A stretch of DNA of 64,000 nt, from positions 1-64,000 of the IMG/VR virus record IMGVR_UViG_3300046507_000639, one strand, 5' to 3'. Below the pieces are notes generated by a model, which had not been told where the DNA came from, ran no database searches, and worked only from the letters and a program-made list of their open reading frames with translations. A program made the position numbers and the translations under genes. Positions 1 to 64,000 of the stretch are shown here, one piece after another; the stretch's first letter is position 1; each line of letters opens with the position of its first letter. Origin of the DNA: a virus. Taxonomy: Duplodnaviria > Heunggongvirae > Uroviricota > Caudoviricetes.

Positions 1-468
1 CCGCTCCTCGCGGCGTACTCAGTGGTCGCGGGCGTCACGAAGCTCCCGGGCTTCCTCCAGTACTTCTCGACTCTCGACGACGACCTCGACGGCGGCCAGC
101 ACCAGCACGCTGACCTCTACCCGGCAGGCGCCACCGGACTCAAGCTGTGGTGGCAGCGTACTCGCTGGATCTGCCGCAACCCGGCGGCCGGCTGGAACGC
201 AGTCGTCCTCGGCTTCGACACCGCGGGCCACACCGTCGTCTGGGAGTCTGCCCCGAACCCGACCTCGATCGACTTCGGCAAGGGCGGCAAGGTCTACGCC
301 AACGTGATGCAGTCCGCGAACGGGACGAGGTACTTCACCTACCGTAGGAACTGGTCCCTTGGGTCGACGAAGTACCTCAAGCAGTGGTTCGGCTGGAACT
401 ACATGGCCTATGACGGGAAGCACCTCCCCGTTAACTTCATGCCTATTAGCATCAAAGCCGTTCAGTAA
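1..468 (+). CDS. hypothetical protein (5'-partial; continues upstream of the window)
   Basis: Frame is open from base 1 and stops at 466-468. High GC3 coding signature. Only clear + strand gene at the left edge. The minus ORF 19..423 is read as a mirror artifact. Confidence 0.5.
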   Translation, partial: PLLAAYSVVAGVTKLPGFLQYFSTLDDDLDGGQHQHADLYPAGATGLKLWWQRTRWICRNPAAGWNAVVLGFDTAGHTVVWESAPNPTSIDFGKGGKVYANVMQSANGTRYFTYRRNWSLGSTKYLKQWFGWNYMAYDGKHLPVNFMPISIKAVQ

Positions 469-666
469 CTAGATCGTGAACACGTCAGGGATTTCGCGAC
501 CGTCTCGTAGACGGAGCCATCCCTCACCGTTACGCCAGAACTCCTTGATTACTTGAACCTCGGTGCCGGCAGGTATGCCCTCTTTCGAGGGGTTGTTCCA
601 GATGACGACCGAGGGGACGTCGCGGGTGATCACTTCGGTCTTCGGTGTAACGATGCGCTTAGTCAC
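469..666 (-). CDS. small hypothetical protein (65 aa; GTG start inside the longer ORF 469..708)
   Basis: sigma70-like promoter TTTACA-N16-TATGAT (697..724) and SD GAAGGAG sit upstream of an in-frame GTG. The first 14 codons of the ATG-extended ORF are AT-rich and overlap the promoter. Confidence 0.45.
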   Translation of the reverse strand: MTKRIVTPKTEVITRDVPSVVIWNNPSKEGIPAGTEVQVIKEFWRNGEGWLRLRDGREIPDVFTI

Positions 667-696
667 GTGGTTTACTCCTTCAGATTTGATAGTTCT

Positions 697-724
697 ATCA
701 TATACCATATCTGAAAGATGTAAA
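697..724 (-). promoter_or_regulatory. sigma70-type promoter (TTTACA-N16-TATGAT)
   Basis: Hexamers read on the minus strand. An SD and a GTG start follow. Confidence 0.45.
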
Positions 725-733
725 CCACTATTT

Positions 734-1318
734 TTATCTTTGTTGCAGGTGGTAGGCGTAGTGGCGCTCTGACGCCTCTGCCATGTTCTTCGGGAACGGC
801 AGCGCGTTCAGGACGTCGTTGATGCCGGCGAGCATCATGGACACCGCCCACTCAGGCCGCATCTGACCAGTCAGGGTCCCCAGGCCGGGAGTCACGACGT
901 CCATGAGTCCAAACGCTAGAGCGTGGTAAACCGCGGCGCGCATCGCGAGCCGCACCGAGATCGGGTCAGGGATCGTCATCGGCACCCGCATGGTCGGCGT
1001 CGAGATCATGATGGGGAACTTCTCGTCGTCCGTCGGTATCAGCAGGGCTTCTCCGACCAGGAGCTCGCCGAAGGTGCGAGTCTTGATCTGCTCCTGCAGC
1101 CTCTTCTCGACCTTCTTCCCGAACTTGTGGACGTACACCGCGTCGATGCCGCCGTCCATGAAGCCGAAGGAGTTCGCGGGAGACACGATCGCGTCTCCTG
1201 AGAGGTCGAATATGTCTCCGAGGTAGAAGTCGTAGTGGGTCGACGCCTTCCAGACGGCGATGAGGTCCTCGTTGTAGTCGGCGAGGGTTATCTTAAAGTC
1301 TTCGAATTTAGCCATCAC
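734..1318 (-). CDS. macro-domain protein (ADP-ribose binding / MacroD-like)
   Basis: Motif IVSPANSFGFMDGGIDAV matches the macro-domain signature (xNAANxxLxxGGGV). 194 aa. Confidence 0.6.
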   Translation of the reverse strand: MMAKFEDFKITLADYNEDLIAVWKASTHYDFYLGDIFDLSGDAIVSPANSFGFMDGGIDAVYVHKFGKKVEKRLQEQIKTRTFGELLVGEALLIPTDDEKFPIMISTPTMRVPMTIPDPISVRLAMRAAVYHALAFGLMDVVTPGLGTLTGQMRPEWAVSMMLAGINDVLNALPFPKNMAEASERHYAYHLQQR

Positions 1319-1794
1319 TCGTGACTGTGCTCCTCAGTGGTGAAACCCTCGCGGGTGTAGACGACAGAGACGTGGTCGTCGAAGATCATCTCCATGTAGG
1401 CGTCCTCGATGGAGCGGATGACCTTGCTCAGTTCATCGAACTCGTTGAACGCGCGCTCGACTTCGTCTTCCGTGACGTCGTCGTACGTCGAGACGATGTC
1501 CTCCACGCTCTGGTCCTCTTCACCCTCTTCGAAGCCGAGGTCGTCGATGGCCTCGTCCGAGAAGTAGAGGTGCGGCTCGCCCACGCGGAAGTAGGTCGAG
1601 TCACCGTCGTTCCAGTAAGGGGTGAACTGCACCCACGCGACCGCGTGCGCCTTGGGGTTGCTCGTGAAGAACTCTTCGAAGACGGACGCGATCATCTTCT
1701 GGGTCTCACCCCGGATTTCTTCCTGCAGCGCGTCTATCTTCGCCTGCAGCTCGTCGTACTTGGCCTTGAGGGCCGTCGTGTCTACCTTAGTCAT
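1315..1794 (-). CDS. hypothetical acidic protein
   Basis: 159 aa ORF with high GC3. ATGA overlap with the downstream gene. Confidence 0.6.
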   Translation of the reverse strand: MTKVDTTALKAKYDELQAKIDALQEEIRGETQKMIASVFEEFFTSNPKAHAVAWVQFTPYWNDGDSTYFRVGEPHLYFSDEAIDDLGFEEGEEDQSVEDIVSTYDDVTEDEVERAFNEFDELSKVIRSIEDAYMEMIFDDHVSVVYTREGFTTEEHSHE

Positions 1795-2146
1795 ACGCGA
1801 GTTCCTTGCTCTCGACTCGTTTCTTCATTCCGCGGCCGCGCATCCAGTCCTCAGGAGGGATGCCCGACAGCCATTTCTCAATCGTTGGGATGAACCCGCA
1901 GTCCTCGACGACGTGGTCCTCCGCGACGTTCCTCACGTGCACCGTCTTGCCGTCGCTGTTGACGATCACGTGACCGAACAGCTGCTCGCACAGGTAGATG
2001 CCGAAGGTGTTGTGGAGGATCGCCCGGTGCCGGGTGTCGGCGTAGGCGCTCTTCGTCGAGTCGAACCAGTCGTGGATAGCGATGTAGTCTTCTTCCCGCC
2101 CTCCGTATCGCTTCACGGAGTTACGCGCGTGTGACCAGGGCTTCAC
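1787..2146 (-). CDS. hypothetical protein
   Basis: 119 aa ORF. GTG start overlaps the stop of an upstream micro-ORF (GTGA). Confidence 0.55.
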   Translation of the reverse strand: MKPWSHARNSVKRYGGREEDYIAIHDWFDSTKSAYADTRHRAILHNTFGIYLCEQLFGHVIVNSDGKTVHVRNVAEDHVVEDCGFIPTIEKWLSGIPPEDWMRGRGMKKRVESKELAYD

Positions 2147-2271
2147 AGTAAGATGATCAGCGCCACGAGCACGATGAAGGCCGCGGCGACGAGGAGCGGC
2201 CCGCGATCCCAGTTGAATGCCTTGCCGTTGGAATTGACGGTGTTCATTTTCTCAAGTTTAGTCACGTTCAT
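2143..2271 (-). CDS. micro-ORF, single-TM peptide (34-42 aa)
   Basis: MNVTKLEKMNTVNSNGKAFNWDRGPLLVAAAFIVLVALIILL. Hydrophobic C-terminus. Stop overlaps the next gene's GTG. Below the ORF-track length cutoff. Confidence 0.35.
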   Translation of the reverse strand: MNVTKLEKMNTVNSNGKAFNWDRGPLLVAAAFIVLVALIILL

Positions 2272-2614
2272 CTCCAAATGGTGCGTCATACGCGACGGTT
2301 CCCAGGAACTCGTCGATCGACTGCTTCGGTCGCTCGTCGAGCTTCTCGATGTGTTCCACGAAGGGGCCCGAGAGCCCCTTCTCTACTTCTGATATGCGCT
2401 CGTCGATACTCAGGGAGTACCATTTCTCGCCCGGAAAGACGTTGATGCGCGTGAAGTCGTTCTTGCCGATCTTGTACTTACCGACGATGCCTCCGCGGTA
2501 CTGGACCGTGAGGGTGTCGATCGTACGCTCGACGACGTATCCGAGCTCAGTCGGACGGACCGACGTGGTGACGTGGCAGAATTCTCCCGTGAACGGGACG
2601 ATCTTAGAAGACAT
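2258..2614 (-). CDS. hypothetical protein (start at internal Met MSSKIVPF)
   Basis: The Arg-rich N-terminal extension of ORF 2258..2698 overlaps the upstream gene in another frame. Confidence 0.5.
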   Translation of the reverse strand: MSSKIVPFTGEFCHVTTSVRPTELGYVVERTIDTLTVQYRGGIVGKYKIGKNDFTRINVFPGEKWYSLSIDERISEVEKGLSGPFVEHIEKLDERPKQSIDEFLGTVAYDAPFGDERD

Positions 2615-2855
2615 CGACGATCTTCGCCTTGACCGTGCAGCTGTAAGCCACGTTGCCGGCCGAGTCAGAGTCGGACGTCGCGACCGGCGAGGAAGCACAG
2701 TAGACCTTGTCCTCGTGAGCGGCGATGTGGTACTTGCCGAGGTGGTCAGCGCCGGCGACCGTCGCGACGCCGTAGATGAACGCGGCCGCGACCAGGAAGC
2801 CCTTCACGGGGATGTTGAAGAAACCCCAGTAGATGACTTTGAACGTCTTGTTCAT
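2604..2855 (-). CDS. hypothetical membrane/secreted protein
   Basis: N-terminal hydrophobic segment FLVAAAFIYGVATVAGA. Confidence 0.55.
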   Translation of the reverse strand: MNKTFKVIYWGFFNIPVKGFLVAAAFIYGVATVAGADHLGKYHIAAHEDKVYCASSPVATSDSDSAGNVAYSCTVKAKIVDVF

Positions 2856-3334
2856 TGCGCTTTCTCCTCGTATTCTACCTTCGAGCAGAACTTGCCCTTG
2901 TAGGACTCGTAGACGTGGGCGAGGAACTCGTCACCCTTGGCTTCGTCGGCTTTCTTCCAGAACCAGTCACGGACCTTACCGAGACCGAGGCCCGCGAAGC
3001 CCAGCAGCGCGATCGCTACCGCGAAGGCCGCGATGAAGCCGAAGACGATGCCGAAGCCGACTGCTCCCGACAGTCCCGCGAAGTACATCACGATGAACGG
3101 GAGTGACCAGGCGACCAGGTTGATGCCGAGGCGGAGGGCCGGCCACACCAGGACCGCGCGCCAGTAGGCACAGAAGTCGGTGGGCGGGAAGCGACGGTCA
3201 CGGTAGGTCTTCTCGGCGTCGTTGAAGTTCTTCAGGTCTGGCCAGTACCGTGAACCGCGACTCGTTGAGTCCAGGATCAGGCTGTAGTACACGAGCCAGC
3301 GGTAGTGCCAAGAGTCTCTCTTGACTTTAAACAT
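2852..3334 (-). CDS. hypothetical membrane protein
   Basis: 160 aa with two or more TM segments (LPFIVMYFAGLSGAVGFGIVFGFIAAFAVAIALLGFAGLGL). Confidence 0.6.
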   Translation of the reverse strand: MFKVKRDSWHYRWLVYYSLILDSTSRGSRYWPDLKNFNDAEKTYRDRRFPPTDFCAYWRAVLVWPALRLGINLVAWSLPFIVMYFAGLSGAVGFGIVFGFIAAFAVAIALLGFAGLGLGKVRDWFWKKADEAKGDEFLAHVYESYKGKFCSKVEYEEKAQ

Positions 3335-4055
3335 TCGTCACCTTTCCGTAGATTAGCTCCCGGCGATCGCCGAAGGACATTGACTTGAAGTCGACGTTGA
3401 GTTTCTCGACTCTATGGCGTACTATACCATCTTCTCGAAGAATGTCAACCCTTTTAATGAAGTTTCCCGGACGAATCTCGGGAGAACCGATCATCTCGTA
3501 CTTTTCTCGAGTCGAGACGCCGTGCAGCGCCTTGGCACCGAACTCGTGGTGCGCGTGGTCCTGGATCAGGTTGCGCTCGGCGTCCTTGTAGCGCCACACG
3601 AGCATGTTCGTCGCCTCGTCCTCGTCGGGCATCTCGCAGACGCGGGCGTCGAACGACACCTCGGGGATGAAGCCGAACCGCTCGTAGAAGTTCGAGACGA
3701 ACCTGGCCGTGAAGTAGGACGACACGACCGAGCAGAGCTTCATCACCTTGCCGTCGAACGGGAGCTGGGACACGTCGTTCTTCATTGGGTGAAAGAACAG
3801 GGAGACCTCGTCGCTCTGATGGAAGCCGAGGGCGAAGTGAAACTCCTCGACCGTATCTATCGTGGAGTTGACGAAAACCTGCTCGAAGCCCGAGTCGCGC
3901 GGCTTCACCAGCTGGGCGCGGCCGACGAGTCCCCTCGTAAACTTCGAGAACGAGCGCCCGTCGAGCCTCATGTAGACGGGTCTGGACCCGTCCACCTTCG
4001 ACACGAACGCGTCCTCGTAACCCTTCATCCGGTCACCGAACTCGTCTCTCTTCAT
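3327..4055 (-). CDS. Thg1-like protein (tRNA-His guanylyltransferase family / TLP)
   Basis: MKGYE..VYMRLDGRSFSKFTRGL resembles the Thg1 N-terminal palm motif (I/VVRIDGRxFxKF). Start is taken at internal Met (MKRDEF), giving an ATGA overlap with the upstream stop. Confidence 0.65.
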   Translation of the reverse strand: MKRDEFGDRMKGYEDAFVSKVDGSRPVYMRLDGRSFSKFTRGLVGRAQLVKPRDSGFEQVFVNSTIDTVEEFHFALGFHQSDEVSLFFHPMKNDVSQLPFDGKVMKLCSVVSSYFTARFVSNFYERFGFIPEVSFDARVCEMPDEDEATNMLVWRYKDAERNLIQDHAHHEFGAKALHGVSTREKYEMIGSPEIRPGNFIKRVDILREDGIVRHRVEKLNVDFKSMSFGDRRELIYGKVTNV

Positions 4056-4987
4056 TTCTTGTCTACCTCGATGAACGGTACGGCCGAGCCAGGCACCATC
4101 GTGGTCGGCAGGTTGCCGCTCCACTTCTCGGCCTTCGTGAGCTCGATGATGTTCGGGTTGTCCCGGAGGGCGTCACCCTTGGCACGGAGCGCCGAGGCTT
4201 CTGCCTCACCGATCGCCTTGATCGCGGTGGCCTGCGCGTCGCCTGCTACCTGGACCGCCTTGGCCTTCGCGGTGGCCTCTGCCAGCTGCGCGTCGGCGGC
4301 CGCCTGAGCGTTGATCACAGTGATCTTGGCCTGGACTTCCTGCTGCTGCCTCTGCTGCTCCAGCTTCTGGACCTCGACCTGAGCGGTCATGCGGGCCTCG
4401 ACTGACTTCTCGTAGGCGTCGCTGAAGTCGATGTTCTCGACCTGCACGCTGTCGATCTGCACGGGGCCGTCCATGCCGGCCTCGACTTCCTTCTGGACGT
4501 CGGCGTTGAACTGCGCGCGGTTCTGGATGACCGACACCGCGGTGTACTTGCCGAAGACAGTCTTGACGTCCTGCGGAGCGTGGCGGGCGATCAGTCGGCC
4601 CTCGAGGTTGTCGAGGTTCCCGTACTCAGAGTAGAGCTTGAGCGCGTCAGATGCCGGCACGTGCCAAGACACAGTCACGCGCATCGCGGCGGGCTGCTGG
4701 TCCTGTGAGTAGGCCTGCATCTCGGCGCGCTCTTCAGCACTGCACTGGGTGCCGGCGACGCAGGTCCAGTAGGTCACCTGCTGGGTGACCGGGACCTTCA
4801 CGACGCTCTCGAAGAAAGGTATCTTGAAGTGAAGCCCGGGCTCTGCAGTGGAGACGGCCAGACCATTGTGCAGGATGACGCCTCGCTCGCCCTGGTCGAT
4901 CGTGTAGAACGACCCGAACGAGAGCAACGCTATAGCAGCTGCGCCGGCGCAAAGCGCCACGAACCTCGGGTTGATTGTCTTGCTCAC
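4052..4987 (-). CDS. SPFH/band-7 (prohibitin/HflC-like) membrane protein
   Basis: N-terminal TM, then the SPFH core (GERGVILHNG..HFKIPFFE), then a long coiled-coil tail (Q/A/E-rich). Confidence 0.8.
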   Translation of the reverse strand: MSKTINPRFVALCAGAAAIALLSFGSFYTIDQGERGVILHNGLAVSTAEPGLHFKIPFFESVVKVPVTQQVTYWTCVAGTQCSAEERAEMQAYSQDQQPAAMRVTVSWHVPASDALKLYSEYGNLDNLEGRLIARHAPQDVKTVFGKYTAVSVIQNRAQFNADVQKEVEAGMDGPVQIDSVQVENIDFSDAYEKSVEARMTAQVEVQKLEQQRQQQEVQAKITVINAQAAADAQLAEATAKAKAVQVAGDAQATAIKAIGEAEASALRAKGDALRDNPNIIELTKAEKWSGNLPTTMVPGSAVPFIEVDKK

Positions 4988-5631
4988 TTAATGTCCTCTC
5001 TGTGAATGAAGAAGGTGTCCATCTTCGACGGCGCCAGCTCTCGGTAGCCCATCGGGTTCAGTAAGTCTCGTATCGAGCCGGAAGCCCTCTCCACGCCGAT
5101 GATCGGGTGGAACTCCTTGATGGTCTCGATAGCGCCAAGGAGCGCAAGGTACTCGTAGCCCTCGAGGTCGAGCCAGATGAGGTCGACCGGGACCCGCAGC
5201 TTGAACGCCTCGGAGTCGATGGTGGTCATCGGGACGTCGCCGTTCGGTGTGTCCACCACCTGGTGCATGCCGACGTTGTTCATCGTGAGCCGGTTCACTC
5301 CCACGAACTTGTGGGTGTCTCCCAGTGCAGAATTGGAGTACCACACGTTCGGCAGGCCCTCGCAGTTCATCTCGAGGAAGCTGAAGTTGATGGCGTCGGG
5401 CTCGAACGTGAGCACCTGGTCGTACATGCTCGACAAGAGAGCGGGGTACATGCCGCAGCACCCACCGGCCTGGATGACGCCCCGCTTCTTCTCGAAGGTC
5501 GAGATGAGGGGGCCGTGGCTCACTATCCAGTCGTCTACAGGTCCGTCCCAGGCTCCGTCGTCGGACTTAGGCCAGTACCATTTGACGAAGGGTGCGAGCC
5601 CCTCGTGGGTGCGTACGATCACGTCACTCAT
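4984..5631 (-). CDS. FkbM-family SAM-dependent methyltransferase
   Basis: VIQAGGCCGMY..FEPDAINFSFLEMN..DLIWLDLEGYEYLALLG matches FkbM-type MTase motifs. Confidence 0.55.
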   Translation of the reverse strand: MSDVIVRTHEGLAPFVKWYWPKSDDGAWDGPVDDWIVSHGPLISTFEKKRGVIQAGGCCGMYPALLSSMYDQVLTFEPDAINFSFLEMNCEGLPNVWYSNSALGDTHKFVGVNRLTMNNVGMHQVVDTPNGDVPMTTIDSEAFKLRVPVDLIWLDLEGYEYLALLGAIETIKEFHPIIGVERASGSIRDLLNPMGYRELAPSKMDTFFIHREDIK

Positions 5632-5863
5632 ATTTTATGTACTCCGTTTCTTTCTCAAAGTGTGCCCTGTTGGCTTCTCGCTCGCGGGCGATGCTCTTGA
5701 CGTAGGCACGAGCGTATTCGTCGTTGGTGTGGCTGTAGACCTTGAACCAGAAGTCGCGGCCCATGATCGTCTTCTTCTCTTCGGCGACGTAGCCCCTCAC
5801 TCGGTCTCGGACGACGGAGAAGGGGTTCTGGATGACGGCCGGTCTGATGCGGAACTCAGGCAA
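5624..5863 (-). CDS. hypothetical protein
   Basis: 79 aa ORF in the operon context. Confidence 0.5.
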   Translation of the reverse strand: MPEFRIRPAVIQNPFSVVRDRVRGYVAEEKKTIMGRDFWFKVYSHTNDEYARAYVKSIAREREANRAHFEKETEYIKYE

Positions 5864-6170
5864 AGTGCACCTCGTTGGAGAGCTTGTAGTAGAGCACTGC
5901 GATCTGCTCGTAGAACGTCTTGGTGAGCTCGGCGACGCGCTTCATCTCGGCGTCGGTCGCGACGATGCGCACGGGGATCATCCTCTCCTCGTAGAGCTTC
6001 CCGTCCTCAGCGGTGTTCACCCACTGTCCCTTGACCGGCTTGTAGACCGTGAGGCCGCCCGTGATGAGGCGGATGCGGCGGTCCCACTCGCGGTGGTGCC
6101 TGGTGCGGATCGGCTTACCGTTGTTCTTCACGGTCGGCACGTAAATCTCAAAGAGCGACTTAGACATCAC
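5856..6170 (-). CDS. hypothetical protein
   Basis: 104 aa ORF. Confidence 0.55.
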   Translation of the reverse strand: MMSKSLFEIYVPTVKNNGKPIRTRHHREWDRRIRLITGGLTVYKPVKGQWVNTAEDGKLYEERMIPVRIVATDAEMKRVAELTKTFYEQIAVLYYKLSNEVHFA

Positions 6171-6361
6171 GCGTTCTTCTCCTCCGGAAACTTCACGAGC
6201 CTCACTTCGGCCGGTTCAAACTGTCTGGAGCACCCAGGGTAGAACTCGACGAGGATGTACAGGTCCCTGACGTCGTAGTTGATGTGCTCGACGTAGCCGT
6301 AGTAGTCCACCTGCTTGATGGTGACTGCTACCAGGTCGTGCACTTCAGGCCAGTTATTCAT
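6167..6361 (-). CDS. hypothetical protein (start at MNNWPEV; ATGA coupling)
   Basis: The internal Met overlaps the stop of 6361..6570. Confidence 0.45.
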   Translation of the reverse strand: MNNWPEVHDLVAVTIKQVDYYGYVEHINYDVRDLYILVEFYPGCSRQFEPAEVRLVKFPEEKNA

Positions 6362-6570
6362 CAGAGCGACTCCAGGAACGATCGTTCCGCCTTGTTGTAC
6401 TCGATGACGGCCTTCCGCCACTTCTCGATGTACCCACGGAGGTTATCGCGCAGCTCAATTCGGCTGGCGCAGCATGCTGGGTCGCAGAGGTACTCTCGCG
6501 TCGCCTCGATGTCGTCCTGCAGCCTGTTGACCTTCTTCTTCAGCCTCGACAGCTCTTCTAGCGTGATCAC
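6361..6570 (-). CDS. hypothetical protein (GTG start)
   Basis: A promoter and SD GGGAGG sit 7 nt upstream of GTG. Coiled-coil-like. Confidence 0.55.
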   Translation of the reverse strand: MITLEELSRLKKKVNRLQDDIEATREYLCDPACCASRIELRDNLRGYIEKWRKAVIEYNKAERSFLESL

Positions 6571-6594
6571 GTGAGTCCCTCCCGTTTGGTATTT

Positions 6595-6621
6595 CTTATA
6601 TCATCTCGAGAAATTTGTCAA
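6595..6621 (-). promoter_or_regulatory. sigma70-type promoter (TTGACA-N15-TGaTATAAG)
   Basis: tgtcaa on the + strand at 6616-6621. Extended -10. Confidence 0.5.
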
Positions 6622-6879
6622 CGAGTTTTTCACTCTCTTCACCCTCGTGAAGGGGAACTCCTCGTCGATCAGGTTCTTCAGGGAGAAGAACTTGCGGCAG
6701 CCCTCGTACGTCCCGTCAACCTCTCGGAGGACCCAGCGGTCGAGGTGGGTGGGCTTGAAGCCGTTGGCGTACTTGACCGAGCCGTCGTTCCGTACCTTAA
6801 TCTTCGCGACCTTGTGGGTCACCCGATCGTTCAGGGTCACGTCGTACCTTCCTGGGCCAGTGCAGTGCAGCTCTATCAT
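6601..6879 (-). CDS. hypothetical protein
   Basis: 92 aa ORF with good GC3. Confidence 0.55.
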   Translation of the reverse strand: MIELHCTGPGRYDVTLNDRVTHKVAKIKVRNDGSVKYANGFKPTHLDRWVLREVDGTYEGCRKFFSLKNLIDEEFPFTRVKRVKNSLTNFSR

Positions 6880-7193
6880 GACTTCTTCCCTCCGGCGTAT
6901 CGAGCGTCGTCAGCTCGAGTAAACAGCATGGGTCCTTGCTTGTGGGGCGTCTGAACCGGGAAATTCTTTGCGTCGGGATGTTGGGCCCCGGAACGGGTCT
7001 TAAATCCGTTCCCAACGACGTCGGAGGTAGAGTACCTTGACTCGACTTTGAGGTTCGGGAAATCGGGTCTCTTGGACTTGCCATGCTTCGCTTTCAGCCT
7101 CGAGTAACCACACTGTTCCAGGACCTCTTCACGAGAGCCCTTGATGAACTCCCTAGACTTGGCCCGAGCATTCAGCTTACGTTGAGATATCAT
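6876..7193 (-). CDS. hypothetical basic protein (105 aa, start MISQRK; probably leaderless)
   Basis: Promoter TTGACA-N17-TATAGA ends 6 nt before the ATG at 7191-7193. The upstream part of ORF 6876..7397 overlaps the tRNA region and is rejected. Confidence 0.45.
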   Translation of the reverse strand: MISQRKLNARAKSREFIKGSREEVLEQCGYSRLKAKHGKSKRPDFPNLKVESRYSTSDVVGNGFKTRSGAQHPDAKNFPVQTPHKQGPMLFTRADDARYAGGKKS

Positions 7194-7199
7194 ACTATT

Positions 7200-7228
7200 T
7201 CTATAAACTAGTCGGGAGCATTTGTCAA
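7200..7228 (-). promoter_or_regulatory. sigma70-type promoter giving a leaderless transcript
   Basis: TTGACA(7223-7228)-N17-TATAGA(7200-7205). ATG lies 6 nt downstream. Confidence 0.5.
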
Positions 7229-7230
7229 CA

Positions 7231-7258
7231 AAAAAGGAGCCCGTGAGGACTCCTTTTC
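7231..7258 (-). terminator. rho-independent terminator closing the tRNA cluster transcript
   Basis: GGAGTCCTCACGGGCTCC hairpin followed by T6 on the minus strand. Confidence 0.45.
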
Positions 7259-7362
7259 GCAAGGGAAGTGGAGGAGAGCAGTGGGGACGATCCACATCCT
7301 CTTGCGAGGACTGACGGTTTAGCAAACCGCACCTGTCACCCGACAGGTTTACTCTCCAAATT

Positions 7363-7437
7363 TGGCTGAGGGACCAGGGTTCGAACCTGGGCTTCACGGG
7401 TCAGAGCCGAGCGTACTGCCGGTTATACGATCCCTCA
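7363..7437 (-). tRNA. tRNA-Gln(CUG)-like, CCA encoded
   Basis: Acceptor TGAGGGA/TCCCTCA. T-arm CCAGG-TTCGAAC-CCTGG. Anticodon loop CTCTGAC. One mismatch in the anticodon stem. Confidence 0.5.
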
Positions 7438-7441
7438 AAAC

Positions 7442-7516
7442 TGGTACTCCTACTCAGAATCGAACTGAGTCATGCCGGTGTGTGATACCGGTGCCTTCCC
7501 ACCTGGCGCTAGGAGC
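7442..7516 (-). tRNA. tRNA-Val(CAC), CCA encoded
   Basis: Acceptor GCTCCTA/TAGGAGT. Anticodon arm CCGGT-ATCACAC-ACCGG. T-loop TTCGATT. Confidence 0.6.
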
Positions 7517-7517
7517 A

Positions 7518-7592
7518 TGGTACGTCTGCGTGGAATCGAACCACGTCTTGTCGCCGTGTCATGGCGATGCCTTCCCACCTGGCTCCAGACGC
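7518..7592 (-). tRNA. tRNA-Val(GAC), CCA encoded
   Basis: Acceptor GCGTCTG/CAGACGT. Anticodon arm TCGCC-ATGACAC-GGCGA. T-loop TTCGATT. Confidence 0.6.
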
Positions 7593-7603
7593 ACATTAAA
7601 ATT

Positions 7604-7676
7604 TGGTCGGGGTAAGAGGAATCGAACCTCTCCACCACGGCTCCGGACCGCAGTAAAGCACCAGCTAGTCTACCCC
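7604..7676 (-). ncRNA. tRNA-like gene with atypical anticodon arm (possible Pro-CGG, C33)
   Basis: Perfect acceptor CGGGGTA/TACCCCG and T-arm AGAGG-TTCGATT-CCTCT. Best anticodon helix has two G-U pairs and loop TCCGGAG. Confidence 0.35.
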
Positions 7677-7684
7677 GTCGTAGT

Positions 7685-7807
7685 CTATTTATTCCTGTTC
7701 TTCACCGACTTGACTACGTCGATGAGTACCATTACCGCCGCGATCGCAAGCGAGGGGACGCATATCGCGAGCAGCACGGCGACTGTGATCGACGATAGCG
7801 TGAACAC
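7685..7807 (-). CDS. micro-ORF, single-TM peptide (40 aa, GTG start)
   Basis: SD GGGGAGG sits 7 nt upstream of GTG. VFTLSSITVAVLLAICVPSLAIAAVMVLIDVVKSVKNRNK. Start overlaps the stop of 7810..8109. Confidence 0.45.
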   Translation of the reverse strand: MFTLSSITVAVLLAICVPSLAIAAVMVLIDVVKSVKNRNK

Positions 7808-7809
7808 GA

Positions 7810-8109
7810 TCAGTCCTCCCCGTCGAGCAGTGCGAGCAGCTTGTAGGCCAGCATCGCTTCGCCTTCAGTGATCCCGTAGTCAAAGCCGTCCGAGTAGACA
7901 TCGTCGGCGTTGCCGTACGAGACAGGAACACCGTCGCGGTCGAGACCGAAGTAGAAGGCGCCGACTTGGTCCTCAGCGAGGCCGTCCGGCAGTCCGCGCT
8001 CTTGGATGTACGTCGCGACTTGTGCTTCATACGTCGCGATCATTTTCTCGAGCTCAATCTTGAGTATCGAACTGATGTCACTGTTCATCGCAATGCTGTC
8101 GTCTTCCAT
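7810..8109 (-). CDS. hypothetical acidic protein
   Basis: 99 aa, D/E-rich. The overlapping Ser/Thr/Arg-rich ORF 7689..8030 is rejected. Confidence 0.6.
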   Translation of the reverse strand: MEDDSIAMNSDISSILKIELEKMIATYEAQVATYIQERGLPDGLAEDQVGAFYFGLDRDGVPVSYGNADDVYSDGFDYGITEGEAMLAYKLLALLDGED

Positions 8110-8127
8110 TCACTTCCTCCATAAAAT

Positions 8128-8203
8128 TGGTACTGGGCGCCTGGATCGAACAGGCTCCTCGCGGTTCACAGCCGCGCTTGCACACCAGCTACACTAGCCC
8201 AGC
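8128..8203 (-). tRNA. tRNA-His(GUG) lacking G-1 (U-1/A73), CCA encoded
   Basis: Acceptor GCTGGGC/GCCCAGT. Anticodon arm CGCGG-CTGTGAA-CCGCG. T-arm GCCTG-TTCGATC-CAGGC. Discriminator is A; the nucleotide 5' of G1 is U. Confidence 0.6.
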
Positions 8204-8400
8204 ATATTCTCATCGGCACCCGCGTGGCTGACCAGTCGGTCGAGCATCTCCAGGGGCCAGGTTCGACGCAGCAGTCCAGTAGACCTCTCCGTCAGCAGTT
8301 CAATAGTCTCGGTCTCTTCGTCTACGATGACGACGGCACTGAGGTGCTTGATCATCTCGTACGGGTAGAACTTTACGGCGTCCCACCGGGCCTTGTCCAT
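8194..8400 (-). CDS. hypothetical protein (start at MDKARW)
   Basis: ATGA coupling to 8403..8627. The 3' end overlaps the tRNA-His 5' end by about 10 nt. Confidence 0.4.
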   Translation of the reverse strand: MDKARWDAVKFYPYEMIKHLSAVVIVDEETETIELLTERSTGLLRRTWPLEMLDRLVSHAGADENMLG

Positions 8401-8402
8401 GA

Positions 8403-8627
8403 TCAGCACGTTCCGCACTTTATCACCCTCAGTATCTCTCGAGACGAGACCAGCTCGCACTTCGCGGTGATCTCGTCGATGCGTCTCTTGGGCACGTCGT
8501 AGTGAGGGAACTTTCCACCGTGGAACCAGGACCGGGAAATCCCGAGGTCCCTCGCCATCTCGTGGAGGTTCTCTACCGAGAACGGCTCGCAGACCAGGTG
8601 TCTCTTGCCGTCCGTCAGGTACCTCAT
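8403..8627 (-). CDS. hypothetical protein
   Basis: 74 aa ORF. Confidence 0.5.
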   Translation of the reverse strand: MRYLTDGKRHLVCEPFSVENLHEMARDLGISRSWFHGGKFPHYDVPKRRIDEITAKCELVSSREILRVIKCGTC

Positions 8628-8710
8628 CTCAAGAACGAGTCTAGCATGATCATCGCCAGAGCCCCATAGTGGATGATGAAGTTCTCGTGTATCGGTACGT
8701 AAAACTGCAT
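8624..8710 (-). CDS. micro-ORF (28 aa) MQFYVPIHENFIIHYGALAMIMLDSFLR
   Basis: Consensus promoter TTGACA-N17-TATATT (8735..8763), SD GGAGAAA, ATG, and a stop overlapping the next ATG (ATGA). Confidence 0.45.
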   Translation of the reverse strand: MQFYVPIHENFIIHYGALAMIMLDSFLR

Positions 8711-8734
8711 CACTCGTTTCTCCATTCTGGAACT

Positions 8735-8763
8735 AATATAACTCATTCTGAAATGATTGTCAA
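8735..8763 (-). promoter_or_regulatory. sigma70-type promoter (TTGACA-N17-TATATT)
   Basis: tgtcaa on the + strand at 8758-8763. Confidence 0.55.
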
Positions 8764-8945
8764 CCGATTTCTTCATCAGTTTCGAATGGAGTGATGATGA
8801 AGCCGAACTTCAACGGGTCGAACTCGTCGAAGACGTCTGCCATCGTGTCCGTGTCAAGGAACTTCTCGAAGTCAACGATGACTTCTTCCTTAGACTCGAG
8901 GTCCACGACTACGATCTGGACGCGCTTGCCCTTCCAGTGCGACAT
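8760..8945 (-). CDS. hypothetical protein
   Basis: 61 aa. SD GGAGAG. Confidence 0.55.
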   Translation of the reverse strand: MSHWKGKRVQIVVVDLESKEEVIVDFEKFLDTDTMADVFDEFDPLKFGFIITPFETDEEIG

Positions 8946-8966
8946 TCAACTCTCCATGTTAAGGGG

Positions 8967-9056
8967 TGGAGCACGCGACAGGACTCGAACCTGCATCAGC
9001 CTCACGGCCACTCCGTTACCTTTGTGCACGTTCGAAGCGTGCGGGGATACGCGTGC
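8967..9056 (-). ncRNA. tRNA-like RNA A (non-canonical; family of three)
   Basis: Perfect 7-bp acceptor GCACGCG/CGCGTGC. T-arm GCAGG-TTCGAGT-CCTGT. Discriminator U, then CCA. Positions 15-31 form the hairpin GCACG-CTTCGAA-CGTGC. No canonical D or anticodon arm. Confidence 0.4.
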
Positions 9057-9057
9057 A

Positions 9058-9137
9058 TGGAGGTCACGGCGGGACTCGAACCCGCATTTTCATCCATTAC
9101 CTAACTCGAGCTTCGCAAGCTCGGCGGTTACGTGACC
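9058..9137 (-). ncRNA. tRNA-like RNA B (same architecture as A)
   Basis: Acceptor GGTCACG/CGTGACC. T-arm GCGGG-TTCGAGT-CCCGC. U-CCA 3' end. Hairpin CGAGC-TTGCGAA-GCTCG at positions 15-31. Confidence 0.4.
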
Positions 9138-9142
9138 GTATG

Positions 9143-9171
9143 TGTCTATTTATTACAGATCGACGCGATTG
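9143..9171 (-). promoter_or_regulatory. promoter for tRNA-like RNAs B and A
   Basis: TTGACA-N17-TAAATA ends about 5 nt upstream of the RNA B 5' end. Confidence 0.45.
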
Positions 9172-9353
9172 TCAACGGGTTTCTTCATGTAGATCGAGAT
9201 GAGCTCGTGGAAGTCACCCTGACAGCTCTTCATCTTGTTGTACCGGTCGACGACGCCGTCGTGGGCCATCATGAACTTATCGGAGTCGCCGCTCTTGGCT
9301 ATTTCCATCAGCTTGATGAAGTCATCGGCGAGGAACACGAACGGTGCGGCCAT
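9153..9353 (-). CDS. hypothetical protein
   Basis: 66 aa ORF. Confidence 0.55.
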   Translation of the reverse strand: MAAPFVFLADDFIKLMEIAKSGDSDKFMMAHDGVVDRYNKMKSCQGDFHELISIYMKKPVDNRVDL

Positions 9354-9535
9354 CAGAGGTACATCGCTTTCTGCACGGCCTTGACCGCCTTGTCGGCTGC
9401 TTCTGCGCTGTCGAACTCACCCACGAAGTTCTCGAAGGTGACCTCGGTGCCCTCGAAGGCCGAGAACTTTCTGACGTGAGAGGTCACGAGGAACTTCCCG
9501 TGACTCTCTTGTATCTGGAACCAGGTCTTGCTCAA
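9353..9535 (-). CDS. hypothetical protein
   Basis: 60 aa ORF. Confidence 0.5.
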   Translation of the reverse strand: MSKTWFQIQESHGKFLVTSHVRKFSAFEGTEVTFENFVGEFDSAEAADKAVKAVQKAMYL

Positions 9536-9702
9536 TCGAAACGTCTCCTGACCAGGTCTTCAGCGCGGGACAGGGCTTCTTCGCGTGAACAGTACGTCGC
9601 GTTGAGGATCAGCTTGGCGTACATCTTCACGACGCCTGGGCGTGCCTTCGCCCAACTCTCGCGAGAATTCTTTTGAACCTCGTCTCGGAGGCCCTGCGAC
9701 AT
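9532..9702 (-). CDS. hypothetical protein (start at MSQGL)
   Basis: The Arg-rich N-terminal extension is rejected. Confidence 0.4.
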   Translation of the reverse strand: MSQGLRDEVQKNSRESWAKARPGVVKMYAKLILNATYCSREEALSRAEDLVRRRFD

Positions 9703-9710
9703 GACGGCAG

Positions 9711-9884
9711 TCACAGGAGCCCCTTCGGCATGTAAGGAACGAAGATGACTGTCTCTTCTCTGTCTTCGGTGTATCGGACGTCGACGGCGGTGTGCCATCT
9801 GCACTCTTCGCCGTGCTTCATGGCTCCGGACTCGTCTCTTTGGGAACCGCAGTGTGAACAGGACTCACGGGGAACTTTCTTCAC
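9711..9884 (-). CDS. small Cys/His-containing protein (57 aa, GTG start)
   Basis: SD AAGGAG sits 5 nt upstream of GTG, with a GTGA overlap to the YqeY gene stop. CSHCG..C.WH pattern. Confidence 0.4.
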   Translation of the reverse strand: MKKVPRESCSHCGSQRDESGAMKHGEECRWHTAVDVRYTEDREETVIFVPYMPKGLL

Positions 9885-10303
9885 AGGAACTCCTTAGCGA
9901 TCTTCGACGCGAGGGTGCCGTCGTACAGGCCGGCGAAGTTGTCCTTGAGGTGCTTCATCATGAGGCCCAGGTTCGACTCGTCGAGCTCGGTGAAGATCTC
10001 ACGGATCTTCTCCTCGGTCAGCTGAGTCGGCAGGTACTTCTCGATGATCCCCTTCTCGAACTCGACCATCTTGATCGCGTTCTCTGGTAGGTTCTCGATC
10101 GCGAGCAGCTCAGCGTTCTTCTTGAGGTACGACTTGAGCACAGTCACGACGTGCTGCTCGGTCAGTTCGACTCTGCCTTCTGCCGTGATGGCAGCAGACT
10201 CGATCGTGCCGATCAGGGCCGACAGGAACGCCGCGGTCGACGACTCACGAGCCTTGCGGGCTGCCAGGAAGTCGTCCTTTATCGTCTGCAGTAGATCGCT
10301 CAT
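9881..10303 (-). CDS. GatB/YqeY-domain protein
   Basis: 140 aa. FLAARKARE..LSALIGTIESA..YLKKNAELLAIENLPENAIKMVEFEKGIIEKYLPTQLTEEKIREI fits the YqeY family pattern. Confidence 0.65.
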   Translation of the reverse strand: MSDLLQTIKDDFLAARKARESSTAAFLSALIGTIESAAITAEGRVELTEQHVVTVLKSYLKKNAELLAIENLPENAIKMVEFEKGIIEKYLPTQLTEEKIREIFTELDESNLGLMMKHLKDNFAGLYDGTLASKIAKEFL

Positions 10304-10526
10304 GTTTTCTCTTCTTTATCTGTGCGTTGATGATCAGGGCGGTGTATCGACCCTCGTGCTCGACCGTTCTGGGCTCCTTACCCGTGAACACCGCGTACTC
10401 GTTCATCGGGTACTCCACGCCGTCTTCGATGACGGTGCCGACGTAGCCGTTGAGGATGCACTCGAGGCGAAAGTCGAGTATCTTCAGGACTTCACCGTAG
10501 GTGCAATTGAGCGCGTAGGTCTTCAT
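10245..10526 (-). CDS. hypothetical protein
   Basis: 93 aa. The 3' end overlaps the YqeY gene by about 59 nt. Confidence 0.4.
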   Translation of the reverse strand: MKTYALNCTYGEVLKILDFRLECILNGYVGTVIEDGVEYPMNEYAVFTGKEPRTVEHEGRYTALIINAQIKKRKHERSTADDKGRLPGSPQGS

Positions 10527-10690
10527 CTCTTCTTCCTGGGTCGCGTGTCAGTCAGTCCCGGACACAGGTCAAACAGGAGCTCGCAGAAGACCGCGAGCGG
10601 CTTCAGCAGGCCGAACGTCAGCCCAAAGAGCACGATCCGGAACGGGATGAACGGGAACTTCCACCAGTTGGCCTTGAGGAACTCGATCAC
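10523..10690 (-). CDS. small membrane protein (55 aa, GTG start)
   Basis: VIEFLKANWWKFPFIPFRIVLFGLTFGLLKPLAVFCELLF. GTGA overlap with the upstream stop. Confidence 0.4.
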   Translation of the reverse strand: MIEFLKANWWKFPFIPFRIVLFGLTFGLLKPLAVFCELLFDLCPGLTDTRPRKKR

Positions 10691-11244
10691 TTGGCGTAGT
10701 CCCACATGATCGGCAGCTCGCCGACGGTGACGGTCGCGCTCTTCTTGAAGACGAGCAGCTTCTTGTTCATGTCTTTGCGGAGGATCGCGTCCACCTCGGC
10801 CTTGAGCGCAGCGGAGTTGCACATCTTCTCGACCTTGTAGCTCGTGGCCTCGATGATGATCATGTCGAGCTCGGCCTGCGACTTGGCAGGCTCGGGCGCC
10901 GGCGTAGCTCGGGACACGACTCGAAAGAACTTGGCCGATAGGAACGGAGTCTCGATGTACGCTTCTAGCTGCGCGCGGTCGAACTTGTTGAGCTTCTTCT
11001 GCTTGCCCCGGAAGATGAGGTTGCCTGTAGGACCGCGTCCGACCTCGATCACCTCGAGCGGTTGACCCTTGTTGAAGGAGTCGTACTGCTTGTAGCCCTG
11101 GTAGTTGAACTTGACGACGTCACCGACGGCGAGCTCACTGATGTCGTCGAAGTCTCCGACGGAGACCGCGTTCACGAGTGCATTCATATCATCATCCTCA
11201 AAATTGGAAAAAAAGTCCCAGACCCACTCATCACTGTCGTTCAT
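10687..11244 (-). CDS. hypothetical protein
   Basis: 185 aa. SD GGAG. Confidence 0.65.
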   Translation of the reverse strand: MNDSDEWVWDFFSNFEDDDMNALVNAVSVGDFDDISELAVGDVVKFNYQGYKQYDSFNKGQPLEVIEVGRGPTGNLIFRGKQKKLNKFDRAQLEAYIETPFLSAKFFRVVSRATPAPEPAKSQAELDMIIIEATSYKVEKMCNSAALKAEVDAILRKDMNKKLLVFKKSATVTVGELPIMWDYAK

Positions 11245-11262
11245 CGTGTTCTCCGGGAAATT

Positions 11263-11349
11263 TGGTGCGCGCAGAGGGACTCGAACCCTCGGTGGGCTTA
11301 CGCCATCCGGTTAAGAGCCGGAACCTATCGCCGCTAAGGTGATACGCGC
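11263..11349 (-). tRNA. type-II-like tRNA (long variable arm), anticodon loop CTCTTAA, identity uncertain
   Basis: Acceptor GCGCGTA/TGCGCGC. T-arm GAGGG-TTCGAGT-CCCTC. Anticodon arm TCCGG-CTCTTAA-CCGGA. Discriminator A, then CCA. Confidence 0.45.
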
Positions 11350-11574
11350 TTAGACTTTGTTGAACCTCTGTGCGTCGTCATCCGACACGCGGAAGTCCAA
11401 GATGACTCGACCGGTGGCCTTCGACACCCGCTTGAGGTGTGCGTTGGCTTCGATCAGGACCTCCTCGTGGGACTTACCGACGTTCAGGACGTTGAAGTAG
11501 TCCGTGCCAGCGATGTTCCCCGGGAACTCGAGGTCCTTGTAGGAGTATACGAAGAGTGTGTACTTTGCGTTCAT
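11350..11574 (-). CDS. hypothetical protein
   Basis: 74 aa. Promoter 11603..11631 and SD GGAAAGGG. Confidence 0.6.
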   Translation of the reverse strand: MNAKYTLFVYSYKDLEFPGNIAGTDYFNVLNVGKSHEEVLIEANAHLKRVSKATGRVILDFRVSDDDAQRFNKV

Positions 11575-11602
11575 GATGAAGTCCCTTTCCTATCGTAGTT
11601 CC

Positions 11603-11631
11603 ATCTTAAATGGAACCGACCGGTTTGTCAA
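11603..11631 (-). promoter_or_regulatory. sigma70-type promoter (TTGACA-N17-TAAGAT)
   Basis: tgtcaa on the + strand at 11626-11631. Confidence 0.5.
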
Positions 11632-11647
11632 CTACATCTTTAAATTT

Positions 11648-11731
11648 TGGTGGGCATGGTGGGACTCGAACCCACACGCGCTAGGCACCAGGCTCTCGAC
11701 CTGGCAAGGCTACCAATTTCATCACACGCCC
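11648..11731 (-). tRNA. tRNA-Leu(GAG)-like, type II, CCA encoded (C33 in anticodon loop)
   Basis: Acceptor GGGCGTG/CATGCCC. T-arm GTGGG-TTCGAGT-CCCAC. Anticodon arm CCAGG-TCGAGAG-CCTGG. Confidence 0.45.
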
Positions 11732-11743
11732 AATTATCGCCAA

Positions 11744-11811
11744 CGTCACGACGGGATTCGAACCCGCGTTTCCCCCTGAACGGGGGCGTTCTCTCCGCTA
11801 AACTACGGGAC
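11744..11811 (-). ncRNA. degenerate tRNA-Glu(UUC)-like element, no encoded CCA
   Basis: T-arm CGGG-TTCGAAT-CCCG. Acceptor has 2 mismatches (GTCCCGT/TCGTGAC). Anticodon-like hairpin CCCC-CGTTCAG-GGGG. Short D region. Confidence 0.3.
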
Positions 11812-11904
11812 TCAGGAGTCGGTGTTCCCGGCAAGGACCGCTTTCCCCTGTGGCTCAACCTACGGGATCGGCTTGCCGACCTACCCGCCTGGGTCTACTA
11901 AACT

Positions 11905-11985
11905 TGGAGCTTCCGACTGGACTCGAACCAGCATACGCCATTACGGTTTTAACGACCGCTTAGAAGGCGGTGCCGATACGGAAGC
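11905..11985 (-). ncRNA. tRNA-like RNA C (same non-canonical family as A and B)
   Basis: Acceptor GCTTCCG/CGGAAGC. T-arm GCTGG-TTCGAGT-CCAGT. U-CCA 3' end. Hairpin ACCGC-CTTCTAA-GCGGT at positions 15-31. Confidence 0.4.
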
Positions 11986-12070
11986 ATCGAAACGTTCGAT
12001 CGAGAAAGGTTTCCCTCCCCGATGGTGTTTTATTTATACCACAGGGGAGGGAGTTTGTCAACTGATTTCT

Positions 12071-12154
12071 TCAATTCGCGCCGAACATAATTCCGGCCCA
12101 GGCGGCCACTGCGATGATCAGCACCCACGCGAGAGTCCCGAGCGCGAAGGTCAC
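12071..12154 (-). CDS. micro-ORF, hydrophobic peptide (27 aa, GTG start)
   Basis: VTFALGTLAWVLIIAVAAWAGIMFGAN. GTGA overlap with the upstream stop. Confidence 0.3.
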   Translation of the reverse strand: MTFALGTLAWVLIIAVAAWAGIMFGAN

Positions 12155-12345
12155 AGCAGGTTCCTCAGGTTGAGCTGGCGCACGAAGTCGCCAGCCTCGA
12201 TCACCGTGAGACCGTGGCCGAGCGCCCAGCCGTAGGCCAGGGACTCCCAGTAGTGGTCACTTTTTGGGTCCACCTCTTCTGCCTGCGTGAAGACCTCTCT
12301 GATCCAGACGAGGATCAGCTCATGCAGCGACTGCCCGTTCACGGC
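12151..12345 (-). CDS. hypothetical protein (64 aa, GTG start)
   Basis: SD AAGGAGGGA sits 4 nt upstream of GTG. The Ser/Thr/Arg-rich upstream part of ORF 12151..12528 is rejected. Confidence 0.45.
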   Translation of the reverse strand, partial: AVNGQSLHELILVWIREVFTQAEEVDPKSDHYWESLAYGWALGHGLTVIEAGDFVRQLNLRNLL

Positions 12346-12823
12346 GTCCCTCCTTCTTGCCCCCGTAGGTGCGGAAGTGGTCGGCCGCGAAGCTCGACGC
12401 AAGTGCGTCCGGCTTGGCCACCGCGTCGATGCCGCAGACGCCTCGGACGTAACCCATGGCCTCGGCGTACGCGACGTTCGAGCCGTGTTTCTTGTCCTTG
12501 TTGATGTCGACGTGCAGCTCGATCTCACGGTCGCCGATGACTTCCGCGAGCTTCAGGTACATACCGACCGAGCGGTAGACCTCATTCATCATGCGCATGC
12601 GCGGCGCGTCCTTCTTCTGGTCGTAGTCGCGCTCAGTGTCGATGTCGCCGAAGACCCGGCAGCCGTTCTTGCCGTTGATGTGCACGACGCAGACGGTCGT
12701 GTAGCGGGCGTACCAGACGCCCTCCTTCTTGAAGCGGTAGGAGTCACAGCCGATGTAGACCTTCGTCTCCGGCGTCTGCCGGGCGATGAAGTCGCGGACC
12801 TCGTCGATGTCAAATTTCTTCAT
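12320..12823 (-). CDS. hypothetical protein (possibly RNase H-like fold)
   Basis: 167 aa ORF with coding GC3. VYIGCDSYRFKKEGVWYARYTTVCVVH. Confidence 0.55.
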   Translation of the reverse strand: MKKFDIDEVRDFIARQTPETKVYIGCDSYRFKKEGVWYARYTTVCVVHINGKNGCRVFGDIDTERDYDQKKDAPRMRMMNEVYRSVGMYLKLAEVIGDREIELHVDINKDKKHGSNVAYAEAMGYVRGVCGIDAVAKPDALASSFAADHFRTYGGKKEGRRERAVAA

Positions 12824-13053
12824 AAGCTTTCTGCCTCCTCGATAGTCTTGAGGTGCTTCCTGATCCAGCGCATCAGGAACACCGATTTCTCAACGGCGTT
12901 GAACGTGGCCGTGCCGGCGTCGTGGGTGGTGACCGGGAACCGGAAACCGTTCTCACACTCGTACCAGAGCTCGTTGTGCACCCAGTGGGTGAACTTGCAC
13001 CACTTTTCTTTGCCCACACAATCCTTGATGTCCATCACGCTGCCTCCATCCAT
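12820..13053 (-). CDS. hypothetical Cys-rich protein
   Basis: 77 aa. Confidence 0.55.
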   Translation of the reverse strand: MDGGSVMDIKDCVGKEKWCKFTHWVHNELWYECENGFRFPVTTHDAGTATFNAVEKSVFLMRWIRKHLKTIEEAESL

Positions 13054-13229
13054 TCTCGATAGTCTATATCATTTTCTTGAGCGAAGTCAACCAGCATTTC
13101 ACACTGGGACTTGCTGTACACCTCGAAGGGCGACTGCTCCTCGAAGACTGCCTCCCAGAGGTAGTGCGTGACGACGATCTTGCCGTCGAAGACTTCCCAC
13201 CCGCCGTCAAAGAACTGTACGATGCTCAT
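13035..13229 (-). CDS. hypothetical protein (start at MSIVQFF)
   Basis: ATGA coupling with 13226..13657. Confidence 0.45.
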   Translation of the reverse strand: MSIVQFFDGGWEVFDGKIVVTHYLWEAVFEEQSPFEVYSKSQCEMLVDFAQENDIDYREWMEAA

Positions 13230-13657
13230 TTGTGTAGCTCCAGGTGCTTGATGACCCGGTGTGCCGGCGAGTCCTTGTAACATAACACGTAGGCGCAGGT
13301 CTCGACGGGGATGTAGTGCGTGTAGCTGCCGTCGCGCAGCGGGTAGGTCGGGTCGAGGATGACGCCTGAGACCCCAGAGTCTTTCCTGACGGCGCGTTCG
13401 GCCTCGATCTGCGCGATGAGCTCCTTGATGTCGTCCATGGAGCCTCCGTCGAGCGTCAGCACGGTACCGAAGTCCTGAGAAGTCCCGAAGGCCCAGTAAC
13501 TGTACAGATCTTTCGCGTCACGCTCGGCGTGCTTCGCAGCCGCATTGGCGGCATGGGAACCTTGCGCGATCGCCTTGCCCGGGTTCATAGACTTCAAGTC
13601 GGTGCGCATTATGATGAACAGGATCGGAGTCCAACCCTTCTTTGCGTCGTCAGTCAT
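13226..13657 (-). CDS. peptidyl-tRNA hydrolase, PTH2 family
   Basis: ILFIIMRTDLKSMNPGKAIAQGSHAANAAAKHA matches the PTH2 signature (VvRtDLgMgkGKiaAQcsHAa). Confidence 0.65.
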   Translation of the reverse strand: MTDDAKKGWTPILFIIMRTDLKSMNPGKAIAQGSHAANAAAKHAERDAKDLYSYWAFGTSQDFGTVLTLDGGSMDDIKELIAQIEAERAVRKDSGVSGVILDPTYPLRDGSYTHYIPVETCAYVLCYKDSPAHRVIKHLELHK

Positions 13658-14046
13658 TTCATCCTCTTGTATTTATCGGTGAACTCGGCCAGAGCCGCGG
13701 CGTAGACGCCCTCGGACTGCTTGCCCTTCTTGGGGTTCTCGTACAGGTAGTCGAGTCGCACTTCTTCTGCGTAGAACAGCGCGTTCAGCTCGTGGGCCAT
13801 CCGGAGCCAGGCCAGGAAGAACTCCGCCGACATGTCGTAGACGGCGTACCTGTTGGCGTTCCTGACGTAGTCGCTCCACAGCCTCTCGACCGGGCCGTCG
13901 TCGATGCAGCACTCGTGCGCATGGATCAGCTGACGGTACGAGTACGTCTTGCCGTTGAGCAAGTGAATGAAATCCCACCGGACTTCCTCTTCGTTCCACG
14001 CCGGCTTGAAGCACTCGAGCGGGTCGCTCTGCTTGAAGTCACTCAT
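13654..14046 (-). CDS. hypothetical protein
   Basis: 130 aa with ATGA coupling. Confidence 0.6.
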   Translation of the reverse strand: MSDFKQSDPLECFKPAWNEEEVRWDFIHLLNGKTYSYRQLIHAHECCIDDGPVERLWSDYVRNANRYAVYDMSAEFFLAWLRMAHELNALFYAEEVRLDYLYENPKKGKQSEGVYAAALAEFTDKYKRMK

Positions 14047-14330
14047 CTCTTCACCCTGTTCACGTCGTTCACGGCGAACTTCTTGACGGCGTCCTTGACC
14101 CTGTAGACCACGTCGGCCTCGATCGTCGGCGAGTCAATGATCACCTCGGCCCGGACGTCGTCGTTCCTCAGCGGGTCGACGTGATCCGAGATACGTATCT
14201 TGTGGGTCGTACCGCGCCGCGTGTAGTACAGCGACGTGGTGTGCTTTCCTGAAATGCGAAAGAAGCCGTGGTTGACCGCCAGTACTCGGCAGGCCAAGTT
14301 GAGGGCTTCACCTTTAGTTAAGACTTTCAT
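14043..14330 (-). CDS. hypothetical protein
   Basis: 95 aa. Consensus promoter 14361..14389 and SD upstream. Confidence 0.6.
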   Translation of the reverse strand: MKVLTKGEALNLACRVLAVNHGFFRISGKHTTSLYYTRRGTTHKIRISDHVDPLRNDDVRAEVIIDSPTIEADVVYRVKDAVKKFAVNDVNRVKR

Positions 14331-14360
14331 TTCTCAACCCTTTCCGATTTGGTTGAGAAT

Positions 14361-14389
14361 AGTATATTCATTCTAGATAGAAATGTAAA
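14361..14389 (-). promoter_or_regulatory. sigma70-type promoter (TTTACA-N17-TATACT)
   Basis: tgtaaa on the + strand at 14384-14389. Confidence 0.55.
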
Positions 14390-14501
14390 CGACTATTTTT
14401 AGTCAAAGTTCTCAATGGCCTGGAGAGGCGATTCTTACGAAAACGCGGAAGATGGGTCGTCCCACATCCTCCGCGCCTTAAACGTCGTTAGTGAAGCCGG
14501 T

Positions 14502-15953
14502 TCAGATCGCGGCGCGCTCCCGGACCTCCTTGAAGGTCGTCGTGCGCAGGACCTTGCCTGCCTCCCACACCCGCTCGAGGTAGTTGTGGGCGCCGTGGTG
14601 GCCGACGGCGTTCGCCAGCTTGAGGTCGTCCTCCCGCATCGAGTGGTACGTCCCGTCGAAGTAGACGACTGCCTGGCGGCCGGCCTTGGACGCCTTAGAT
14701 GGGTCGGTCTTCGGCTTCTTCTGGACGTCCACCCAGTTCACGTGGCCCGCGACCTCGCCGGGACGGTAGTGGACCGCGTTGGTCTTCATCGCCCAGGACT
14801 GGTCGTCGCGCATCACGCCCTGGAGCAGCTTGCCGCCCATGCCGAACACGATGTTCTCACAGCTGAAGTCGGCGTCGCCGACCGCGATGAGGATCTCATT
14901 GATGGAGTCGTAGTTGACGCCGTCGCCCTGGATCACGCGCACCTTGGCGTTGAGCACCCTGTAGCCCTTCGAGTTGATCGTGCCGCCGAACTTCTCCCAG
15001 AGGAGATTGAGCACGCGCGGGACGATCTGGGTGGGCTCTCCGCTGTCGGGGCGCACCACGATGAACCCGTTGCGGTCCGTGATCGCAGCGTGGTTGTCGC
15101 GGCCGACGATGTTCGTCACGAAGTTGTCGAGGTCGTAGCTGTCGGCGACCAGGGATATGATCGGGAAGCCCATGCCCGTGAAGGTCTCGATCGTGGCGCC
15201 GATGAACTTCGACTCGCCCTCCGGGCCGTTGATGGTGGTGACGGAGTGCTCCGTGGCCGGCACCGACACGATGACCGGGCCGTCTCGATCGAGGTTGTGG
15301 TCGTAGTAGAGGACCGCCGCGTCGATCGCCTCGAACGTGTCGGAGCCGATGAAGTTGACCGCGTGCGCCAGACCTCCGAGCGCGGCCGACTCACCGCTCG
15401 AGACTCCTCGGGCGCCGAAGTCGTTGAGCATCGTGGGGAGCAGCACGTCGGGGTCGAGGTCAGAGTTGAGCTCGATGAAGACCTTGAGGTTCTTCTTGAT
15501 CTCACGCGAGAGCGTCGCGACCGACGACGGGTACCAGACGGCGCGGAGCAGCGATGTCTCGATCACGCTGATGAGGCCGGGGTACTTCTTGTCGTGCGAG
15601 GTGACCTGGACCACCGGGACGCCGTGCTTCACGGGTGTGCCCTCGGGCAGCGCCTGGATCGTGATCGGCAGGAAGCCGTTGTAGTGCGTGACGACGTGCT
15701 CCCACATCTCGCGTGGGAACGGGATCATGGCGGACTTGGCCTTGCGCTCCTCGCGGTCGATGTCCTCGACGGTGATCGGCTTCGAGAGGTACTCGCGGAC
15801 GTACGCCTGGAGACCGAAGAAGACGATCTCCTCGGCCCAGCCGTGGCGGGCCTCGATGTACGAGGTGAGGCCGTCGACCGACCGAGAGATGACGAACGGG
15901 TGCGAGAACTTGTAGCAGTCGCTCGCCGAGATAACGTTTCTGTTGAGCAGCAT
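14502..15953 (-). CDS. nadV: nicotinamide phosphoribosyltransferase (NAMPT/NadV)
   Basis: 483 aa. NAPRTase-family architecture end to end. The + strand ORF 14415..15977 is its mirror artifact. Confidence 0.8.
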   Translation of the reverse strand: MLLNRNVISASDCYKFSHPFVISRSVDGLTSYIEARHGWAEEIVFFGLQAYVREYLSKPITVEDIDREERKAKSAMIPFPREMWEHVVTHYNGFLPITIQALPEGTPVKHGVPVVQVTSHDKKYPGLISVIETSLLRAVWYPSSVATLSREIKKNLKVFIELNSDLDPDVLLPTMLNDFGARGVSSGESAALGGLAHAVNFIGSDTFEAIDAAVLYYDHNLDRDGPVIVSVPATEHSVTTINGPEGESKFIGATIETFTGMGFPIISLVADSYDLDNFVTNIVGRDNHAAITDRNGFIVVRPDSGEPTQIVPRVLNLLWEKFGGTINSKGYRVLNAKVRVIQGDGVNYDSINEILIAVGDADFSCENIVFGMGGKLLQGVMRDDQSWAMKTNAVHYRPGEVAGHVNWVDVQKKPKTDPSKASKAGRQAVVYFDGTYHSMREDDLKLANAVGHHGAHNYLERVWEAGKVLRTTTFKEVRERAAI

Positions 15954-15965
15954 TTGAAACTCCTT

Positions 15966-16295
15966 CTATTCTGCTAGGGTGTAGGGGATGTTGTAGAAAT
16001 CTGGTTCTTCGTCGGGAAAATCATCGAACGGCTTCTCCGACTTCTTGGTGTACGGGCCCATGCTGATCGTGACCTCTTCCACGATCAGGCGGCCACCGGA
16101 ATTGCACTTCTTGCAGTCGTACCGTATCGAGTCGTACTCGCCGCGATGGTAGTCTGTCAGTTCTTCCTTGTAGTAGCGTCCAGTGCCCTTACACAAGTCG
16201 CACATCACGACCGTCTGCTTCCTGTGCACCTTGATCGTCTTCGAGTAGTGGCGCATGAGTTGGTCATGCGTCTCTCGCGCTTCATTCTTTTTCAT
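15966..16295 (-). CDS. hypothetical zinc-ribbon protein
   Basis: CDLCKGTG ... CKKCNSGG. Confidence 0.55.
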   Translation of the reverse strand: MKKNEARETHDQLMRHYSKTIKVHRKQTVVMCDLCKGTGRYYKEELTDYHRGEYDSIRYDCKKCNSGGRLIVEEVTISMGPYTKKSEKPFDDFPDEEPDFYNIPYTLAE

Positions 16296-16307
16296 GATGT
16301 AGTGTCC

Positions 16308-17375
16308 TCAGAAGCCGAGCAGGTCGGCGATGACGTCCCAGTGATCCTCAAAGAAATAGTGCTCCATGTTCTGGACCAGGCTGATCGGGTACCAGTGAGC
16401 CTTCGCGGCGTCGTCCGAGCCGACGACCTTCGGCAGCTCACCGACGTTGCTCAGCTCGAAGAGGTGGGCGTGGGTGATGATGTGGGAGCGGTTGGAGCGG
16501 TAGGGGTCGTCGTAGACCTCTCGCTTCGTGATGGACCCGCGCAGCACCTTCTCGGGCACTTTCAGCCGCGTCTCCTCGCGGAGCTCACGGATGACGCCGT
16601 CGGTGACCTTCTCGCGTCGGTTCAAGAAACCTCCGGGTAGCGCCAGGAGACCTCGACCGTACTCGCGCCCGCGCTCGATGAGGAGGACGTGGCCGGCCTG
16701 GACGACGCAGGCGTCGACCGTGACGTGAGGACCCTTGCCGTAGACCGCTTCGTACTTCTGCTCGTAGGCCCAGTCTGCGAAGAGCCGGTCGAACTCGGAA
16801 CGGTCGTGCGTGATCATGTCCTCCATGAGCAGCCGTCCCGCGAGGACCATCTCGTGGTCGTAGCCGACTTCACCGGCGAACACCTTCTTGCGGATGTTCG
16901 TGGAGGAGAGGATCTGCTCGTCCACCTCCTCAGGTCGCACCGCGATCGAGTTGTCCCACTGCGGGAAGCTGTTGAGGTAGTAGCTCGTGCCGTCCTTGTA
17001 CATCCCGGCGAGGGCGACCTTGTGGTTGAAGTCCTTGAACGTGTTGTTCGTGAAGACGGCCACGTTGGAGTGCTGGGCGATGGCCTCGCTCACGGCGTGC
17101 TGCACGCCCGCGATCCAGCGAGTGTCGTTGTACCGGTAGTCGTTGCAGGAAGTGACGATGACCCGGCCGCGGTCCACTTCGGGGAGCGATGCCAGGATGA
17201 TGTCGCGCCTCTCGGCGAAGGTGAAGGGGACCCGTGTGTTCCTGGGGCGGTTGGCCGAGCCGACGACTACTATGACGTAGTCTGAGACGGTCAGGGCTTT
17301 CTCGATGACCCTGAGGTGTCCGAGGTGAAACGGGGAAAAACGGCCGATGAACACGGCGTAGTCATAGCTGATCAC
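16308..17375 (-). CDS. natV: bifunctional NMN adenylyltransferase / Nudix ADP-ribose pyrophosphatase (NadM-Nudix, NatV-like)
   Basis: N-terminal HxGH motif (FSPFHLGH). C-terminal Nudix box GGFLNRREKVTDGVIRELREETRL. GTG start with SD AGAGGAG. Confidence 0.8.
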   Translation of the reverse strand: MISYDYAVFIGRFSPFHLGHLRVIEKALTVSDYVIVVVGSANRPRNTRVPFTFAERRDIILASLPEVDRGRVIVTSCNDYRYNDTRWIAGVQHAVSEAIAQHSNVAVFTNNTFKDFNHKVALAGMYKDGTSYYLNSFPQWDNSIAVRPEEVDEQILSSTNIRKKVFAGEVGYDHEMVLAGRLLMEDMITHDRSEFDRLFADWAYEQKYEAVYGKGPHVTVDACVVQAGHVLLIERGREYGRGLLALPGGFLNRREKVTDGVIRELREETRLKVPEKVLRGSITKREVYDDPYRSNRSHIITHAHLFELSNVGELPKVVGSDDAAKAHWYPISLVQNMEHYFFEDHWDVIADLLGF

Positions 17376-17407
17376 GTAAAACTCCTCTACGTACGATGTT
17401 GCGGGAG

Positions 17408-17428
17408 CTTACCGTGGCTCCCGGCGCG
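17408..17428 (-). promoter_or_regulatory. 5'-UTR hairpin of the natV transcript
   Basis: GGGAGC-N8-GCTCCC sits between the promoter (17467..17495) and the SD. No U-tract follows. Confidence 0.3.
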
Positions 17429-17466
17429 CCTATTGAGTAGCGACCCTATCTCGTATTTATGGTGCG

Positions 17467-17495
17467 ATAGTACCACGAGAATTGAGAAATGTCAA
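17467..17495 (-). promoter_or_regulatory. sigma70-type promoter (TTGACA-N17-TACTAT)
   Basis: tgtcaa on the + strand at 17490-17495. Confidence 0.5.
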
Positions 17496-17644
17496 TAGAA
17501 TTCTTCATAGAGTTTCCGCGCGAGCTTGGTGTCGAGCGGGGCCGCGACGCGGGCCGAGAGGACGGCCAGGATGGCCTCCCTCACTTCCGTGTGCGTGTAA
17601 GAGGCGGTGTCCTTGATGATCGTCTTGGCAGTCCCGTAACGCAT
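17492..17644 (-). CDS. small hypothetical protein (50 aa)
   Basis: MRYGTAKTIIKDTASYTHTEVREAILAVLSARVAAPLDTKLARKLYEEFY. SD GAGAGG upstream. Confidence 0.4.
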   Translation of the reverse strand: MRYGTAKTIIKDTASYTHTEVREAILAVLSARVAAPLDTKLARKLYEEFY

Positions 17645-17685
17645 GCTAGTGCCTCTCGTGTGGTTTGATTGTTGAGAAAAGAGAG

Positions 17686-17910
17686 CTACTCGCTCTCTTC
17701 CTCCTCGTCTTCTTCGTCGTCGGTCTCATCGGGGACGATGAGGTAGCCATCGGCGTCTCGGATGCCGAGCTCGATGTCCCGCTTTTTCTCGGCCTCGATC
17801 TTTTCCTTGACCCATGCCGGCTTTTCCTTCTCCCAGCGCTCGATCTCTGCGATGCGCTCGGCGTCGTACTCGCCCATCAGCTCGTCGAGCGACTTAGGTT
17901 CCTTGCTCAT
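17686..17910 (-). CDS. hypothetical protein with poly-acidic tail (start MSKEPKS)
   Basis: ATGA coupling. C-terminus DETDDEEDEEEESE. Confidence 0.5.
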   Translation of the reverse strand: MSKEPKSLDELMGEYDAERIAEIERWEKEKPAWVKEKIEAEKKRDIELGIRDADGYLIVPDETDDEEDEEEESE

Positions 17911-18146
17911 CGCACGTACCCCTTCTTGATGATGTGGTCCACGACGACCATGTAGTTGGAGTTCTCGAAGTACTTGCCGCCCGCCGGCCAGAAGTAGTAG
18001 ACGGCCTTGCCTTCCCGGCAGAGTTCTCCGATGAGGCATTCCTTCTCGATCTTCCGCTCGAGGCGGTCCAGACGGTCGAGGAACCGGCTCTCGTTAGCCA
18101 TCCGGCGGTTCTGTTTTCCTTCGAGGAGACGGTCGTAGTCGATCAT
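17907..18146 (-). CDS. hypothetical protein (start MIDYDRL)
   Basis: Consensus promoter 18176..18204 and SD GGAAGGAA. Confidence 0.5.
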   Translation of the reverse strand: MIDYDRLLEGKQNRRMANESRFLDRLDRLERKIEKECLIGELCREGKAVYYFWPAGGKYFENSNYMVVVDHIIKKGYVR

Positions 18147-18175
18147 TTGTGGTTTCCTTCCTTTATGATAGTGAC

Positions 18176-18204
18176 AGTATATCACCATCTTAAAGTTTTG
18201 TCAA
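18176..18204 (-). promoter_or_regulatory. sigma70-type promoter (TTGACA-N17-TATACT)
   Basis: Perfect hexamers. Confidence 0.55.
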
Positions 18205-19109
18205 CCAGGAACGTTCTCGTCCTTCAACGTTTTTCGGTACTGGACCCAGCCGCGGAAGTTGCCGTGTAGCTCAGGGTTCTCGTACCGGTCTTCCCACTGG
18301 TCATTCCCGCGGAACCCACGGATGACGTAGTCGGGGGTCGCCTGGTGCTCGGCGGGCGAGGCGTGCAGGGGAGTCGAGCCCACCAGGAGGTCGTACCGCT
18401 CGAGCTCTCGCTCGATGGACGCGTCGCCATCGAAGGGCTTGTAGCTGATGCGTGCGCAGCGGGCCACGGAGAGCTTCTGCTGGACGTCGAGGGGGAGTCC
18501 CGCCTCGTCTGGGCTGATGTACGGGAGGTGCCACTCGCCCGTGTTGAGCTCCTTAGAGCGAGACCACGTCATCTCATCGAAGATCATGGCCGCGAGGTCG
18601 TGGAAGTGCGGCTCGGCGGCCTCGTGGTCCCTCAGGAAGAAGAAGTTGTTCCACTCGGTCGAGCTGATGAGGGTGTCGATGTAGGAGAACGGCTCGAGCA
18701 GCCGGTTGGCGACCTGCTTGTGGTAGCCCGCCTCCGTGAACGCCTGCGCTGAGCGGAGAGCCTCGTCTCGAGCGTTCAGCCAGGCCTCCTCGCGGGAGAC
18801 GGTCGAGCGGATGAGCGGCGAGTTGATGAACGCGTCGACCTTCGCGTCGCATTCTTCCGAGGCCTGCATGCCGCGCTGGTTCTTGCCCCAGTGCCACGGG
18901 ACGAACGGCGCCGTCTGGACTTCTCGGAGCATCGTCTCCACCGGGACTGCGCGAGACGATCGCGCGTTACGGCTGAACACCCGGTGCGTCATGAGCTCGG
19001 CGTGGATGATCCTCGGGTAGTGGGCGTGGATGGTAACGAGCCGCAGGCCCTCAGGTGACACCGAGTCGGCCACCACTCTCACGAACATGTCGTTCATATC
19101 AGACTCCAA
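18201..19109 (-). CDS. thyX: flavin-dependent thymidylate synthase ThyX-like
   Basis: LMTHRVFSRNARSSRAV fits the ThyX motif (RHRxxSxxxxSxR), with T replacing the first R. 302 aa, longer than typical ThyX. Confidence 0.65.
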   Translation of the reverse strand: MESDMNDMFVRVVADSVSPEGLRLVTIHAHYPRIIHAELMTHRVFSRNARSSRAVPVETMLREVQTAPFVPWHWGKNQRGMQASEECDAKVDAFINSPLIRSTVSREEAWLNARDEALRSAQAFTEAGYHKQVANRLLEPFSYIDTLISSTEWNNFFFLRDHEAAEPHFHDLAAMIFDEMTWSRSKELNTGEWHLPYISPDEAGLPLDVQQKLSVARCARISYKPFDGDASIERELERYDLLVGSTPLHASPAEHQATPDYVIRGFRGNDQWEDRYENPELHGNFRGWVQYRKTLKDENVPG

Positions 19110-19854
19110 ATTTTAGACGGAACTGTCGACGCGCGGCGATGACGTCGTTGTAGTAGTCGCCGCTCTTTTCCACGAACACCTGGGGCTCGTCGTGGTCCAC
19201 GGTGATGACCGTGACTATCTGGTGGACCGCGATGCCCTTCATCTCGTAGAGCATCATGGCGTACGCCGTCTCCTGGACGAAGTACTTCTTGATCCAGTCC
19301 CTCTCCTTCGGCCGCGACGACGTCTTGAAGTCGACGATCGAGAGGACGCCGTCGAACTCTGCTATGAGGTCGACTCGGCCGGCCATCTTCTGCCTCTTCG
19401 TGAAGAGAGGAGTCTCCTGCGCGTAGATCAGTCCCACGCGGGCGTCGAGGATCGGCTTCAGCTTGAGGAAGGAGTCGCGCTCGATGAACTGGTAGGGCGA
19501 GAGGTCGGTCAGGGAGTTCTTCAGGTAGAGCTCGCACATCTCGTGCACGGCTGTCCCCTTGATGGTCGCCCTCTTGGAGACCCGGGCGGCCTCCTCCTCT
19601 CCGACCCGCTTCTTCCACTCATCGAGCGCGGCGTTGTCGAGTGAGCCGAGGACGGTGGTCACCGAAGGGTAGACCGCGTCCCCGATCACGTACCCGCGAC
19701 CGTAAGGCATGTCGCGGGTGTTCACTTCTTCGAAGAGTACGTCAGTCCTCTCGAACTCTCGCGGGTTCTCTAATGAAACCTGGGAGGGCTGGCTCTTCGC
19801 TTTCAGCTGGGCGAATGTCGTACTCGGCGATGATGTATTCACGTATGAAGTCAC
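19099..19854 (-). CDS. PD-(D/E)xK nuclease superfamily protein
   Basis: DLIAEFDG..LSIVDFKTS fits the D..E.K motif arrangement. Confidence 0.5.
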   Translation of the reverse strand: MTSYVNTSSPSTTFAQLKAKSQPSQVSLENPREFERTDVLFEEVNTRDMPYGRGYVIGDAVYPSVTTVLGSLDNAALDEWKKRVGEEEAARVSKRATIKGTAVHEMCELYLKNSLTDLSPYQFIERDSFLKLKPILDARVGLIYAQETPLFTKRQKMAGRVDLIAEFDGVLSIVDFKTSSRPKERDWIKKYFVQETAYAMMLYEMKGIAVHQIVTVITVDHDEPQVFVEKSGDYYNDVIAARRQFRLKFGV

Positions 19855-20521
19855 TCCTCACGATGTCGTCGACGCCGAACTCAGTGAACGACACGGACGG
19901 CATCTTCTTCATGACACCCATGAGCTTGTCGATGCCCGACTCCTCGTTGAACCGCTTCGACGTCAGGTCGTCCTGTGCCCTGTCTGCACAGATGACCACC
20001 CTCGAGTTCCGCCCGGTGCGGGTGATCACCGACCTGATCTCCTGGTAAGACATGTTCTGTGCCTCATCGATGACGATGACGGCGTCTTCAATGTCCAGGC
20101 CGCGTATGAACGAGGTCGGCATGAACTCGATCAGCTTCTTCTGCTTGAGCACCTCGTACGCGTCTCCGCGCTCAAAGAGCTTGGTCGCGATAGCGGCGTA
20201 AGGCGCCTCGTAGTTTCTCATCTTCTCGCCGGCGGAACCGGGGAGGAAGCCTATGTCGCGGGTGGGCACCGCCGACCTAACGATCACTACCCTTTTCTGG
20301 GTCTTGTCGATCAGGACAGATTTAAGGGCGAGGTAGAGCGCGACGAACGTCTTGCCTGTACCGGGAAGCCCGTGTAGGAACGGTGTCTTAGCACGCCCGT
20401 AGTCCCGGAATGCCCTCTCTTGGTTAGTCGTCTTCGGAGAGATACTCTTGAGCGGCATGCTCATGTTCTCTCCGACGTTCCCCTGTTCTTGTTTCTTTTT
20501 TCGGGAAGGCTTCGACTGCAA
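19742..20521 (-). CDS. phoH: PhoH-like ATPase
   Basis: Walker A GLPGTGKTF. DE box VIVIDEAQN. Typical length. Confidence 0.8.
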   Translation of the reverse strand: MQSKPSRKKKQEQGNVGENMSMPLKSISPKTTNQERAFRDYGRAKTPFLHGLPGTGKTFVALYLALKSVLIDKTQKRVVIVRSAVPTRDIGFLPGSAGEKMRNYEAPYAAIATKLFERGDAYEVLKQKKLIEFMPTSFIRGLDIEDAVIVIDEAQNMSYQEIRSVITRTGRNSRVVICADRAQDDLTSKRFNEESGIDKLMGVMKKMPSVSFTEFGVDDIVRSDFIREYIIAEYDIRPAESEEPALPGFIREPARVRED

Positions 20522-20563
20522 GGTGTCTCCTGTCTTGTTTTGTCATGACGAAGAGACGAGGCT

Positions 20564-20800
20564 TCAATGGGTGTCGATGGTGTTGCCTCGATGTTTGCTC
20601 TTTACGGTCTTCAGCAGGTCTCGGAACTCCGAGTCCGGCTTGGTCCTCACGCCGACGCGAGTCGGGTCAGCGAGAGGGGTCGGGCTGAGTAGCTGGGTCA
20701 TGTTCGGGTTGTCGCGCTTGTAGGCATCGAGCTCGGCGATCTTCATCGTGAGCGTGACCTCGACGCCGTCGTCCCTGTTCATGAAGGTGTAGGTCGGCAT
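20564..20800 (-). CDS. hypothetical protein
   Basis: 78 aa ORF. Confidence 0.5.
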   Translation of the reverse strand: MPTYTFMNRDDGVEVTLTMKIAELDAYKRDNPNMTQLLSPTPLADPTRVGVRTKPDSEFRDLLKTVKSKHRGNTIDTH

Positions 20801-21216
20801 CAGAGGAACAGCTCCGGGAGGGCTTCCTTGACCAGCTTCTTGTCGATGGTCTTGAACGGCAGCTTGCCGGCGATCATGCCCGTCAGCAGCTTCGCGTCGT
20901 CCTTGTCGACGTACTCGAGGATCTGGATGAAGGCCGCCTCGCGCTTGTGCTGCGGCCAGCCCGGGAGGGCGCCGGCGACGAACGTGCGCTCGATCTTCCT
21001 GATCTCCTGGTAGATGTTGTTGTGCTCGTCGAACTCAGACGGCTTGTACGGAGGCGGCGTGTCAGGCAGGTCGAACTTGTACTCGCCGTAGGTCAGCTTG
21101 AGGAGGGTGTCGAACGTTACGGTCCGGTTCGCGCGGAGGTAGTCGATCTTCTCCTTGCGGGTCTTCAGGTCGTCGACGGTCTTGAAGTAGGAGTATGCGT
21201 GTAGAGTAGCCATCAA
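20800..21216 (-). CDS. hypothetical protein
   Basis: 138 aa ORF. Confidence 0.55.
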   Translation of the reverse strand: MMATLHAYSYFKTVDDLKTRKEKIDYLRANRTVTFDTLLKLTYGEYKFDLPDTPPPYKPSEFDEHNNIYQEIRKIERTFVAGALPGWPQHKREAAFIQILEYVDKDDAKLLTGMIAGKLPFKTIDKKLVKEALPELFL

Positions 21217-22085
21217 AAATCGCTCAATTGTTCGACCAGGCTCGAGAGCCGGTACTTGGTGAAGTAGGTAAGGAGTTTAAGTCGGGTCTTGCCGGCCTGG
21301 GCCTCGTAGGCCTCCATGATGCCGGCCTTTATCGTCTCGGGCGTGCGCGAGAGGTCGATCAGCAGCTCGTTGCGGAAGTAGCCGACCTCGGTGCAGGTGC
21401 CGGCTTTAACGGCGTCCTTGAGTCCTGCCATGCGCTTAGCGGTGAGGGTCATGTTGCGCCCGCCGGGCTTGATGAACGTCTCGTCGGCCGACATCGCGTT
21501 GGGGATGCCGTCGCCCTTGTCGCCCTTGATCACGTGCTCCAGGAGGTACTCCTCGGGGTCGTTGTTCGTGATGAAGCCGACCTTCATTCCGACCGGGCTG
21601 TACTGGCGGACGTTGCTGTACTTCTGGAGCTGGATGAAGTCCTTGTCTCCCGACAGGATGAGGACCTTCTCGCGGCCGTTGCCGAGGGGAACGCCGTACG
21701 CGTGGGCGAGGGTGCCTATGACGTCGTCGGCCTCGGCGCGGTCCACCTCGATGACGCGGTAGGGGAAGTACTCCTTCAGCTCGGCCTTCAGGTCGCGCAT
21801 GCACTCGAAGATGAAGGGCCAGTCGAGGTCGGACTCGTCGCGGCCCTTCTTTCGGTTGGCCTTGTAGTAGGGGAAGTAGTCCTTGCGCCAGCTGGCGTAG
21901 GTGTCACACGCGATCACCACGTCTCGACCGTAGTCGGAGCGGAACTTTGACACGTTCTTCCGGATCGTGTTCAGTATCATCTTCCTGAAGAGGTCCTTCG
22001 AGAGCTGTCCCTCGTCGTCCTTCAGGTTGGCGTACTGCACCATTATGTTGGCCAGGCAGACCTGGGAGAAGTCAAAAATAATCAC
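21213..22085 (-). CDS. rnh: T4-type RNase H / 5'-3' flap endonuclease
   Basis: FEN-family acidic clusters (AEADDVIGT, GDKDFIQL). Confidence 0.75.
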   Translation of the reverse strand: MIIFDFSQVCLANIMVQYANLKDDEGQLSKDLFRKMILNTIRKNVSKFRSDYGRDVVIACDTYASWRKDYFPYYKANRKKGRDESDLDWPFIFECMRDLKAELKEYFPYRVIEVDRAEADDVIGTLAHAYGVPLGNGREKVLILSGDKDFIQLQKYSNVRQYSPVGMKVGFITNNDPEEYLLEHVIKGDKGDGIPNAMSADETFIKPGGRNMTLTAKRMAGLKDAVKAGTCTEVGYFRNELLIDLSRTPETIKAGIMEAYEAQAGKTRLKLLTYFTKYRLSSLVEQLSDF

Positions 22086-22103
22086 GCGTCCCTCACGGGT
22101 TGT

Positions 22104-22520
22104 TCATATCTGGATGGGGTCCGGCATCTCGACGGCGTACTCTTCGAGCATGGCGTCTTCGGGAGTGGGACGGTCGTCCTCTATCTCGATCACCTTGTCG
22201 AACACGTCTTGAAGCGGGTGCGGCAGGTTCGCGTAGCGCAGGAGGGTAGAGAGGATGGTGTCTGACAGGGCGACCATATCCTTGATGTTCATCTTGTCGT
22301 GACGCGTGAGGAAGCCGTAGTTCCTCGCGATCGTCAGAACAGCCTCGAACGCCTCTTCGGCTGCTTCTTCTGCGTACTCAGTCCGGATGGAACTGACTCG
22401 CTCAACGAACTCAGATTGGTCTAGTGGGAGATCAGAGACACCGGGGAACTTAATGACGTTCGACATTGGGTATCCTAGTTCGGTCGGCTTGATCGCCGAC
22501 TCGCTATTATTTATAGGCAC
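22104..22520 (-). CDS. hypothetical protein
   Basis: 138 aa ORF. Confidence 0.55.
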   Translation of the reverse strand: MPINNSESAIKPTELGYPMSNVIKFPGVSDLPLDQSEFVERVSSIRTEYAEEAAEEAFEAVLTIARNYGFLTRHDKMNIKDMVALSDTILSTLLRYANLPHPLQDVFDKVIEIEDDRPTPEDAMLEEYAVEMPDPIQI

Positions 22521-22529
22521 CGATGTCTC

Positions 22530-23642
22530 TCAGTTCAGTGACTTCAGGATCAGCATGTTGTGGTTGAGCCGACCGTTCGGCTCTCGCGCCGGAGCGGGTA
22601 TGGAGTCCATGACCTTCTTGAGGGCGAGCTTGCCCTCCTTGAGCACGCGGTCCACGACGTCCTTAGACTTCCGCCCGGTCGACTTCTTGACCGACGCGGC
22701 CTCGTCGTAGTTGTAGATGGAGGTCCCCCTCACCTCGAAGCCGCCGTCCTTGGCGACGTACCTCGTGAGGTCCCTGTACCGGGCGTCGTAGACCCAGAAC
22801 TCCTTCGCGTCGAGTATGCACGAGGGGTGCTTGGAGACGAGCTGAAACTCGTCGAAGCGCGGCATGTACTGGACGTTCCCGACCTTCTTCTCGGCGGGCA
22901 CCATCTTTTTCTTTCGCGGCTTCTTCTCGGCGGTCTTGTTGTCGGCGTACCGGTCGCAGTCAGAGACGATCTTCTCATACTCCGCCAGGAGGTCGCGCAG
23001 GTCCCTCTTCGAGAGGTGGCGGTACCCTTCCTTCAGGTCTCGGTCCTTGCCGACGACGGCCTCCCTGAGCTCGGCGATCACGGGCGCGTAGTAGGCCGCG
23101 ATCTTGGCGGCGTAGCCCTTAGGGACCGAGTTAGCGGTGAGGTAGTCGTAGACCGACTTGTCGCCGCGTTTGTCGAGCAGCTCCTCGACGTCCCCGATGT
23201 AGAACCGCTCCTTCTCGGCGGCGCGGTCTACCTTGGGTTCATCGTCAGTTTTTTTTTCCACGGTCTCTTTGCCGTAGTACTTGGCGACCAGCTCAGAGAG
23301 GTGTGCGTCGATCTTGTCGACCGTGCCGGGAGGCAGAGTGGCCCCTCGGTCTATCAGACGAGCCAGCCAACACACCGAGGTCGAGACGAGTTTCTCGTTG
23401 ATGGTCTTGACTTTCTTGAGCAGCGGACGGTCGCGCTTCTCGAGGTAGTCAAAGAGGAACTCCATCGCCTCGGAGCGGTACATAACGTAGTTGTAGTAGT
23501 TGAGGATCTTCAAGAGCTCCATCTTCGTGAGCTCGGTGACCGGGAAAGCCGGCTCATCGCCGAAGTGCTTCTTGTCGAAGATCTTCGACTGAGCGGCGGT
23601 CATCCCGGTCTTCTTGGGCTTTTTTGATTTAGGCAGCGCCAT
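22530..23642 (-). CDS. hypothetical protein (370 aa), positioned where T4 carries gene 59/32
   Basis: Long ORF. The + strand mirror ORF is rejected. No motif recognised. Confidence 0.6.
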   Translation of the reverse strand: MALPKSKKPKKTGMTAAQSKIFDKKHFGDEPAFPVTELTKMELLKILNYYNYVMYRSEAMEFLFDYLEKRDRPLLKKVKTINEKLVSTSVCWLARLIDRGATLPPGTVDKIDAHLSELVAKYYGKETVEKKTDDEPKVDRAAEKERFYIGDVEELLDKRGDKSVYDYLTANSVPKGYAAKIAAYYAPVIAELREAVVGKDRDLKEGYRHLSKRDLRDLLAEYEKIVSDCDRYADNKTAEKKPRKKKMVPAEKKVGNVQYMPRFDEFQLVSKHPSCILDAKEFWVYDARYRDLTRYVAKDGGFEVRGTSIYNYDEAASVKKSTGRKSKDVVDRVLKEGKLALKKVMDSIPAPAREPNGRLNHNMLILKSLN

Positions 23643-23665
23643 GGTGGTTCTCCAATTCTGGTACC

Positions 23666-23694
23666 ACTATATCATTAAGTTTTAGAATTGTCAA
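23666..23694 (-). promoter_or_regulatory. sigma70-type promoter (TTGACA-N17-TATAGT)
   Basis: SD GGAGAA follows. Confidence 0.5.
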
Positions 23695-23702
23695 CCCATT
23701 CT

Positions 23703-24650
23703 TTAAAGGGAAGTGAGGAGGTCGATCCACCGCAGTTTGAGGAGGTCCCAGTTGTAGAACGTGTCAAAATACAGCTTCTGGGCGTTCAGGTAGGGCTGCA
23801 GGCTCGATCGGTCCTGGAACTTTAAGATGGTCCTGTGCATCCGCTGGTAGAAGACGTTGGCGTGCTCCTGAAGGTCCTCGGTCCACTGGTAGTCATCGGC
23901 CCACCGTGCGCACGTGTCGGTCAGACCCGCGTAGTTCGGCGCCACCACGATGTTGCGGGCGCTGAACGCCTCGATGGCCGCCAGGCAGGACGTCTCAGGC
24001 CAGATAGACGGGTAGGCGAATATGTCGGTCTTGGCGAGGGCGGCTCGGACCTCGTCGTTCGGACGAGTGCCGTAGTAGTTGATCTTCGGGTGGTTCTTAC
24101 AGACGTGGAACAGCGGCTCGTACGGCTTGTCGCGCTCACCCCACCCGTAGATGTCGAACGACGAGTAGACGTGAAGGCGGATGTTGTCGTGGACCCTGGC
24201 GAGCGCCTCGAAGACCGGGACGAGGATCACGAGGCCTCGGTGCGGCGTCGTGTGGTAGACGATGTTGATCTCGTCCTTCGATTTCTCGTGGCAGTCCGCG
24301 ATCGGGTAGATGCCGTTCTGGATGACGCAGGCCTCGGAGTAGGGGAGACCCTTGTGCGTGTTGTACGCCTGCAGCTGCCAGTCTGACACGCAGACGATCT
24401 TGTCGAACTGGGCGCGGAACGACGGGTCGGACAGCCTGTCGGACTCGGGGTCGTTCGGCAGGTCGTGGAGGACGAGGACTTTCTTGAGGGACGGGTCGAG
24501 GTCGCGTACGCGGGAGTGCACGATCTGGAAGCCCTTGAGCAGGTCCTGGGGGATCGACTCGACCATCCGCGTCGCCATCAGCTCGGTCCCGCCCATGGCC
24601 TTGTTCGTCAGCTCGTTGAACTTGAGCTCGCCTCGTATGATCTGCGTCAA
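23703..24650 (-). CDS. glycosyltransferase (GT-B fold, GT4-like)
   Basis: C-terminal ETSCLAAIEAFSARNIVVAPNYAGLTD resembles the GT4 E..G..EA...G.PvV signature. Confidence 0.55.
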   Translation of the reverse strand: MTQIIRGELKFNELTNKAMGGTELMATRMVESIPQDLLKGFQIVHSRVRDLDPSLKKVLVLHDLPNDPESDRLSDPSFRAQFDKIVCVSDWQLQAYNTHKGLPYSEACVIQNGIYPIADCHEKSKDEINIVYHTTPHRGLVILVPVFEALARVHDNIRLHVYSSFDIYGWGERDKPYEPLFHVCKNHPKINYYGTRPNDEVRAALAKTDIFAYPSIWPETSCLAAIEAFSARNIVVAPNYAGLTDTCARWADDYQWTEDLQEHANVFYQRMHRTILKFQDRSSLQPYLNAQKLYFDTFYNWDLLKLRWIDLLTSL

Positions 24651-24865
24651 ATCAGTTCTCGTTCTATTTCTTGGAGTGTGATCTCGACGCCGTCGCGGAG
24701 TATGAATGGGACGGCAGAGAAAGATGGGTAGAGCTCGTACAGCTCTTCGAAGGTGTAGTCCTCACCGAGCTCGTAGAACCGGTGGTCGATCTTCGAGGAC
24801 TTCAGCAGGGTCTTCAAGACAGCGCAGGTGAAGCACCCCGCGCTGTCCCCGTAAACTACGATCAT
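24647..24865 (-). CDS. glutaredoxin/NrdH-like redoxin
   Basis: MIVVYGDSAGCFTCAVL has a CxxC thioredoxin-fold start. ATGA coupling. Confidence 0.5.
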   Translation of the reverse strand: MIVVYGDSAGCFTCAVLKTLLKSSKIDHRFYELGEDYTFEELYELYPSFSAVPFILRDGVEITLQEIERELI

Positions 24866-25191
24866 CCGCCGACGATGTTCTCGGCCAGGACGTCTTCCCA
24901 GTAGTGAGGACGTGCGATGATGAACGTCTTGCCCGACCACTGGTAGTCGAACACGTTGTCGTTGACGAAAGAGCGCCAGTCATTTGCCTGGAGGTCGAAG
25001 TAGTTGGTGTACTTGGCGCCCGCCGGCGCGGGATGCTTCGGGTCCTTCGAGGCCGGCCACATCGACGGGTCGAGCGTGCCGTGGGCTACTCGCTCCGTGC
25101 CGTCGAGCTTGGTGTACTTGAAGTGGACGATGCCGCGGCGCAGCATGTCCTTGAACTCGTTGAAGCGATGCGCGTCAAGAGAAGTCGTCAC
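24862..25191 (-). CDS. hypothetical protein
   Basis: 109 aa ORF. Confidence 0.55.
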   Translation of the reverse strand: MTTSLDAHRFNEFKDMLRRGIVHFKYTKLDGTERVAHGTLDPSMWPASKDPKHPAPAGAKYTNYFDLQANDWRSFVNDNVFDYQWSGKTFIIARPHYWEDVLAENIVGG

Positions 25192-25426
25192 CGTAGCCTC
25201 CGTCTAGTTGTTCGACGAGAGACGTGTAGCCGTCGTCGAGGAGCTTGCCGTTCATGATGATCTGCGGGACGGTCTTGCGTCCCGGGAAGAGTTCTCGGAA
25301 CTCGTCGAGGCTCAGGTCCTCCGGTATCGAGTAGAACTCGTACTGGAGACCCTTCATCTCGAGGAGCGCCTTGGCCTTGGCGCAGTAGGCGCAGTGCGGG
25401 GTGGTGCGGCCGTAGACTTTGATCAT
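25175..25426 (-). CDS. grx: glutaredoxin
   Basis: MIKVYGRTTPHCAYCAKAKALLEMKG...TVPQIIMNGKLLDDGYTSL. The N-terminal extension of the ORF is rejected. Confidence 0.7.
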   Translation of the reverse strand: MIKVYGRTTPHCAYCAKAKALLEMKGLQYEFYSIPEDLSLDEFRELFPGRKTVPQIIMNGKLLDDGYTSLVEQLDGGYGDDFS

Positions 25427-25683
25427 CGAATCTCGAACGCCTTGACTTTGCGCGGGTCGCCCCAGACGGACGTAGCCTTCACGCGGATGAACTTGCGGTT
25501 GGTCTCCAGCGGGTTCGGGTTCGGGACGGTGAGGGTCGGGTTGCGGCCCTCCTTCCACGCCTGGCGCTTGTCGAGCGCGCGGTCGAGCGGGGTGGTGAGC
25601 GAGCGTCCGCCTGCGGCGCGGGCGTTGCTCACGCTCTTGCCGGTGCCCTTGGACGTGTACTTGGCACGCTTTTTCTTCGCCAT
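25423..25683 (-). CDS. hypothetical basic protein
   Basis: 86 aa, K/R-rich, high GC3. Promoter 25717..25743 upstream. Confidence 0.5.
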   Translation of the reverse strand: MAKKKRAKYTSKGTGKSVSNARAAGGRSLTTPLDRALDKRQAWKEGRNPTLTVPNPNPLETNRKFIRVKATSVWGDPRKVKAFEIR

Positions 25684-25716
25684 GAAGCATTCTCCGATGT
25701 GATTGGGAAATTACAG

Positions 25717-25743
25717 TCTATACCATTCTCGAAAGAATGTAAA
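25717..25743 (-). promoter_or_regulatory. sigma70-type promoter (TTTACA-N15-TGgTATAGA, extended -10)
   Basis: tgtaaa on the + strand at 25738-25743. Confidence 0.45.
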
Positions 25744-25968
25744 CTAGAATTTGTTGTCGCCGACCAGATCTTTCGTGGTCGTCTTGAACTTGCTCTCGCA
25801 GGCGATGCACTGGAGGAAGACGATCTGGTTCTTGGCCTTACGCTCACGCACGTTCGGGTGAGGCATGCGGTGGTATATGATGAGGGTGTTCTCGCCTCGG
25901 TGGCACGAGGAGCACTCCCCGATCACAGAAATGATGTCGTCATTAGATATCTCAACGTGGAGCGGCAT
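25744..25968 (-). CDS. hypothetical zinc-finger protein
   Basis: CSSCH ... CIAC. Confidence 0.5.
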   Translation of the reverse strand: MPLHVEISNDDIISVIGECSSCHRGENTLIIYHRMPHPNVRERKAKNQIVFLQCIACESKFKTTTKDLVGDNKF

Positions 25969-26380
25969 CGGTCACCCAGAGGGCCTTGACGTGGTTCCGG
26001 TGCACCTTGCACCCCACGAAGGCGTTGTAGTAGTCGTCGCGGAGGAGGGCGTCGGCGAGTATCTGCTCGCGGGCCTCGAGGTAGGAGCTCTCACCGGGAG
26101 TCTTGCAGAGGTGTAGTATCTCACGGGTGAAGTTCTCCACGCCGAGTTCTGCCACGTCTCTCTTCAGCTCTTCAGATGAACCGTAGTAGTCCTGCCAGTC
26201 GGACGGGGCGAAGACTCTCTTCTTCTTGCCCTTGAGGGTCTTCGTCCTCTTGAACAGGAACTTCTTCTTGCCGATGTACTTTCGACCGGTCACGGAGTTC
26301 GTGATGAGGTAGACGTAGGCTTTATAAGCGCCTACGTCCTCTTCGCTGAAGGGATTGCCCTGATAAGTCCATTCGTTCAT
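25952..26380 (-). CDS. GIY-YIG homing endonuclease (free-standing)
   Basis: YVYLITNSVTGRKYIGKKK matches the GIY-YIG motif. Adjacent to the RNR gene. Confidence 0.75.
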   Translation of the reverse strand: MNEWTYQGNPFSEEDVGAYKAYVYLITNSVTGRKYIGKKKFLFKRTKTLKGKKKRVFAPSDWQDYYGSSEELKRDVAELGVENFTREILHLCKTPGESSYLEAREQILADALLRDDYYNAFVGCKVHRNHVKALWVTDAAPR

Positions 26381-26387
26381 GCGATAT

Positions 26388-26717
26388 TTATCGCACGGAG
26401 AAGCAGACCCTCGAGTGTCCCCTCGATATCATTCCGAGCTCCACTGCTGCAGCCCGAGACAGGTCGATGACCCGTCCTCGTATGAACGGTCCGCGGTCGT
26501 TTACCCGCACGTCCACGGACCTTCCTGTCTGTACGTCGCTCACCCGCAAGACGGTCCCGAACGGGAGCCTCCGGTGAGCAGCAGTCTTCTTCTTACTGCT
26601 CAGTTTCTCGCCGCTGGCCGTCCTCCCTCCGGAGTCGTACCAAGAAGCCGTCCCGCACTCAGCGTGGGCGGCTCCCGTGGCCACGGCGAGAACCATGGCC
26701 ACTATGAGTAGTCGCAT
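26388..26717 (-). CDS. RlpA-like double-psi beta-barrel protein with signal peptide
   Basis: Signal peptide [19 protein letters not shown], then [16 protein letters not shown], which matches the RlpA motif. Confidence 0.65.
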
Positions 26718-26726
26718 TAACTCTCC

Positions 26727-28952
26727 TTAGAACAGCTCACATGCGCCGCCCGAGCATGCCGCTCCGGCGAGGGTGTCGGCGTCCACGAAGCGCTTGGCCG
26801 ACAGGTTGTTCACGAAGTCAACGTCCTTGAAGTTTTGCTGGATCTTCTCCCACCGATGGAGGAGCTGCACGTCCTTGAGGCAGTAGGAGGCCCGCTTGAT
26901 GTCGCCGTCAAAATAGTTGTCGGCGTATTTCTTGTAGCGGCGTATCCAGTCTGCCTGCACGTCGAGTCGCTCCTGTGACTGGATTTTAGGTGAGTGGGCG
27001 ACGTCGATGGCCCTCCAGAGGTTGGAGAACACCTTCAGTCCGTCCACGATGAGGCCCGAAGCGAACATCGAGCCCACTCCATACCTATCCAGAATCTCCT
27101 GCTCTGTCAACACCTCGGTGAAGGGAGCCTGTGCGAAGTCCTTGTCGCCGCTGTCCGCCAGGAAGGAGATGCCCGAGAACAGGAAGCGGTTCTCGAAGAT
27201 GTACGACTCGACCTCGTCCCACTGATCGGGACGGACCTGGACGGTGTTCGAGACGTTATGACGGATGCGCGGGTCGACGCAGAGGGACTCGTCGGTGCCC
27301 TCTTCGACCCAGACGCTCTGGACCAGTCGGACCTTCTCGAGCAGGGCGACGCCCGTGAGGTCCTTCTTGAAGATGGTGCCGGCCGGGGAGACTACCGGGA
27401 AGGAGATGACCCAGTCTGTACCGTTGGCCGACCAGACGGAGTCCTCGATCATGTACGGGTCGATCGCCTTGATGAGCTGGGCGACCTCCGACTCCTTGTT
27501 CATCTGGGCGTTGCGCAGGTACCTGCCGGAGTGCCCGCCGTGGATGCCCGACTCCGTCTCGAGGATGATCGACGCGGTGCCGGACGGCTTAACGCAGGTC
27601 GTGCGGGCCGCGGGGTTGATGCCCAGGAGATAGGCCATCTCCCTGTTGACGGCCTTGACGATCTGGGCGCCTCGGCGGAGGACCTCTTCGTCGAACAGGA
27701 CATCAGGGCTGTTCATCCAGCCGGTGACCGACACGCCGAGCAGGGCCTCACGCTCGAAGATGTTCTTCGTGGCCTCGGTCATGTACGGGAAGTGGGTGTA
27801 CCCCGCCTGGATCGTACCGAGGACGGCCGCGGCGACGCACGCTGCGTAGAAGTCATCGGCCGTCTTGACCTTGCCGCCGTTGATCTCCGAGAGGTTGCAG
27901 CCCTGGAAGCCTGACTGACCCGTCGAGAAGTCGAAGGGGTACATGCCGATCTCGAAGCACGGGTTGACCGCGAACTCGGTGGAGTCGAAGAACGCGAAGC
28001 CTGGCTCGCCGAACTGCTTGGTCCTCTCCATGATGTGGGCGAACTGCTCGGGCGTGACCTGGTCGCGTATGAGGACGACCGAGTTGTTCGATCGTGCGCG
28101 CTGCGGGTTCTCGGCGAACCAATTGCCCGTCTTGGCGTTCATCATTGACTCGTCGTCGAGGGAGAACAGGCAGATCGTGGCAGAGCGACGTACGCCGCCG
28201 GCGAGGACTGCGTCCGAGAGGTGCATGATGATGTCGTAGACGTGGATCGGCTCGAGCTTCTTGACGCCTCGCAGGATGAGACCCTGCAGCATGTGCTCGA
28301 CCTTGTCGAGTGCGCGGCGGAGAGGCTCTGGGCCGGGTGCCTTGAAGCCGCCCGAGATGAACGCGTTCTTGTCGCGGACCTTGGTGGTGTCGAAGTAGAC
28401 CCGGCGGCCCTCGAACTCAGGGTGGGTGCCTCCGCCTACGAAGAACGACGAGATGAGCACCAGGGCCGAGTCAGCCCACCCCTCGATGGAGTCCTCGATG
28501 ACGAAGAGCTTGGGCTGCTTCTTGCGCTCGGCGATGCCGGGGAGCTTGTCGACGTGGTGCTTCTGGACTGAGAAGCCGACGCCCGAGCCCGACAGAAGGG
28601 CCCAAAAAATTTCGCCGAAAGCGCGGACGCGATCGACGTAGGTAGAGGTGCAGTTGTAGAGCTTCATGTTGTTCTTGAGGATCTGTTCTCCCCCGAACTG
28701 GAGCGCTCTCTGGGCTCCGAGGACCTGCTTGGCCTTGTACGCGTCCTTCGCGATGTCGAAGTACGCTGCCAGCTCAGGTGAGTTCACGAGCTGCTTCGAG
28801 TACTTGACGGCGTGCATGGACATCACGCGGTCCACCGACTCTTCCCAGGTCTCGTACCGACCCTTCCCGTCGTCCCAACGCGAGTACGCGTCAAAGAACT
28901 TGGCCTCTGAGAGGAGGCGCGTCGTCGATACCTGGGAGTTACTTATCGTCAT
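26727..28952 (-). CDS. ribonucleotide reductase large (catalytic) subunit; class I NrdA-like or class II NrdJ
   Basis: 741 aa. NPCFEIG active-site segment. C-terminal redox pair CSGGACELF resembles the NrdA tail. Confidence 0.8.
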   Translation of the reverse strand: MTISNSQVSTTRLLSEAKFFDAYSRWDDGKGRYETWEESVDRVMSMHAVKYSKQLVNSPELAAYFDIAKDAYKAKQVLGAQRALQFGGEQILKNNMKLYNCTSTYVDRVRAFGEIFWALLSGSGVGFSVQKHHVDKLPGIAERKKQPKLFVIEDSIEGWADSALVLISSFFVGGGTHPEFEGRRVYFDTTKVRDKNAFISGGFKAPGPEPLRRALDKVEHMLQGLILRGVKKLEPIHVYDIIMHLSDAVLAGGVRRSATICLFSLDDESMMNAKTGNWFAENPQRARSNNSVVLIRDQVTPEQFAHIMERTKQFGEPGFAFFDSTEFAVNPCFEIGMYPFDFSTGQSGFQGCNLSEINGGKVKTADDFYAACVAAAVLGTIQAGYTHFPYMTEATKNIFEREALLGVSVTGWMNSPDVLFDEEVLRRGAQIVKAVNREMAYLLGINPAARTTCVKPSGTASIILETESGIHGGHSGRYLRNAQMNKESEVAQLIKAIDPYMIEDSVWSANGTDWVISFPVVSPAGTIFKKDLTGVALLEKVRLVQSVWVEEGTDESLCVDPRIRHNVSNTVQVRPDQWDEVESYIFENRFLFSGISFLADSGDKDFAQAPFTEVLTEQEILDRYGVGSMFASGLIVDGLKVFSNLWRAIDVAHSPKIQSQERLDVQADWIRRYKKYADNYFDGDIKRASYCLKDVQLLHRWEKIQQNFKDVDFVNNLSAKRFVDADTLAGAACSGGACELF

Positions 28953-29115
28953 TCTGGTTCGTTACCTTTTTCTTGATCGTTATCACGTCTTCGTCCAGCT
29001 CCCACAGGAGGAACTGGTCGTGACGGAGGTTCAGCTTCTCGAGGAAGCCTGGTGGGAAAACTATCGACGTCTGACCGTCGACTATCTCAACTTTCGTCAC
29101 GTACATTTTGCTCAT
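28939..29115 (-). CDS. small AbrB/SpoVT(MazE)-like protein (58 aa)
   Basis: IVFPPGFLEKLNLRHDQFLLWELDEDVITIKK. ATGA overlap with the primase stop. Confidence 0.4.
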   Translation of the reverse strand: MSKMYVTKVEIVDGQTSIVFPPGFLEKLNLRHDQFLLWELDEDVITIKKKVTNQNDDK

Positions 29116-30134
29116 ACTCTGCTCCAGTACTTCATCTTCAAGGAGGCCGTCAGGCCGGAGTAGCTGTTGGACGCGATAACGCGCTCCACCTCATCGGGAG
29201 TCATGCCTGACTTGACGGCGTCATTGATGTCCTTGTGCTTGAAATTTTCGGGCCAGACACAGACGCGCCAGCCGTCGAGGATGTATTTATTCACGTTGGC
29301 CACGATCTCGCGGTTGCGAGGCTCACAATCGAACACCACGGTGGTCAACTCTTTGTTCACGACCGAGTCGAGCCTGGCCTCGGAGCCGACCATCGCCAGA
29401 CAGTTGGGAAGGAAGAGCGAGTCGATAGGACCCTCGACCACGTAGGTCGGCTTCGTCAGGTCCCACCTGTTCATCCCGAAGATCTTGGGGTCGTCGGTGT
29501 CCTCGGTGCGAACAGTGACGTACCGGAGGGTCGAGTCGGGGTCGAGCGACCTCCCCTGGATGCCGAACACGGAGCCGTCTCGCCGCCGCAGGGTGAACAC
29601 GATCCTGGGCTCGTCCCTCTTGACCTTGAACTTGTCGGCCACGAGGGTCTCGTTGACCCACTTGAAGAACTCCTCCACGTAGTACACGTCGTCAAAGATG
29701 AAGTCGGGTATCTGTCGCCCTGTGACGTACCGCTTGGCGGGGTGCAGGTCCGACAGCTCCCGTATCGAGTGGGCGCCAGTGATCTTGAACTCTGTCTTCT
29801 CGACGGGAAGGGACTTGGCCGGCTCAGCTCGGCTGGTGGCCCGCATGGGTTCTCGCTTGAACTTCTCTACGCAGTACTCCCTATAGAGGGGCTGGTTCAG
29901 GTGCTCTAGCACCTTCCCGAAGGGAGGAGCTATCCCGCAGTTGAAGCACTTGTAGTGGAGGCGACCCTTGCTTTCAAATATCCAGCCACGAGTCTTGTAC
30001 TTCGACTTCTCCGAGTCCCCACAGAAGGGGCATCGAAAGTTTATCTTGTACGCGCCGTTGCTCTTGTCCTTCACCATTTCTAGTGACGAAGAGACGATGG
30101 CCGCGTACTTGAGGTCGACCCAAAGTTGTTCCAA
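29112..30134 (-). CDS. DNA primase (T4 gp61-like)
   Basis: N-terminal zinc ribbon CPFCGD...CFNCG, then a TOPRIM-like region. Confidence 0.7.
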   Translation of the reverse strand: MEQLWVDLKYAAIVSSSLEMVKDKSNGAYKINFRCPFCGDSEKSKYKTRGWIFESKGRLHYKCFNCGIAPPFGKVLEHLNQPLYREYCVEKFKREPMRATSRAEPAKSLPVEKTEFKITGAHSIRELSDLHPAKRYVTGRQIPDFIFDDVYYVEEFFKWVNETLVADKFKVKRDEPRIVFTLRRRDGSVFGIQGRSLDPDSTLRYVTVRTEDTDDPKIFGMNRWDLTKPTYVVEGPIDSLFLPNCLAMVGSEARLDSVVNKELTTVVFDCEPRNREIVANVNKYILDGWRVCVWPENFKHKDINDAVKSGMTPDEVERVIASNSYSGLTASLKMKYWSRV

Positions 30135-30331
30135 TGTATTTCCGGGAGTTTCTGACGGGTGAACGGCTCAGCCGTGAACACACTATGTCATTGAAGTGAT
30201 CGTGATTGACTCTATACTACTCGAGCCGATTAGTCAACCATTAACCACTTGTACTCAACAGCTCCATGAGCAAGCTCATGTCGAAGCAAGCTTCGTACTA
30301 CATGTGGTAATCTTATGGAGCAGCTAGAGCT

Positions 30332-30360
30332 ATTATACCAAAGTTGAGAAATGTTGTCAA
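30332..30360 (-). promoter_or_regulatory. consensus sigma70 promoter TTGACA-N17-TATAAT
   Basis: Perfect hexamers on the minus strand. Two palindromes follow in the leader (30240..30300). Confidence 0.6.
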
Positions 30361-30394
30361 CCCACAAAATGTGATCCTTACCGCCATTTAATGG

Positions 30395-30421
30395 TTTACT
30401 ATCTTCAAGAACTGGTATATC
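30395..30421 (+). promoter_or_regulatory. + strand promoter TTTACT-N15-TGgTATATC
   Basis: Divergent from the minus-strand promoters. Drives 30454..30699. Confidence 0.4.
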
Positions 30422-30453
30422 CTGGCTACGTCAAATAGGAAAGGAACCTGACG

Positions 30454-30699
30454 ATGACCAATATCAAACTTGCTTCTATCGATGTGGCACCCGCCTCAGA
30501 TGCGGAATTCCTGAAGTTCCTTGAGCAGCTCGGAAAGGATGGGTTCTATTACCGCATCGTCGCACTCGTCGGTCCTGGAGGCGGTAACCCGAACGTTAAG
30601 ATCCAGTACACCGACCGTGGCGCACTGGCAGCCTGGCTCCTCACCAACTATGATCCTGACATGACCGATGAAGACTTCGCACTGTACGCACCCGACTAA
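30454..30699 (+). CDS. hypothetical protein (rare + strand gene)
   Basis: SD GGAAAGGA sits 7 nt upstream of ATG. An intrinsic terminator follows immediately. Confidence 0.65.
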   Translation: MTNIKLASIDVAPASDAEFLKFLEQLGKDGFYYRIVALVGPGGGNPNVKIQYTDRGALAAWLLTNYDPDMTDEDFALYAPD

Positions 30700-30738
30700 A
30701 AAAGAAAAGCCCGGTCAACCGCCGGGCTTGTTTCTTCT
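30700..30738. terminator. bidirectional rho-independent terminator
   Basis: GCCCGG-TCAACC-GCCGGGC hairpin flanked by A-run and T-run. Confidence 0.6.
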
Positions 30739-30873
30739 CGTGAACTCGAGGAACCCTAACCGGTTCCTCTTTTTGTATCCGTCGGCGGTCGACTTGCTCA
30801 CCTTCAGCTTGTCGTCGGGGCCCTGAGAGCCTATGCCCGAGACGTTGGCGGTCACGTTTACTGGGACTGTCAT
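30715..30873 (-). CDS. small hypothetical protein (52 aa)
   Basis: ATGA overlap with the upstream stop. The 3' end lies inside the terminator hairpin. Confidence 0.3.
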   Translation of the reverse strand: MTVPVNVTANVSGIGSQGPDDKLKVSKSTADGYKKRNRLGFLEFTRRNKPGG

Positions 30874-31262
30874 ACTCGCTTCAGCACCTCCACCACGTCG
30901 TAGTTAACGGGCACGTCGGCCGAGGAGATCGTCAGGTTCTTGACGCTGACGTTGTACACCTTCGGCGGCATGTAGTTCAGGAACAGCAGGAACGCCTTGA
31001 GCTCGGGGTAGTAGCCGTCCATCTTCATGAACAGCATCCGCGTAGCGGGCACGGAGCCGAACAGGTTGTAGATCACTATTATGTGGTTCAGTATCAGCCG
31101 TTCCCGCAGGACTCCCGTCTCGCGGTACTTCTTGAACAGCTTCTTCAGGTACTTGAACCTCTTGAGGTCATCGAAGAACTCGATGTCGTCAAAGCAGTGC
31201 GGGTTGTCGTAGTGGCGCGCTGCGTACAGGATAAAGTTTGACTCATCGAGCTTCTCATACAT
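30870..31262 (-). CDS. hypothetical protein
   Basis: 130 aa ORF. Confidence 0.6.
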   Translation of the reverse strand: MYEKLDESNFILYAARHYDNPHCFDDIEFFDDLKRFKYLKKLFKKYRETGVLRERLILNHIIVIYNLFGSVPATRMLFMKMDGYYPELKAFLLFLNYMPPKVYNVSVKNLTISSADVPVNYDVVEVLKRV

Positions 31263-31537
31263 TATTTGAGCCGGGCGTCCATTCGTTCTTCGAGACGATT
31301 TATCGTTATCGTCAGGCTCACCAGCTGGTCATTGAGGTTGCCCACTTTGTCCGCCATCTTGGAGGTCTGCTCAGACACTGTCTTGTAATCGTCTTCTATC
31401 TTTTCGATCCTGTAGGCCCACCCGTTCACGGTTGAGAACACGCCAAAGATGACGCTCGCGAGCGTCACCAGTGACAGGATGAACCCGAGGCGCTTCGTAC
31501 TCAGTACGAGGCCTGTCTCTTCAGTGTCTTCAGGCAC
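31262..31537 (-). CDS. hypothetical membrane protein
   Basis: N-terminal TM segment plus coiled coil. Confidence 0.55.
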   Translation of the reverse strand: MPEDTEETGLVLSTKRLGFILSLVTLASVIFGVFSTVNGWAYRIEKIEDDYKTVSEQTSKMADKVGNLNDQLVSLTITINRLEERMDARLK

Positions 31538-31545
31538 TATTCACC

Positions 31546-32100
31546 TCACGCGTCAGGGAGGATGGTGTCGTCAGCGGTGCCGGTAGAGTTTGCCACGTTG
31601 GCGGTCGAGGTGTTCGCGAAGTCGGTTGCGTCGGTGTTGGCCGAGCTGAAAGACACGAGGGTCTCCCAGTGGACGCGACCGATGCGGCCGCCCATCACCG
31701 GGACGAGGTTGGCAGTGCTGCCCGTGCTCGTGGTGATGGCGAGGGTGCCGTTGGCCGTGAAGCCTGCGCCCTGGTTCGTGATGACGACCGAGGTGATGAC
31801 TCCGTTGCCGTTGGTGACGACGTTAGCGAGAGCGTTGGTGGTTCCACCCGAGACGACGATGGTGTCGGCGTTCGCGTAGGCGGTTCCGCCCGAGCTGATG
31901 GTGATCGACCGCACGAAGCCGGTGCCGACCCTGCGCTTGACCCAGCCTGAAGCCGCGATCGCGTGGTTCACGCTGGTCTCGATGTTGTCGGCCAGGAAAA
32001 CGTTGTTGCCGTAGTCCTGCTGTCCGGTGTGGCCGGTGGGCGCTGCGGTGACGAACTTCGGCGCGTCTGAATACTGGTCTCTGTTACCCCAAAGAGGCAT
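31546..32100 (-). CDS. Gly/Thr/Asn-rich repeat protein (structural or fibre-like)
   Basis: Degenerate repeats NG.G.ITSVVITNQGAGFTANG. Confidence 0.45.
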   Translation of the reverse strand: MPLWGNRDQYSDAPKFVTAAPTGHTGQQDYGNNVFLADNIETSVNHAIAASGWVKRRVGTGFVRSITISSGGTAYANADTIVVSGGTTNALANVVTNGNGVITSVVITNQGAGFTANGTLAITTSTGSTANLVPVMGGRIGRVHWETLVSFSSANTDATDFANTSTANVANSTGTADDTILPDA

Positions 32101-32158
32101 CGGTGTTCTCCCGTTATTGGTGTTTTCTTGCTTTATTTATAAAACGGGGATCCAGCCT

Positions 32159-32839
32159 TCACTTGACTCGCTTGACGGCCTTCTTCAAGACCTCGCGGGC
32201 GTGACGACGCTTCAGGGACTGCACTGTCTTGATGGACTCCTCGGCGGTGTAGACCGCGCGGACCTTCTCGGCTATCTCGTCGGCGTAACCAGCGAGTGAG
32301 TCAGGCAGGCCCCAGAGGACCCGGTCGGCGTCCTCCGATATGCACGCCTCGCGCACCATAGAGGCAGAGACGCCGTCGATGGAGTCAGAGTCTGCGCGTC
32401 GTGCGCCCGCGTCCACCACGGACCAGGACTCAAAGCCGAACTCCGACTCGTTGTACTTCTCGAACATGTCAGAGAACTCTTCGACGCGGTCTCCGCCGAC
32501 GACCATCACGACCCTCGGGTAGTCACGCGCGAGCGACTTGAGGGACTCGACGACCGTGCGGGAGTCCGACGGGACGATGACGTCACCGAATGCCTCGGTC
32601 GCGTAGAAGACCTTGTCCTCGTACGAGAGCGGGTTGCGCTTGCTGTTGGAAGAGTGGGAGAGGTGGATGACGTGGTCGCCCTCGATGGAGAGCACCGTCT
32701 CGACCAGCTTCTCGTGACCCTTGGTGGGAGGGTTCATCCTCGCCCAAGAGAAGACCACGGTCTCAGCGAGACGGGGCTTCAAGTCGATCGGCGTAGTCTT
32801 GTTTCCGGTCTTGGTTCGTTTTTGCGTAGTTCTGGTCAA
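32159..32839 (-). CDS. HxGH-motif nucleotidyltransferase (cytidylyl/adenylyltransferase superfamily)
   Basis: VVFSWARMNPPTKGHEKL resembles the (T/H)xGH signature. Confidence 0.45.
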   Translation of the reverse strand: MTRTTQKRTKTGNKTTPIDLKPRLAETVVFSWARMNPPTKGHEKLVETVLSIEGDHVIHLSHSSNSKRNPLSYEDKVFYATEAFGDVIVPSDSRTVVESLKSLARDYPRVVMVVGGDRVEEFSDMFEKYNESEFGFESWSVVDAGARRADSDSIDGVSASMVREACISEDADRVLWGLPDSLAGYADEIAEKVRAVYTAEESIKTVQSLKRRHAREVLKKAVKRVK

Positions 32840-33020
32840 TGCTGTGGACTTTCTGTTGTAGCCCAGCCACTGTAGACTCGAGCGTGCTTATCTGAGCGTC
32901 AAGCGTGCTGATGTCCCTCAGGAGATCGGTGTTGTTGGCCTCAGTGACTCCCGATAGCTCTAGGAGCAGCGCCATCGAGATTAACGACACACCGCAAAGA
33001 GCCCACAGTAGCTTGATCAT
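32763..33020 (-). CDS. hypothetical membrane/coiled-coil protein
   Basis: 85 aa with an N-terminal TM segment. Confidence 0.4.
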   Translation of the reverse strand: MIKLLWALCGVSLISMALLLELSGVTEANNTDLLRDISTLDAQISTLESTVAGLQQKVHSIDQNYAKTNQDRKQDYADRLEAPSR

Positions 33021-33037
33021 ATTCGCTCCGTTTTTTA

Positions 33038-34027
33038 TTATTTATTCAGTGACCAGCCTCGACGGTAGAGCGACCCGAAGTTGGCTGCGGAGAACTTGGC
33101 CCGGTTCACGAGCTTGCACGAGAAATCGCCGTCCCAGTAGACCAGCCCCTCGTGAGAGGTGTCGACTTCTGTCCCGTCTTCCTTCATGAAAGTGGTCTTC
33201 TCGTACCACGACTGCTCCGCCTCTAGGACCTGGCGGAGGAGCATGTTCTTCATCGATGAGACCCTTGAGTACGCTATCGAGACCTCGTCGTCGGCCGGGA
33301 AGGGGGTGCCCCTGCGGACGCACCCGTTCATGCTCTTCGTCGTGTGGGCTGTCTCGTACGAGGAAGGCGGCCGAATGCGGGTCATCATCGGCGACGCCGC
33401 CGGCAGCGGCCTCACGAGCTCGTTGCGCATCACGAAGACGTCGTGCGGCCAGTGGACCGAGAACTTGTCGCACCGCTTCAAGTCCAGAAACTCGTCGACC
33501 GCGTAGTAGCTGTGCGGGACTATCCCGACTCGACACCTTGAGACTTCTCTCGCGGCGTCACTCGATCCCCGGTAGTGGTACCGGATGACGTTCGGGTGGA
33601 ACGTGTAGTAGGACCTCGTCCGGCCTTTCTGGTGAGACCCGTCGTACAGAGTCGTCCACGTCACCTCTTCCTGCGAGCTGAACAGTAGCTCGCACTGGAC
33701 CGCAGTGCCGGTGCGAAGTCTGACGCCGACTGCCAGGACGGCCTTCATCTTCACGCGCAGGTCTTCGCGCGGGCACCGCAGGTCGATGTCCTCCTCGCAC
33801 CGGTAGACGATCGGCTTCTTGTTGAAGATTCCCTTGCTCGCGACGAACCGGTGCCCGTCCACGTCTGTGCCGAAGAAGACTGCCGGCGCGCCGTCGTACT
33901 TCATCGAGAAGCGAGGGGCGCAGTCGACTCCCGAGGTGAGGTCTCGGAGGACCTGCTCGGCCTTCAAGAAACCTACCTCCCCCTCTAGGAGGATCAGGTC
34001 TTCTAGGTGAGGTAGGTGGTCAGGCAC
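33038..34027 (-). CDS. ATP-dependent polynucleotide ligase (KYDG motif; DNA-ligase-like, RNA ligase not excluded)
   Basis: Motif I SMKYDGAPAVFF. Motif IV EGLVYWDG. Motif V KLVNRAKF. 329 aa. Confidence 0.6.
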   Translation of the reverse strand: MPDHLPHLEDLILLEGEVGFLKAEQVLRDLTSGVDCAPRFSMKYDGAPAVFFGTDVDGHRFVASKGIFNKKPIVYRCEEDIDLRCPREDLRVKMKAVLAVGVRLRTGTAVQCELLFSSQEEVTWTTLYDGSHQKGRTRSYYTFHPNVIRYHYRGSSDAAREVSRCRVGIVPHSYYAVDEFLDLKRCDKFSVHWPHDVFVMRNELVRPLPAASPMMTRIRPPSSYETAHTTKSMNGCVRRGTPFPADDEVSIAYSRVSSMKNMLLRQVLEAEQSWYEKTTFMKEDGTEVDTSHEGLVYWDGDFSCKLVNRAKFSAANFGSLYRRGWSLNK

Positions 34028-34316
34028 CGGCGGACTCCCTCGCTACCTCGTCGAACTTCGGACCGCCGACCAGGTAGCCCGGCGTCGCGGACATTAGGTT
34101 CGGATGAGTAATGTCGATGCAGACGTGAGGGAAGACGAGCGAGCCGTCTTCAACCGGTATCTCCATCATGTCAGTCTCTTGAGTGAGTCCTAACACAATC
34201 GCCAGTTCCCAGCACCTCGATGCCGAGACAGACGTTATGTCGTCCTCGTAGAGGCCGCAGAACAGGAAGCGGTTTCCGTCCTCGTCGACGAACACTGGGT
34301 ATCTGATCTTAGACAT
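34020..34316 (-). CDS. hypothetical protein
   Basis: 98 aa ORF. Confidence 0.5.
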   Translation of the reverse strand: MSKIRYPVFVDEDGNRFLFCGLYEDDITSVSASRCWELAIVLGLTQETDMMEIPVEDGSLVFPHVCIDITHPNLMSATPGYLVGGPKFDEVARESAGA

Positions 34317-35547
34317 GTTTCTTCCTGTGTATGTTGGCCGCGTCAGCCTTAGCCCTGTGCAGCACGTCCTTGCGGCGGTTTATCGGCATGGCCTCTATCT
34401 CGGCCGGGTCTTCGACCACGTCGGACAGCTTCACCTTCGAGACGGCGCGTATGACTGTCTTGGCAGTCTCGGCGTTCGGGTAGTCCCTGTCGGAGTAGAA
34501 GCTGGATCGACCGCGAGAGTCACACATGGACACGGTCGGCAGTATTTCCGCCAGACCCGGGCACTTTGGCAGCTGCAGGTCGTCGACCATGTCAGCTATC
34601 GTCGTGCCCTTCAGCAGGTGGAAGTTGTGCACGTGGGTGTGGTACTTCGCCACCACCGCGCTGGCGTGACGCCACTCCGACGGCATCTTCAACCGGTCGG
34701 CCATGTCTCGAGCTATGAAGTAGCCGCGCGCCTCGTGGCCGTAGTGGTGCGGCAGCACGTCGGCCGGAGTGGTGCCCTTGCCCAGGTCGTGGACCAGCGC
34801 GCAGTACCTCGTCAGCGGGTGATGTGAGGCCTTCGTGGCCTCGTCCAGAACCATCATGGTGTGAGTGAACGAGTCGCCCTCGGGGTGGTGCTCGTAGGAG
34901 CCCGCAGGGACTCCGACCAGTCGGTGCACCTCGGGGAAGACGACTTCCAGGGCGCCGACCATCTGCAGGAACACGAAGAACCGTGAGGGCCTCTTCTCGC
35001 CCAGCGCCTTGACCATCTCGGCCGAGACTCGCTCGGGAGTCAAGTGTGCCAGCTCGCCGGCCGCGACCATCTCACGGCACAGCTTCACGGTTGTCTTGTG
35101 GACAACGAAGTCAGTCCACCTCGACAGGAAGCGTGCCAGCCGCAGCACGCGCACCGGGTCTTCCTTGAAGCCCTCGTCGTCGACGTGGCGCAGGACGCCG
35201 TCGCGCAGGTCTCGCTCGCCGTTGAACGGGTCGTACAGGACGCCGTCGGCCATCGCCATGGCGTTCACGGTCAGGTCTCGTCGGCGCAGGTCGTCCTCCA
35301 GAGACACACCCTCGGTCTCGACCGTGAAGCCGTGGTAGCCGTTCCCGCTCTTCTTCTCGGTTCGGGCCAGCGCGTGCTCCTCGCCGGTCACGGGGTGCAA
35401 GAAGACCGGGAAGTCAGCCCCGACTTTCTTGTAGCCCATGTCCAGCATCTCCTGCTCGGACGAGCCGACGACGACCCAGTCGACGTCTTTGGCGTAAGCG
35501 TTCATGAAGGTGTCCCGCACGCAGCCGCCGACTTTATAGAACTTCAT
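34309..35547 (-). CDS. cca: CCA-adding tRNA nucleotidyltransferase (class II, with HD domain)
   Basis: Pol-beta head MKFYKVGGCVRD...GADFPVF. HD motif HSFTH...HDLGK. Confidence 0.8.
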   Translation of the reverse strand: MKFYKVGGCVRDTFMNAYAKDVDWVVVGSSEQEMLDMGYKKVGADFPVFLHPVTGEEHALARTEKKSGNGYHGFTVETEGVSLEDDLRRRDLTVNAMAMADGVLYDPFNGERDLRDGVLRHVDDEGFKEDPVRVLRLARFLSRWTDFVVHKTTVKLCREMVAAGELAHLTPERVSAEMVKALGEKRPSRFFVFLQMVGALEVVFPEVHRLVGVPAGSYEHHPEGDSFTHTMMVLDEATKASHHPLTRYCALVHDLGKGTTPADVLPHHYGHEARGYFIARDMADRLKMPSEWRHASAVVAKYHTHVHNFHLLKGTTIADMVDDLQLPKCPGLAEILPTVSMCDSRGRSSFYSDRDYPNAETAKTVIRAVSKVKLSDVVEDPAEIEAMPINRRKDVLHRAKADAANIHRKKHV

Positions 35548-35726
35548 GATACTACTCCTGCGAGGAATGCTGTTCCGGCCGCCATACAGAGGCAGACCAT
35601 GAATAAGACGACTGCGACGAAGGCGCCCTGCGGCGTGATCTCCTTGTTGAAGAGTGCTGAGCCGAAGAGGACGGCGAGGGCTATCGAACCGAGGGATATG
35701 CCGTAGAGTATGATGAGTGAGAGCAT
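35544..35726 (-). CDS. small membrane protein (60 aa, start MLSLIIL)
   Basis: Promoter TTTACA-N17-TATAGT and SD GGAAAGGAA upstream. Two TM segments. Confidence 0.5.
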   Translation of the reverse strand: MLSLIILYGISLGSIALAVLFGSALFNKEITPQGAFVAVVLFMVCLCMAAGTAFLAGVVS

Positions 35727-35774
35727 GACGAATTCCTTTCCATTTCTCAACACTATATTCTATCGAGAATGCGT

Positions 35775-35822
35775 TGTAAACGAAAAAGAGGCCCGGAGGC
35801 CTCTTTCTTTTAAAGTTTTTGT
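35775..35822 (-). repeat. 48-bp terminator-promoter cassette, copy 1
   Basis: tgtaaacgaaaaagaggcccggaggcctctttcttttaaa repeated at 36218..36265. Hairpin at 35787..35804. Confidence 0.6.
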
Positions 35823-35826
35823 CGGA

Positions 35827-36165
35827 TCAGTCAGAACGAGCTACCAGCTTCTTAGCGTAATCCGAAGTAGGGACTACGTACTCCTTGGCCTTTGAGGGCT
35901 CGTGGAGGAACCCACATGGAGAAGCCTTAGTAACGCTCCAGAGCCAGTTAGCGAGGTCGAGGGCCTCGTATGCGCACTGGAAGCACTTCAGCTTGCGGAC
36001 TGCTTCGTTGACTCGTTCGAGGTAGCGGTTAGCATCGATGATGTTCTCGAACTGGGCCGCTGAAGTGATCGTCTCGAACATGTCTTCCATTGGAGGGCGG
36101 AACATCACCTTCACGTAGAACTTACCGGTAGAGCGGTTCTTCATTACTTCGTTGAACTTGTTCAT
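35827..36165 (-). CDS. hypothetical protein
   Basis: 112 aa. Flanked by the two identical terminator-promoter cassettes. Confidence 0.6.
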   Translation of the reverse strand: MNKFNEVMKNRSTGKFYVKVMFRPPMEDMFETITSAAQFENIIDANRYLERVNEAVRKLKCFQCAYEALDLANWLWSVTKASPCGFLHEPSKAKEYVVPTSDYAKKLVARSD

Positions 36166-36217
36166 TGTGCGTTCCTTTCCGATTTGATAATTTAAAGATA
36201 TACCACTTCGGAGAGGA

Positions 36218-36265
36218 TGTAAACGAAAAAGAGGCCCGGAGGCCTCTTTCTTTTAAAATTTTTGT
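36218..36265 (-). repeat. 48-bp terminator-promoter cassette, copy 2
   Basis: Hairpin AGAGGCC-CGGA-GGCCTCT between A5 and T-run. Promoter TTTACA-N17-TATCTT at 36195..36223. Confidence 0.6.
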
Positions 36266-36269
36266 AGGG

Positions 36270-37559
36270 TCACTGCCAGACCTTCACCCACTCGATCGGC
36301 ATCTGGGCCGAGTAAGAAGTTGGGACGGCCGGCTTGGTCACCAGGCCACCCACCGCGATGTTGATCTGCAGGTAGCAGTCCTTGTCGGGGAACACGTTCG
36401 GGACAGCGAAGTACGGCACGTCGTCGCAGTAGAAGACCACCTCGTCGTCTCCCCAGTAGACTCCCCAGACGTGGGCGACGGCGACGTCGATGCCCAGCTG
36501 CTTGAGTCGTGACGAGAACAGCGTGTGGTTCCCCGTGGCGGCGTCCTTCCAGTGCACGGTCGTTCCGACCTGGTCGAGCGTGCCTGCCGTAGAGAAGAAC
36601 CCCTCGAACATGTCGAGCTCGATGGACGGCCAGGACTGGTCGGTCGCGACCATCCAGAAAGCCGGCCAGGAACCCTGTGCCAGGGGCATGGTCATCTTCG
36701 CCTCGACGTAGGAGCCGCGACGGATCGTGCCGAAGTTCTTCTCGGTCGTGACGATGCTGGCCGAGTACTTGAACGGCTGGATGACGTTGTTGACCACGTC
36801 CCAAGGGCACGGTATCTGCGCGCCGTTGACGTCGAGCACGCCCTCGGGGTGGTACGCCGAGTTGAGCACCAGCTTGCCCGAGACTATCGAGTAGGGAGTC
36901 GTGTTCGGGTTCACCGTCGAGTCAGCGTAGTAGCCCACTTCACGGTTGCCGGCCTGGGTGCGTCCCTGGTTCAGTCGCGTCCTCCAGCAGGGGGTGCCGT
37001 CGGCCTTGAAGCCGCTGTCGCTCGCAGCGAACGACGTGAACTTCTCGACGAACGCGAGTGAGAGGTTGGCCGGCCGCGGAGAGAGCGCTGACACCTTCGG
37101 GAGGGCTGCGCCGGGGTAGGTGACGGTGAGGTTTGAGCGGTCACCCGAGATCGTCGCCGTGCTGCGAGACAGGGTGAGGGGAGGGCTGTTCTGCGCCCAC
37201 CCGAGGATGAGGGTGAACTTCTTAGTGCCGAGGTCCTGGAGCAGCTTGACCGGGACTGACTTGACCTGCTCTCCGGGCTGGAAGGAGAGGTACCCGTCGG
37301 CTCGGCTGTACTGAAAGTTCTCGACCGCGGTGCCGTTCTGGCTCAGGTACCGGATCACCATGGTCTGTTCGGCCGGAGCGCTGAGCGCGACCGGCACGAG
37401 CACGGTCCGCTCGCCGGCTTCGACGAACGCGTCGTACACGGTCACCGTGAGTCCCACGTAGTTGAAGGCCGGGGCGGGGACTACCGTCACCTCCAGGGCC
37501 TTCGTCAAGACCGCGATCATGTCGCCCGCGGCAGTCTTCTGTTCGTCTGTGAGTTCCAT
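36270..37559 (-). CDS. GH16-family glycoside hydrolase-like protein with N-terminal beta-sandwich region
   Basis: GSWPAFWM...WPSIELDMFEG fits the GH16 ExDxxE catalytic motif. Start at internal Met MELTDEQ. Confidence 0.6.
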   Translation of the reverse strand: MELTDEQKTAAGDMIAVLTKALEVTVVPAPAFNYVGLTVTVYDAFVEAGERTVLVPVALSAPAEQTMVIRYLSQNGTAVENFQYSRADGYLSFQPGEQVKSVPVKLLQDLGTKKFTLILGWAQNSPPLTLSRSTATISGDRSNLTVTYPGAALPKVSALSPRPANLSLAFVEKFTSFAASDSGFKADGTPCWRTRLNQGRTQAGNREVGYYADSTVNPNTTPYSIVSGKLVLNSAYHPEGVLDVNGAQIPCPWDVVNNVIQPFKYSASIVTTEKNFGTIRRGSYVEAKMTMPLAQGSWPAFWMVATDQSWPSIELDMFEGFFSTAGTLDQVGTTVHWKDAATGNHTLFSSRLKQLGIDVAVAHVWGVYWGDDEVVFYCDDVPYFAVPNVFPDKDCYLQINIAVGGLVTKPAVPTSYSAQMPIEWVKVWQ

Positions 37560-37569
37560 CTGTTCCTCG

Positions 37570-38223
37570 TTAGAGATAGTGATACTTCGAGAGCGTCTGC
37601 TGCTCGTTCTCACGGCAGTCGCCCGTGATGTCTATGTCTATGTAGGAGTCGCAGTCAAGGACGACGAAGCGGCAGTCGTTGATCACTCGGTCGAACTTCA
37701 GGTGCCAGTGTCCCGCGAGCCACACCTTGGGCTGGTGGACCGCGAACATCTTGCCGAACGCCTCGCGCGTGCGAGACGGAACGTCGTAGATCTTGATGCC
37801 GAAGCCGTAGGGGAGGAAGTCGGGCACCTCGTGAGTGACCATCACCTTCGGCTTGATCGCGGCATACTCCTCGACGATCCTGTCGAGTTCGGACTGAGAG
37901 AGCTCCTCGTCCCTCCACCAGGACTTGCCCTCGGTGCGGTACGCCCAGTCGATCGACCACGCGCCGCCGACGTACATGACAGCGTCGCTCGTGCCGGGGA
38001 TCACCGTGACGGAGCCGTCGGGCAGCCAGTTCGGTTCAAAGACGCAGCCCTGCGGCCAGTCGTGGTTTCCACGGATGAAGGTGTGCTTCTCTACGTCGTA
38101 TTGCTCGATCGGGTTGCGGACGAAGCCGATCCCGAAGTCACCGACCTGGACTGACTCGTCCGCGCCGTCGATGAGCTGGAGGTAGCGCGACATCCCGCCG
38201 TGGACGTCTCCAATGAAACGCAT
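37570..38223 (-). CDS. calcineurin-like metallophosphoesterase
   Basis: Motifs GDVHG, GD..G, GNHD, GHWH. Confidence 0.7.
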   Translation of the reverse strand: MRFIGDVHGGMSRYLQLIDGADESVQVGDFGIGFVRNPIEQYDVEKHTFIRGNHDWPQGCVFEPNWLPDGSVTVIPGTSDAVMYVGGAWSIDWAYRTEGKSWWRDEELSQSELDRIVEEYAAIKPKVMVTHEVPDFLPYGFGIKIYDVPSRTREAFGKMFAVHQPKVWLAGHWHLKFDRVINDCRFVVLDCDSYIDIDITGDCRENEQQTLSKYHYL

Positions 38224-38234
38224 GATGATGATCC

Positions 38235-38603
38235 TTAGTTGACGGTCTTCTCGTAGTAGAGGATGGTGGCGTTCTGCTGGCGAATGTAGCGGAGCAGCTC
38301 GGCCTGGTTGTTCAGCAGCTTCTTGAAGTCCTCGGGCGAGACACCGTAGACGACGAAGTCCTTGTTGTTCGCGAGGAACTTCTTCTTGAAGTCGTTGTAG
38401 TTCTTGTCAGTGATGACGTACCACTTCGGGTTCTTCAGCTGGACTGCGCGTGGGTGTGGCTGTATCGTCACGTTCCGGGAGATCGGAGTCGTGGTGACCT
38501 GTACCTTAGCGACCTGACCGGTCGAGGCGCAGTTACTTAGCGACAGGGACAGGAGCGCCAGAAGCAGAAGTGAGCGAGTCATTGGAAGCACCGTATTCTT
38601 CAT
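38235..38603 (-). CDS. o-spanin-like lipoprotein (overlaps the i-spanin 3' end)
   Basis: Signal peptide plus LSLSNC lipobox-like. 71-nt out-of-frame overlap with 38533..38958. Confidence 0.5.
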   Translation of the reverse strand: MKNTVLPMTRSLLLLALLSLSLSNCASTGQVAKVQVTTTPISRNVTIQPHPRAVQLKNPKWYVITDKNYNDFKKKFLANNKDFVVYGVSPEDFKKLLNNQAELLRYIRQQNATILYYEKTVN

Positions 38604-38958
38604 TGATATCTTTCTCGACCGCGTCGGGGTCTGCGAGGGACTGCGCCACGAGGTCCTGGTCTTTGTTCTTCGAGACCGTAGCGAAGTTCTGGGCCTCGGC
38701 GTCCGACAGGGACTTCGAGAGCGCCAGGTTGGCGTCGGCCTGCTTGGCGGCCTGGTCTTTCTGGTACTGGATCGTCTGCTCGTTGAGCGAGACGGCCAGG
38801 TTGAGCTTGTCCACGTTGGACTGGAGCTGTGCCTTGTCGGCAGTCAGCTGTGCGACCTCAGCGTCCATAGTCTTCTTGTAGACGTAGAAGCCTACGCCTG
38901 AGAGGAGGATGAGGACCGCGAGGCCGGCGACTAGGTAGGACTGGATGCCGGTGAACAT
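38533..38958 (-). CDS. i-spanin (Rz-like)
   Basis: N-terminal TM, then a coiled-coil periplasmic domain. Sits immediately downstream of the endolysin. Confidence 0.6.
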   Translation of the reverse strand: MFTGIQSYLVAGLAVLILLSGVGFYVYKKTMDAEVAQLTADKAQLQSNVDKLNLAVSLNEQTIQYQKDQAAKQADANLALSKSLSDAEAQNFATVSKNKDQDLVAQSLADPDAVEKDINEEYGASNDSLTSASGAPVPVAK

Positions 38959-39783
38959 TTACTTCTTCATCTCCGCGTACGTCTTGGGACCGACGACTCC
39001 GTCTGCGACCAGTCCGTTCCTGGTCTGGAACGCCTTGACGGCAGCAGCCGTGCCCGGGCCGAACTTGCCGTCGGCTTCGATGCCGAGCAGCGTCTGGATC
39101 TCTTCTACCGCCGGGCCCGAGGAGCCGATCGTCAACGTCGTGAACGCCGGGCTGACGGGGGCCGGGGCAGCGCCGAGGACGGCCATGCCGCGGGCGTAGT
39201 ACTTCTTACGCTCGTCTAGCCCGTTAGTGCCGCCGTTGACGGCCTTCGAGCAGCCCACGATGTCGTGTGAGTCCGCGAAGCGGTTCAGGTTGTTAACCTT
39301 CCAGAACCAAGCGGCTGAGCGGGCAGCGCCCTCAGCGGTCTCGAGGTAGGAGGGGTCTTCCGTCAGGTCCATGCCGATCTCTTCGCCGAACGAGACGTAG
39401 TTGTTCTTGCCGGTGATCTGGATCAGGCCGCGGCCGCGAAACTTCCAGCCGTCCTGAGAGGCCTCGTTGCCGTTGCCCATGCGGTTGGCGTAGACTCGGG
39501 AAGCGATCTTGATAGGCTGCTTCGCGTGCGCGTTGGCCTCGGAGGCGTTACGGTAGTACTTCGGGAACGTCCTGAGCAGGCCGTCTGCCGAGTAGTTGAG
39601 GTTCTCGACGACGACCGAGAGAGCTCCCGACTCCGTCATGACCTGGGCCAGGAACATCACCTGGCGGTCAGAAGTGTCGATACCGAACTCGTGCATCGCG
39701 TTAAAGATTGGGTCGACGTAGGCTGCGATCTTAGACGAAGACGCGCCCGCCACGACTTTAGTGAACTGGTCTCTCGTGAGCAT
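38959..39783 (-). CDS. endolysin: GH19 chitinase-like muramidase plus C-terminal PG_binding_1 domain
   Basis: FLAQVMTESG matches the GH19 catalytic region. C-terminal IQTLLGIEADGKFGPGTAAAVKAFQTRNGLVADGVVGPKTY. Confidence 0.8.
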   Translation of the reverse strand: MLTRDQFTKVVAGASSSKIAAYVDPIFNAMHEFGIDTSDRQVMFLAQVMTESGALSVVVENLNYSADGLLRTFPKYYRNASEANAHAKQPIKIASRVYANRMGNGNEASQDGWKFRGRGLIQITGKNNYVSFGEEIGMDLTEDPSYLETAEGAARSAAWFWKVNNLNRFADSHDIVGCSKAVNGGTNGLDERKKYYARGMAVLGAAPAPVSPAFTTLTIGSSGPAVEEIQTLLGIEADGKFGPGTAAAVKAFQTRNGLVADGVVGPKTYAEMKK

Positions 39784-39823
39784 GTGATTCTCCTTTGTGA
39801 TATTTATAAGGAGGAGTCACGCG

Positions 39824-40090
39824 TTACGAAATAGTCAACTTCGCGAAGCCCGTGGCGGCCGCGGGGTCGGGGTGCAGGAGGGAGTCGGTCACGGCAGAGT
39901 CTCCGATGCAGACCACGTGGATGCCGTCTATGGACACCTTCCGGCCGTTCTCATTGAACGCGCCTCCGCCGTGGGACTCTACGTCGCCGACTCGGGCGAC
40001 GGCCTGGCCGCCGACGGTGACCTTGGACTGCGAGGCTATGGTGGAGGCCCCGCACGTCCTGAGGTCGGAGTTCCTATGGATGACGGCCAT
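39824..40090 (-). CDS. PAAR-repeat-like spike-tip protein (gp5.4-like)
   Basis: Gly-rich beta-strand repeats (VARVGDVESHGGGAF, GIHVVCIGDSAV) and a PAAA motif. Confidence 0.45.
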   Translation of the reverse strand: MAVIHRNSDLRTCGASTIASQSKVTVGGQAVARVGDVESHGGGAFNENGRKVSIDGIHVVCIGDSAVTDSLLHPDPAAATGFAKLTIS

Positions 40091-40274
40091 TCAGGTAGTT
40101 GTCCCAGTAGTCGTCGATGAGCTTCTTCATCGACCTCGGCCTATTTATCATCTCGGCCTTAAACTCCTCCTCGGTGACGTCCGAGAAGAAGACCCTGAAG
40201 TCGTCTGTCTTGACGTACCAGTCGAACACTTCGGTGAGGGTCTTCTGTTCCATCCTAATGCAACTTTTTGTCAA
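40074..40274 (-). CDS. hypothetical protein
   Basis: 66 aa ORF. Confidence 0.45.
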   Translation of the reverse strand: MTKSCIRMEQKTLTEVFDWYVKTDDFRVFFSDVTEEEFKAEMINRPRSMKKLIDDYWDNYLNGRHP

Positions 40275-40545
40275 TGTGTTCCTGAGACGTGACCAGGAAC
40301 ATCGTCCCGGTCGCGTTGGTGTAGTAGGCCGGGGTGAGGCCGTGCCTCGAGAAGAACGTCGCCCGGTCGATGATCTTGTCGTAGCCGGCCTCAGGCTCGT
40401 TACGGTAGTGGAACCACGCCTGGAGCACCGAGGTCTCGTCGATCGGGTACACGCTCGGGTAGTCCTTCAGGTTGAAGAGGTAATCGACGCCGGCGTAGAG
40501 CGCGACGTCTTCATCCGAAGCTAAGATTGCTGAATTTGCCTCCAC
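40255..40545 (-). CDS. hypothetical protein (GTG start; overlaps DnaB 3' end)
   Basis: SD AAAGGA sits 6 nt upstream of GTG. The Ser/Thr-rich N-terminal extension is rejected. Confidence 0.4.
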   Translation of the reverse strand: MEANSAILASDEDVALYAGVDYLFNLKDYPSVYPIDETSVLQAWFHYRNEPEAGYDKIIDRATFFSRHGLTPAYYTNATGTMFLVTSQEHIDKKLH

Positions 40546-41866
40546 TTGAGGTCCTTTCTCCAGTTGTGGTCTTGTCGAACACGGGCTCGTCGTTGTCGTT
40601 GGCGATGTCGTAGAACCGCATCTTGCCGCTGTCACGGCCGACGAGGAATTTCTTGTAGAAGTTGGGGTCGCCGTACCTGTTCTTGAGCTGCTTGAACATC
40701 ACCTGGTTGAGCTCCTCGAGCTCCTCCGTGACGATCAACGCTATCATCAGGTCGGCCGTCGCGGGCAGACCGAACGACTCAGAGGTGTCGGTCAGGTCGA
40801 TGTCGGATGCTCCGTAGCCTGATCGCGTGACCTGAGTCGCGCTGACGAGTGCCACGTTGAACTCGACCGCGAGCCCTCGGAGCTCTTCGGCGATGGCCTT
40901 GATGTAGGTGTAGGAGTTCACGTTTCCCGCCTTCAGTCGTGACGACGCGCAGAGGTTGATGTAGTCGACGTAGATGATGTCGGGGACGAAGTTCTTCTTC
41001 GTCTTCAGCTCGTTCAGGAGGAACCGGATGTGACCCGCGTGGGCCTGAGAAGTCGGGTACTCCTTGACGATCAGGCGTCCGAGCGTCTTCTCCTTAAGCT
41101 TGGCGATCTTCTTCTTGAAGACCTCCTTCGGCATGTCCTTGACCGAGTTCACGTTGACGTCGAGGAGGTTCGCGTCGATGCGCTCAGAGATCTTCTTCTG
41201 ACTCATCTCGAGGGTGATGTACAGGACGTTTCGCCCGTCCATCAGGTTGTTCGCGGCCTCGTGACACATGAGCATCGACTTGCCCGCGCCGGTGCCTGCC
41301 ATGTAGATGTTCAGCGTCTTCCTCGACAGGCCGCCGTGGGTGATCTTGTTCATCAGGTCGAGAGAGAACTTGATGCGCTCGTCGGTCTCGTTGTAGGAGT
41401 CAAAGCGAGCCTCGGCGTCCTCGAGGTAGTCGTGGCCAACTGACTCGTCGAAGGAGACCGCGAGGGCCTCCTGGAGCAGAGTCGGGATCGCTCCCTTGTC
41501 GAGCTTCGACTTGCCGTCGAGGATCTGGATGCTCTCGTGGATCGAGTTGTAGATCGCCTTGTCCTGGCAGAATTTCTCCGCCTGGTCGAGCAGCCAGTCC
41601 AAGTCGTTCGTCACGACCGTCGAGAGAGAACCTATCTTCTCGAGTGCTGAGTCGAAGATCGTCTGTGAGACAGACATGGTCTCCAGTTCGATCTTCAGTA
41701 TCTCTCGGTTGGGTAGCCTGTTGTACTTTCGAAAGAAAGAATCGATGAGTGAGTAGACGAGCTTGTCAGACGCGTCAGAGAAGTACTCCTCGCGGAGGTA
41801 CGGGATCGTCTTCCGAGCGAAATCCTCATTGAGGACGAGGCTCGAGAGTATGGTCTGTTCTATCAT
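40511..41866 (-). CDS. replicative DNA helicase (DnaB family, T4 gp41-like)
   Basis: Walker A GTGAGKSM. DnaB C-terminal RecA-like fold. 451 aa. Confidence 0.8.
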   Translation of the reverse strand: MIEQTILSSLVLNEDFARKTIPYLREEYFSDASDKLVYSLIDSFFRKYNRLPNREILKIELETMSVSQTIFDSALEKIGSLSTVVTNDLDWLLDQAEKFCQDKAIYNSIHESIQILDGKSKLDKGAIPTLLQEALAVSFDESVGHDYLEDAEARFDSYNETDERIKFSLDLMNKITHGGLSRKTLNIYMAGTGAGKSMLMCHEAANNLMDGRNVLYITLEMSQKKISERIDANLLDVNVNSVKDMPKEVFKKKIAKLKEKTLGRLIVKEYPTSQAHAGHIRFLLNELKTKKNFVPDIIYVDYINLCASSRLKAGNVNSYTYIKAIAEELRGLAVEFNVALVSATQVTRSGYGASDIDLTDTSESFGLPATADLMIALIVTEELEELNQVMFKQLKNRYGDPNFYKKFLVGRDSGKMRFYDIANDNDEPVFDKTTTGERTSSGGKFSNLSFG

Positions 41867-41916
41867 TCGTCGCCGGAGAGTATGAGGGGAGGGAGCGTGG
41901 TGAGGGCGCTAGGCCC

Positions 41917-42972
41917 TCACTCTTCTTCGCTCGAGGGAGAGTCCTCTTCGAGGATCTTCCCGGTACCGATGGAGTACTTGGCCTTAATATAATCGGCCAT
42001 GTCGGTGTTTGTCAACACTTCTTTCCAGAAATCTCCGTTGTTGACGATCTGCTTCTCGCGGTACTTCTCACCCACGAGCTCGCCCGTCGTGCGGTCGACT
42101 AGCTGGTACCAGCCGTTCGACGGCTTGCCGACGTACTGGCCCTCGAGCGCGAGGTCGAGGAAGCCCGACCACTTCATGATGCCGTTCTCGTAGGAGACGC
42201 TGATCGGTATCTTGGACTTCTCCTTGACGTAACGGCTCTTCTCGATGTTGATCACGAAGTGCCATCCCTTGATCTCGGTGCCTTCCTTGTCCTGCTGACG
42301 ACCGATGATCCAGATGTTGTCGGCGGAGTAGTAGATGCCCGTGCCGCCCGACACGACGTCCTTCGAGTAGAGCTCTTGGGTCTTGTACGTGTGGTTCACC
42401 ACGATCATCGGGATGTCCTTGATCGTGAGGTGCGGCGTGATCATCCTGAAGAGTGACTTCAGCTGCTTCGCGCGAGACATGTCTGCCACGCTCTTGCCCT
42501 CGAGCGCGTCCTCGACTTCCTTCTTGGAGGCCAGGTTGCCGATCGAGTCGACCATGATGAAGACCTTGTCCTTGCGGTCGAGGCCGTCGAGCTGCGCCAT
42601 GATGTCGAACTTGAGCTGCTCGATGTTCAGCAGCGGCGTGTGGACGACCTTGTCGGGGTCGATGCCAAAGCTCGAGATGTACGACTCGGGGGTGCCGAAC
42701 TCAGAGTCGTAGAACAGGATGATGCCGTCGGAGTACTGCTTCAGGAAGGCCGAGGCCATGAGCAGCGTGTAGGCGGTCTTGAAGTGTTTGGAGGCGCCGG
42801 CGATGACCGTGAGGCCGGGAGTGATGCCGCCGTCCATGCGGCCCGAGAGGGCGACGTTGATCATCGGCACTTGCGTCGGGATCATGTCCTTGTGACCGTA
42901 GATCTTCGACTCTGAGAGGATGGCGGTCTCTTTGATGGTGGAGTTCTTAAGCAGCTTATCCCTGAGGCTCAT
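41917..42972 (-). CDS. uvsX: RecA/UvsX-like recombinase
   Basis: Walker A region GLTVIAGASKHFKT. RecA-core architecture. Confidence 0.75.
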   Translation of the reverse strand: MSLRDKLLKNSTIKETAILSESKIYGHKDMIPTQVPMINVALSGRMDGGITPGLTVIAGASKHFKTAYTLLMASAFLKQYSDGIILFYDSEFGTPESYISSFGIDPDKVVHTPLLNIEQLKFDIMAQLDGLDRKDKVFIMVDSIGNLASKKEVEDALEGKSVADMSRAKQLKSLFRMITPHLTIKDIPMIVVNHTYKTQELYSKDVVSGGTGIYYSADNIWIIGRQQDKEGTEIKGWHFVINIEKSRYVKEKSKIPISVSYENGIMKWSGFLDLALEGQYVGKPSNGWYQLVDRTTGELVGEKYREKQIVNNGDFWKEVLTNTDMADYIKAKYSIGTGKILEEDSPSSEEE

Positions 42973-43141
42973 TATCTTCCTTGTATCTCTTCAGTTCTTC
43001 CTGGTATATGTATACCCGGCGCCCGCCCACGCAGTTGCACCGGTCTTCTCCGCAGTACGCGAAGCACAGCTTCTCGACCAGCTCTCCCGTGAGGAGCATC
43101 TGGTCGATCCGCGCGTCTGTTATGGCGTCCAGGTCACGCAC
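42956..43141 (-). CDS. small Cys-rich protein
   Basis: CFAYCGEDRCNC. Confidence 0.4.
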   Translation of the reverse strand: MRDLDAITDARIDQMLLTGELVEKLCFAYCGEDRCNCVGGRRVYIYQEELKRYKEDNEPQG

Positions 43142-43757
43142 CGTGTGGCTCCGCGATGCGGGTTCGCTCCAGCACGTTGTAGTGGCGCAGGAACCTGTTG
43201 AGGAACGCCGCCTTGGCCCGCTCGGGCGTCCAGCACTCGATCTCGACCCCGAGCGGCTCGAAGCCGATGAGGTACCAGTCCTGGTCGCATTCGTACATCA
43301 GCGCGGCCTTCTCGTCCACGATGATGCTGTTGTCGAGCTGCTTCACGCGTACGTGGAACGGGAACGGCAGCCCGAACTTCTTGAAGATGACCCGCTCGAT
43401 GTTCTCCTCGATTCCCCTGTACTCCGTGAGGTACGGCTTGACCGGGCGCGGCACGTCCACGAGGTACGCCTCGGCGGCGTCGTGCATCAGGGCAGCAAAC
43501 TTGTGCTCGTCCTCGATCGCGTCGTGGATGTGACAGCAGTGCTCAGCGATGGAGTAGAAGCGCATCGAGTGGCCGGCGTACCGACACTGGTGAGCGAGCG
43601 AGTGGGCGATGTCGCCGATGTGCACGTCCTCGGGCCTCGGGTCCAACGGGTAGAAGCACCCGCCGGAGTAGACCTGCATCCAGTTTCCGATGCGGTCAGA
43701 ATAGTCTTTGGTCATGAGAAAAACTCCTCTAACGACAGCCGCTTCTCGTACGACCAA
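43134..43757 (-). CDS. HD-domain phosphohydrolase (5'-deoxynucleotidase-like)
   Basis: H..H...HD.AE motifs (HSLAHQ, HDAIE, MHDAAE). Confidence 0.6.
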   Translation of the reverse strand: MVVREAAVVRGVFLMTKDYSDRIGNWMQVYSGGCFYPLDPRPEDVHIGDIAHSLAHQCRYAGHSMRFYSIAEHCCHIHDAIEDEHKFAALMHDAAEAYLVDVPRPVKPYLTEYRGIEENIERVIFKKFGLPFPFHVRVKQLDNSIIVDEKAALMYECDQDWYLIGFEPLGVEIECWTPERAKAAFLNRFLRHYNVLERTRIAEPHGA

Positions 43758-44686
43758 TCGATCTCTTTCAGGATGATGTTGAGTGGGCTTATGAACGTCT
43801 TGTCGAACTGCGTCTCGTAGTCGATGTACTGCTCGAGGTTGAGGCTCGGCGGCAGGGACGACGAGACCGCGAAGACGTTCTCACGGATCGGGTTCGGGAC
43901 CTTCATGTACGTGAACTTGATCTTGTCGCCGTCGTTGATCAGCGGGAACTTCTTGTCGAGGCCGTGCTCCTTGATGGTCGCGTTGTAGACCAGCGCGGCC
44001 CGGACGTGCATCGGGGTGCCCTTGCGGTAGACGGTGTGCTTGTCGGCGTAGTCACGCATCCCGTTGACGCCTGACGGCTTGCCGACCTCCTCGAAGCGCA
44101 TCTTCGAGAACTCGTCCCGGCACTTCGCGACGTACTCGTGGAGCTGCTCCTCGGTGCCGTTCATGATGATGCTGATCGACTTCTTGATGTACTCGCGGCA
44201 GACGTACGGGGTGTTGGACCGCACGGCCTCGATGCCAGTCATCTTGACCTTGGGCTCCTTGTACCGCACGTTCTCGGAGTCCCACACGTTCATGACGTAC
44301 TTCTTCTTGCCCGTCCAGATGGCGACGTCCGCGATGTTCTCGCGCTTCATCTTCATCTTCTGGGAGAACGCGTTCATCATGTCGGCGAGCTCTTGGTACG
44401 ACTCTTCGACGTAGGGCTCGAGGACTTCACGACAGAACTTGTCCACGAAGTTGACGACCTTCTCCTTGTCGGAGGTCTCGCCGAAGACTTTCTTGACGAG
44501 CAGGTCGAGCTTGATGTAGTTGGAGTCTGTGTCGACCGCGAGGACGTAGTCAACTCCGTCCGTCTTGAGCACCCGGTTGAGGTACTCGTTGAACTTCTTC
44601 GCGATCCACTTGATCGAGAGCTGGCCGGACAACGTGATGCTCTCGGCCAGGACGTCTGAGTAGTACAGGAAGTACTGGTTACTCAT
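43712..44686 (-). CDS. family-B DNA polymerase, C-terminal part (43B-like; palm motif C plus thumb)
   Basis: Motif C LAVDTDSNYI and a KKYVMNVWDSE..KMTGIE region. The frame stays open and coding-like upstream to 44871, including motif B KKILLNSCYG, but has no ATG/GTG/TTG. Confidence 0.8.
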   Translation of the reverse strand: MSNQYFLYYSDVLAESITLSGQLSIKWIAKKFNEYLNRVLKTDGVDYVLAVDTDSNYIKLDLLVKKVFGETSDKEKVVNFVDKFCREVLEPYVEESYQELADMMNAFSQKMKMKRENIADVAIWTGKKKYVMNVWDSENVRYKEPKVKMTGIEAVRSNTPYVCREYIKKSISIIMNGTEEQLHEYVAKCRDEFSKMRFEEVGKPSGVNGMRDYADKHTVYRKGTPMHVRAALVYNATIKEHGLDKKFPLINDGDKIKFTYMKVPNPIRENVFAVSSSLPPSLNLEQYIDYETQFDKTFISPLNIILKEIDWSYEKRLSLEEFFS

Positions 44687-44837
44687 AGCGCCGTAGCAGG
44701 AGTTCAGCAGGATCTTCTTGGCGAGCTGGATGTTGTGATACTTAGAGACCTTGACTTCAGTCTCACGGCGCAGAGTTTTGAGCTCTGCGTCGGTCAGAGT
44801 TGAGTAGTCGATGGGGAATGTCCTTGAGAAAGATCTA

Positions 44838-44866
44838 GTATAAACTATTCCGTCGAGAATGTAAAC
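44838..44866 (-). promoter_or_regulatory. sigma70-type promoter (TTTACA-N17-TATACT) inside the polymerase-splitting insert
   Basis: Points into the 43B reading frame. An AAGGA SD-like element follows. Confidence 0.5.
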
Positions 44867-45033
44867 AGTTTAGTAGCACTTCGCGATCTGGATGGTCTGA
44901 CTGCGAGTGGACTCAGACGTCGTCTTGAGCTCTGCGAGTGCCTGCTCACACTTCTCTTGAGAAGAGAAAGTGGTGGACACGTTCACGTAACCGCCGGCCG
45001 CCCAGTTGAACGCCACGAACACTAGCGTGTAGA

Positions 45034-45573
45034 TCATCCGAACGTCTCCTCGATCAGCTTCTTGTGCTCATTGATCACGTCCTCGAGCAGTACCGGCGCG
45101 TAACTCGTCTTCTCGACCGACACGTTGACGTGACGCGTCGTCGGTGCGTCGTTCTGGTGGATGTGGCCGTGGACGTTGTACGTCACCTTGTAGAGGGACG
45201 ACTCGTGCTGCGGCGTGTGGCTGAGCAGCAGGTCGAGCTCCGGCACGAAGCGCCACATCATGATCTTCTGGAAGTGACGCTGCAGGACGGGGCACTTGCC
45301 GTCGTCGTGGTTGCCCAGGATGAGACGCTTCTTCCCGTTCAGCCGAGCGAGAATTTTATCAGCATCATCGCGATGACCAAAGTAAACGTCCCCAAGGTGA
45401 TAAACATGGTCGCTCACTCCTACGACTCGGTTCCAGTTCTCGATCATCGTCTCGTTCATGTGCTCGACGGACTCGAAGAGCTCGCCTCTGAACTTGATGT
45501 GGTGTCCGTCCTCGAAGTTGAGGATGTTCTTGTGGTTGAAGTGCGTGTCGCTTACGACGAAAAGGTCTCTCAC
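45034..45573 (-). CDS. metallophosphoesterase inserted between the two DNA polymerase cistrons
   Basis: DTHFNH, GDVYFGH, GNHDD, HGHIH motifs. Its ATG overlaps the 43A stop (ATGA). Confidence 0.7.
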   Translation of the reverse strand: MRDLFVVSDTHFNHKNILNFEDGHHIKFRGELFESVEHMNETMIENWNRVVGVSDHVYHLGDVYFGHRDDADKILARLNGKKRLILGNHDDGKCPVLQRHFQKIMMWRFVPELDLLLSHTPQHESSLYKVTYNVHGHIHQNDAPTTRHVNVSVEKTSYAPVLLEDVINEHKKLIEETFG

Positions 45574-47060
45574 GTGAGTATGCCTCTCTTCTTCATCTCG
45601 GCCTCTATGGCCTCTAGGTTCTGTTTCTCTTCGATCATCATGGACTTGAACTTCGATCGGTCGTTGTACATCTGCTCCATGAGGACCGGCACGAAGCCCT
45701 GCTTCTCACGGGAGTAGAGGGCGCCGCCGGCAGTCAGTGCGAGGTTGGCCTCCCTCAGCTGGGCCTGCCTCTCGTCGTTCATGAAGCCGTTGATGATCCG
45801 GTCCGGTGAAGTTTCGTCCGACGGCAGCTCGTCCAGCACGTCGACGAACGTCTCGGGCGATATGTTGTACTGCATGATCAGGTGCGGGTACAGGGAGTTC
45901 AAGTCGAAGCTCGCCACCCACTCATGTCGGCCCGTGATGGGCTCCTTGACGTACCCGCCCGCGATCTGCTTCTCCTTCATGGAGTGCTTCTTGGGCGGCG
46001 ACACGATGCCCTGTCCGAGCAGGTAGTTGTGCATGATGATCTCCCAGATCTTCACCGACGTGAACGTGTCAGCGAAGTTGACCAGGGAGTCGTACGCGAT
46101 GGCGAATACCTGCTCGATGAACCCGAGCTTGTCGTTGATCCGCGACACCAGCATGACGTCGTGGATGTTGTAGTCCATGTACTTCTTGAAGTCGTTCTTG
46201 TAGAGGTCGTTGAGCGACTCGTACTCGGAGTAGTCCAGCTTCTTCTCGCCGATCACCACGAACGCGATGTTGTCGAGTCGGTAGGACTCCTCGTTGGAGA
46301 ACGAGAACTTCTTGTAGAGCGGGAGGTAGTCGAGGGACGTGATGCCCACGAGCTCGTACAGGGTCTTGTTGGACCCGTGGTAGAACACCGTGCTCTCTTT
46401 GATCTTCTTCCACGGCGAGAGCAGCAGGACGGAGTCGTCGCCGAGCAGCTTCTTGACGCGGTTCACGATGTACGGGATGTCGAAGTAGTCGATGTTCCAG
46501 CCGGTCACCACGTCGGGGTCGAAGTTGAGCCAGATCTGGATGAACTTGTCGAGGAGGTCGTTCTCGTTCTTACACAGGATGTAAGTGACGTTCGGCAGGC
46601 TCGGCTCGTACGGCATGAGCCCCAGCGAGTAGACCTTCTTGTTCTTCTCGATGGTGATCGCGGTGATCGGCCAGTCGGCCTTCCAGGGGTCGGGGAACTC
46701 ATCGGCTCCGACTTCGATGTCGACGTTGACCACGCTGATCTGCTTCGGGTCGTAAGGCACGTCCCGGTACTCGTCATAGAGGTACACGTACGGCCAGTTA
46801 GTCGACCCGTAGACCTCGAAGTTGTGGACCTCGTCGTACCTCTCGACGAACTCCTTGGCGTCGTAGATAGAGTCGAAGTCGACCTTCTCTACTGGCTGGC
46901 CTCGGAGGGTCCTGTAGCTCGTCGTCGACTCGAGGTTCCTCGAGCGAGTGAAGAGGTACGGCTTGTAGGGGATAGACTCTTGAAAGCGGCGGCCGTTGTT
47001 CCATCCACGGACGCGTACTCGTCCGCCCCAGTGGGCGACGTTCGTATAAAATTTTAGCAT
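45570..47060 (-). CDS. family-B DNA polymerase, N-terminal part (43A-like; 3'-5' exonuclease plus motif A)
   Basis: Exo I VDIEV. Motif A DLNSLYPHLI. The polypeptide ends ...KKRGILT before motif B. Confidence 0.8.
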   Translation of the reverse strand: MLKFYTNVAHWGGRVRVRGWNNGRRFQESIPYKPYLFTRSRNLESTTSYRTLRGQPVEKVDFDSIYDAKEFVERYDEVHNFEVYGSTNWPYVYLYDEYRDVPYDPKQISVVNVDIEVGADEFPDPWKADWPITAITIEKNKKVYSLGLMPYEPSLPNVTYILCKNENDLLDKFIQIWLNFDPDVVTGWNIDYFDIPYIVNRVKKLLGDDSVLLLSPWKKIKESTVFYHGSNKTLYELVGITSLDYLPLYKKFSFSNEESYRLDNIAFVVIGEKKLDYSEYESLNDLYKNDFKKYMDYNIHDVMLVSRINDKLGFIEQVFAIAYDSLVNFADTFTSVKIWEIIMHNYLLGQGIVSPPKKHSMKEKQIAGGYVKEPITGRHEWVASFDLNSLYPHLIMQYNISPETFVDVLDELPSDETSPDRIINGFMNDERQAQLREANLALTAGGALYSREKQGFVPVLMEQMYNDRSKFKSMMIEEKQNLEAIEAEMKKRGILT

Positions 47061-47066
47061 TGACTG

Positions 47067-47096
47067 ATTCTATACCGATCTCAAGAAAATGTCAAC
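47067..47096 (-). promoter_or_regulatory. promoter TTGACA-N17-TAGAAT giving a leaderless DNA polymerase mRNA
   Basis: The -10 ends 6 nt before the ATG at 47058-47060. Confidence 0.5.
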
Positions 47097-47543
47097 TCAA
47101 TTGAACATGAGTCGACGAACGTATCCGCTGTAATGCGGGTGCGGCACAAAATGTCCTTCTTCCTGGTTGAGGACCAGGCCTGACACCTTCGTCGCTCCCG
47201 TGAAGTACAGGTAAGTTGCGTTCACGTCGGCGTCAAACTGGACGTCGATCACATCGCGGGCGGCGAGCTTGAAGAGGTCTGCGATAAACGTCGAGTTCGT
47301 GATGACAGTCCTCGCAGGAGCTTGACGGTACCTCGTCGTCATCTCTTTACCGAGTCGCAGTACATCCATGCACGTCTCGACGTTCACTTCCTCAACCCCT
47401 TCGAGCGAGTTGATTAGCTCGGCGACGCTGCCGAATGTCTGCGAGACAGGGAAAGACTGCACGACGAAGGAGAGCTCTTCCGTCCCTCCTTCGCTCGATC
47501 TCGACTCGTACGCGAGGTAGAACCACTTCTTCACGTCGCTCAT
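47097..47543 (-). CDS. hypothetical protein (start MSDVKKW)
   Basis: The Arg/Pro-rich N-terminal extension of the ORF is rejected. Confidence 0.5.
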   Translation of the reverse strand: MSDVKKWFYLAYESRSSEGGTEELSFVVQSFPVSQTFGSVAELINSLEGVEEVNVETCMDVLRLGKEMTTRYRQAPARTVITNSTFIADLFKLAARDVIDVQFDADVNATYLYFTGATKVSGLVLNQEEGHFVPHPHYSGYVRRLMFN

Positions 47544-47712
47544 TCTCCACTCCTCGACGCGTCTCGCGCGAGCCTCCGTATGTCGCAGCGTGACACTCCC
47601 ATGTCTCGGAGGTCGCGGTCGCTCAGGGAATCGAGCTCCGAGACGGTCTTCCTGTACTTGCGGTATCGTTCTATGCGTCCTAGCATGGGGACTTCCTTTC
47701 GATAAATAGCGT

Positions 47713-48024
47713 ATGAAGAGAGAAATAGAAAACGTATTCCAGAAACACTGGCGAGCAGCGATCGGATGGGCCTTCGTGGTGATCATCTTGTTCGACTTCG
47801 TAGTCGCGCCAAGCATCGTGCTGACGATGATAAAGGCGGGGATAGCGATAGCCCCCTGGACGCCGCTCACTATGGACGGCGCGGGGACTTTCTACCTGGC
47901 TATCGGTGCGATCCTCGGCGCCACCACGTGGCAGAAGGGCCGAGAAGAGATCGAGCGCGCGAAGCGCTCGTACGACTTCGGGAAAGACTCAGGACCCACC
48001 GAGGACCCCGGTCCTCCGCAGTGA
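47713..48024 (+). CDS. hypothetical membrane protein (+ strand)
   Basis: 103 aa with 2 TM segments and coding-like codon usage. No clear SD. Confidence 0.4.
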   Translation: MKREIENVFQKHWRAAIGWAFVVIILFDFVVAPSIVLTMIKAGIAIAPWTPLTMDGAGTFYLAIGAILGATTWQKGREEIERAKRSYDFGKDSGPTEDPGPPQ

Positions 48025-48297
48025 TCAGTCTTCGCTGAACTCAGAGATGAACGACTCGATGTCTAGACGGCCAGGAACTTTCCAGTTCGTGATCTGGCCC
48101 GTCTCGATGTCGATGATCAGGTGCATGTATTCGCTGTACTCCCCCGGGATCAGAGTGTGAGGGACGTAGCCCTCGTAGTTCACGACCGTGTCTCCCTGGG
48201 CGTCCTTCAACAGGAAGTGCATCTCGTCGCACACCTTAAGGTACATGTCGATCGTCTTCACGTCGACGTTCACGGTCTTCTTCATCCCGATGATCAT
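48025..48297 (-). CDS. hypothetical protein (start MIIGMKK)
   Basis: TGATG coupling to the upstream small ORF. Confidence 0.45.
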   Translation of the reverse strand: MIIGMKKTVNVDVKTIDMYLKVCDEMHFLLKDAQGDTVVNYEGYVPHTLIPGEYSEYMHLIIDIETGQITNWKVPGRLDIESFISEFSED

Positions 48298-48467
48298 CAC
48301 AGCTCCTTGATGCGGTAGTTCACGACTCGACTGTCGATCTTCTTGAGGTTGGACGCGAAGAAAGACGCGCTCTCGTAATCGTCGAGGTGGTACTTCTCTA
48401 CGACGGTCAGGGAGTTCGTCTTGATCTTGTTTGAGATGAAACGTTCGACGATCGCTACACAAGCCAT
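48297..48467 (-). CDS. small hypothetical protein (57 aa)
   Basis: Consensus promoter 48500..48528. MACVAIVERFISNKIK... Confidence 0.4.
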   Translation of the reverse strand: MACVAIVERFISNKIKTNSLTVVEKYHLDDYESASFFASNLKKIDSRVVNYRIKEL

Positions 48468-48499
48468 GGCATGCTCCCTACATTCTCAGTATTTATCGC

Positions 48500-48528
48500 A
48501 TTATAACACTTCTTTTGAGAAATGTCAA
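48500..48528 (-). promoter_or_regulatory. consensus sigma70 promoter TTGACA-N17-TATAAT
   Basis: Flanked by the duplicated 14-mer tcttttgagaaatg (48513..48547). Confidence 0.55.
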
Positions 48529-48707
48529 CCATTCTTTTGAGAAATGGAGGCAGCGAGGCGTTCTAGCTGGCCGATGCACTCCCGCCGCTCGAGCTCGTTC
48601 TGAGCCCTCATGGACGGGTCGACCCAGTCCTGGCGGAAGTTGAAGAAGGTGAGGGAGTCGCTGAGCTGGCCCATGAGGACCAGCATTTCTTCTACGGTAT
48701 AGTTCAT
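48525..48707 (-). CDS. hypothetical protein
   Basis: 60 aa ORF. Confidence 0.5.
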   Translation of the reverse strand: MNYTVEEMLVLMGQLSDSLTFFNFRQDWVDPSMRAQNELERRECIGQLERLAASISQKNG

Positions 48708-48752
48708 GTCATCCCAGGAGTTAGAGTAGGGGAGCCGAAGCTCCCCGGTGTG

Positions 48753-49709
48753 TCAGGCCGCCATCTCGAGGGCGATCTGGAGTGCTTCGATCTTCTTCTG
48801 CTGGTACCGGCCGAACCACGAGGAGTCCAGCCGGGTGTCGGCCGAGATGCCGAGCTTGTGGTCGGTGGCGTAGGTCACCGCGTTGAAGAGGTTCCAGAAC
48901 GTACCGGGCGCCAGGTTGGCTCCGGGCTGGGTCTCGATGACGTCGTACACCACCTTGGCCGGCTTCGTGAAGTCGCGGTCGGGGCGTACCGAGCCCTCGC
49001 CGATCGGGAAGAGCCGGTTGAGGTACTCGTGGATCTGCTCCTTCGTGCAGTGCTTCGTGGCGAGGAACCGCGAGCGCTCCTTGTAGATCTCGGTGTTCGC
49101 CTTGGTGAAGCCCAGGGTCTCCTTGACCATCTCGGCGTCGAACTTCCTCGAGTGGTTCAGCCGGATCATGCTGTTCGCCTTCTTGGAGAGGGCGTAGGTC
49201 AGCGTGTTGTTGCAGACCACCCGGATGTTCGTCGCCCGGACCTCGATGGAGCGTCCGTACTGGTGCGGGTTGGAGAAGAGGAGGAAGGACTCCACCTTGT
49301 CTCCCTTGACCGCGTCGAAGGCGCCGTCCTTGATCTTGGCGAGCGCCCAGATCATCCGGCCTCCGCGGAGCGAGCCGGCGGTGTTCATCTCCATGTCGCC
49401 TGCCATGACCCAGTCGTGGAAGAAGCCGAAGGCCTCAGCGTTCTGGACCGGCTCCCAGTCGTTGGAGATGACGTCGAGTACCCGGTCGTCCCTGTCGCGG
49501 ACGAGTGCCGAGCGGCTCGTGGGGAGCCTCTTGCCGTTCCGTTCCGCGAAGAGCGGGACCTTCACGACCGACCAGTCAAGCTGGGCGGCCTCGAGCATCT
49601 GCGTGGGAGTCAGGTCGGCCGGGACAGGCTTTCCGAGGCCGTGCCAGGGTACCTCACCGGCGTACGCAATAGCCGCCTTGCCGTCGATGAATTCCAATTC
49701 GTGTGCCAT
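48753..49709 (-). CDS. DUF932-like (phage/plasmid-like protein) family member
   Basis: About 320 aa. VISNDWEPVQNAEAFGF region. Promoter 49738..49766 and SD AAAGGAGAG upstream of MAHELEF. Confidence 0.55.
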   Translation of the reverse strand: MAHELEFIDGKAAIAYAGEVPWHGLGKPVPADLTPTQMLEAAQLDWSVVKVPLFAERNGKRLPTSRSALVRDRDDRVLDVISNDWEPVQNAEAFGFFHDWVMAGDMEMNTAGSLRGGRMIWALAKIKDGAFDAVKGDKVESFLLFSNPHQYGRSIEVRATNIRVVCNNTLTYALSKKANSMIRLNHSRKFDAEMVKETLGFTKANTEIYKERSRFLATKHCTKEQIHEYLNRLFPIGEGSVRPDRDFTKPAKVVYDVIETQPGANLAPGTFWNLFNAVTYATDHKLGISADTRLDSSWFGRYQQKKIEALQIALEMAA

Positions 49710-49737
49710 GCTACTCTCCTTTCGTTGTCGATATAGA

Positions 49738-49766
49738 GAGTATATCACCAGTCGTGAGGATTGTCA
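49738..49766 (-). promoter_or_regulatory. sigma70-type promoter (TTGACA-N17-TATACT)
   Basis: Perfect hexamers. Confidence 0.55.
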
Positions 49767-49777
49767 ACCAACTATTT

Positions 49778-49933
49778 TTATTTTTGTTTGGAGAGGTTTT
49801 CCGCGATGGCGTTGGCGAAGATCATGATGACGTAGGCGATGATGGTCACCGGCCAGTTGGCGACGGTGATGCCCAGACCTACCGTGAGGAACAAGTAGTA
49901 GGCGACGATGCTGATGGCGGCGAAAATGAGCAT
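49778..49933 (-). CDS. small membrane protein (51 aa, 2 TM)
   Basis: MLIFAAISIVAYYLFLTVGLGITVANWPVTIIAYVIMIFANAI. The alternative ORF 49764..50006 is rejected. Confidence 0.45.
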   Translation of the reverse strand: MLIFAAISIVAYYLFLTVGLGITVANWPVTIIAYVIMIFANAIAENLSKQK

Positions 49934-49935
49934 TT

Positions 49936-50433
49936 TCAAGAGTGTTTCTCCTTGATGAACCAGATGAAGTTCTCAGACGAGTGACCGTCGAGGTGCTTCG
50001 GGTCATCTATCGGCTGACGGTACTGCATGGAGACGATCTGGTGGTCGTTGATCGCGATGATCTTCTTCCAGACCTTGGCGTTCCGCTGGTTCTTGCAGCG
50101 GACGAAGTCACCCACCGCGATCTCATCGATCCACGCGTTCCATCCCTTGGCCTCCTTGAGCGGCGGTCGCACGAGGGCCTCGCGAGCGAAGTCTTCGAGC
50201 GGCACGTCGACGTGGTTGAGTGGCCAGCGATACAGCCGCACGATCGCCGGGATGAGCCCGGGCTCAGTCCACTTGTTGTCGACGCGGAACTGAGTTATGA
50301 CGGAGGCACGCTGCGCTTCGACGTCACGGAACTTGACCTCGCAGCCCATGCTCTGGACGAAGTAATTGTGAGGCGCGACCTTGAACTTCTCGATGTCGAC
50401 CGGCTGCCAGTCTGTAGATACTCTCTTGCTCAC
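49936..50433 (-). CDS. hypothetical protein
   Basis: 165 aa ORF. Confidence 0.6.
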   Translation of the reverse strand: MSKRVSTDWQPVDIEKFKVAPHNYFVQSMGCEVKFRDVEAQRASVITQFRVDNKWTEPGLIPAIVRLYRWPLNHVDVPLEDFAREALVRPPLKEAKGWNAWIDEIAVGDFVRCKNQRNAKVWKKIIAINDHQIVSMQYRQPIDDPKHLDGHSSENFIWFIKEKHS

Positions 50434-50813
50434 AGGAAGTCCTTGAAGTTGTCAAACTCGTACGAGGTGAGGGTGACAGCGCTGTCGGCGGCATTAGCGG
50501 CCATGTCGAGGTACGTGAGGGTCCTGGACAGCTTATACGGCAACCAGTCGTGGTCATCGAGCTCGGCTGCCGTGACTAGCCCTTCGCTCACGAGCGTGTA
50601 CCCGCAGAGCTCCACGGCGTCGTAACGCGTGAGCGTCCACTCGGTGTAGGTCGTGACGATCATCTTGACCTTCCGGAGAGACTTCCACCGCCACTTGCGG
50701 TAGGCCCTCCCGACGACTGCCTTCTCGATGCTCTGTCGGGCTTTACTCACTCGTGCCGACATCACGTCGCACGCTGCTTTCAGCTGGTCGTACGTAAACT
50801 TAGCCTCAGCCAT
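50430..50813 (-). CDS. hypothetical protein
   Basis: 127 aa with ATGA coupling. Confidence 0.6.
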   Translation of the reverse strand: MAEAKFTYDQLKAACDVMSARVSKARQSIEKAVVGRAYRKWRWKSLRKVKMIVTTYTEWTLTRYDAVELCGYTLVSEGLVTAAELDDHDWLPYKLSRTLTYLDMAANAADSAVTLTSYEFDNFKDFL

Positions 50814-51795
50814 TCCTGCCTCCGATCCTGTTCCGGATGACTTCCCACTCGTAGTGGTCGTTCCTCAGGTTGTCCATGAACTCGACGTCCGGCTTTGCCG
50901 GCAGAGTCGAGCTGTGTCCGAGCTGCTCGACCGTCTCGAGCAGGTAGTCGAGGTACGGTGCGATCTCGTCGTAGGGCACCTCGCCGCGCTTGATCGCTTT
51001 GAGACGCTCAGCGTTCGGTCGAGGGAAGACGATCTCGCCGGTCATTAGGAGGTCTACCGCCTGCTCGCCGATGCGGACTGCGTGGGAGACGGCTTTCCAG
51101 TCGAGCCCCTCGTTGGTCGCAGCGGCGCGGGCGCGGGCGCCGTAGTTGTCCAGGACCCTCGAGTACACGTCGAGCGCGGTCTTGATCGTCGCCGACAGGG
51201 GAACTTTTCGGTCGCAGCACACGAGGTGGAACAACTCACGTCCGTTGTTAGTGATGAGTTCCCACGACGTGAACAGCTTGCCCTCGCAGAACGCCTTGAG
51301 TTTCTGCTCCACTCCGGGGACGTCTTGGAGCTTCGTTCCGGTGTTGTAGCCCCACAGCTCGTTCAGCAGGTGGTCCACGAGGGCTTGCACCTCGTTGAAC
51401 CTCTCACCGCGCACCCCGTAGGTCGCGGCCTGGCGCTGCACGTAGCCGACGAAGCCCCTGCACTCGCGCGTGAGCATCCTGTCGCGGTTCTTCACGATGT
51501 GGTTCCAGTCAATGGACGACCCGTCATGCGGAGCGAACAGCATCTCGTAGGCGTTCATGTCGCCCTTGATGAGCATGTCGAAGAACTTGTGGAGCGAGTA
51601 GAGCTCGCGGTCGACGTCCTCGGCGGTGTTCTTCACGGACGAGGAGCCGGTGTTGAAGGTCTTCACGTCGGGAGTCTTCGGCAGGAGTATCTCCCGCGCA
51701 GAAGGGAGGTAGACGCCCTTGAAGTCGTGGTCAGAAGTCGGCGTGCTCGTACCGTAGAGGTGCGAGCCGAAGACGGTCTCGAACAAAATTCTCAT
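50806..51795 (-). CDS. predicted minimal nucleotidyltransferase (GS..YG...SDhD N-terminus)
   Basis: FGSHLYGTSTPTSDHDFKGVY resembles the Pol-beta-type NTase signature. Promoter 51821..51849. Confidence 0.5.
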   Translation of the reverse strand: MRILFETVFGSHLYGTSTPTSDHDFKGVYLPSAREILLPKTPDVKTFNTGSSSVKNTAEDVDRELYSLHKFFDMLIKGDMNAYEMLFAPHDGSSIDWNHIVKNRDRMLTRECRGFVGYVQRQAATYGVRGERFNEVQALVDHLLNELWGYNTGTKLQDVPGVEQKLKAFCEGKLFTSWELITNNGRELFHLVCCDRKVPLSATIKTALDVYSRVLDNYGARARAAATNEGLDWKAVSHAVRIGEQAVDLLMTGEIVFPRPNAERLKAIKRGEVPYDEIAPYLDYLLETVEQLGHSSTLPAKPDVEFMDNLRNDHYEWEVIRNRIGGRNG

Positions 51796-51820
51796 GCGAT
51801 TCTCACGTTGATTGAGAATC

Positions 51821-51849
51821 AGATATAACTCATTTCTAGACGTTTGTCA
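51821..51849 (-). promoter_or_regulatory. sigma70-type promoter (TTGACA-N17-TATATC), preceded by a terminator-like hairpin
   Basis: Hairpin GCCCCGG...CCGAGGC plus T-run at about 51855..51895. Confidence 0.5.
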
Positions 51850-51953
51850 ACTGAAAAGCCCCGGTTTACACCGAGGCTTCTGCTACTTTTTGGGAAATGA
51901 AGAGGGCCATCTCGAACCCTCCGAGGGCCGCCAGGACGGCCAGGATGATGAAC

Positions 51954-52193
51954 TCAAATGTTCGCGTCACGCGAGTCTCCATACTTTCGTTTCTCGCCCG
52001 CCCGCTTCTTTGCGGCCGCGAGCACTCTCTTCTTCCACTCGGCTTCCACGTGGGCCTTCATGTGAGCCGCCGCGTTGATGTGCTTCGTCCCGTGTTTCAT
52101 GGCGTGGGCGATGATCTCCTGTCGGAGCTTCATCTCCCTAGCGTCCTTCGCCTTCTGTTCGGGCGTCTTACCCACGGGTGGTTTGTATGCCAT
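51954..52193 (-). CDS. hypothetical basic protein
   Basis: 79 aa, K/A/H-rich. Confidence 0.5.
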   Translation of the reverse strand: MAYKPPVGKTPEQKAKDAREMKLRQEIIAHAMKHGTKHINAAAHMKAHVEAEWKKRVLAAAKKRAGEKRKYGDSRDANI

Positions 52194-52223
52194 GACTTCT
52201 TCTCCTGTTTGGAGTATTTATAG

Positions 52224-52634
52224 TCAGGCCTTCTTCTTGAAGTAGTGGAGGACGTAGCGCTCGTCGCAGACGTAGGTCTTGCCGTCGAGGCCGGACTTGA
52301 AGAGGAACGGCTTCGAGTACTTCTTGGAGTTGTACCCGACGAGCTCGTCACCGCGGTCGTTCTTTATCGTGACGAACTCCTTGAGGAGCTTGAAATCAGT
52401 CGTGCCGGGAGGAGAGATCAGAGAGTTGAGCTTAAGCTCAAGGGCCTCGGCGAACTTGTCTTTGCCGCCGACGACCTTCGCGGTCACCTTGATCTCGACT
52501 TCACCGGCCAGGAACTTCATGTTGCCGACCTCGAAGTTGAGGTTGATCGACGCCCCGTACTTAGAGAGGAGCTCGTTCATCTCCTTGCGGAGTTCGTTGA
52601 GGTTCTGCTTGTCGAATGAGGTTACTTTCTTCAT
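52224..52634 (-). CDS. hypothetical protein
   Basis: 136 aa. Promoter TTTACA-N16-TATATT (52662..52689) and SD GGAAAGGA. Confidence 0.6.
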   Translation of the reverse strand: MKKVTSFDKQNLNELRKEMNELLSKYGASINLNFEVGNMKFLAGEVEIKVTAKVVGGKDKFAEALELKLNSLISPPGTTDFKLLKEFVTIKNDRGDELVGYNSKKYSKPFLFKSGLDGKTYVCDERYVLHYFKKKA

Positions 52635-52717
52635 TGTCGCGGTCCTTTCCGTTACCGTTTTGATATTTTCAATATAAACGGTTTCTCAAGGATGTAAACG
52701 ACTATTTTGAAAAAAGT

Positions 52718-53113
52718 TTAGATCGCTATGCCGATCAAGAGACGGGCGGCCTTCGACGGGAGCGCTGCTGCTCCCACGACGCAGTCGTCCTTTGAAAAGA
52801 CGACGATGCCGCCCTGCTTGGCGTCTTCATCGTTTGAGAGCGTGAACACGAGCACCGCGTCGTACTCCCACGGGATGGGGGCGCCGGCGATGGCTTCAAT
52901 CTTCTCTTTGGCGTCGTCGAACGATGAGTCCTTCGAGTCTATCTTCGCCACGACCTGGGCCTGGGGAGCGTTGGCCTGGGCGAACTCCACCTCTGTCTTT
53001 CCGCCCTTCGCGTGGCATGCCGCCGCGTGATCGAGCGACGGCGCCGGTCCCGTCGGGGAAGCCAGCGCCGCAAAAATTCCTAGCATTACTCCGGTGAACG
53101 GATCAATCATCAA
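52718..53113 (-). CDS. hypothetical secreted protein
   Basis: N-terminal signal-like segment MMIDPFTGVMLGIFAALASP. Confidence 0.5.
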   Translation of the reverse strand: MMIDPFTGVMLGIFAALASPTGPAPSLDHAAACHAKGGKTEVEFAQANAPQAQVVAKIDSKDSSFDDAKEKIEAIAGAPIPWEYDAVLVFTLSNDEDAKQGGIVVFSKDDCVVGAAALPSKAARLLIGIAI

Positions 53114-53411
53114 AGACCTCCTTAAGGTCTACGCCGAAGTAGTCGGCGATCTTCTTGAGAACTGCGACTTTGTCCTCAGCCTCACAGTGTGGCTGTCCTG
53201 TCTTCTCGTCGTAAGCCTTTGCGGCCAGGAGCAGAGTCTTGAGCTCTTCCACCTTCGCCTTGAGCTCTTCAAACTCTTCGCGGCTCACCGGCTTGGGCGG
53301 GACCACGTACGGGCCGAGCGCGGGGTATCCCGTCGTGCCTGGCTGAGGCTTGAAGACCCAGTCCTCCCACTCGCGGCGGGCGTAATCCGATACGTATGAT
53401 ACTGTGCACAT
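53103..53411 (-). CDS. hypothetical protein
   Basis: 102 aa. The ATG lies directly after an AT-rich -10-like element, so the mRNA may be leaderless. Confidence 0.55.
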   Translation of the reverse strand: MCTVSYVSDYARREWEDWVFKPQPGTTGYPALGPYVVPPKPVSREEFEELKAKVEELKTLLLAAKAYDEKTGQPHCEAEDKVAVLKKIADYFGVDLKEVFDD

Positions 53412-53456
53412 TTTATATCACCCTTTCTAGATGTCAACTCAGAAATTAACTAATTC

Positions 53457-53963
53457 TCAATCCCACAGTGAGGAATAATATTTGCCGAACAGCCTGAAGC
53501 CGTTCTGCATCCGCGCGTGGTGAGCCTGCCAGCCTTCTCGGTCGAACCTGTAGGTGCTGCCCGACTTCTGACGCCACGTCACGGTGCCGTCGTCGTTGTC
53601 GATGAACTCGTCGTCGAACTTGCCGTGGTGGAACTGGTTCTCCCAGTTCGGATCGGCGATCTCCTGACCGAACGCCCAGATCATCTCATCGAGGATCCAG
53701 TCCCAGCGCTTGAAGTGAAGCGCGTCGGTGTCCCAGTCGTTCTCCTTCGGGGCAGCGGCCGTCGAGCGGAGGTGCTCGGGAGCGTCCTGATCGTCAGTGT
53801 TCGGCGCGCCGTGCTTGATCTCTCGAAGTCTCACGAGTGCGGGGTGGACGATGTGTGCAAGCGTGTTGTCGAACGACCACACGTCGTGGTCGTGGATCTC
53901 GACCTTTATCTTGCGCTCTTTCTTAGAGCGCGCGGACGGGTACTTCCCGATGTGTACTTTCAT
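53457..53963 (-). CDS. hypothetical protein
   Basis: 168 aa ORF. Confidence 0.6.
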   Translation of the reverse strand: MKVHIGKYPSARSKKERKIKVEIHDHDVWSFDNTLAHIVHPALVRLREIKHGAPNTDDQDAPEHLRSTAAAPKENDWDTDALHFKRWDWILDEMIWAFGQEIADPNWENQFHHGKFDDEFIDNDDGTVTWRQKSGSTYRFDREGWQAHHARMQNGFRLFGKYYSSLWD

Positions 53964-54023
53964 TCTGTCTCCTCACGTCAACTGTCACTAGAGTCACGAA
54001 CATCACCAGTATGATCAGACCCA

Positions 54024-54422
54024 TCACTTCTTCCCCACCGTGTACTTCGCGGACAGCGTCCAGTCCTTCTTGTCCTTGAACGCCACGACCTTTATCTGGC
54101 TCATCGGCGCCACGTCGGCGACGTCCTGGCCAGGCACGATGGTGACCAGCCCCCACTCGTGGAGCAGCTTCGCGATGGAGTTCCGTCGAGCCACGTCGTT
54201 CTCCGTCACGTCGGAGTACTTCCCGTCGAGGACGAAGAGCTCCTTGAAGTGTATGATCGCGTACTCGCCCTGCTTGTGGAGTATGTGACAGGACTGGTAG
54301 AGCGTCTTGTCCTTCTTCGAAGCGAACCCGATGCGAGTCAGCGTCTCCATTACCTTGAGGAAGTCGTCGGGGTTCTTGAGTGTCACTTTGACTCCCAGAC
54401 CTCGGAAGACGTCTCCGTTCAT
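54024..54422 (-). CDS. regA: RegA translational repressor
   Basis: Collinear similarity to T4 RegA (KNPDDFLKVMETLTRIGFASKKDKTLYQSCHILHKQGEYAIIHFKEL...LLHEWGLVTIVPGQ). Confidence 0.85.
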   Translation of the reverse strand: MNGDVFRGLGVKVTLKNPDDFLKVMETLTRIGFASKKDKTLYQSCHILHKQGEYAIIHFKELFVLDGKYSDVTENDVARRNSIAKLLHEWGLVTIVPGQDVADVAPMSQIKVVAFKDKKDWTLSAKYTVGKK

Positions 54423-54808
54423 TTCAACCCGCCTTTGTTTGTTATGTTCTTCACGGCTTCGATGTCTTCACGAGACATCAGCGAGAGGTACTCCCTCGCT
54501 CGGTTGATATTTATACCGTAGGCCTCGGCTACGAGCGCGGCGGTCGCGTCGGCTTCTGCCTTGTGCCACTTTGAGAATCGCTTCTTGGACCTCACTGCTG
54601 CCTTGTAGTAGTCGTGCTGCAGCAGGTTGTCGATGCCCGAGGCGCGGTTCATCTCGTTGGCGTGGAGGACTGTGTCGGGGTAGTACGAGAAGGCCCGGTT
54701 CACCATGAAGGGCGAGTACGCCTTGGCAGCGGCCTCGCGGTCGTCACTCGAGCGTATCAGGTCCTTCTTCGCCTGGGAAAGGTCGTTCACGAAGTCGAAC
54801 GGGTTCAA
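54419..54808 (-). CDS. clamp-loader small subunit (gp62-like)
   Basis: YSPFMVNRAFSYYPD...KRFSKWHKAEADATAALVAEAYGININRAREYLSL is similar to the T4 gp62 core (YSKFMVENALSQFPE...KRYGKWAKL). Confidence 0.75.
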   Translation of the reverse strand: MNPFDFVNDLSQAKKDLIRSSDDREAAAKAYSPFMVNRAFSYYPDTVLHANEMNRASGIDNLLQHDYYKAAVRSKKRFSKWHKAEADATAALVAEAYGININRAREYLSLMSREDIEAVKNITNKGGLK

Positions 54809-54950
54809 GGGTGTCTCCTTCTCGCATTATCTCTTCGGCGTGGGGCAGGCAGAGGTATGCGACTCGCTCGCCGGCAGCAGTCATGTACCGGACTTCGTCG
54901 TACTTCCTCCAGAGTCGCTTCCTGCAGACTAGGCATCTCTTCAGAGCCAT
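54744..54950 (-). CDS. possible small Cys-containing protein (68 aa) in the 44-62 gap
   Basis: Fills a 132-nt gap and overlaps gp62 by 65 nt. CLVCRKRL...CLPH. Confidence 0.3.
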   Translation of the reverse strand: MALKRCLVCRKRLWRKYDEVRYMTAAGERVAYLCLPHAEEIMREGDTLEPVRLRERPFPGEEGPDTLE

Positions 54951-55897
54951 ACCGCCTCCACCATGAACTCCGTCAGGAACGACGTGACGTTGATCTCACT
55001 GTCGACCACGAAGGCCGCCCAGTACTGGTAGCGGGCCGCCAGGACGACGATGGCCGCGATGCTCTGGGGAGTCAGTAGACCGTCGGCCGAGTCGTAGACC
55101 TTACGGATGATGTCGTTGGTGTCGAGGTGGGAGTTCTCGGCCACCCACTTGCGCATCTCGTTGAACTTCTTGTCCTTGAGGATGTTCACGAGCTTCGAGA
55201 AGTTTTCCTCCATGAAGTTCAGCAGTACGCCCGAGTCGATCTTGCCGTTCGCGGAGTACCGCTCGACCTCGTTGATGATGCGTCGCATGTCCGGGAAGTG
55301 CTTCTTGATCAGCTCGATCAGGACGTTCTTGTCGTACTCTATGCCCTCGTTCTCGAGGATGAACTTCAGCCGCTTGAAGAACTGCAGCTTGAGCATGTCG
55401 ACTTCCTTCGGCGACGACGAGAAGTCCACGCCGACGAGTCTCGAGTGGAGAGGCTCGATGATGCGGTTCTTGTAGTTACAGGTAAGGATGAAGCCGCAGT
55501 TCTTGCTGTACTCCTCCATGAAGTTACGCAGGGAGGGCTGGGTGCTGTTGGCGTTCAGGTAGTCCGCCTCGTCGAGGATGACGTACTTGCGGCCCGACTT
55601 GAACAGGGAGACTGAGGACGCGAAGTCCTTGATCTCGTTCCTGAGGGTGTCGATGTTGCCGTTGAGAGACCCGTTGACCACGATGTAGTCGGCGTCGAGC
55701 TCTCGGAGCATCGCGCGGGCCACGGTAGTCTTGCCGATGCCCGGGCCGCCGTGGAGCAGCAGGTTGGGGATGTTCCCCTTGTCGACGAAGCCACGGAAGG
55801 TCTTCTTCAGGTCATCGGGCAGTATGCAGTCTTCAATCTTCTGTGGTCGGTACTTCTCCACCCACAGCGCGTTCTTCAACGTTTCGCTCAGTTCCAT
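54941..55897 (-). CDS. clamp-loader large subunit (gp44-like, AAA+ RFC family)
   Basis: Walker A LLHGGPGIGKTT. DEAD box ILDEADYL. Sensor and arginine-finger regions. Confidence 0.85.
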   Translation of the reverse strand: MELSETLKNALWVEKYRPQKIEDCILPDDLKKTFRGFVDKGNIPNLLLHGGPGIGKTTVARAMLRELDADYIVVNGSLNGNIDTLRNEIKDFASSVSLFKSGRKYVILDEADYLNANSTQPSLRNFMEEYSKNCGFILTCNYKNRIIEPLHSRLVGVDFSSSPKEVDMLKLQFFKRLKFILENEGIEYDKNVLIELIKKHFPDMRRIINEVERYSANGKIDSGVLLNFMEENFSKLVNILKDKKFNEMRKWVAENSHLDTNDIIRKVYDSADGLLTPQSIAAIVVLAARYQYWAAFVVDSEINVTSFLTEFMVEAVWL

Positions 55898-56033
55898 CGT
55901 TAAGCCTCATGATCTCTTCGAGCACCCGCGAGCGCAGCGTGCCCACCTGCAAAAGTTCTGACCCGCGGATAGAACCGCGGGCCGCCATGGCGTCAATGAA
56001 CTCCAACGTGAAGTTCAGCTCGTCTCTGTTCAC
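55833..56033 (-). CDS. possible small protein (66 aa) in the 45-44 gap
   Basis: Fills a second 132-nt gap and overlaps gp44 by 65 nt. Confidence 0.25.
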   Translation of the reverse strand: MNRDELNFTLEFIDAMAARGSIRGSELLQVGTLRSRVLEEIMRLNDGTERNVEERAVGGEVPTTED

Positions 56034-56674
56034 TTGGCCTCGCCGATGATGAAGTACTTCAGGTCGCCCGAGACGAACTCAGCGAGTCCCGACTTCGACA
56101 TCGTGACGGTGTAGTCCCGCTCGAGGAGCTTGAAGTTTTCCTTGTTGAAGTACACCTTGAACTCGGCGTCAGCGTCAGCGAGCTTGACCGAGAACTCGTC
56201 GGCCGAGGGGTTCTTGCTGTTGGCAGCCGCGATGTAGACCGACTGGCCGTCACCGTAGACCGCGATCTCGGGCAGGCCGAGGACGCCCAGGGACTTCAGC
56301 AGGCTCTGGATGGTGGCGCCGGACACCGCGAACGAGACGAGCTCGTCGGGCAGCTTGATGTCTTTCGTGGGGGCCACGACGATGGTGGAGGGGTCACAGA
56401 AAGTGTACCGGATCTTCGTCGAGTTCTCAGATATGGTAACGTATTTCTCACTGAAAGTCAACTCGGGAGACGAGAAGAGGCTCAGGGCGCCGAGGAACTT
56501 CGGCAGCTCGTAGATTGCGAACCCGGTCTCGAAGTTCTCCGTGACGGTCGTCTTGGCGAAGATCGTCTTCGCGGGGGAGATCGTCGCGATCACGTTGCCG
56601 GCCTTCACCTCGATCGCCTTGTTGATCGTGGAGAAGTTCTTCAGGATGTTGACGGTCTGTTCACTCAGTTTCAT
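56030..56674 (-). CDS. sliding clamp (gp45-like)
   Basis: MKLSEQTVNILKNFSTINKAIEVKAG...AIYELPKFLGALSL is collinear with T4 gp45 (MKLSKDTTALLKNFATINSGI...AIYDLNGFLGILSL). Confidence 0.85.
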   Translation of the reverse strand: MKLSEQTVNILKNFSTINKAIEVKAGNVIATISPAKTIFAKTTVTENFETGFAIYELPKFLGALSLFSSPELTFSEKYVTISENSTKIRYTFCDPSTIVVAPTKDIKLPDELVSFAVSGATIQSLLKSLGVLGLPEIAVYGDGQSVYIAAANSKNPSADEFSVKLADADAEFKVYFNKENFKLLERDYTVTMSKSGLAEFVSGDLKYFIIGEAK

Positions 56675-56825
56675 TCTTATCCAGGTCCTTTTTTACCCAT
56701 GCGTGGATGGTCTCGGCGAGGGCCAAGACTTTCTTTTCGTAGTTTCCGTGGTGATTTATGCCGGCGTCGAGCAGTATCTTGCGGGCGTGGTCTATCAGAG
56801 AGAATTTATACTCAGTGTTGTCCAT
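56664..56825 (-). CDS. small hypothetical protein (about 53 aa) upstream of gp45
   Basis: MDNTEYKFSLIDHARKILLDAGINHHGNYEKKVLALAETIHAWVKK. Stop overlaps the gp45 start region. Confidence 0.4.
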
Positions 56826-57000
56826 TGTCAAATAGTCCTTCTTGCTCCAGTAACTCTAGGAGGTACTCGCGGAGCACTTCCATGAGCTGTTCGTGAGTCT
56901 CGATGTTGCGCCCCGCGACGAGGTCTCGGATGACCGAGGTCTCTATCTCGATGTCGATGGTGTCGGTCTCGTCTTCTTCGTTCACTACGGTGAGGATCAT
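56812..57000 (-). CDS. hypothetical acidic protein (start MILTVVN)
   Basis: ATGA coupling. Confidence 0.45.
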   Translation of the reverse strand: MILTVVNEEDETDTIDIEIETSVIRDLVAGRNIETHEQLMEVLREYLLELLEQEGLFDNGQH

Positions 57001-58007
57001 TTCTTGACCTTCTTGATGGCGTCCTTGTCGACCGTAGCGGAGGCGCCGATGGCCGCGAGGGCCGCCAGCTTGCCGCCGAAGGTGTAGAATCCGCTGTGCT
57101 TGAGTTCGATCCAGGGGCACATCCAGACCTTCATGCCGGCGCGGCGCACGTTCTGACAGAACATGTAGTCCTCGCTCAGGTACCGCTTCGAGCTGTGTTT
57201 CTCACGCTCGCGGATGTCCTTGACCTTGGCCTGGAGGCTCGCTATCGTCAGCACGGAGTCCTTGCCGTCCTCGGCGTCGGTCTCGAGTATCTCGTCCATA
57301 ATCGCCTCGAACTCGCTCTCCTTGCGGTTCTTGTCGATGAAGCAGTCAAAGTACGTCATGATCTGACGGCTGCCGTCGAAGTTCTCCGAGCGGGCGTGGT
57401 CGGGCACGTACATGTACTCGGGGTAGGCCTTCGCGTACTTCTCGAACGTCTCGCGCGAGATGAGCATGAAGCCGGTGCCGGCCTCAGAGACCTCAGCGGG
57501 CTCGTTCAGCGGGATGGAGGTGCCGCTCGCGGGGTTGAAGACGAAGTCGCCCACGAAGTCCTCGAGGACGTTCGGGTCGTTGTCCGCGAAGCCCTTGTCG
57601 ACCGCGGCCTTGATCTTCTCCCAGGTAATGCACTTCTTGGGGTACGCCGCCGCCACGACGTTCTTGTTCTCGGGGTCCATCAGCTGCGTCGCGACCAGCG
57701 CGATGACGTCGTTCGCGTTGAACGTGATGTCGGCGTCGATGAACATCAGGTGGGTGGCGTCAGAGCGGAGGAACTCGTCCACGCAGTAGTTGCGGGCGCG
57801 GGTGATGAGGCTCTCGTTGAAGAGGAAGTAGGTCCTCATCTGCATGCCGTACTTGGAGCAGAGCGCCGTCAGGTCCATCATGGACCTCGTGAAGTTGCCC
57901 GTGCACATGCCGCCGTACTGGGGGCTGGCAACGAACAGCTTGCACTCGCGGAGCTTCTCAATGGATATTTCAAACTGCAAGGTCGTATCTCTCGATCTCT
58001 GTTTCAA
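56997..58007 (-). CDS. GT-A-like glycosyltransferase (DxD motif)
   Basis: LMFIDADITF DxD-type motif. LFVASPQYGG N-terminal beta strand. Confidence 0.45.
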   Translation of the reverse strand: MKQRSRDTTLQFEISIEKLRECKLFVASPQYGGMCTGNFTRSMMDLTALCSKYGMQMRTYFLFNESLITRARNYCVDEFLRSDATHLMFIDADITFNANDVIALVATQLMDPENKNVVAAAYPKKCITWEKIKAAVDKGFADNDPNVLEDFVGDFVFNPASGTSIPLNEPAEVSEAGTGFMLISRETFEKYAKAYPEYMYVPDHARSENFDGSRQIMTYFDCFIDKNRKESEFEAIMDEILETDAEDGKDSVLTIASLQAKVKDIREREKHSSKRYLSEDYMFCQNVRRAGMKVWMCPWIELKHSGFYTFGGKLAALAAIGASATVDKDAIKKVKK

Positions 58008-58215
58008 AGTCAGTCAGCTGACGGAAGATCTTGGTGAGCTCCTCCGTGCTGGGTTCAACGGTGGGCTCTGAGTCGAACAGGAACTCGTACTGCACAGGAG
58101 AGTCGCAGGTCCCCGTCAGCACGTAGCCGAACGTGCTCATGATCTTTGCGACCTCGCCGAACAGCCACAGGAGCTGGAAGTCGCGGTGGTTCAGGACTCG
58201 GACGGAGGTGTACAC
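57970..58215 (-). CDS. hypothetical protein
   Basis: 81 aa ORF. Confidence 0.45.
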   Translation of the reverse strand: MYTSVRVLNHRDFQLLWLFGEVAKIMSTFGYVLTGTCDSPVQYEFLFDSEPTVEPSTEELTKIFRQLTDFETEIERYDLAV

Positions 58216-58439
58216 TCTTCTCTCTCCCTCTTGATGCGTTCGAGCTCTCGCTTGGCGAAGAAGATGATCTTCTCCAGGTCGTACACGTCTGACGTGCCTT
58301 CCTTGAGTCCGAGTCGGAAACAGCTCTTGAAGATGTTGCCTCGGGCGAAGTTCATCCCGCGAAGCTCGATGAGGTCTTGGAGCTCTCGCGCTCCCTCAGG
58401 TATCTTGTAGTAGTCAGCGTCACTTCCGCTAAACTTCAT
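58191..58439 (-). CDS. hypothetical protein
   Basis: 82 aa ORF. Confidence 0.5.
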   Translation of the reverse strand: MKFSGSDADYYKIPEGARELQDLIELRGMNFARGNIFKSCFRLGLKEGTSDVYDLEKIIFFAKRELERIKREREECTPPSES

Positions 58440-58471
58440 ATAGTCTCCATAGTGTTGAGATAGTATACCGG

Positions 58472-59659
58472 TCAGACCGCGAAGTCAACCAGAGTCCTGG
58501 TCGGGTAGAGAGTCTCTTCCACCTTCTGGTGGATGTTGTCCTGGACTACGTAGCGGTGGCCCGAGGACTTCCTGTTACCGAGCAGTGCTTCACGGACCTC
58601 GGTGGCCATGTCGGTAGCGGTCTGCACCGGCACGTTCTGACAGATGTGGTTGGTCGACTTCTTCGGGTCGCCGAGGATGAAGTCTTGCGGCAGTCCCATG
58701 ATGGTCATCGCCTCGCGGTAGTCGATGTACCGGTCGTAGTCGGGGTGCTTGATCGAGGACGGCATGTGGCCCACGAAGGCGCCGATGTAGTCCTTGGCGA
58801 TCACGAGGTCTTTCTTCATGTACCCCTTGTGGTCGTCGAGCTTGGCCTGGCGCCGGCGAGAAGACTTGGCCTCGCGGTCGTAGCCGTTGGCCTCCATCCA
58901 CTCAGCACAGGTGGTCCAGTCAGACTCACGTTCAATCACGTCGATGACGCCCACAGACTTCTCGAGCGAGTCGTAGAACTCCTGGAAGGTCTGCTTGCGC
59001 ACACTCTCGAGGATGAACTTGAGGTACTTGTTGTCGGAGGGCTTGCCCTGACCGATCGGCTCGCGCTGGGTGTTGGAGGTGACTCCGCGCAGGAGGTCCT
59101 CGAAGCGCACGTGTGGGCGGCTGTAGTAGTCGAACAGCGGCGCGTCCATGCCCTGCCAGAAGAAGTAGAACGACCGCACCCTGATCTGCGGCAGGCCGTG
59201 CACGAGCGACTTCGTCTTGATGACGCTCATGGAGTAGTCGTTCTCGAAGGCGAGGTCACGGAGCTTCTCACGGATCTTCGTGCCCTTGTTGGTCGCGAAC
59301 TGCGGGGCGTTCTCACCCCAGAGGACCTTGGGCTTGACGTTCTCGAAGACGTACTTCGCGGAGTCGAACATCCAGTCGTTCGTCTTGGAGTCTGCCGAGG
59401 AAGTCGGCGAGAGAGACGAGAGGCCGGCGCAGGGGCAGACGGCGTTGACGACGTCAACGCGCTTCGGCGTGAAGCCCTCTTCCTTGTCGATCAGGTGGTA
59501 GGGCACCTCGTTGTCGTAGTAGTTCAGTAGGTGGAGGTCGTTCGCCACGAAGGGCGAGTAAGAGAGGATGTACTCAGGTCGAGTGCCGAAAGTTCTCTCC
59601 ATGGCGATGGTCTCGCCGCCGATGAGGGGAACTATGCTCCCCCAGGTAAAGTCACTCAT
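58472..59659 (-). CDS. DNA (cytosine-5)-methyltransferase-fold enzyme
   Basis: Motif I SIVPLIGGET. Motif IV AVCPCAGLS (PC catalytic Cys). Motif VI FENV. Confidence 0.55.
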   Translation of the reverse strand: MSDFTWGSIVPLIGGETIAMERTFGTRPEYILSYSPFVANDLHLLNYYDNEVPYHLIDKEEGFTPKRVDVVNAVCPCAGLSSLSPTSSADSKTNDWMFDSAKYVFENVKPKVLWGENAPQFATNKGTKIREKLRDLAFENDYSMSVIKTKSLVHGLPQIRVRSFYFFWQGMDAPLFDYYSRPHVRFEDLLRGVTSNTQREPIGQGKPSDNKYLKFILESVRKQTFQEFYDSLEKSVGVIDVIERESDWTTCAEWMEANGYDREAKSSRRRQAKLDDHKGYMKKDLVIAKDYIGAFVGHMPSSIKHPDYDRYIDYREAMTIMGLPQDFILGDPKKSTNHICQNVPVQTATDMATEVREALLGNRKSSGHRYVVQDNIHQKVEETLYPTRTLVDFAV

Positions 59660-59727
59660 TCAGTCAATTTCCAGTTGCATCGTATGACCTTATTTATAGG
59701 TCGGAGACGACGCAGAACGGAAATTTA

Positions 59728-60813
59728 TCAGAAGTTGAGGACCTTTGACGACAGGTAACGCACCAGGTCGAGGCGCGTCTCTTCGCGCATCTGCATCGTC
59801 GGAGTGACGTCCGACGGGTTCACCACGAGCGAGCGGAAGGTCCCCTCGTCGATGTCGAAGCTGTCGACAAACTCCCTCCACGGGCACGTCTCGAAGACGA
59901 GCGGGAGGCAGCCGACCTTCAGTGCTTCCTGGTAACGGAAGGGTGAGAATATGCCAGGCTCGTACGCCGGCGCCACGAACGTGAAGCGAGACCTCGAAAG
60001 CAGCTTCACGTACTCGCCGCGTGGGACGGACGTGTCGACGTCGTTGATCTTGTCCTTGATGAGGAACCTCGACCGGAACTCGGGAGACACGGCCGAGATC
60101 ACTCTCTGGGCGTACTCGTGCGAGGCCTTTCGGTCCTTGGTCATGTAAGAATAACCGAAGACGACGTCGTAGTCAACCGTTTCTTCATCGAACGGTGAAC
60201 TCTCGGGCAGTACCATGCCGTCCACGAAGAACGGATGCTTCTCGATGCCCAGGCGCTCTATGCCGTAGCCGTGATAAACGTGGGTGTCGACGGGCCGTAT
60301 GTCGTCTCCCAGCTGTGCCACAGAATTTTCTCCAGGATCGTAGCACATCTCGAGGAACCTGGCTCCAGATAGGTTTGCGACCTTAACTGCAGCGTAGGCC
60401 ACGAAGTAGTGCTTGGCGACGCTGACGAAGGTGATGAATTTGTTAGTGTCGAGGTTCTTCTCGAGGCCGTTCTTCTTACGCTTGAGTGCTCCTCCGTCAG
60501 AGAGGGGTGCGCCAAACAGGTAGACGTCGTCAAAGTCTCCGAAATAGACCGCAGGGTCGAACGCTTCATAGAAGTCTCTCCAGGTCTTGAACTGGTTGGT
60601 GGTGCACTTGTCGAACCACTCCTGGACAGAGACCGACTCGTGAACGGTGATCCTCGCGGTCTTCTCCACGAAGTCCTTGATCTTGTCTGTCTTGTACGCG
60701 TGGAAGAGCACGACGCGGTCGTACTCCCTCAGGAAGTGCATTGACTCGTACAGGGAGGTGAAGTCAGAGCTGAAGGCTCTAGTCGTGAAGATAGCGGCTG
60801 TTCGCAATGTCAA
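59728..60813 (-). CDS. glycosyltransferase resembling T4 DNA beta-glucosyltransferase (BGT family)
   Basis: RFTFVAPAYEPGIFSPFRYQEALKVGCLPLVFE parallels the BGT C-terminal FITLRVWETMASDAVMLI region. Similar length (361 vs 351 aa). Confidence 0.45.
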   Translation of the reverse strand: MTLRTAAIFTTRAFSSDFTSLYESMHFLREYDRVVLFHAYKTDKIKDFVEKTARITVHESVSVQEWFDKCTTNQFKTWRDFYEAFDPAVYFGDFDDVYLFGAPLSDGGALKRKKNGLEKNLDTNKFITFVSVAKHYFVAYAAVKVANLSGARFLEMCYDPGENSVAQLGDDIRPVDTHVYHGYGIERLGIEKHPFFVDGMVLPESSPFDEETVDYDVVFGYSYMTKDRKASHEYAQRVISAVSPEFRSRFLIKDKINDVDTSVPRGEYVKLLSRSRFTFVAPAYEPGIFSPFRYQEALKVGCLPLVFETCPWREFVDSFDIDEGTFRSLVVNPSDVTPTMQMREETRLDLVRYLSSKVLNF

Positions 60814-61858
60814 ACTTCTTGGCTGTCTGGAGGGCGATGTTCACTGCCTGGTGCATGTCGAGGTAGGCGTAGAGACCGGTCCGGCCGATGAACGTCACCT
60901 TCTCGTTTGGAATGGCTCTGTACTTCTCGTAGACCTCACGGTTCTTGCCGTCTCGGTCCTTCACCGGGTAGTACCGCTCCATGTCGTTGTCGCGGTAGTC
61001 GCAAGGTATTTCGGCGGTGAACAGACTGTAGTTCTCGGCTTCAGCCTTAGGAGAGTTCGGGAGCTTGTCCCAGCAGGTGATGCGGGTGTACGGGCCGTCG
61101 TCGGTGTAGTTGACTGTCGCGACGTCTTCTGGCCAGTTGAGCAGGCCGGGAAAGTAGCCTGACTTGTGCATCGCGAGCGTCGCCAAGATTTTGAACTTGA
61201 TGGACCGGTACGGGAGCTCGCCGTGCTCGAAGTCGTAGTACTCATCGATCGGCATCGAGTTGAAAACGTGAAAGTATTCCGCTTCCATACTCTTGTCAAA
61301 CGCCGTGTTGATCCTGACATAAATGCTGGGATGGTCCAGCATCTCTTGTACCAAGCGAGTGTATCCTATGGACGGGAGGCCCTGGAACTCGTCGTTCGGG
61401 AAGTAGAACTCGTTGTCGTCGTCACGGATCGGCACGCGGGAGGCGATGGACGGGTCGAGCTCATCGAGGCTGACTCCCCACATCTTCTTGGTGTACGGGC
61501 GAAAGAAGACGTCGAGGACGTTCTCTTCGCCGACTGCTTCCTTAGTGGCCCGGTTGACCGGGAGGGTCAGGAACTGGCCGCGCCAGTAAGCCTTCACCTT
61601 GTGCTTGTACGGGATCCAGTGGGTGAACTTCGCGAGGTACTCCCACACCGCCCGGTTGTTCGTATGGAACAGGTGAGGTCCGTACTTGTGTACGCGCGGC
61701 CCTACGCTGTGTTCGTAGTCGTAGGCGTTGCCCGCGACGTGCGACCTCTTGTCGATGACGTGCACGTCCCAGCCGAGCTCGGCCAGCTCACGGGCGATGG
61801 TGGCGCCCGAGAAGCCGGCACCGACTACGAGTATGCGTCTGTTCTTATCGGGGTGCAT
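60779..61858 (-). CDS. glf: UDP-galactopyranose mutase (Glf)
   Basis: FAD fold ILVVGAGFSGATIA. HVIDKRSHVAGNAYD...GPHLFHTNN...VWEYL. 359 aa. Confidence 0.8.
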   Translation of the reverse strand: MHPDKNRRILVVGAGFSGATIARELAELGWDVHVIDKRSHVAGNAYDYEHSVGPRVHKYGPHLFHTNNRAVWEYLAKFTHWIPYKHKVKAYWRGQFLTLPVNRATKEAVGEENVLDVFFRPYTKKMWGVSLDELDPSIASRVPIRDDDNEFYFPNDEFQGLPSIGYTRLVQEMLDHPSIYVRINTAFDKSMEAEYFHVFNSMPIDEYYDFEHGELPYRSIKFKILATLAMHKSGYFPGLLNWPEDVATVNYTDDGPYTRITCWDKLPNSPKAEAENYSLFTAEIPCDYRDNDMERYYPVKDRDGKNREVYEKYRAIPNEKVTFIGRTGLYAYLDMHQAVNIALQTAKKFDIANSRYLHD

Positions 61859-62951
61859 CGAGCGCCGCCGTGAGTTCAGAGCGAGTCACTGCCTTGTCGA
61901 GCGGGTGTACCGAATAGATCGCCTCTCGCTGCCACTGCGCCAGCTTGGTCAACTGCGAGTCAGTGAGGCTCTCGATCGTGGACGCGCTCTGAATGAGTGC
62001 GGCGTCCTTGTAGTAGACCATCAGCTCTCGCTTGTCGCCTACGAGGATCGAGCCGGCGTCGGCCACCTGGAGCGGTCGCGCCCTCCACCATCCGGAGCCG
62101 GAGTGGAAGTAGCCGGGCATCAGTACGCCCCACTGGGCGTTGAACTTCTTGCACATCTGGTCCTCGGTGAGGCGCTCGCACTTTTCTTCATTGCGCTTCG
62201 AGCCGTAGTAAGTGATCGGCCAGGACTTGACTCCCTGGGACTCGACCCACTTGCGGGTCTTCTTCTGCACGAGCGAGGCGAAGTTCCACTCCCGCTTCTT
62301 GCCGGCGTCTTCCTCGTCAACTCCGAAAAAGTCGTCAAAAGTCGCGACCTTCTCGACGCCGTAGTTGTTCTCAGGCGTGCGGTTGAAGTGATACGGGTTC
62401 GGGTTGAAGGTGAACACCTCACCCTTCCAGTTCAGCTTGAGCAGTGAGAGGTCTCCGCCCGCGAAGGCCGAGATCAGGAGCCGGTTCTTACGCTCGAGGA
62501 TGAGCTCGCACGCTTCCTTGTACTGGGCAGCGTACTTCGCGACCTCTTCCTTTGACTCCTTGCCCTGCCAGAGGTCGAAGTAGTAATCCTTGAACGCCTT
62601 GTCCAGGTCTCCCGCGACGAAGTAGTCGTGGTAAGACTTGATGCTGTACATGATCTGGTCGGTCTGCCAGTCGTCGAACGCGAAGATCGCGTCCTGGCGG
62701 GCGTAGACTGCCCAGAGTCCTGACCAGAGGAACTGACAGAACGCCTTGGGAGAGTGGATGTAGGTGATGACCTCGTCGTACTGTGACAGGTCTTCCCCGA
62801 TCACGACGGGTCGCTGGTCTACCTCGAAGCCCATGTCCTCGAGCGCGTGCGCCAGGGCGTAGTGGCTCGGGACCACCTTCAGCTCCTGCTTGCGCCAGAA
62901 ATCGCGGACGCATTGATTTTTGTTCAGTCCGTTGATGAGGATTTTCTTCAT
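61845..62951 (-). CDS. GT-B glycosyltransferase resembling T4 alpha-glucosyltransferase (AGT-like); start MKKILING
   Basis: SWPITYYGSKRNEEK vs AGT IPYEYYGNREIDK. ATGA coupling with the dCMP deaminase. Confidence 0.45.
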   Translation of the reverse strand: MKKILINGLNKNQCVRDFWRKQELKVVPSHYALAHALEDMGFEVDQRPVVIGEDLSQYDEVITYIHSPKAFCQFLWSGLWAVYARQDAIFAFDDWQTDQIMYSIKSYHDYFVAGDLDKAFKDYYFDLWQGKESKEEVAKYAAQYKEACELILERKNRLLISAFAGGDLSLLKLNWKGEVFTFNPNPYHFNRTPENNYGVEKVATFDDFFGVDEEDAGKKREWNFASLVQKKTRKWVESQGVKSWPITYYGSKRNEEKCERLTEDQMCKKFNAQWGVLMPGYFHSGSGWWRARPLQVADAGSILVGDKRELMVYYKDAALIQSASTIESLTDSQLTKLAQWQREAIYSVHPLDKAVTRSELTAALDAPR

Positions 62952-63397
62952 GCTATAGTGACTTTCACTCCGGCTTCGTTGAACATGGCTTGGGAGCTCT
63001 CCCATTCTTCTCGCCACTTGTCGGACCTATTTATGTCTCTCTCACGGACGACCACGCGCTTTATCCCGCTCTGGATGACCCCGAGGGCGCACTGAGAACA
63101 GGTGGGTAGTCCGGAAGTGTAGAGGGTGGCGCCCTTCAGTGAGACGCCGGAGAGTGAAGCGTTGTAGATGACGTTCATCTCAGCGTGCACTATCAGTTTA
63201 TACTTTTTCTCACGGTCTGTCAACCGGTCGTCGCTGTCTTCGATGCCGCGCGGAAACCCGTTGTAGCCCAGCGAGAGTACTTGGCCGTGCTCACCGATCG
63301 CGACTGCGCCGATCTTGGACGAGGGGTCCTTAGACCAGCCCGCAACGTGCTCAGCGAGGTCGAGGTACCGACCGTGCCACTTGCATTCTTCACACAC
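62948..63397 (-). CDS. dCMP (deoxycytidylate) deaminase
   Basis: Zinc motifs HAEMNVI and PCSQCA. Confidence 0.8.
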   Translation of the reverse strand: MCEECKWHGRYLDLAEHVAGWSKDPSSKIGAVAIGEHGQVLSLGYNGFPRGIEDSDDRLTDREKKYKLIVHAEMNVIYNASLSGVSLKGATLYTSGLPTCSQCALGVIQSGIKRVVVRERDINRSDKWREEWESSQAMFNEAGVKVTIA

Positions 63398-63533
63398 TCT
63401 TCATCACCGCCTTGATCTGGACTGGACATTGTGACTTCGGACACGAGTAGTGCTCCTTCGAGGACACCTCTCGCTTGCACGACGGACACTTCCCGATCGG
63501 TCGGCTGGGTTCAAACTTGACCCAGAGTCTGTC
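63390..63533 (-). CDS. possible zinc-ribbon peptide (about 47 aa, non-ATG start)
   Basis: CPSCK...CPKSQC in the C-terminal part of ORF 63390..63704. The N-terminal Arg/His-rich part is rejected. Confidence 0.3.
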   Translation of the reverse strand, partial: DRLWVKFEPSRPIGKCPSCKREVSSKEHYSCPKSQCPVQIKAVMKSV

Positions 63534-63541
63534 TTTCTTGT

Positions 63542-63787
63542 TCAAGCCTTCATCTCCATGGTCGCCAGGAAGCCTAGAGTGCAGCCGGCGAAGGTCGCGA
63601 GGGACATGCACAGGACGGGCGACAGCAGTGCCATGCAGGCGATCGCGGCGATCACGAGGGTGCCGACCGAGAGCAGGACGATGAGCGACCAGACCGTGGT
63701 GCACACCAGCGCGGAGTCAAGTGAGTCTGCGAAGCTTCTCGAGCCGCGAGCAGAATTCTCTTTCTGTGAGTACTGTTTCTGAGGCAT
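63542..63787 (-). CDS. hypothetical membrane protein
   Basis: Hydrophobic core VCTTVWSLIVLLSVGTLVIAAIACMALLSPVLCMSLATFAGCTLGFLA. Confidence 0.45.
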   Translation of the reverse strand: MPQKQYSQKENSARGSRSFADSLDSALVCTTVWSLIVLLSVGTLVIAAIACMALLSPVLCMSLATFAGCTLGFLATMEMKA

Positions 63788-64000
63788 CGTTGTGTCCTAT
63801 CGAGTGGGTCAGGGTTGAGTTTCCTGTGGCGATTAGAGCCCTTCGGAAACCTTCGTTCTGAGTATAAACGGCTTCGTACACTTTGTCAAGGAATTCTTGA
63901 TAGAAATCAGAATGCCGGTTCATAGGTACGCCCTTCCACCAGAGGGTCTGCTGTCGCTTCCACGCCTTGTTGCGCTTCTTGCCTCGGTACTTCGCCTCGA
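63717..64000 (-). CDS. hypothetical protein (5' end beyond the window)
   Basis: The frame stays open past the first Met to the window edge. Confidence 0.4.
   Translation of the reverse strand, partial: EAKYRGKKRNKAWKRQQTLWWKGVPMNRHSDFYQEFLDKVYEAVYTQNEGFRRALIATGNSTLTHSIGHNDASETVLTEREFCSRLEKLRRLT

What the first reader, a model, noticed from the sequence alone, without database searches (positions are those of the whole stretch)
8967..11985. Family of three tRNA-like RNAs with a conserved non-canonical architecture
Three minus-strand elements (8967..9056, 9058..9137, 11905..11985) share one layout.
- A perfect 7-bp acceptor stem.
- A T-arm with the identical loop TTCGAGT.
- Discriminator U and an encoded CCA.
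- At positions 15-31, a perfect 5-bp/7-nt hairpin whose loops are anticodon-like: CTTCGAA, TTGCGAA and CTTCTAA (UCG, GCG, UCU, all Arg-reading).
- After the hairpin, a G-T-A-A-N-G-G segment and no foldable second arm.

They fold neither as type I nor as type II tRNAs. Two are tandem, 1 nt apart, behind their own promoter (9143..9171). Their three-way conservation argues that they are functional: armless or D-arm-replaced tRNAs, decoys for a host nuclease, or stable RNAs like T4 species 1 and 2 RNAs.
Basis: seen in the sequence. Interest (0 to 1): 0.65.

Follow-up and report, generated by a model that had tools for sequence, protein, structure and literature searches.

The report
Rewired arginine tRNAs in phages
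The three elements are genes for arginine tRNAs of a widespread but almost never correctly annotated phage tRNA class in which the anticodon arm sits inside the D-stem and the D-loop comes after it, so they are not cloverleaves yet keep every nucleotide needed for the normal L-shape.

Summary
The three minus-strand elements (8967-9056, 9058-9137, 11905-11985) have perfect 7-bp acceptor stems, canonical T-arms, U73+CCA, an anticodon stem-loop displaced to positions 15-31 (UCG, GCG, UCU) and no D-arm hairpin. ARAGORN and Rfam miss or misfold them.

They belong to a family I recovered from hundreds of phage genomes and viral contigs. It is almost absent from bacterial genomes. About 100 distinct sequences carry only Arg or Ile anticodons.

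Covariation supports a 3-bp helix between positions 11-13 and the three bases before the motif U-A-A-Y-(U)-G-G. That helix encloses the anticodon arm. The motif matches the D-loop of canonical tRNA-Arg.

U8:A14 is invariant. R15:Y48 and G19:C56 show rare compensated changes. The base after GG is A in 64/66 Arg members and U in 24/26 Ile members. All Ile members have A73.

Best reading: functional tRNAs with a circularly permuted core. Expression and charging are untested. I found no description of this architecture in the literature I could search.

The parts
8967..9056 (-). Element A: rewired tRNA-Arg(UCG), long subtype, 90 nt. Coordinates by segment:
- acceptor 5' strand 9056-9050
- U8 A9 9049-9048
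- helix 5' strand C11 C12 9046-9045
- anticodon stem-loop 9042-9026 (anticodon 9035-9033)
- bulge ACAAA 9025-9021
- helix 3' strand GG 9020-9019
- U-AACGGA, D-loop-like, 9018-9012
- extra hairpin GGCC-GTGA-GGCT 9009-8998
- GAU 8997-8995
- T-arm 8994-8978
- acceptor 3' strand 8977-8971
- U73 8970
- CCA 8969-8967
   Evidence: Sequence. Model R1 scores it 32.7 bits, E=5e-7. Homologs with the same layout and covarying extra hairpin occur in Stenotrophomonas phage DLP_6, Xanthomonas phage BUDD and IMG/VR L024.
9058..9137 (-). Element B: rewired tRNA-Arg(GCG), short subtype, 80 nt. Coordinates by segment:
- acceptor 5' strand 9137-9131
- U8 A9 9130-9129
- helix 5' strand A10 C11 C12 9128-9126
- anticodon stem-loop 9123-9107 (anticodon 9116-9114)
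- bulge AGUUA 9106-9102
- helix 3' strand GGU 9101-9099
- AAUGGA 9098-9093
- linker UGAAAAU 9092-9086
- T-arm 9085-9069
- acceptor 3' strand 9068-9062
- U73 9061
- CCA 9060-9058
   Evidence: Sequence. Rfam tRNA scores 36.2 bits only with the D-arm deleted. R1 scores 44.4 bits. The RNAfold MFE reproduces the topology, z = -3.2. Close homologs with anticodon ACG occur in Xanthomonas phage XacN1 and in IMG/VR and Rhizobiales contigs.
11905..11985 (-). Element C: rewired tRNA-Arg(UCU), long-bulge subtype, 81 nt. Coordinates by segment:
- acceptor 5' strand 11985-11979
- U8 A9 11978-11977
- helix 5' strand C11 G12 G13 11975-11973
- anticodon stem-loop 11971-11955 (anticodon 11964-11962)
- bulge CGUUAAAA 11954-11947
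- helix 3' strand CCG 11946-11944
- U-AAUGGC 11943-11937
- GUAU 11936-11933
- T-arm 11932-11916
- acceptor 3' strand 11915-11909
- U73 11908
- CCA 11907-11905
   Evidence: Sequence. R1 scores 85.5 bits, E=2e-22, with a seed that excluded it. Homologs occur in 221-270 phage records.
9147..9175 (-). Promoter-like site upstream of B and A: TTGACA (9175-9170), 17 nt, TAAATA (9152-9147). It ends 9 nt before the 5' end of B.
   Evidence: Read from the sequence. The consensus scan did not flag it because the -10 box is weak. This part is inferred.
12033..12061 (-). Promoter-like site upstream of C: TTGACA (12061-12056), 17 nt, TATAAA (12038-12033). It lies about 48 nt upstream of C.
   Evidence: Read from the sequence. 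The scan did not flag it because it requires T at -10 position 6. The same GTTGACAA motif recurs at 11631 and 8763, where the scan does flag it.

Best explanation
The three elements are arginine tRNA genes with anticodons UCG, GCG and UCU. Together these can read all six Arg codons, and the window's ORFs use all six.

They belong to a phage-borne structural class of tRNA, seen only with Arg and Ile anticodons, in which the core is wired differently from the cloverleaf. The chain runs in this order:
1. The 7-bp acceptor strand, then U8-A9.
2. One strand of a short (2-4 bp) D-stem-like helix.
3. Straight on into a normal 5-bp/7-nt anticodon arm.
4. Back through a 5-8-nt bulge, which takes the place of the variable loop.
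5. The other strand of the short helix.
6. Only then the D-loop-like segment A14-A15-Y-(U)-G18-G19-A20.
7. A short linker, or an extra hairpin in element A, ending in U48.
8. A canonical T-arm, acceptor 3' strand, discriminator and CCA.

The secondary structure is therefore a three-way junction. It amounts to a circular permutation of the 10-48 domain.

All the nucleotides that build the L-shape are kept: U8:A14, R15:Y48, G18:Psi55 and G19:C56. I therefore infer the following:
- The RNA folds into a normal L.
- It is cut out of its transcript by RNase P and 3' processing.
- It is charged by the host ArgRS through A20, C35 and G/U36.
- It decodes on the ribosome.

Shown here:
- the architecture
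- the helices, by covariation
- conservation and compensated changes at tertiary positions
- identity nucleotides that track the anticodon class
- placement inside tRNA arrays

Inferred, not shown:
- the L-shape
- expression
- processing
- charging
- decoding

The selective advantage of the rewiring is unknown.
For: 1. Architecture. There is no D hairpin. Infernal deletes 15 D-arm positions and inserts 18 nt in the variable region. ARAGORN misfolds B and misses A and C. Across the held loci it overlaps only 3 of 128 family genes.

2. Family.
- Scans that left the anticodon free returned about 100 distinct sequences.
- The scans covered IMG/VR and INPHARED and picked up three Rhizobiales genomes (19/21, 23, 33-34, 50/52, 62).
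- A model-based inventory of 200 loci gave 90 unique members: UCU 46, UAU 18, ACG 12, GAU 7, UCG 3, CCU 2, CAU 1, plus one doubtful GUA.

3. Helices.
- The test used an alignment anchored only on the acceptor end and the UAAY motif.
- Pairs 11, 12 and 13 with the three preceding bases are 100%, 98% and 75% paired, with 3, 4 and 3 pair types.
- Every other register is poor at positions 11 and 12 together.
- Formal count: 97.1% of cells paired versus 61.4% in shuffles; covariation 0.915 versus 0.09-0.16 for slid registers.
- All three pairs of the enclosing helix change on both sides.

4. D-loop identity.
- Canonical phage tRNA-Arg has GCTC-AACTGGATA-GAGC. The family has GAG-T-AACTGGAGTA-T.
- U8 and A14 are invariant in 96/96.
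- 15:48 is A:U in about 90 members and G:C in two unrelated members.
- 19:56 is A:U in one lineage.

5. Identity elements.
- The base after G18G19 is A in 64/66 Arg members and U in 24/26 Ile members (p=4e-19).
- A73 is present in 26/26 Ile members.
- These match the published ArgRS (A20) and Ile/Val/Met (A73) rules (PMC9976931).

6. Context.
- The genes sit inside tRNA arrays. In phage alia the gene lies in an unannotated gap of a 15-tRNA array with no other tRNA-Arg.
- A canonical UCU tRNA accompanies a rewired UCU in 2/34 arrays versus 17/49 arrays without one (p=0.003).

7. The window.
- It has no canonical tRNA-Arg.
- Its ORFs use all six Arg codons.
Against: - No expression, processing or aminoacylation data exist for any member.
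- The enclosing helix is thermodynamically weak. RNAalifold does not predict it. Single-sequence MFE folds of A and C choose other structures.
- In the ACG subtype, including A and B, pair 13:42 is unpaired. The helix there is only 2-3 bp, or 2 bp plus U.U in A.
- Element C has C, not A, at the A20 position. All three window elements have U73, whereas A/G73 is the usual bacterial Arg discriminator.
- Some phages carry a canonical and a rewired gene with the same anticodon: DLP_6 has both for ACG, and GAU co-occurs in 6/8 arrays. That redundancy would also suit a non-translational role.
- The sequences are related, so counts overstate independent events.
- The motif-based scans impose part of the observed conservation.
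- The tertiary-pair covariation rests on three lineages only.
Confidence: 0.72

Rival explanations
1. tRNA mimics that are not used in translation. They would act as decoys or sponges that present an authentic Arg or Ile anticodon loop to host tRNA-targeting nucleases or other tRNA-binding defence proteins, so protecting the real tRNA pool.
For: - The anticodon loops are identical to those of host-type isoacceptors: CUACGAA, CUUCUAA, CUGAUAA.
- Some phages keep a canonical tRNA with the same anticodon next to the rewired one.
- The altered core could prevent productive use.
- Phage tRNAs are known to counter tRNA-targeting defences (PMC10264068, PMC12409363; seen in the lists, not read in full).
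Against: - A decoy does not need synthetase identity elements. Yet A20 versus U20 and A73 track the anticodon class almost perfectly.
- Acceptor stem, discriminator, CCA, the T-arm that EF-Tu binds, and all L-shape contacts are conserved.
- The rewired UCU gene is usually the only UCU tRNA in its array.
- In this window the three genes are the only Arg tRNAs and they cover all six codons.
Confidence: 0.13
2. Stable small RNAs with another role, such as regulatory RNAs, primers or processing signals. They would have kept tRNA-like ends, like the 'tRNA-like stable RNAs of unknown function' annotated in phage T5 or the T4 species 1 and 2 RNAs.
For: T5's curated record lists several tRNA-like stable RNAs. 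The 5' end of T5 'RNAX' contains a relic of this family without an anticodon hairpin.
Against: - The anticodon loop obeys tRNA rules in every member (U33, purine 37).
- Only eight anticodons occur, all Arg or Ile.
- Identity elements correlate with the anticodon.
- Sizes are tRNA-like at 75-93 nt.
Confidence: 0.07
3. Decaying tRNA pseudogenes that lost the D-arm.
For: A few records label them tRNA-OTHER. A degenerate relic exists in T5.
Against: - The same architecture is conserved in phages of Actinobacteria, Alpha- and Gammaproteobacteria and Campylobacter.
- Compensatory changes occur in four helices.
- Tertiary nucleotides are invariant.
Confidence: 0.03
4. Ordinary cloverleaf tRNAs that were misparsed by hand, for example with an intron or an unusual D-arm.
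For: ARAGORN reports B as tRNA-Arg(gcg). Some records annotate homologs as tRNA-Val(aac) or tRNA-Leu(taa).
Against: - The ARAGORN fold of B uses an acceptor with 3 of 7 mismatches and builds its D-arm from the true acceptor strand.
- The Val and Leu labels read the bulge CGUUAAN as an anticodon loop. That reading has no conserved stem, and it ignores a perfect UCU loop.
- ARAGORN's intron mode finds nothing more.
- Infernal needs a full D-arm deletion.
Confidence: 0.03

Closest known systems
Canonical bacterial and phage elongator tRNA-Arg / tRNA-Ile (cloverleaf, Rfam RF00005)
   Same: - 7-bp acceptor stem, discriminator and CCA
- 5-bp/7-nt anticodon arm with the same loop sequences as host isoacceptors
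- canonical T-arm
- U8, A14, A15, G18, G19, A20 (Arg), U48 and A73 (Ile)
- genes located in tRNA arrays
   Different: - There is no D hairpin.
- The two strands of the D-stem-like helix flank the anticodon arm instead of the D-loop.
- The D-loop-like segment follows the helix and leads into the T-arm.
- The variable loop is replaced by a bulge inside the long arm.
- The junction is three-way instead of four-way.
D-arm-lacking mitochondrial tRNAs, e.g. metazoan mt-tRNA-Ser(AGY/UCU) and nematode armless tRNAs (reviewed in PMC7609411 and PMC6158502)
   Same: No D hairpin between the acceptor stem and the anticodon arm. The anticodon arm starts a few nucleotides after position 7.
   Different: - The mitochondrial tRNAs have an unstructured replacement loop, degenerate T-loops and no G18G19/T-loop lock. 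They need specialised factors.
- Here the D-loop motif, a covarying helix and a canonical T-loop are all retained.
- The hosts here are ordinary bacteria.
allo-tRNAs and other 8/4 or 9/3 tRNAs of bacteria and phages (Mukai et al. 2017, PMC5389517)
   Same: Non-canonical tRNAs found by mining genomes and metagenomes. Some occur in alpha-proteobacterial phage tRNA clusters and are missed or mislabelled by standard tools.
   Different: Those differ in how the 12-bp acceptor/T branch is divided and keep a D-arm. This family has the canonical 7/5 branch and a rewired D/anticodon domain.
Permuted tRNA genes of Cyanidioschyzon merolae and other algae (own knowledge: Soma et al. 2007)
   Same: The order of tRNA segments in the gene differs from the cloverleaf order.
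   Different: - In the algal genes the 3' half precedes the 5' half, and processing through a circular intermediate restores a canonical tRNA.
- Here the termini are normal.
- Only the internal 10-48 domain is permuted, presumably in the mature RNA as well.
Class II tRNAs (Leu, Ser, Tyr) with a long variable arm
   Same: Element A and its homologs have an extra covarying hairpin just upstream of U48 and the T-arm. That is where a class II variable arm emerges.
   Different: Class II tRNAs have a normal D-arm. B, C and most of the family have no extra hairpin.
Phage stable tRNA-like RNAs (T5 RNA1-3 and RNAX; T4 species 1 and 2)
   Same: They are encoded within phage tRNA clusters. The 5' end of T5 RNAX contains a relic with this family's 3' half.
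   Different: Those RNAs are longer (100-700 nt), have no recognised anticodon arm, and their function is unknown. I could not compare the T4 RNAs here.

Membership tests
Cloverleaf tRNA (Rfam RF00005) | 7-bp acceptor stem closed by 5' and 3' ends, discriminator, (CCA) | tested here: met
   Perfect in A, B and C. 98.9% paired across 51 homologs, with covariation at all 7 pairs.
Cloverleaf tRNA (Rfam RF00005) | T-arm: 5-bp stem and 7-nt loop UUCRANY | tested here: met
   GCAGG/GCGGG/GCTGG-TTCGAGT-... in A, B and C. 100% paired in the family.
Cloverleaf tRNA (Rfam RF00005) | Anticodon arm: 5-bp stem and 7-nt loop with U33 and purine 37 | tested here: met
   CTTCGAA, TTGCGAA and CTTCTAA. 95.7% paired in the family, and all 5 pairs covary.
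Cloverleaf tRNA (Rfam RF00005) | D-arm hairpin (10-13:22-25 closing the D-loop) between position 9 and the anticodon arm | tested here: not met
   Only 7 nt separate the acceptor from the anticodon stem. Infernal deletes the D-arm. ARAGORN cannot fold A and C, and misfolds B.
Cloverleaf tRNA (Rfam RF00005) | Score at or above the Rfam gathering threshold (29 bits) | tested here: inconclusive
   No hit in the whole-window search. In the 3.2-kb search B scores 36.2 bits. A scores only 21.4 bits, and that against tRNA-Sec. C gives nothing.
Cloverleaf tRNA (Rfam RF00005) | Tertiary-contact nucleotides U8, A14, R15:Y48, G18, G19 and T-loop C56 | tested here: met
   All are present but in a different order along the chain. 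U8:A14 is 96/96. 15:48 is A:U or G:C. 19:56 is G:C or A:U.
Cloverleaf tRNA (Rfam RF00005) | Aminoacylation and decoding | not testable with these tools
   Indirect only: A20/U20 and A73 track the anticodon class.
Mitochondrial-type D-armless tRNA | D-arm replaced by an unstructured connector, with loss of the D-loop/T-loop interaction nucleotides | tested here: not met
   A conserved UAAY(U)GG motif, a covarying 3-bp helix and a canonical T-loop are all present.
allo-tRNA / 8/4-9/3 tRNAs | Acceptor stem of 8 or 9 bp with a T-stem of 4 or 3 bp | tested here: not met
   7/5 in all members.
Class II tRNA | Long variable arm together with a canonical D-arm | tested here: not met
   Only A has an extra hairpin (9009-8998). 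None has a D hairpin.
Permuted tRNA genes (algal type) | 3' half encoded upstream of the 5' half, with acceptor ends joined by an intervening sequence | tested here: not met
   The acceptor strands are at the two ends of each element and pair perfectly.
T4 species 1/2 and T5 stable tRNA-like RNAs | Stable RNAs of 100 nt or more in tRNA clusters, without an anticodon arm | tested here: not met
   The elements are 80-90 nt with a canonical anticodon arm. Only a relic resembling the family lies in T5 RNAX. T4 RNAs were not examined.

The most novel reading that the evidence does not exclude
These are fully functional elongator tRNAs whose core is circularly permuted. The rewiring persists because it makes them invisible to proteins that dock on the canonical D-arm or elbow of tRNA-Arg and tRNA-Ile. 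Such proteins could be host defence or toxin nucleases, or the phage's own host-tRNA-destroying enzymes. The phage could then keep decoding Arg and Ile codons while cloverleaf tRNAs are being destroyed.

If true, the cloverleaf is not the only secondary structure that bacterial ArgRS or IleRS, EF-Tu and the ribosome accept.
Probability: 0.2. Interest if true: 0.92.

Novelty: new variant of a known kind. Interest (0 to 1): 0.8.

Why it matters
The cloverleaf is treated as universal for cytoplasmic and bacterial tRNAs. The known exceptions are truncated mitochondrial tRNAs and variants in stem lengths.

This family would be a different kind of exception. It has the same parts and the same tertiary contacts but a different chain connectivity. 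It occurs in hundreds of sequenced phages, including Felix O1-like, phi92-like and 121Q-like coliphages that grow on laboratory E. coli.

- **Practical consequence:** standard annotation misses it almost completely. ARAGORN overlapped 3 of 128 genes, and none of the 60 sampled records labels it tRNA-Arg. Phage tRNA repertoires and codon-compensation analyses are therefore systematically short of Arg and Ile tRNAs.
- **Conceptual consequence:** it gives a natural test of how much tRNA topology synthetases, RNase P, modification enzymes, EF-Tu and the ribosome really require.
- **Possible applications:** it could provide a scaffold for orthogonal or nuclease-resistant tRNAs.

Tried and rejected
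- **ARAGORN in standard, mitochondrial, relaxed and intron modes.** No acceptable canonical or intron-containing fold. The mitochondrial mode folds C as a 'stop(tta)' tRNA by reading the bulge as an anticodon. That reading is rejected because the pairing is not conserved in homologs.
- **Megablast of the region against phages.** No match.
- **Second IMG/VR scan, GGTAAYGGA...ATGCAGGTTC.** Nearly all hits were Gly-rich coding sequence or canonical tRNA-Cys/Leu. Only one new member was found.
- **MAFFT alignment of both subtypes.** It shifted them against each other in the bulge. I replaced it with a motif-anchored, N-padded alignment.
- **RNAalifold.** It does not predict the 3-bp helix, so that helix rests on covariation only.
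- **YqeY-like ORF as a dedicated partner.** No co-occurrence across 209 loci. The only parallel is the T5 gene T5.081.
- **E. coli chromosomes and prophages.** No homolog in 5,426 genomes. The Stx-phage ileZ/argN/argO idea, which came from my own memory, was dropped.
- **Phage T5.** Its tRNA-Arg is canonical. Only a relic of the family is present.
- **rV5.** I could not establish whether its published 'Arg AGA' tRNA (PMC3606486) is a member. The region I fetched has no tRNAs, and the supposed relative PHB05 is phi92-like.
- **Apparent other anticodons from my permissive parser (GCT, TGA, GAC and others).** All were canonical tRNAs parsed out of register.
- **Literature.**
  - Ten full-text searches found no description of this architecture. 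One of them searched for signature sequence strings.
  - The reviews and papers I read gave nothing either.
  - The one possible overlap is an uncharacterised candidate RNA, 'DNAVirus_2961', in PMC10690425. Its supplement was not available.

Full report
**1. The observation.**

The three minus-strand elements are exactly as described. A runs 9056..8967 (90 nt), B 9137..9058 (80 nt) and C 11985..11905 (81 nt). Each has:
- a perfect 7-bp acceptor stem
- a 5-bp T-stem with loop TTCGAGT
- discriminator U and an encoded CCA
- after a 7-nt connector beginning UA, a perfect 5-bp stem with a 7-nt loop at positions 15-31

The loops are CTTCGAA, TTGCGAA and CTTCTAA, giving anticodons UCG, GCG and UCU. 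After the hairpin comes GTAAYGG.

Standard tools do not handle these elements:
- ARAGORN reports only B. It uses an acceptor stem with three mismatches and builds a 'D-arm' from the true acceptor strand.
- Rfam's tRNA model finds none of them in the whole-window search.
- In a small search it fits B (36.2 bits) only by deleting all 15 D-arm positions and inserting 18 nt in the variable region.
- A reaches 21 bits against tRNA-Sec. C gives nothing.

**2. This is a family, and it belongs to phages.**

- Distant BLAST found homologs of A and B in Stenotrophomonas phage DLP_6 and in Xanthomonas phages BUDD, X1, XacN1 and Xoo-sp13. Nothing is annotated under those matches.
- Homologs of C occur in 221 records.
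- With a coliphage query I found 270 phage records. They include Felix O1-like, phi92-like and 121Q-like phages, several Klebsiella phages and Streptomyces phages.
- Among 60 sampled records none calls the gene tRNA-Arg. Most have no feature there. A few say tRNA-OTHER, tRNA or tRNA-Leu. A Streptomyces record from the earlier search with element C says tRNA-Val.
- A scan of 185,579 species genomes found three true members, all in Rhizobiales. One is identical to a viral contig.
- 5,426 complete E. coli genomes have none.
- The window itself is most similar to Rhizobium phage RHph_I1_18, with ribonucleotide reductase 63.5% identical. That phage also has a homolog of C with the same acceptor stem.

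**3. Only arginine and isoleucine.**

The first IMG/VR scan left the anticodon unconstrained. Every hit with intact stems had an Arg anticodon, and the other 40 or so hits were coding sequence without stems. Broader scans added Ile anticodons.

I built a covariance model from 24 homologs, none from the window. It scores C at 85.5 bits, B at 44.4 and A at 32.7, against 23.1 or less for the window's canonical tRNAs. The window therefore has exactly three members.

Searched over 200 held loci, the model gives 90 unique family sequences:

| Anticodon | Count |
|---|---|
| UCU | 46 |
| UAU | 18 |
| ACG | 12 |
| GAU | 7 |
| UCG | 3 |
| CCU | 2 |
| CAU | 1 |

There is also one weak, doubtful GUA. With the window's GCG, all eight anticodons are connected by single substitutions. 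The only change of amino acid is UCU to UAU.

**4. The structure.**

I aligned the sequences by two anchors that do not depend on pairing: the end of the acceptor stem and the UAAY motif.
- Positions 11, 12 and 13 pair with the three bases just before the motif in 100%, 98% and 75% of 61 sequences.
- Position 12 shows four Watson-Crick types: C-G 20, U-A 23, A-U 7 and G-C 10.
- No other register comes close at positions 11 and 12 together.

The formal count on 51 sequences agrees:
- 97.1% of cells are paired, against 61.4% in shuffles.
- The covariation score is 0.915, against 0.09-0.16 when partners are slid.
- All three pairs of this helix change on both sides.

The helix encloses the anticodon arm, so the secondary structure is a three-way junction.

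Limits on this evidence:
- RNAfold of B alone gives the same topology, z = -3.2.
- RNAalifold recovers the other three helices but not this 3-bp one.
- In the ACG subtype, which includes A and B, the third pair is absent.

The helix therefore rests on covariation, not on energy. Element A and its three homologs have an additional hairpin with covarying stems before GAU and the T-arm.

**5. The motif after the helix is a D-loop.**

Canonical tRNA-Arg genes of the same phages read GCTC-AACTGGATA-GAGC. The family reads GAG-T-AACTGGAGTA-T followed by the T-stem. I assign the positions as A14, A15, Y16, (U17), G18, G19 and N20, with the base just before the T-stem as 48. On that assignment:
- U8 and A14 are invariant (96/96).
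- 15:48 is A:U in about 90 sequences and G:C in two unrelated ones. One of those differs from a close relative at only about six positions.
- 19:56 is G:C, except in one lineage where it is A:U.

These are the canonical reverse-Hoogsteen pair, Levitt pair and elbow pair.

In three dimensions I expect the following (inference):
- The strand that follows U8-A9 should take the place of 22-25 and run into the anticodon stem.
- The returning strand should take the place of 10-13 and run into the D-loop.

This is equivalent to a circular permutation of the 10-48 domain, with new ends between 21 and 22.

**6. Evidence that they are charged.**

The base at position 20 is A in 64 of 66 Arg-anticodon members and U in 24 of 26 Ile-anticodon members (p=4e-19). 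The discriminator is A in all 26 Ile members.

According to Giege and Eriani (PMC9976931):
- A20 is the main determinant for bacterial ArgRS.
- A73 is a determinant shared by the Ile, Val and Met identities.

A decoy or a pseudogene has no reason to keep these.

The genes also sit inside tRNA arrays as ordinary members. In phage alia the gene lies in an unannotated gap of a 15-tRNA array that has no other tRNA-Arg.

Co-occurrence with a canonical tRNA of the same anticodon varies by type:

| Rewired type | Arrays that also hold a canonical tRNA with the same anticodon | Arrays without the rewired gene that hold the canonical tRNA | Result |
|---|---|---|---|
| UCU | 2 of 34 | 17 of 49 | p=0.003 |
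| ACG | 2 of 15 | 24 of 68 | same direction, not significant |
| UAU | 3 of 24 | 10 of 59 | no difference |
| GAU | 6 of 8 | 31 of 75 | usually co-occurs |

The window has no canonical tRNA-Arg. Its ORFs use all six Arg codons: CGC 40%, CGG 17%, AGG 15%, CGA 14%, CGU 10% and AGA 4%. GCG, UCG and UCU together can read all six.

**7. Weak points.**

- Nothing is known about expression, processing or charging.
- Element C has C at position 20. All three window elements have U73 instead of the usual A/G.
- DLP_6 carries both a canonical and a rewired ACG gene.
- The sequences are related, and part of the motif conservation is imposed by the search patterns.
- The promoter in front of B has a perfect -35 box but a weak -10 box. 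The scan did not flag it.

**8. Comparison with what is known.**

The family fails the defining D-arm feature of the cloverleaf. It is also none of the following:
- a mitochondrial-type D-armless tRNA, because the D-loop motif, the helix and a canonical T-loop are all kept
- an 8/4 or 9/3 tRNA (Mukai et al., PMC5389517)
- an algal permuted tRNA gene

The 2020 review of non-canonical tRNAs does not mention phages or any permuted core (PMC7609411). Ten full-text searches found no description, including one for signature sequence strings.

The nearest possible overlap is an uncharacterised candidate RNA in Fremin et al. 2023 that sometimes overlapped ARAGORN tRNA-Arg calls (PMC10690425). The library does not include most subscription journals, so an earlier description cannot be excluded.

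**9. Verdict.**

The elements are best explained as functional arginine tRNAs of a phage-specific class with a rewired, circularly permuted core (confidence about 0.7). As far as I could establish, this is a new variant of a known kind. It is directly testable in laboratory coliphages.

Noticed in passing
window 9881-10303 (-): A YqeY-like ORF of 140 aa (Pfam PF09424, 6.7e-15) lies between the rewired tRNA genes. YqeY is a paralog of the GatB tail domain. It is homologous to T5.081, labelled 'tRNA amidotransferase' (30% identity, E=1e-12), which lies just upstream of the T5 relic of this family. It does not co-occur with the family in the 209 held loci.
   Followed up: partly
L209 21433-21504 (-) (phage T5, record 41432-41503, 5' end of 'RNAX'): A degenerate member of the family. 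It keeps the acceptor GCCGACC/GGTCGGT, the segment CCG-T-AACTGG-T-GGAAGAT and a canonical T-arm, but has no anticodon hairpin. T5's own tRNA-Arg(UCU) is a normal cloverleaf.
   Followed up: partly
window 11263-11349 (-): tRNA-Lys(CUU) of 87 nt with a long variable arm (GGC-GUAA-GCC) and an extra base after position 7. A long variable arm is unusual for a bacterial-type tRNA-Lys.
   Followed up: no
window 8128-8203 (-): tRNA-His without an encoded G-1 and with A73. Mukai et al. describe this as the alpha-proteobacterial type, which fits a Rhizobiales-type host (PMC5389517).
   Followed up: partly
window 7442-7516, 7604-7677, 8128-8203 (-): Three tRNAs called by ARAGORN (Val-CAC, Pro-CGG, His-GUG) do not reach Rfam's gathering score in the whole-window search. 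Several of this phage's tRNAs have weak D-stems.
   Followed up: no
window 12012-12053 (-): The inverted repeat CTCCCTCCCC (12053-12044) / GGGGAGGGA (12020-12012) brackets the -10 box of the promoter-like site in front of element C. It could be an operator. The motif GTTGACAA-N16-TAnAAn recurs at 12061, 11631, 9175 and 8763.
   Followed up: no
L190 10875-10968 (-): A 94-nt RNA with a Tyr anticodon loop (CUGUAAA) and the same overall layout, but with a 17-nt bulge and UAGUGGG. It scores only 29.8 bits. If real, the architecture extends to a class II tRNA with the variable arm in the bulge.
   Followed up: no
L159 10697-10764 (+): A 68-nt tRNA-like RNA with a UCU loop, no D-arm and no UAAYGG motif (34.1 bits). 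It may be a further reduced variant.
   Followed up: no
L020 3679-3771 (-): A 93-nt tRNA-Ile(UAU) with a canonical D-arm plus a long variable arm. It lies immediately upstream of two rewired genes (ACG and UCU) in the same array.
   Followed up: no
L001 2597-2674 (+) (Stenotrophomonas phage DLP_6): A tRNA-Asp(GUC) found by ARAGORN directly after the rewired Arg gene is not annotated in the record. The record also labels a Val-UAC gene as a pseudogene.
   Followed up: no
window 12320-12823 (-) and 8403-8627 (-): An RNase H-like ORF (PF04308, 9.4e-15) and a DUF4031 ORF (PF13223, 1.3e-10) flank the tRNA region.
   Followed up: no

Follow-up and report, generated by a model that had tools for sequence, protein, structure and literature searches.

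A T4-like phage gene island that probably converts cytosine to hydroxymethylcytosine and adds sugars, probably including galactofuranose

A gene island in a T4-like phage, with a probability of about 0.65, turns cytosine into hydroxymethylcytosine (hmC) and then decorates it with sugars, probably including galactofuranose. The most likely form of this pathway is a T4-type cytosine replacement followed by glycosylation of the hmC. The phage is known from metagenome assemblies, i.e., from its genes alone; its genome is about 136 kb, and the data comprise a 64,000-nt stretch (the window) and L008, a contig from the same phage that shows 1 mismatch to the window in the 4 kb where the two overlap. 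The core of the island is a minus-strand block at 59.7–63.4 kb, consisting of a dCMP deaminase, a GT-B transferase (GT368), a UDP-galactopyranose mutase (Glf), and a second GT-B transferase (GT361) in overlapping reading frames, and T4-like replication genes surround the island. Its features are as follows, with positions past 64000 being those that the contig genes would occupy if the window were extended.

58191-58439, minus strand: small protein of 82 aa, DUF3310-type, encoded downstream of the methyltransferase-like gene (phrog_4521, E=2.4e-14); island membership uncertain
58472-59659, minus strand: C5-cytosine-methyltransferase-fold (MTase-like) protein, 395 aa, product of the conserved gene that closes the island at its 3' end (Pfam DNA_methylase)
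59691-59698, minus strand: TATAAATA, the T4 late-promoter consensus, placed 32 nt ahead of the ATG of the MTase-like gene
59728-60813, minus strand: GT361, second GT-B of 361 aa from a rare family, candidate second sugar transferase
60779-61858, minus strand: Glf, compact form (Pfam GLF, 165 bits, and NAD_binding_8)
61845-62951, minus strand: GT368, GT-B glycosyltransferase of 368 aa (phrog_14998), candidate hmC-DNA galactofuranosyltransferase
62948-63397, minus strand: T4 cd-like dCMP deaminase whose gene opens the overlapping block (Pfam dCMP_cyt_deam_1, 62.6 bits; phrog_174, E=4.8e-43)
63717-64000, minus strand: T4 gp30.3-like gene, 3' part, running off the window (contig L008 gene calls and Pfam)
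64163-64849, contig L008: gp42-type dCMP hydroxymethylase (PDB 1b5e)
64852-65391, contig L008: DUF1599 pyrophosphohydrolase-like gene adjoining the gp42-type gene (gene calls and Pfam)

The reading frames overlap successively by 4 nt (deaminase and GT368), 14 nt (GT368 and Glf), and, given a TTG start, 35 nt (Glf and GT361), in keeping with the tightly coupled block at 58.4–63.4 kb, the dCMP deaminase, and the Glf of the initial annotation. Its broader proposal of a DNA hypermodification cluster holds for the 58-63 kb block, which is most likely a cytosine hypermodification island, but the ThyX-like, GT-A-like, and GT4-like genes that it included are ordinary genes of the lineage. Relatives keep the gene order DUF1599, gp42-like, deaminase, variable sugar cassette, and MTase-like gene, and in 29 of 35 related loci the deaminase separates the gp42-like gene from the sugar genes; the variable cassette contains epimerase, nucleotidyltransferase, or glycosyltransferase genes. 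Synteny inside one phage lineage can look like functional linkage, which counts against reading the island as a pathway.

No ThyA-fold hydroxymethylase had been seen at first, which is true of the 64,000 bases, but a gp42-type gene lies about 163 bp further on, and the enzyme seemed to be missing because the window boundary falls before it. The encoded protein matches T4 gp42 (PDB 1b5e/1b49) with 228 bits (E=1e-66), has a ThyA fold and a catalytic cysteine (DFICTN aligned to T4 DFMCTN), and is about 47-51% identical (tblastn) to the gp42 genes of T4-like phages. With a gp42 ortholog in the same phage, neither the methylase-fold nor the ThyX-like protein, one of which had been proposed to make the hydroxymethyl group, is needed for the C5 acceptor. 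In an alignment with E. coli ThyA, the gp42-type protein bears N177D, the signature of dCMP specificity, and the acidic L143D (KND and N-D-F-I-C), both as defined in PMC13326640. The same source gives D169N as the mark of 5-hydroxycytosine (5hodCMP) synthases. An identity of this kind was rejected for the gp42-type protein, which lacks D169N and keeps an Asp at the D169 position (MRSND); therefore hmC is expected rather than 5-hydroxycytosine. The adjoining DUF1599 gene has homologs, annotated as nucleotide pyrophosphohydrolases, that flank ThyA homologs in XP12-like phages. A search beyond the window, as the initial annotation had advised, thus located the gp42-like hydroxymethylase on contig L008, but no dNMP kinase was found in the window or L008, nor were EndoIV/denB homologs, and these absences count against an hmC island.

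Alternatively, hmC could arise post-replicatively through the MTase-like enzyme and a TET dioxygenase encoded elsewhere, as in the MT/TET(5mYOX)/GT clusters (Burke et al., 2021, PMC8256090; Pyle et al., 2023, bioRxiv 10.1101/2023.12.21.572611). These clusters resemble the island in combining a C5-MTase-fold protein with glycosyltransferases and in targeting cytosine C5, phage C48C1 links a TET enzyme to the same GT368-Glf pair, and the search covered only about half of the genome. We nevertheless regard this route as highly improbable, as a complete gp42-type route is present, the window ORFs scanned gave no Tet_JBP match, and the C48C1 TET, used as a tblastn query, matched nothing in the window, in L008, or at 80 related loci. 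The MTase-like family also differs from that of the MT/TET/GT clusters, having atypical cofactor-binding motifs and no tblastn match to phage C48C1. Pyle et al. (10.1101/2023.12.21.572611) catalogued ThyS-associated GT-B clusters in metaviromes, and ThyS and a dioxygenase occur together in only six contigs there.

A furanose donor for the hmC could plausibly come from Glf. This enzyme matches the Klebsiella pneumoniae mutase (PDB 1wam) with 219 bits and retains the FAD-binding GxGxxG and the equivalents of F151, F152, Y155, W160, R174, Y185, R280, Y314, R343, Y349, and D351, i.e., every active-site residue checked, whose roles we take to be those of the K. pneumoniae enzyme. GT368 is present in all 16 of the Glf-bearing related loci, and in relatives Glf always adjoins a member of the GT368 family, and the accompanying enzyme is gp42 in some and a TET dioxygenase in others. 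As Glf is embedded between the transferases, their donor is probably not UDP-glucose. It is unlikely that the hmC is instead glycosylated from UDP-glucose or UDP-galactopyranose, with Glf inactive or serving another purpose. That view would fit the helical domain of Glf, which is short by about 36 aa, as well as a score under the cut-off of the NCBIfam equivalog TIGR00031 (255.3 vs. 303.75 bits), with the match split into two stretches around the deletion. Five related loci also have a GT368-family gene, in a subclade without Glf, so the family is not intrinsically galactofuranose-specific. Against it are the intact active site, the translational overlap of Glf with GT368, and their co-occurrence, and a UDP-galactopyranose mutase has no known role other than making UDP-galactofuranose.

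The initial annotation held that galactofuranose was not known on phage DNA, a statement partly overtaken by PMC13326640 (2026), which demonstrates arabinofuranose on phage DNA and suggests that a phage Glf supplies UDP-galactofuranose in the Pootjesviridae. A precedent described there is Rhizobium phage RL38J1, in which a Glf, the proposed maker of UDP-galactofuranose, lies within a cytosine-glycosylation cluster; its base-proximal sugar is reported as galactose, with no ring form given in the text available, which is again compatible with a pyranose donor. The glycosylated 5-hydroxycytosine systems (RB69, DLP3, HY126, and RL38J1) share with the island a nucleotide-level acceptor from a ThyA-fold enzyme, several GT-B transferases acting on DNA, and a phage-encoded supply of furanose nucleotide sugar. 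In contrast to them, the island encodes an Asp at the D169 position, has an MTase-like gene, and has no arabinose genes. A tblastn search of Rhizobium phages returned nothing for GT368 or GT361, which thus appear unrelated to the RL38J1 transferases.

GT368 and GT361 have no Pfam (E<=0.01), NCBIfam, or PDB sequence matches. In a fold test, the GT-B transferases were most similar to T4 beta-glucosyltransferase (BGT), their nearest solved structure. The labels first given to them, BGT-like for 59728-60813 and alpha-glucosyltransferase (AGT)-like for 61845-62951, are upheld only in part: the fold resembles that of the T4 DNA glucosyltransferases, but the BGT and AGT Pfam models give no match. Membership of the BGT family by sequence was rejected, as the Pfam model gives no match, and AGT was neither a sequence match nor the best structural match. 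Most likely, the 58-63 kb transferases act in DNA cytosine hypermodification, and their transfer of sugar to hmC DNA is predicted.

The GT368-Glf pair occurs with gp42 in Aeromonas Tulaneviruses, in Stenotrophomonas phage IME13, and in metagenomic T4-like contigs, and with a TET/JBP dioxygenase in phage C48C1; the pair tracks hmC, however produced. In the Tulanevirus module (Aes012 gp230-228; phage 25 and phiAS4), Erwinia phage FBB1, and IME13, which are the nearest cultured carriers of the pair, all of them T4-like and encoding gp42, Glf likewise adjoins a GT368-family gene (26-27% identity). On the other hand, the pair in these carriers lies near motA and gene 52 rather than beside gp42 and cd, and neither an MTase-like gene nor a GT361 homolog accompanies it. 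No published DNA chemistry for these carriers was found in the literature searched.

The transferases and Glf could instead modify host surface glycans (e.g., lipopolysaccharide, in superinfection exclusion) or virion proteins, in which case their position beside nucleotide genes would be coincidental. WlaC, PimA, glycogen synthase, and WaaG-type enzymes match the GT-Bs nearly as well as T4 BGT does, and cellular and prophage Glf enzymes (e.g., in Streptococcus suis phages) contribute to surface polysaccharide synthesis. We consider this distinctly unlikely, since the GT368-Glf pair accompanies an hmC-making enzyme in three settings (its own lineage, the Tulaneviruses, and C48C1), the GT368 reading frame overlaps that of the dCMP deaminase, and none of the island genes scanned encodes a transmembrane or lipid-carrier enzyme (Wzx, Wzy, or a polyprenyl transferase).

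The MTase-like protein scores 55.1 bits against Pfam DNA_methylase (cut-off 22) and 27.2 bits against NCBIfam dcm TIGR00675 (cut-off 100.65). Its catalytic motifs IV (PC), VI, VIII (QxRxR), IX, and X are present, and Cys77 (PC), E116-N117 (ENA), Q158/R160/R162, G14-G15, D58, and N342 are invariant among 24 family members. The fold and the PC motif thus agree with the initial annotation, but motif VI reads ENA rather than ENV, and motif I is VPLIGG rather than FxGxG. In a MAFFT alignment that is uncertain in this region, F18/A19/G20 of M.HhaI are replaced by V/P/L and the acidic E40 of motif II by Ser or Thr across the family. In M.HhaI, F18, G20, and E40 bind AdoMet. The family profile aligns to solved methyltransferases solely over motifs IV-VIII and IX-X, leaving the N-terminal 60 aa unaligned. 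A gp42-like gene is present at all 35 related IMG/VR loci of the MTase-like gene with at least 6 kb upstream, and a dCMP-specific ThyA-fold gene (N177D) accompanies it in the differently organised cyanophage S-TIM54 and Pseudoalteromonas phage XG4. Within the lineage the MTase-like gene invariably accompanies gp42, and the putative cofactor-binding N-terminus of its product is unusual.

A C5-methylase homolog would have no obvious substrate if cytosine were fully replaced, which counts against an hmC island. Orphan methylases are common in phages, and it is quite possible, if a reading that we hold only tentatively, that the protein is an ordinary SAM-dependent orphan cytosine methylase that guards unreplaced cytosines or acts on host DNA, its link to gp42 being lineage synteny. 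The Pfam score, the conserved catalytic motifs, the retention of the motif I Gly-Gly and of the HhaI D60 equivalent, and the strong synteny of T4-like genomes favor such a role, while the family-wide loss of AdoMet-binding residues, the unmatched N-terminus, the low dcm score, the S-TIM54 and XG4 associations, and the absence of both genes from the 100 kb of Rhizobium phage RHph_I1_18 examined argue against it.

TATAAATA has seven copies in the window, every one on the coding strand, against 0.08 expected; it is conserved in only 3 of 78 relatives and is therefore probably specific to the phage studied. Downstream, the DUF3310-type protein has a further match to the C-terminal portion of PHROGs labelled phage 'nucleotide kinase', and contig L014 has a DUF3310 gene in the equivalent position.

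Four further genes had been assigned to the modification pathway or listed with it:

18201-19109, minus strand: ThyX-like protein (Pfam Thy1, 28.5 bits vs. 24.8 cut-off; phrog_85, E=1e-75)
23703-24650, minus strand: GT4-like GT-B (GT1/GT4; Pfam, 41 bits)
43134-43757: HD protein, YfbR-like, sub-threshold (19.8 bits vs. cut-off 25.9)
56997-58007, minus strand: GT-A-like protein (DAD motif) adjoining the sliding clamp gene (phrog_1574, E=7.5e-60; glycosyltransferase matches sub-threshold)

The ThyX-like protein does have THR in place of RHR (MTHRVFS), as noted at first. It was rejected as a canonical ThyX, since the RHR(x)7-8S signature is lacking and TIGR02170 scores 22.6 against a cut-off of 87.9; it belongs to the N4 gp30-like family, found in 1035 phage records, and lies 40 kb from the island. 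The 41-bit match upholds the GT4-like assignment, whereas the HD 5'-nucleotidase-like and GT-A assignments rest on sub-threshold matches and, for the latter, the DAD motif. The GT-A-like protein is 52% identical to EVB91_075 of RHph_I1_18 and 46% identical to its L012 homolog, and in 35 of 47 loci its gene is found on the downstream side of the MTase-like one. Both the GT-A-like and the GT4-like genes are common to RHph_I1_18, which has no gp42, Glf, GT-B, or MTase-like genes within the 100 kb examined and whose ThyA is canonical. This sharing speaks against placing the two genes in the proposed modification pathway and would also suit transferases that act on substrates other than DNA; the GT-A-like gene is probably lineage-conserved and not specific to the hmC island. 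At the equivalent of the island locus, RHph_I1_18 has QueD and FolE, which we take to be 7-deazaguanine-type genes.

The proposed mechanism follows that of T4 (gp42, gp56, cd, and AGT/BGT) in its gp42 ortholog with the same active-site signatures, its dCMP deaminase, its post-replicative GT-B enzymes, and its setting among T4-like replication genes. By orthology, the gp42-type hydroxymethylase would turn dCMP into 5-hydroxymethyl-dCMP, and hmC would then be incorporated by the polymerase. The DUF1599 pyrophosphohydrolase-like and MazG-like proteins, the likely dCTP excluders here, unlike in T4, in place of a recognisable gp56, would probably help to exclude dCTP, while the dCMP deaminase and the N4 gp30-type ThyX-like enzyme may feed dTMP synthesis. 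After replication, fold and gene linkage suggest that GT368 would place a sugar on the hydroxymethyl group in the manner of BGT, although the island transferases, unlike the T4 pair, have no detectable sequence similarity to BGT/AGT and enclose a UDP-galactopyranose mutase. Residue conservation and strict adjacency point to UDP-galactofuranose as the most likely donor, which Glf would make from the UDP-galactopyranose of the host; in some relatives, a UDP-hexose 4-epimerase-type gene is also present. GT361 may add a second sugar or serve a second sequence context. The MTase-like protein, absent from T4, may methylate residual or host cytosines or act on hmC itself; it retains the catalytic apparatus for attacking cytosine C6 covalently, with an altered cofactor-binding region. 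If this pathway is correct, its product would shield virion DNA from restriction and CRISPR nucleases.

The modification genes at the high-coordinate end of the window belong to an island which, with a probability of about two in three, makes glycosylated 5-hydroxymethylcytosine (hmC) bearing a sugar derived through the UDP-galactopyranose mutase, Glf. The pathway logic is common to T4 and to this island, whose genes are tightly packed, with frame overlaps of 4 nt between the deaminase and the 368-aa GT-B transferase (GT368), 14 nt between GT368 and Glf, and 35 nt between Glf and the 361-aa GT-B transferase (GT361). The last value refers to the TTG-initiated form of GT361; this long form is backed by a conserved N-terminus, which in the predicted model folds into the first strand and helix.

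Genes of the island and its downstream flank, in transcription order
Outside the window: DUF1599 gene
Outside the window (equivalent to window 64163-64849): gp42-like ThyA-fold gene, 228 aa, on overlapping contig L008
Outside the window: gp30.3-like gene
62948-63397: dCMP deaminase
61845-62951: GT368
60779-61858: Glf
59728-60813: GT361
58472-59659: protein with C5-cytosine-methyltransferase fold (MTase-like), 395 aa
Following in order: small DUF3310-type gene, 81-aa ORF, GT-A-like gene, gp45, gp44

The initial annotation saw no T4-type dCMP hydroxymethylase (gp42), argued that the MTase-fold or the ThyX-like enzyme may therefore supply the C5 acceptor, and suggested a search for a gp42-like gene elsewhere in the genome. 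GT368 has an exact match in two Logan contigs, one of which, L008, differs from the window by 1 mismatch across a 4 kb overlap and reaches 8.9 kb further. Going upstream from the dCMP deaminase, L008 carries a gp30.3-like gene, then a ThyA-fold gene, and then the DUF1599 gene. The ThyA-fold protein matches T4 dCMP hydroxymethylase structures (228 bits, E=1e-66), and its active site agrees with that of gp42, having the catalytic cysteine and an Asp at the E. coli N177 position, the latter being the predicted determinant of dCMP specificity. An acidic residue occupies the L143 position, and Asp is kept at the D169 position. 5-Hydroxycytosine synthases are recognised by a D169N substitution (Lee, Weigele, Peters and colleagues, NAR 2026, PMC13326640); as the L008 enzyme lacks this substitution, it should make hydroxymethyl-dCMP. 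That the hydroxymethylase seemed to be missing is an effect of the window edge: the gene lies just past it, and with it the argument for another source of the acceptor falls.

The other proposed search, for a dNMP kinase, returned no homolog in the window or L008, nor did one for EndoIV/denB (queries were the proteins of the related contig L011); both genes may lie elsewhere in the genome. A TET route to hmC was also considered and set aside, as no TET was found among the scanned window ORFs, on L008, or in 80 related loci. The DUF1599 domain is named "nucleotide modification associated domain 1" in Pfam, and its homologs, annotated as nucleotide pyrophosphohydrolases, adjoin ThyA homologs in XP12-like phages. 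Together with a MazG/PRA-PH-like gene a few kb past it on L008, it is a candidate for excluding dCTP. The gp42-like protein of L011 (1319-2080) has a Cys (MRSNC) at the E. coli D169 position, which is neither the hydroxymethylase Asp nor the 5-hydroxycytosine-synthase Asn, so its product may differ.

Within the window, Glf, the dCMP deaminase, and a GT1/GT4 protein (23703-24650) were all clear by Pfam, as first annotated. Aligned to the Klebsiella enzyme, Glf keeps the FAD-binding glycines as well as R174, R280, Y155, Y185, Y314, Y349, W160, and D351, which are active-site residues of UDP-galactopyranose mutases. Some 36 residues of its helical domain are missing, and its score is below the NCBIfam equivalog cut-off. 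The resemblance of GT361 and GT368 to T4 beta- (BGT) and alpha-glucosyltransferases, respectively, was not borne out at the sequence level, since neither ORF had a Pfam, PHROG function, NCBIfam, or PDB sequence match. Structure prediction alone resolved the two proteins, from alignments built with metagenomic homologs (pLDDT 79.7 and 91.7). Both GT-B proteins are BGT-like in fold but outside the BGT sequence family, with T4 BGT leading glycogen synthase, WlaC, and PimA by only about 1 Z unit. A BFVD fold search with GT368 was uninformative, its matches being mostly uncharacterised viral proteins.

The distribution of the transferases bears on whether they act on DNA or, as the initial annotation allowed, on virion proteins or host glycans. 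For GT368, the protein collection contains 639 relatives, and its homolog adjoins Glf in cultured phages, namely the Aeromonas Tulaneviruses, Stenotrophomonas phage IME13, and Erwinia phage FBB1. gp42 genes are present in Aeromonas phages 25, AS4, and Aes516 and in IME13, which represent the first two of these groups. In phage C48C1, the GT368-Glf pair instead lies downstream of a TET/JBP dioxygenase (Pfam, 62.6 bits). The pair thus accompanies hmC made by two unrelated routes, which is hard to reconcile with a surface-glycan role. In metagenomic T4-like contigs, its neighbours are gp42/deaminase on one side and the MTase-like gene on the other, and a UDP-hexose 4-epimerase-type gene is often present; among the 80 related IMG/VR loci (L016-L095) all 16 of the Glf loci also carry GT368, while GT368 occurs without Glf in 5. 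GT361 is rare (six homologs). Vibrio phages and Pseudoalteromonas phage XG4 carry it unaccompanied by Glf; in XG4, it is flanked by another GT-like gene and the MTase-like gene, and a sugar nucleotidyltransferase and a gp42-like gene lie upstream.

Across L016-L095, the flanks are fixed, with gp42/deaminase on one side and MTase-like/GT-A-like/gp45 on the other, and the gene immediately upstream of the MTase-like gene varies: Glf, a GT368-like or GT361-like gene, a 419-aa GT related to GT414 of XG4, a 471-aa protein, or an epimerase. Different phages of this set probably use different sugars. In the literature, ThyS-associated GT-B clusters have been catalogued in metaviromes (Pyle et al., bioRxiv 10.1101/2023.12.21.572611). 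Furanose sugars on phage DNA and Glf within a cytosine-glycosylation cluster are described in PMC13326640, for 5-hydroxycytosine systems. Searches with partial coverage of subscription journals found nothing beyond that paper on galactofuranose linked to hmC or on a methylase paired with a hydroxymethylase, and no description of the GT368 and GT361 families or of the gp42/MTase-like pairing.

The MTase-like protein is the puzzling member of the island. Its annotation as a C5-methyltransferase fold holds (Pfam DNA_methylase, 55 bits; alignment with M.HhaI across motifs IV, VI, and VIII), but motif VI reads ENA, not ENV, and motif I reads VPLIGG. The family is large, with >2400 proteins in the metagenomic protein collection and >530 IMG/VR stretches; the only isolates with a member are XG4 and the S-TIM5 cyanophages. 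Invariant across a 24-member alignment are the catalytic Cys, Gly-Gly (motif I), Glu-Asn (motif VI), Gln/Arg/Arg (motif VIII), Asn (motif X), and the residue matching HhaI D60. The positions of HhaI F18, A19, and G20 are instead Val/Ile, Pro, and Leu, and that of E40, which binds the AdoMet ribose in HhaI, is Ser or Thr. The family profile aligns with solved methylases from motif IV onward only, and the dcm model score of the protein is far below cut-off.

A gp42-like gene was present in 35/35 IMG/VR loci having at least 6 kb of upstream sequence, and lay upstream on the same strand in 34; this association may be inflated by lineage synteny. In RHph_I1_18, a Rhizobium phage, neither a gp42-like nor an MTase-like gene occurs in the 100 kb examined. 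The ThyA-fold companions of the MTase-like gene in XG4 and in cyanophage S-TIM54 have Asp at N177 too. The S-TIM54 protein annotated as ThyA (L006 5129-5971; Pfam Thymidylat_synt, 172 bits; PLD at this position) is encoded 2 kb from the MTase-like homolog and, by this residue, is more likely to modify dCMP than to make thymidylate.

A C5-methylase fold strictly paired with cytosine replacement poses a concrete biochemical puzzle, as no substrate is expected in such DNA. The enzyme might methylate host or residual cytosine, or it might act on hmC itself. That the protein is not a cytosine methylase at all, but a post-replicative enzyme acting on hmC in DNA, is an unlikely proposal, although it would explain both the invariable gp42-type linkage and the remodelled AdoMet-binding motifs. 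The conserved Cys would attack C6 of hmC covalently, for example via an exocyclic methylene intermediate, with exchange or transfer of the 5-CH2 substituent. This side reaction, with hmC and thiols, is reported for laboratory C5-methylases (Liutkeviciute et al.). If the proposal is right, the protein would represent a DNA hypermodification enzyme of a new class that is common among environmental T4-like phages.

Several genes first assigned to the pathway fall outside it. The THR in place of the expected RHR in the ThyX-like enzyme was confirmed, but this protein is a member of the widespread N4 gp30-like family (1035 phage records) and lies 40 kb from the island; it was rejected as acceptor-maker and, with the deaminase, probably supplies dTMP. 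The GT-A-like protein shares 52% identity with the product of an RHph_I1_18 gene adjoining gp45, and the GT4-like protein 41% with EVB91_099 of that phage. As both are kept in RHph_I1_18, where the island genes are absent from the 100 kb examined and ThyA is canonical, neither is tied to hmC, and both were set aside as pathway members. The HD protein is a sub-threshold match. Between its gp46/47 exonuclease genes and gp45, RHph_I1_18 has QueD and GTP cyclohydrolase I (L003 37655-40716; EVB91_064, EVB91_068), apparently 7-deazaguanine-type genes. The gp46/47-gp45 locus in this lineage seems to be a hypervariable host of alternative DNA-modification cassettes, the hmC-sugar island being the one in this phage.

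The window is a segment of a T4-like phage genome of 58-60% G+C, with very high third-position G+C and nearly all genes on the minus strand. No nucleotide-level relatives were found among phage records (megablast, 56-64 kb). The nearest annotated relative is RHph_I1_18, which shares the gene order from clamp loader to PhoH and a class II ribonucleotide reductase at 63% identity. Pfam searches of the larger ORFs identified a T4-type replication set (gp44, gp62, gp45, RegA, primase region, RNase H, PhoH, UvsX, and a DnaB-like helicase) together with NAD salvage and tRNA-repair enzymes. A cluster at 7.3-11.8 kb (7363-11813) comprises nine tRNA genes.

Accessory genes and promoter motifs of the window (all minus strand)
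14502-17375: NAD salvage pair, nicotinamide phosphoribosyltransferase (NAMPT, 131 bits) and fused NMN adenylyltransferase-Nudix protein
3327-4124: tRNA maintenance, Thg1-like guanylyltransferase
34309-35547: tRNA maintenance, CCA-adding enzyme with HD domain
13226-13657: tRNA maintenance, PTH2
12031, 22508, 32134, 39801, 52215, 54508, 59691: TATAAATA sites

The T4 late-promoter consensus TATAAATA occurs in 7 copies against 0.08 expected by chance, all on the coding strand, and this phage evidently uses T4-type late transcription. One copy precedes an endolysin-like gene (38959-39783) and another the MTase-like gene. Late expression of the latter was considered on this basis; the motif is kept in only 3/78 relatives, and no functional conclusion was drawn. 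The family-B DNA polymerase is split (43718-47060, minus strand), residues 1-500 of the RHph_I1_18 polymerase corresponding to 45585-47060 and residues 506-854 to 43718-44752. Between them is a 179-aa ORF (45034-45573), metallophosphoesterase-like as judged by eye from GNHD- and GHxH-type motifs; a related contig, L010, likewise has a separate DNA_pol_B gene (367 aa). Calx-beta and glycoside hydrolase family 16 domains occur together in a 447-aa protein (36270-37613, minus strand) encoded among replication-region genes; this enzyme may degrade glycans or be associated with the virion.

Should this chemistry prove correct, the DNA would contain a base modification that is new, galactofuranosyl-hydroxymethylcytosine. 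Beyond this one odd genome the module occurs widely, its related contigs spanning 32-52% G+C, and since cultured carriers of Glf-GT368 exist (Aeromonas phages 25, Aes012, and phiAS4; Erwinia FBB1), the prediction is directly testable. The variable gp46/47-gp45 locus can be mined for new modifications and for hmC-labelling enzymes. The island is ordinary in outline; what it adds is a testable new sugar and an unexplained enzyme partner.
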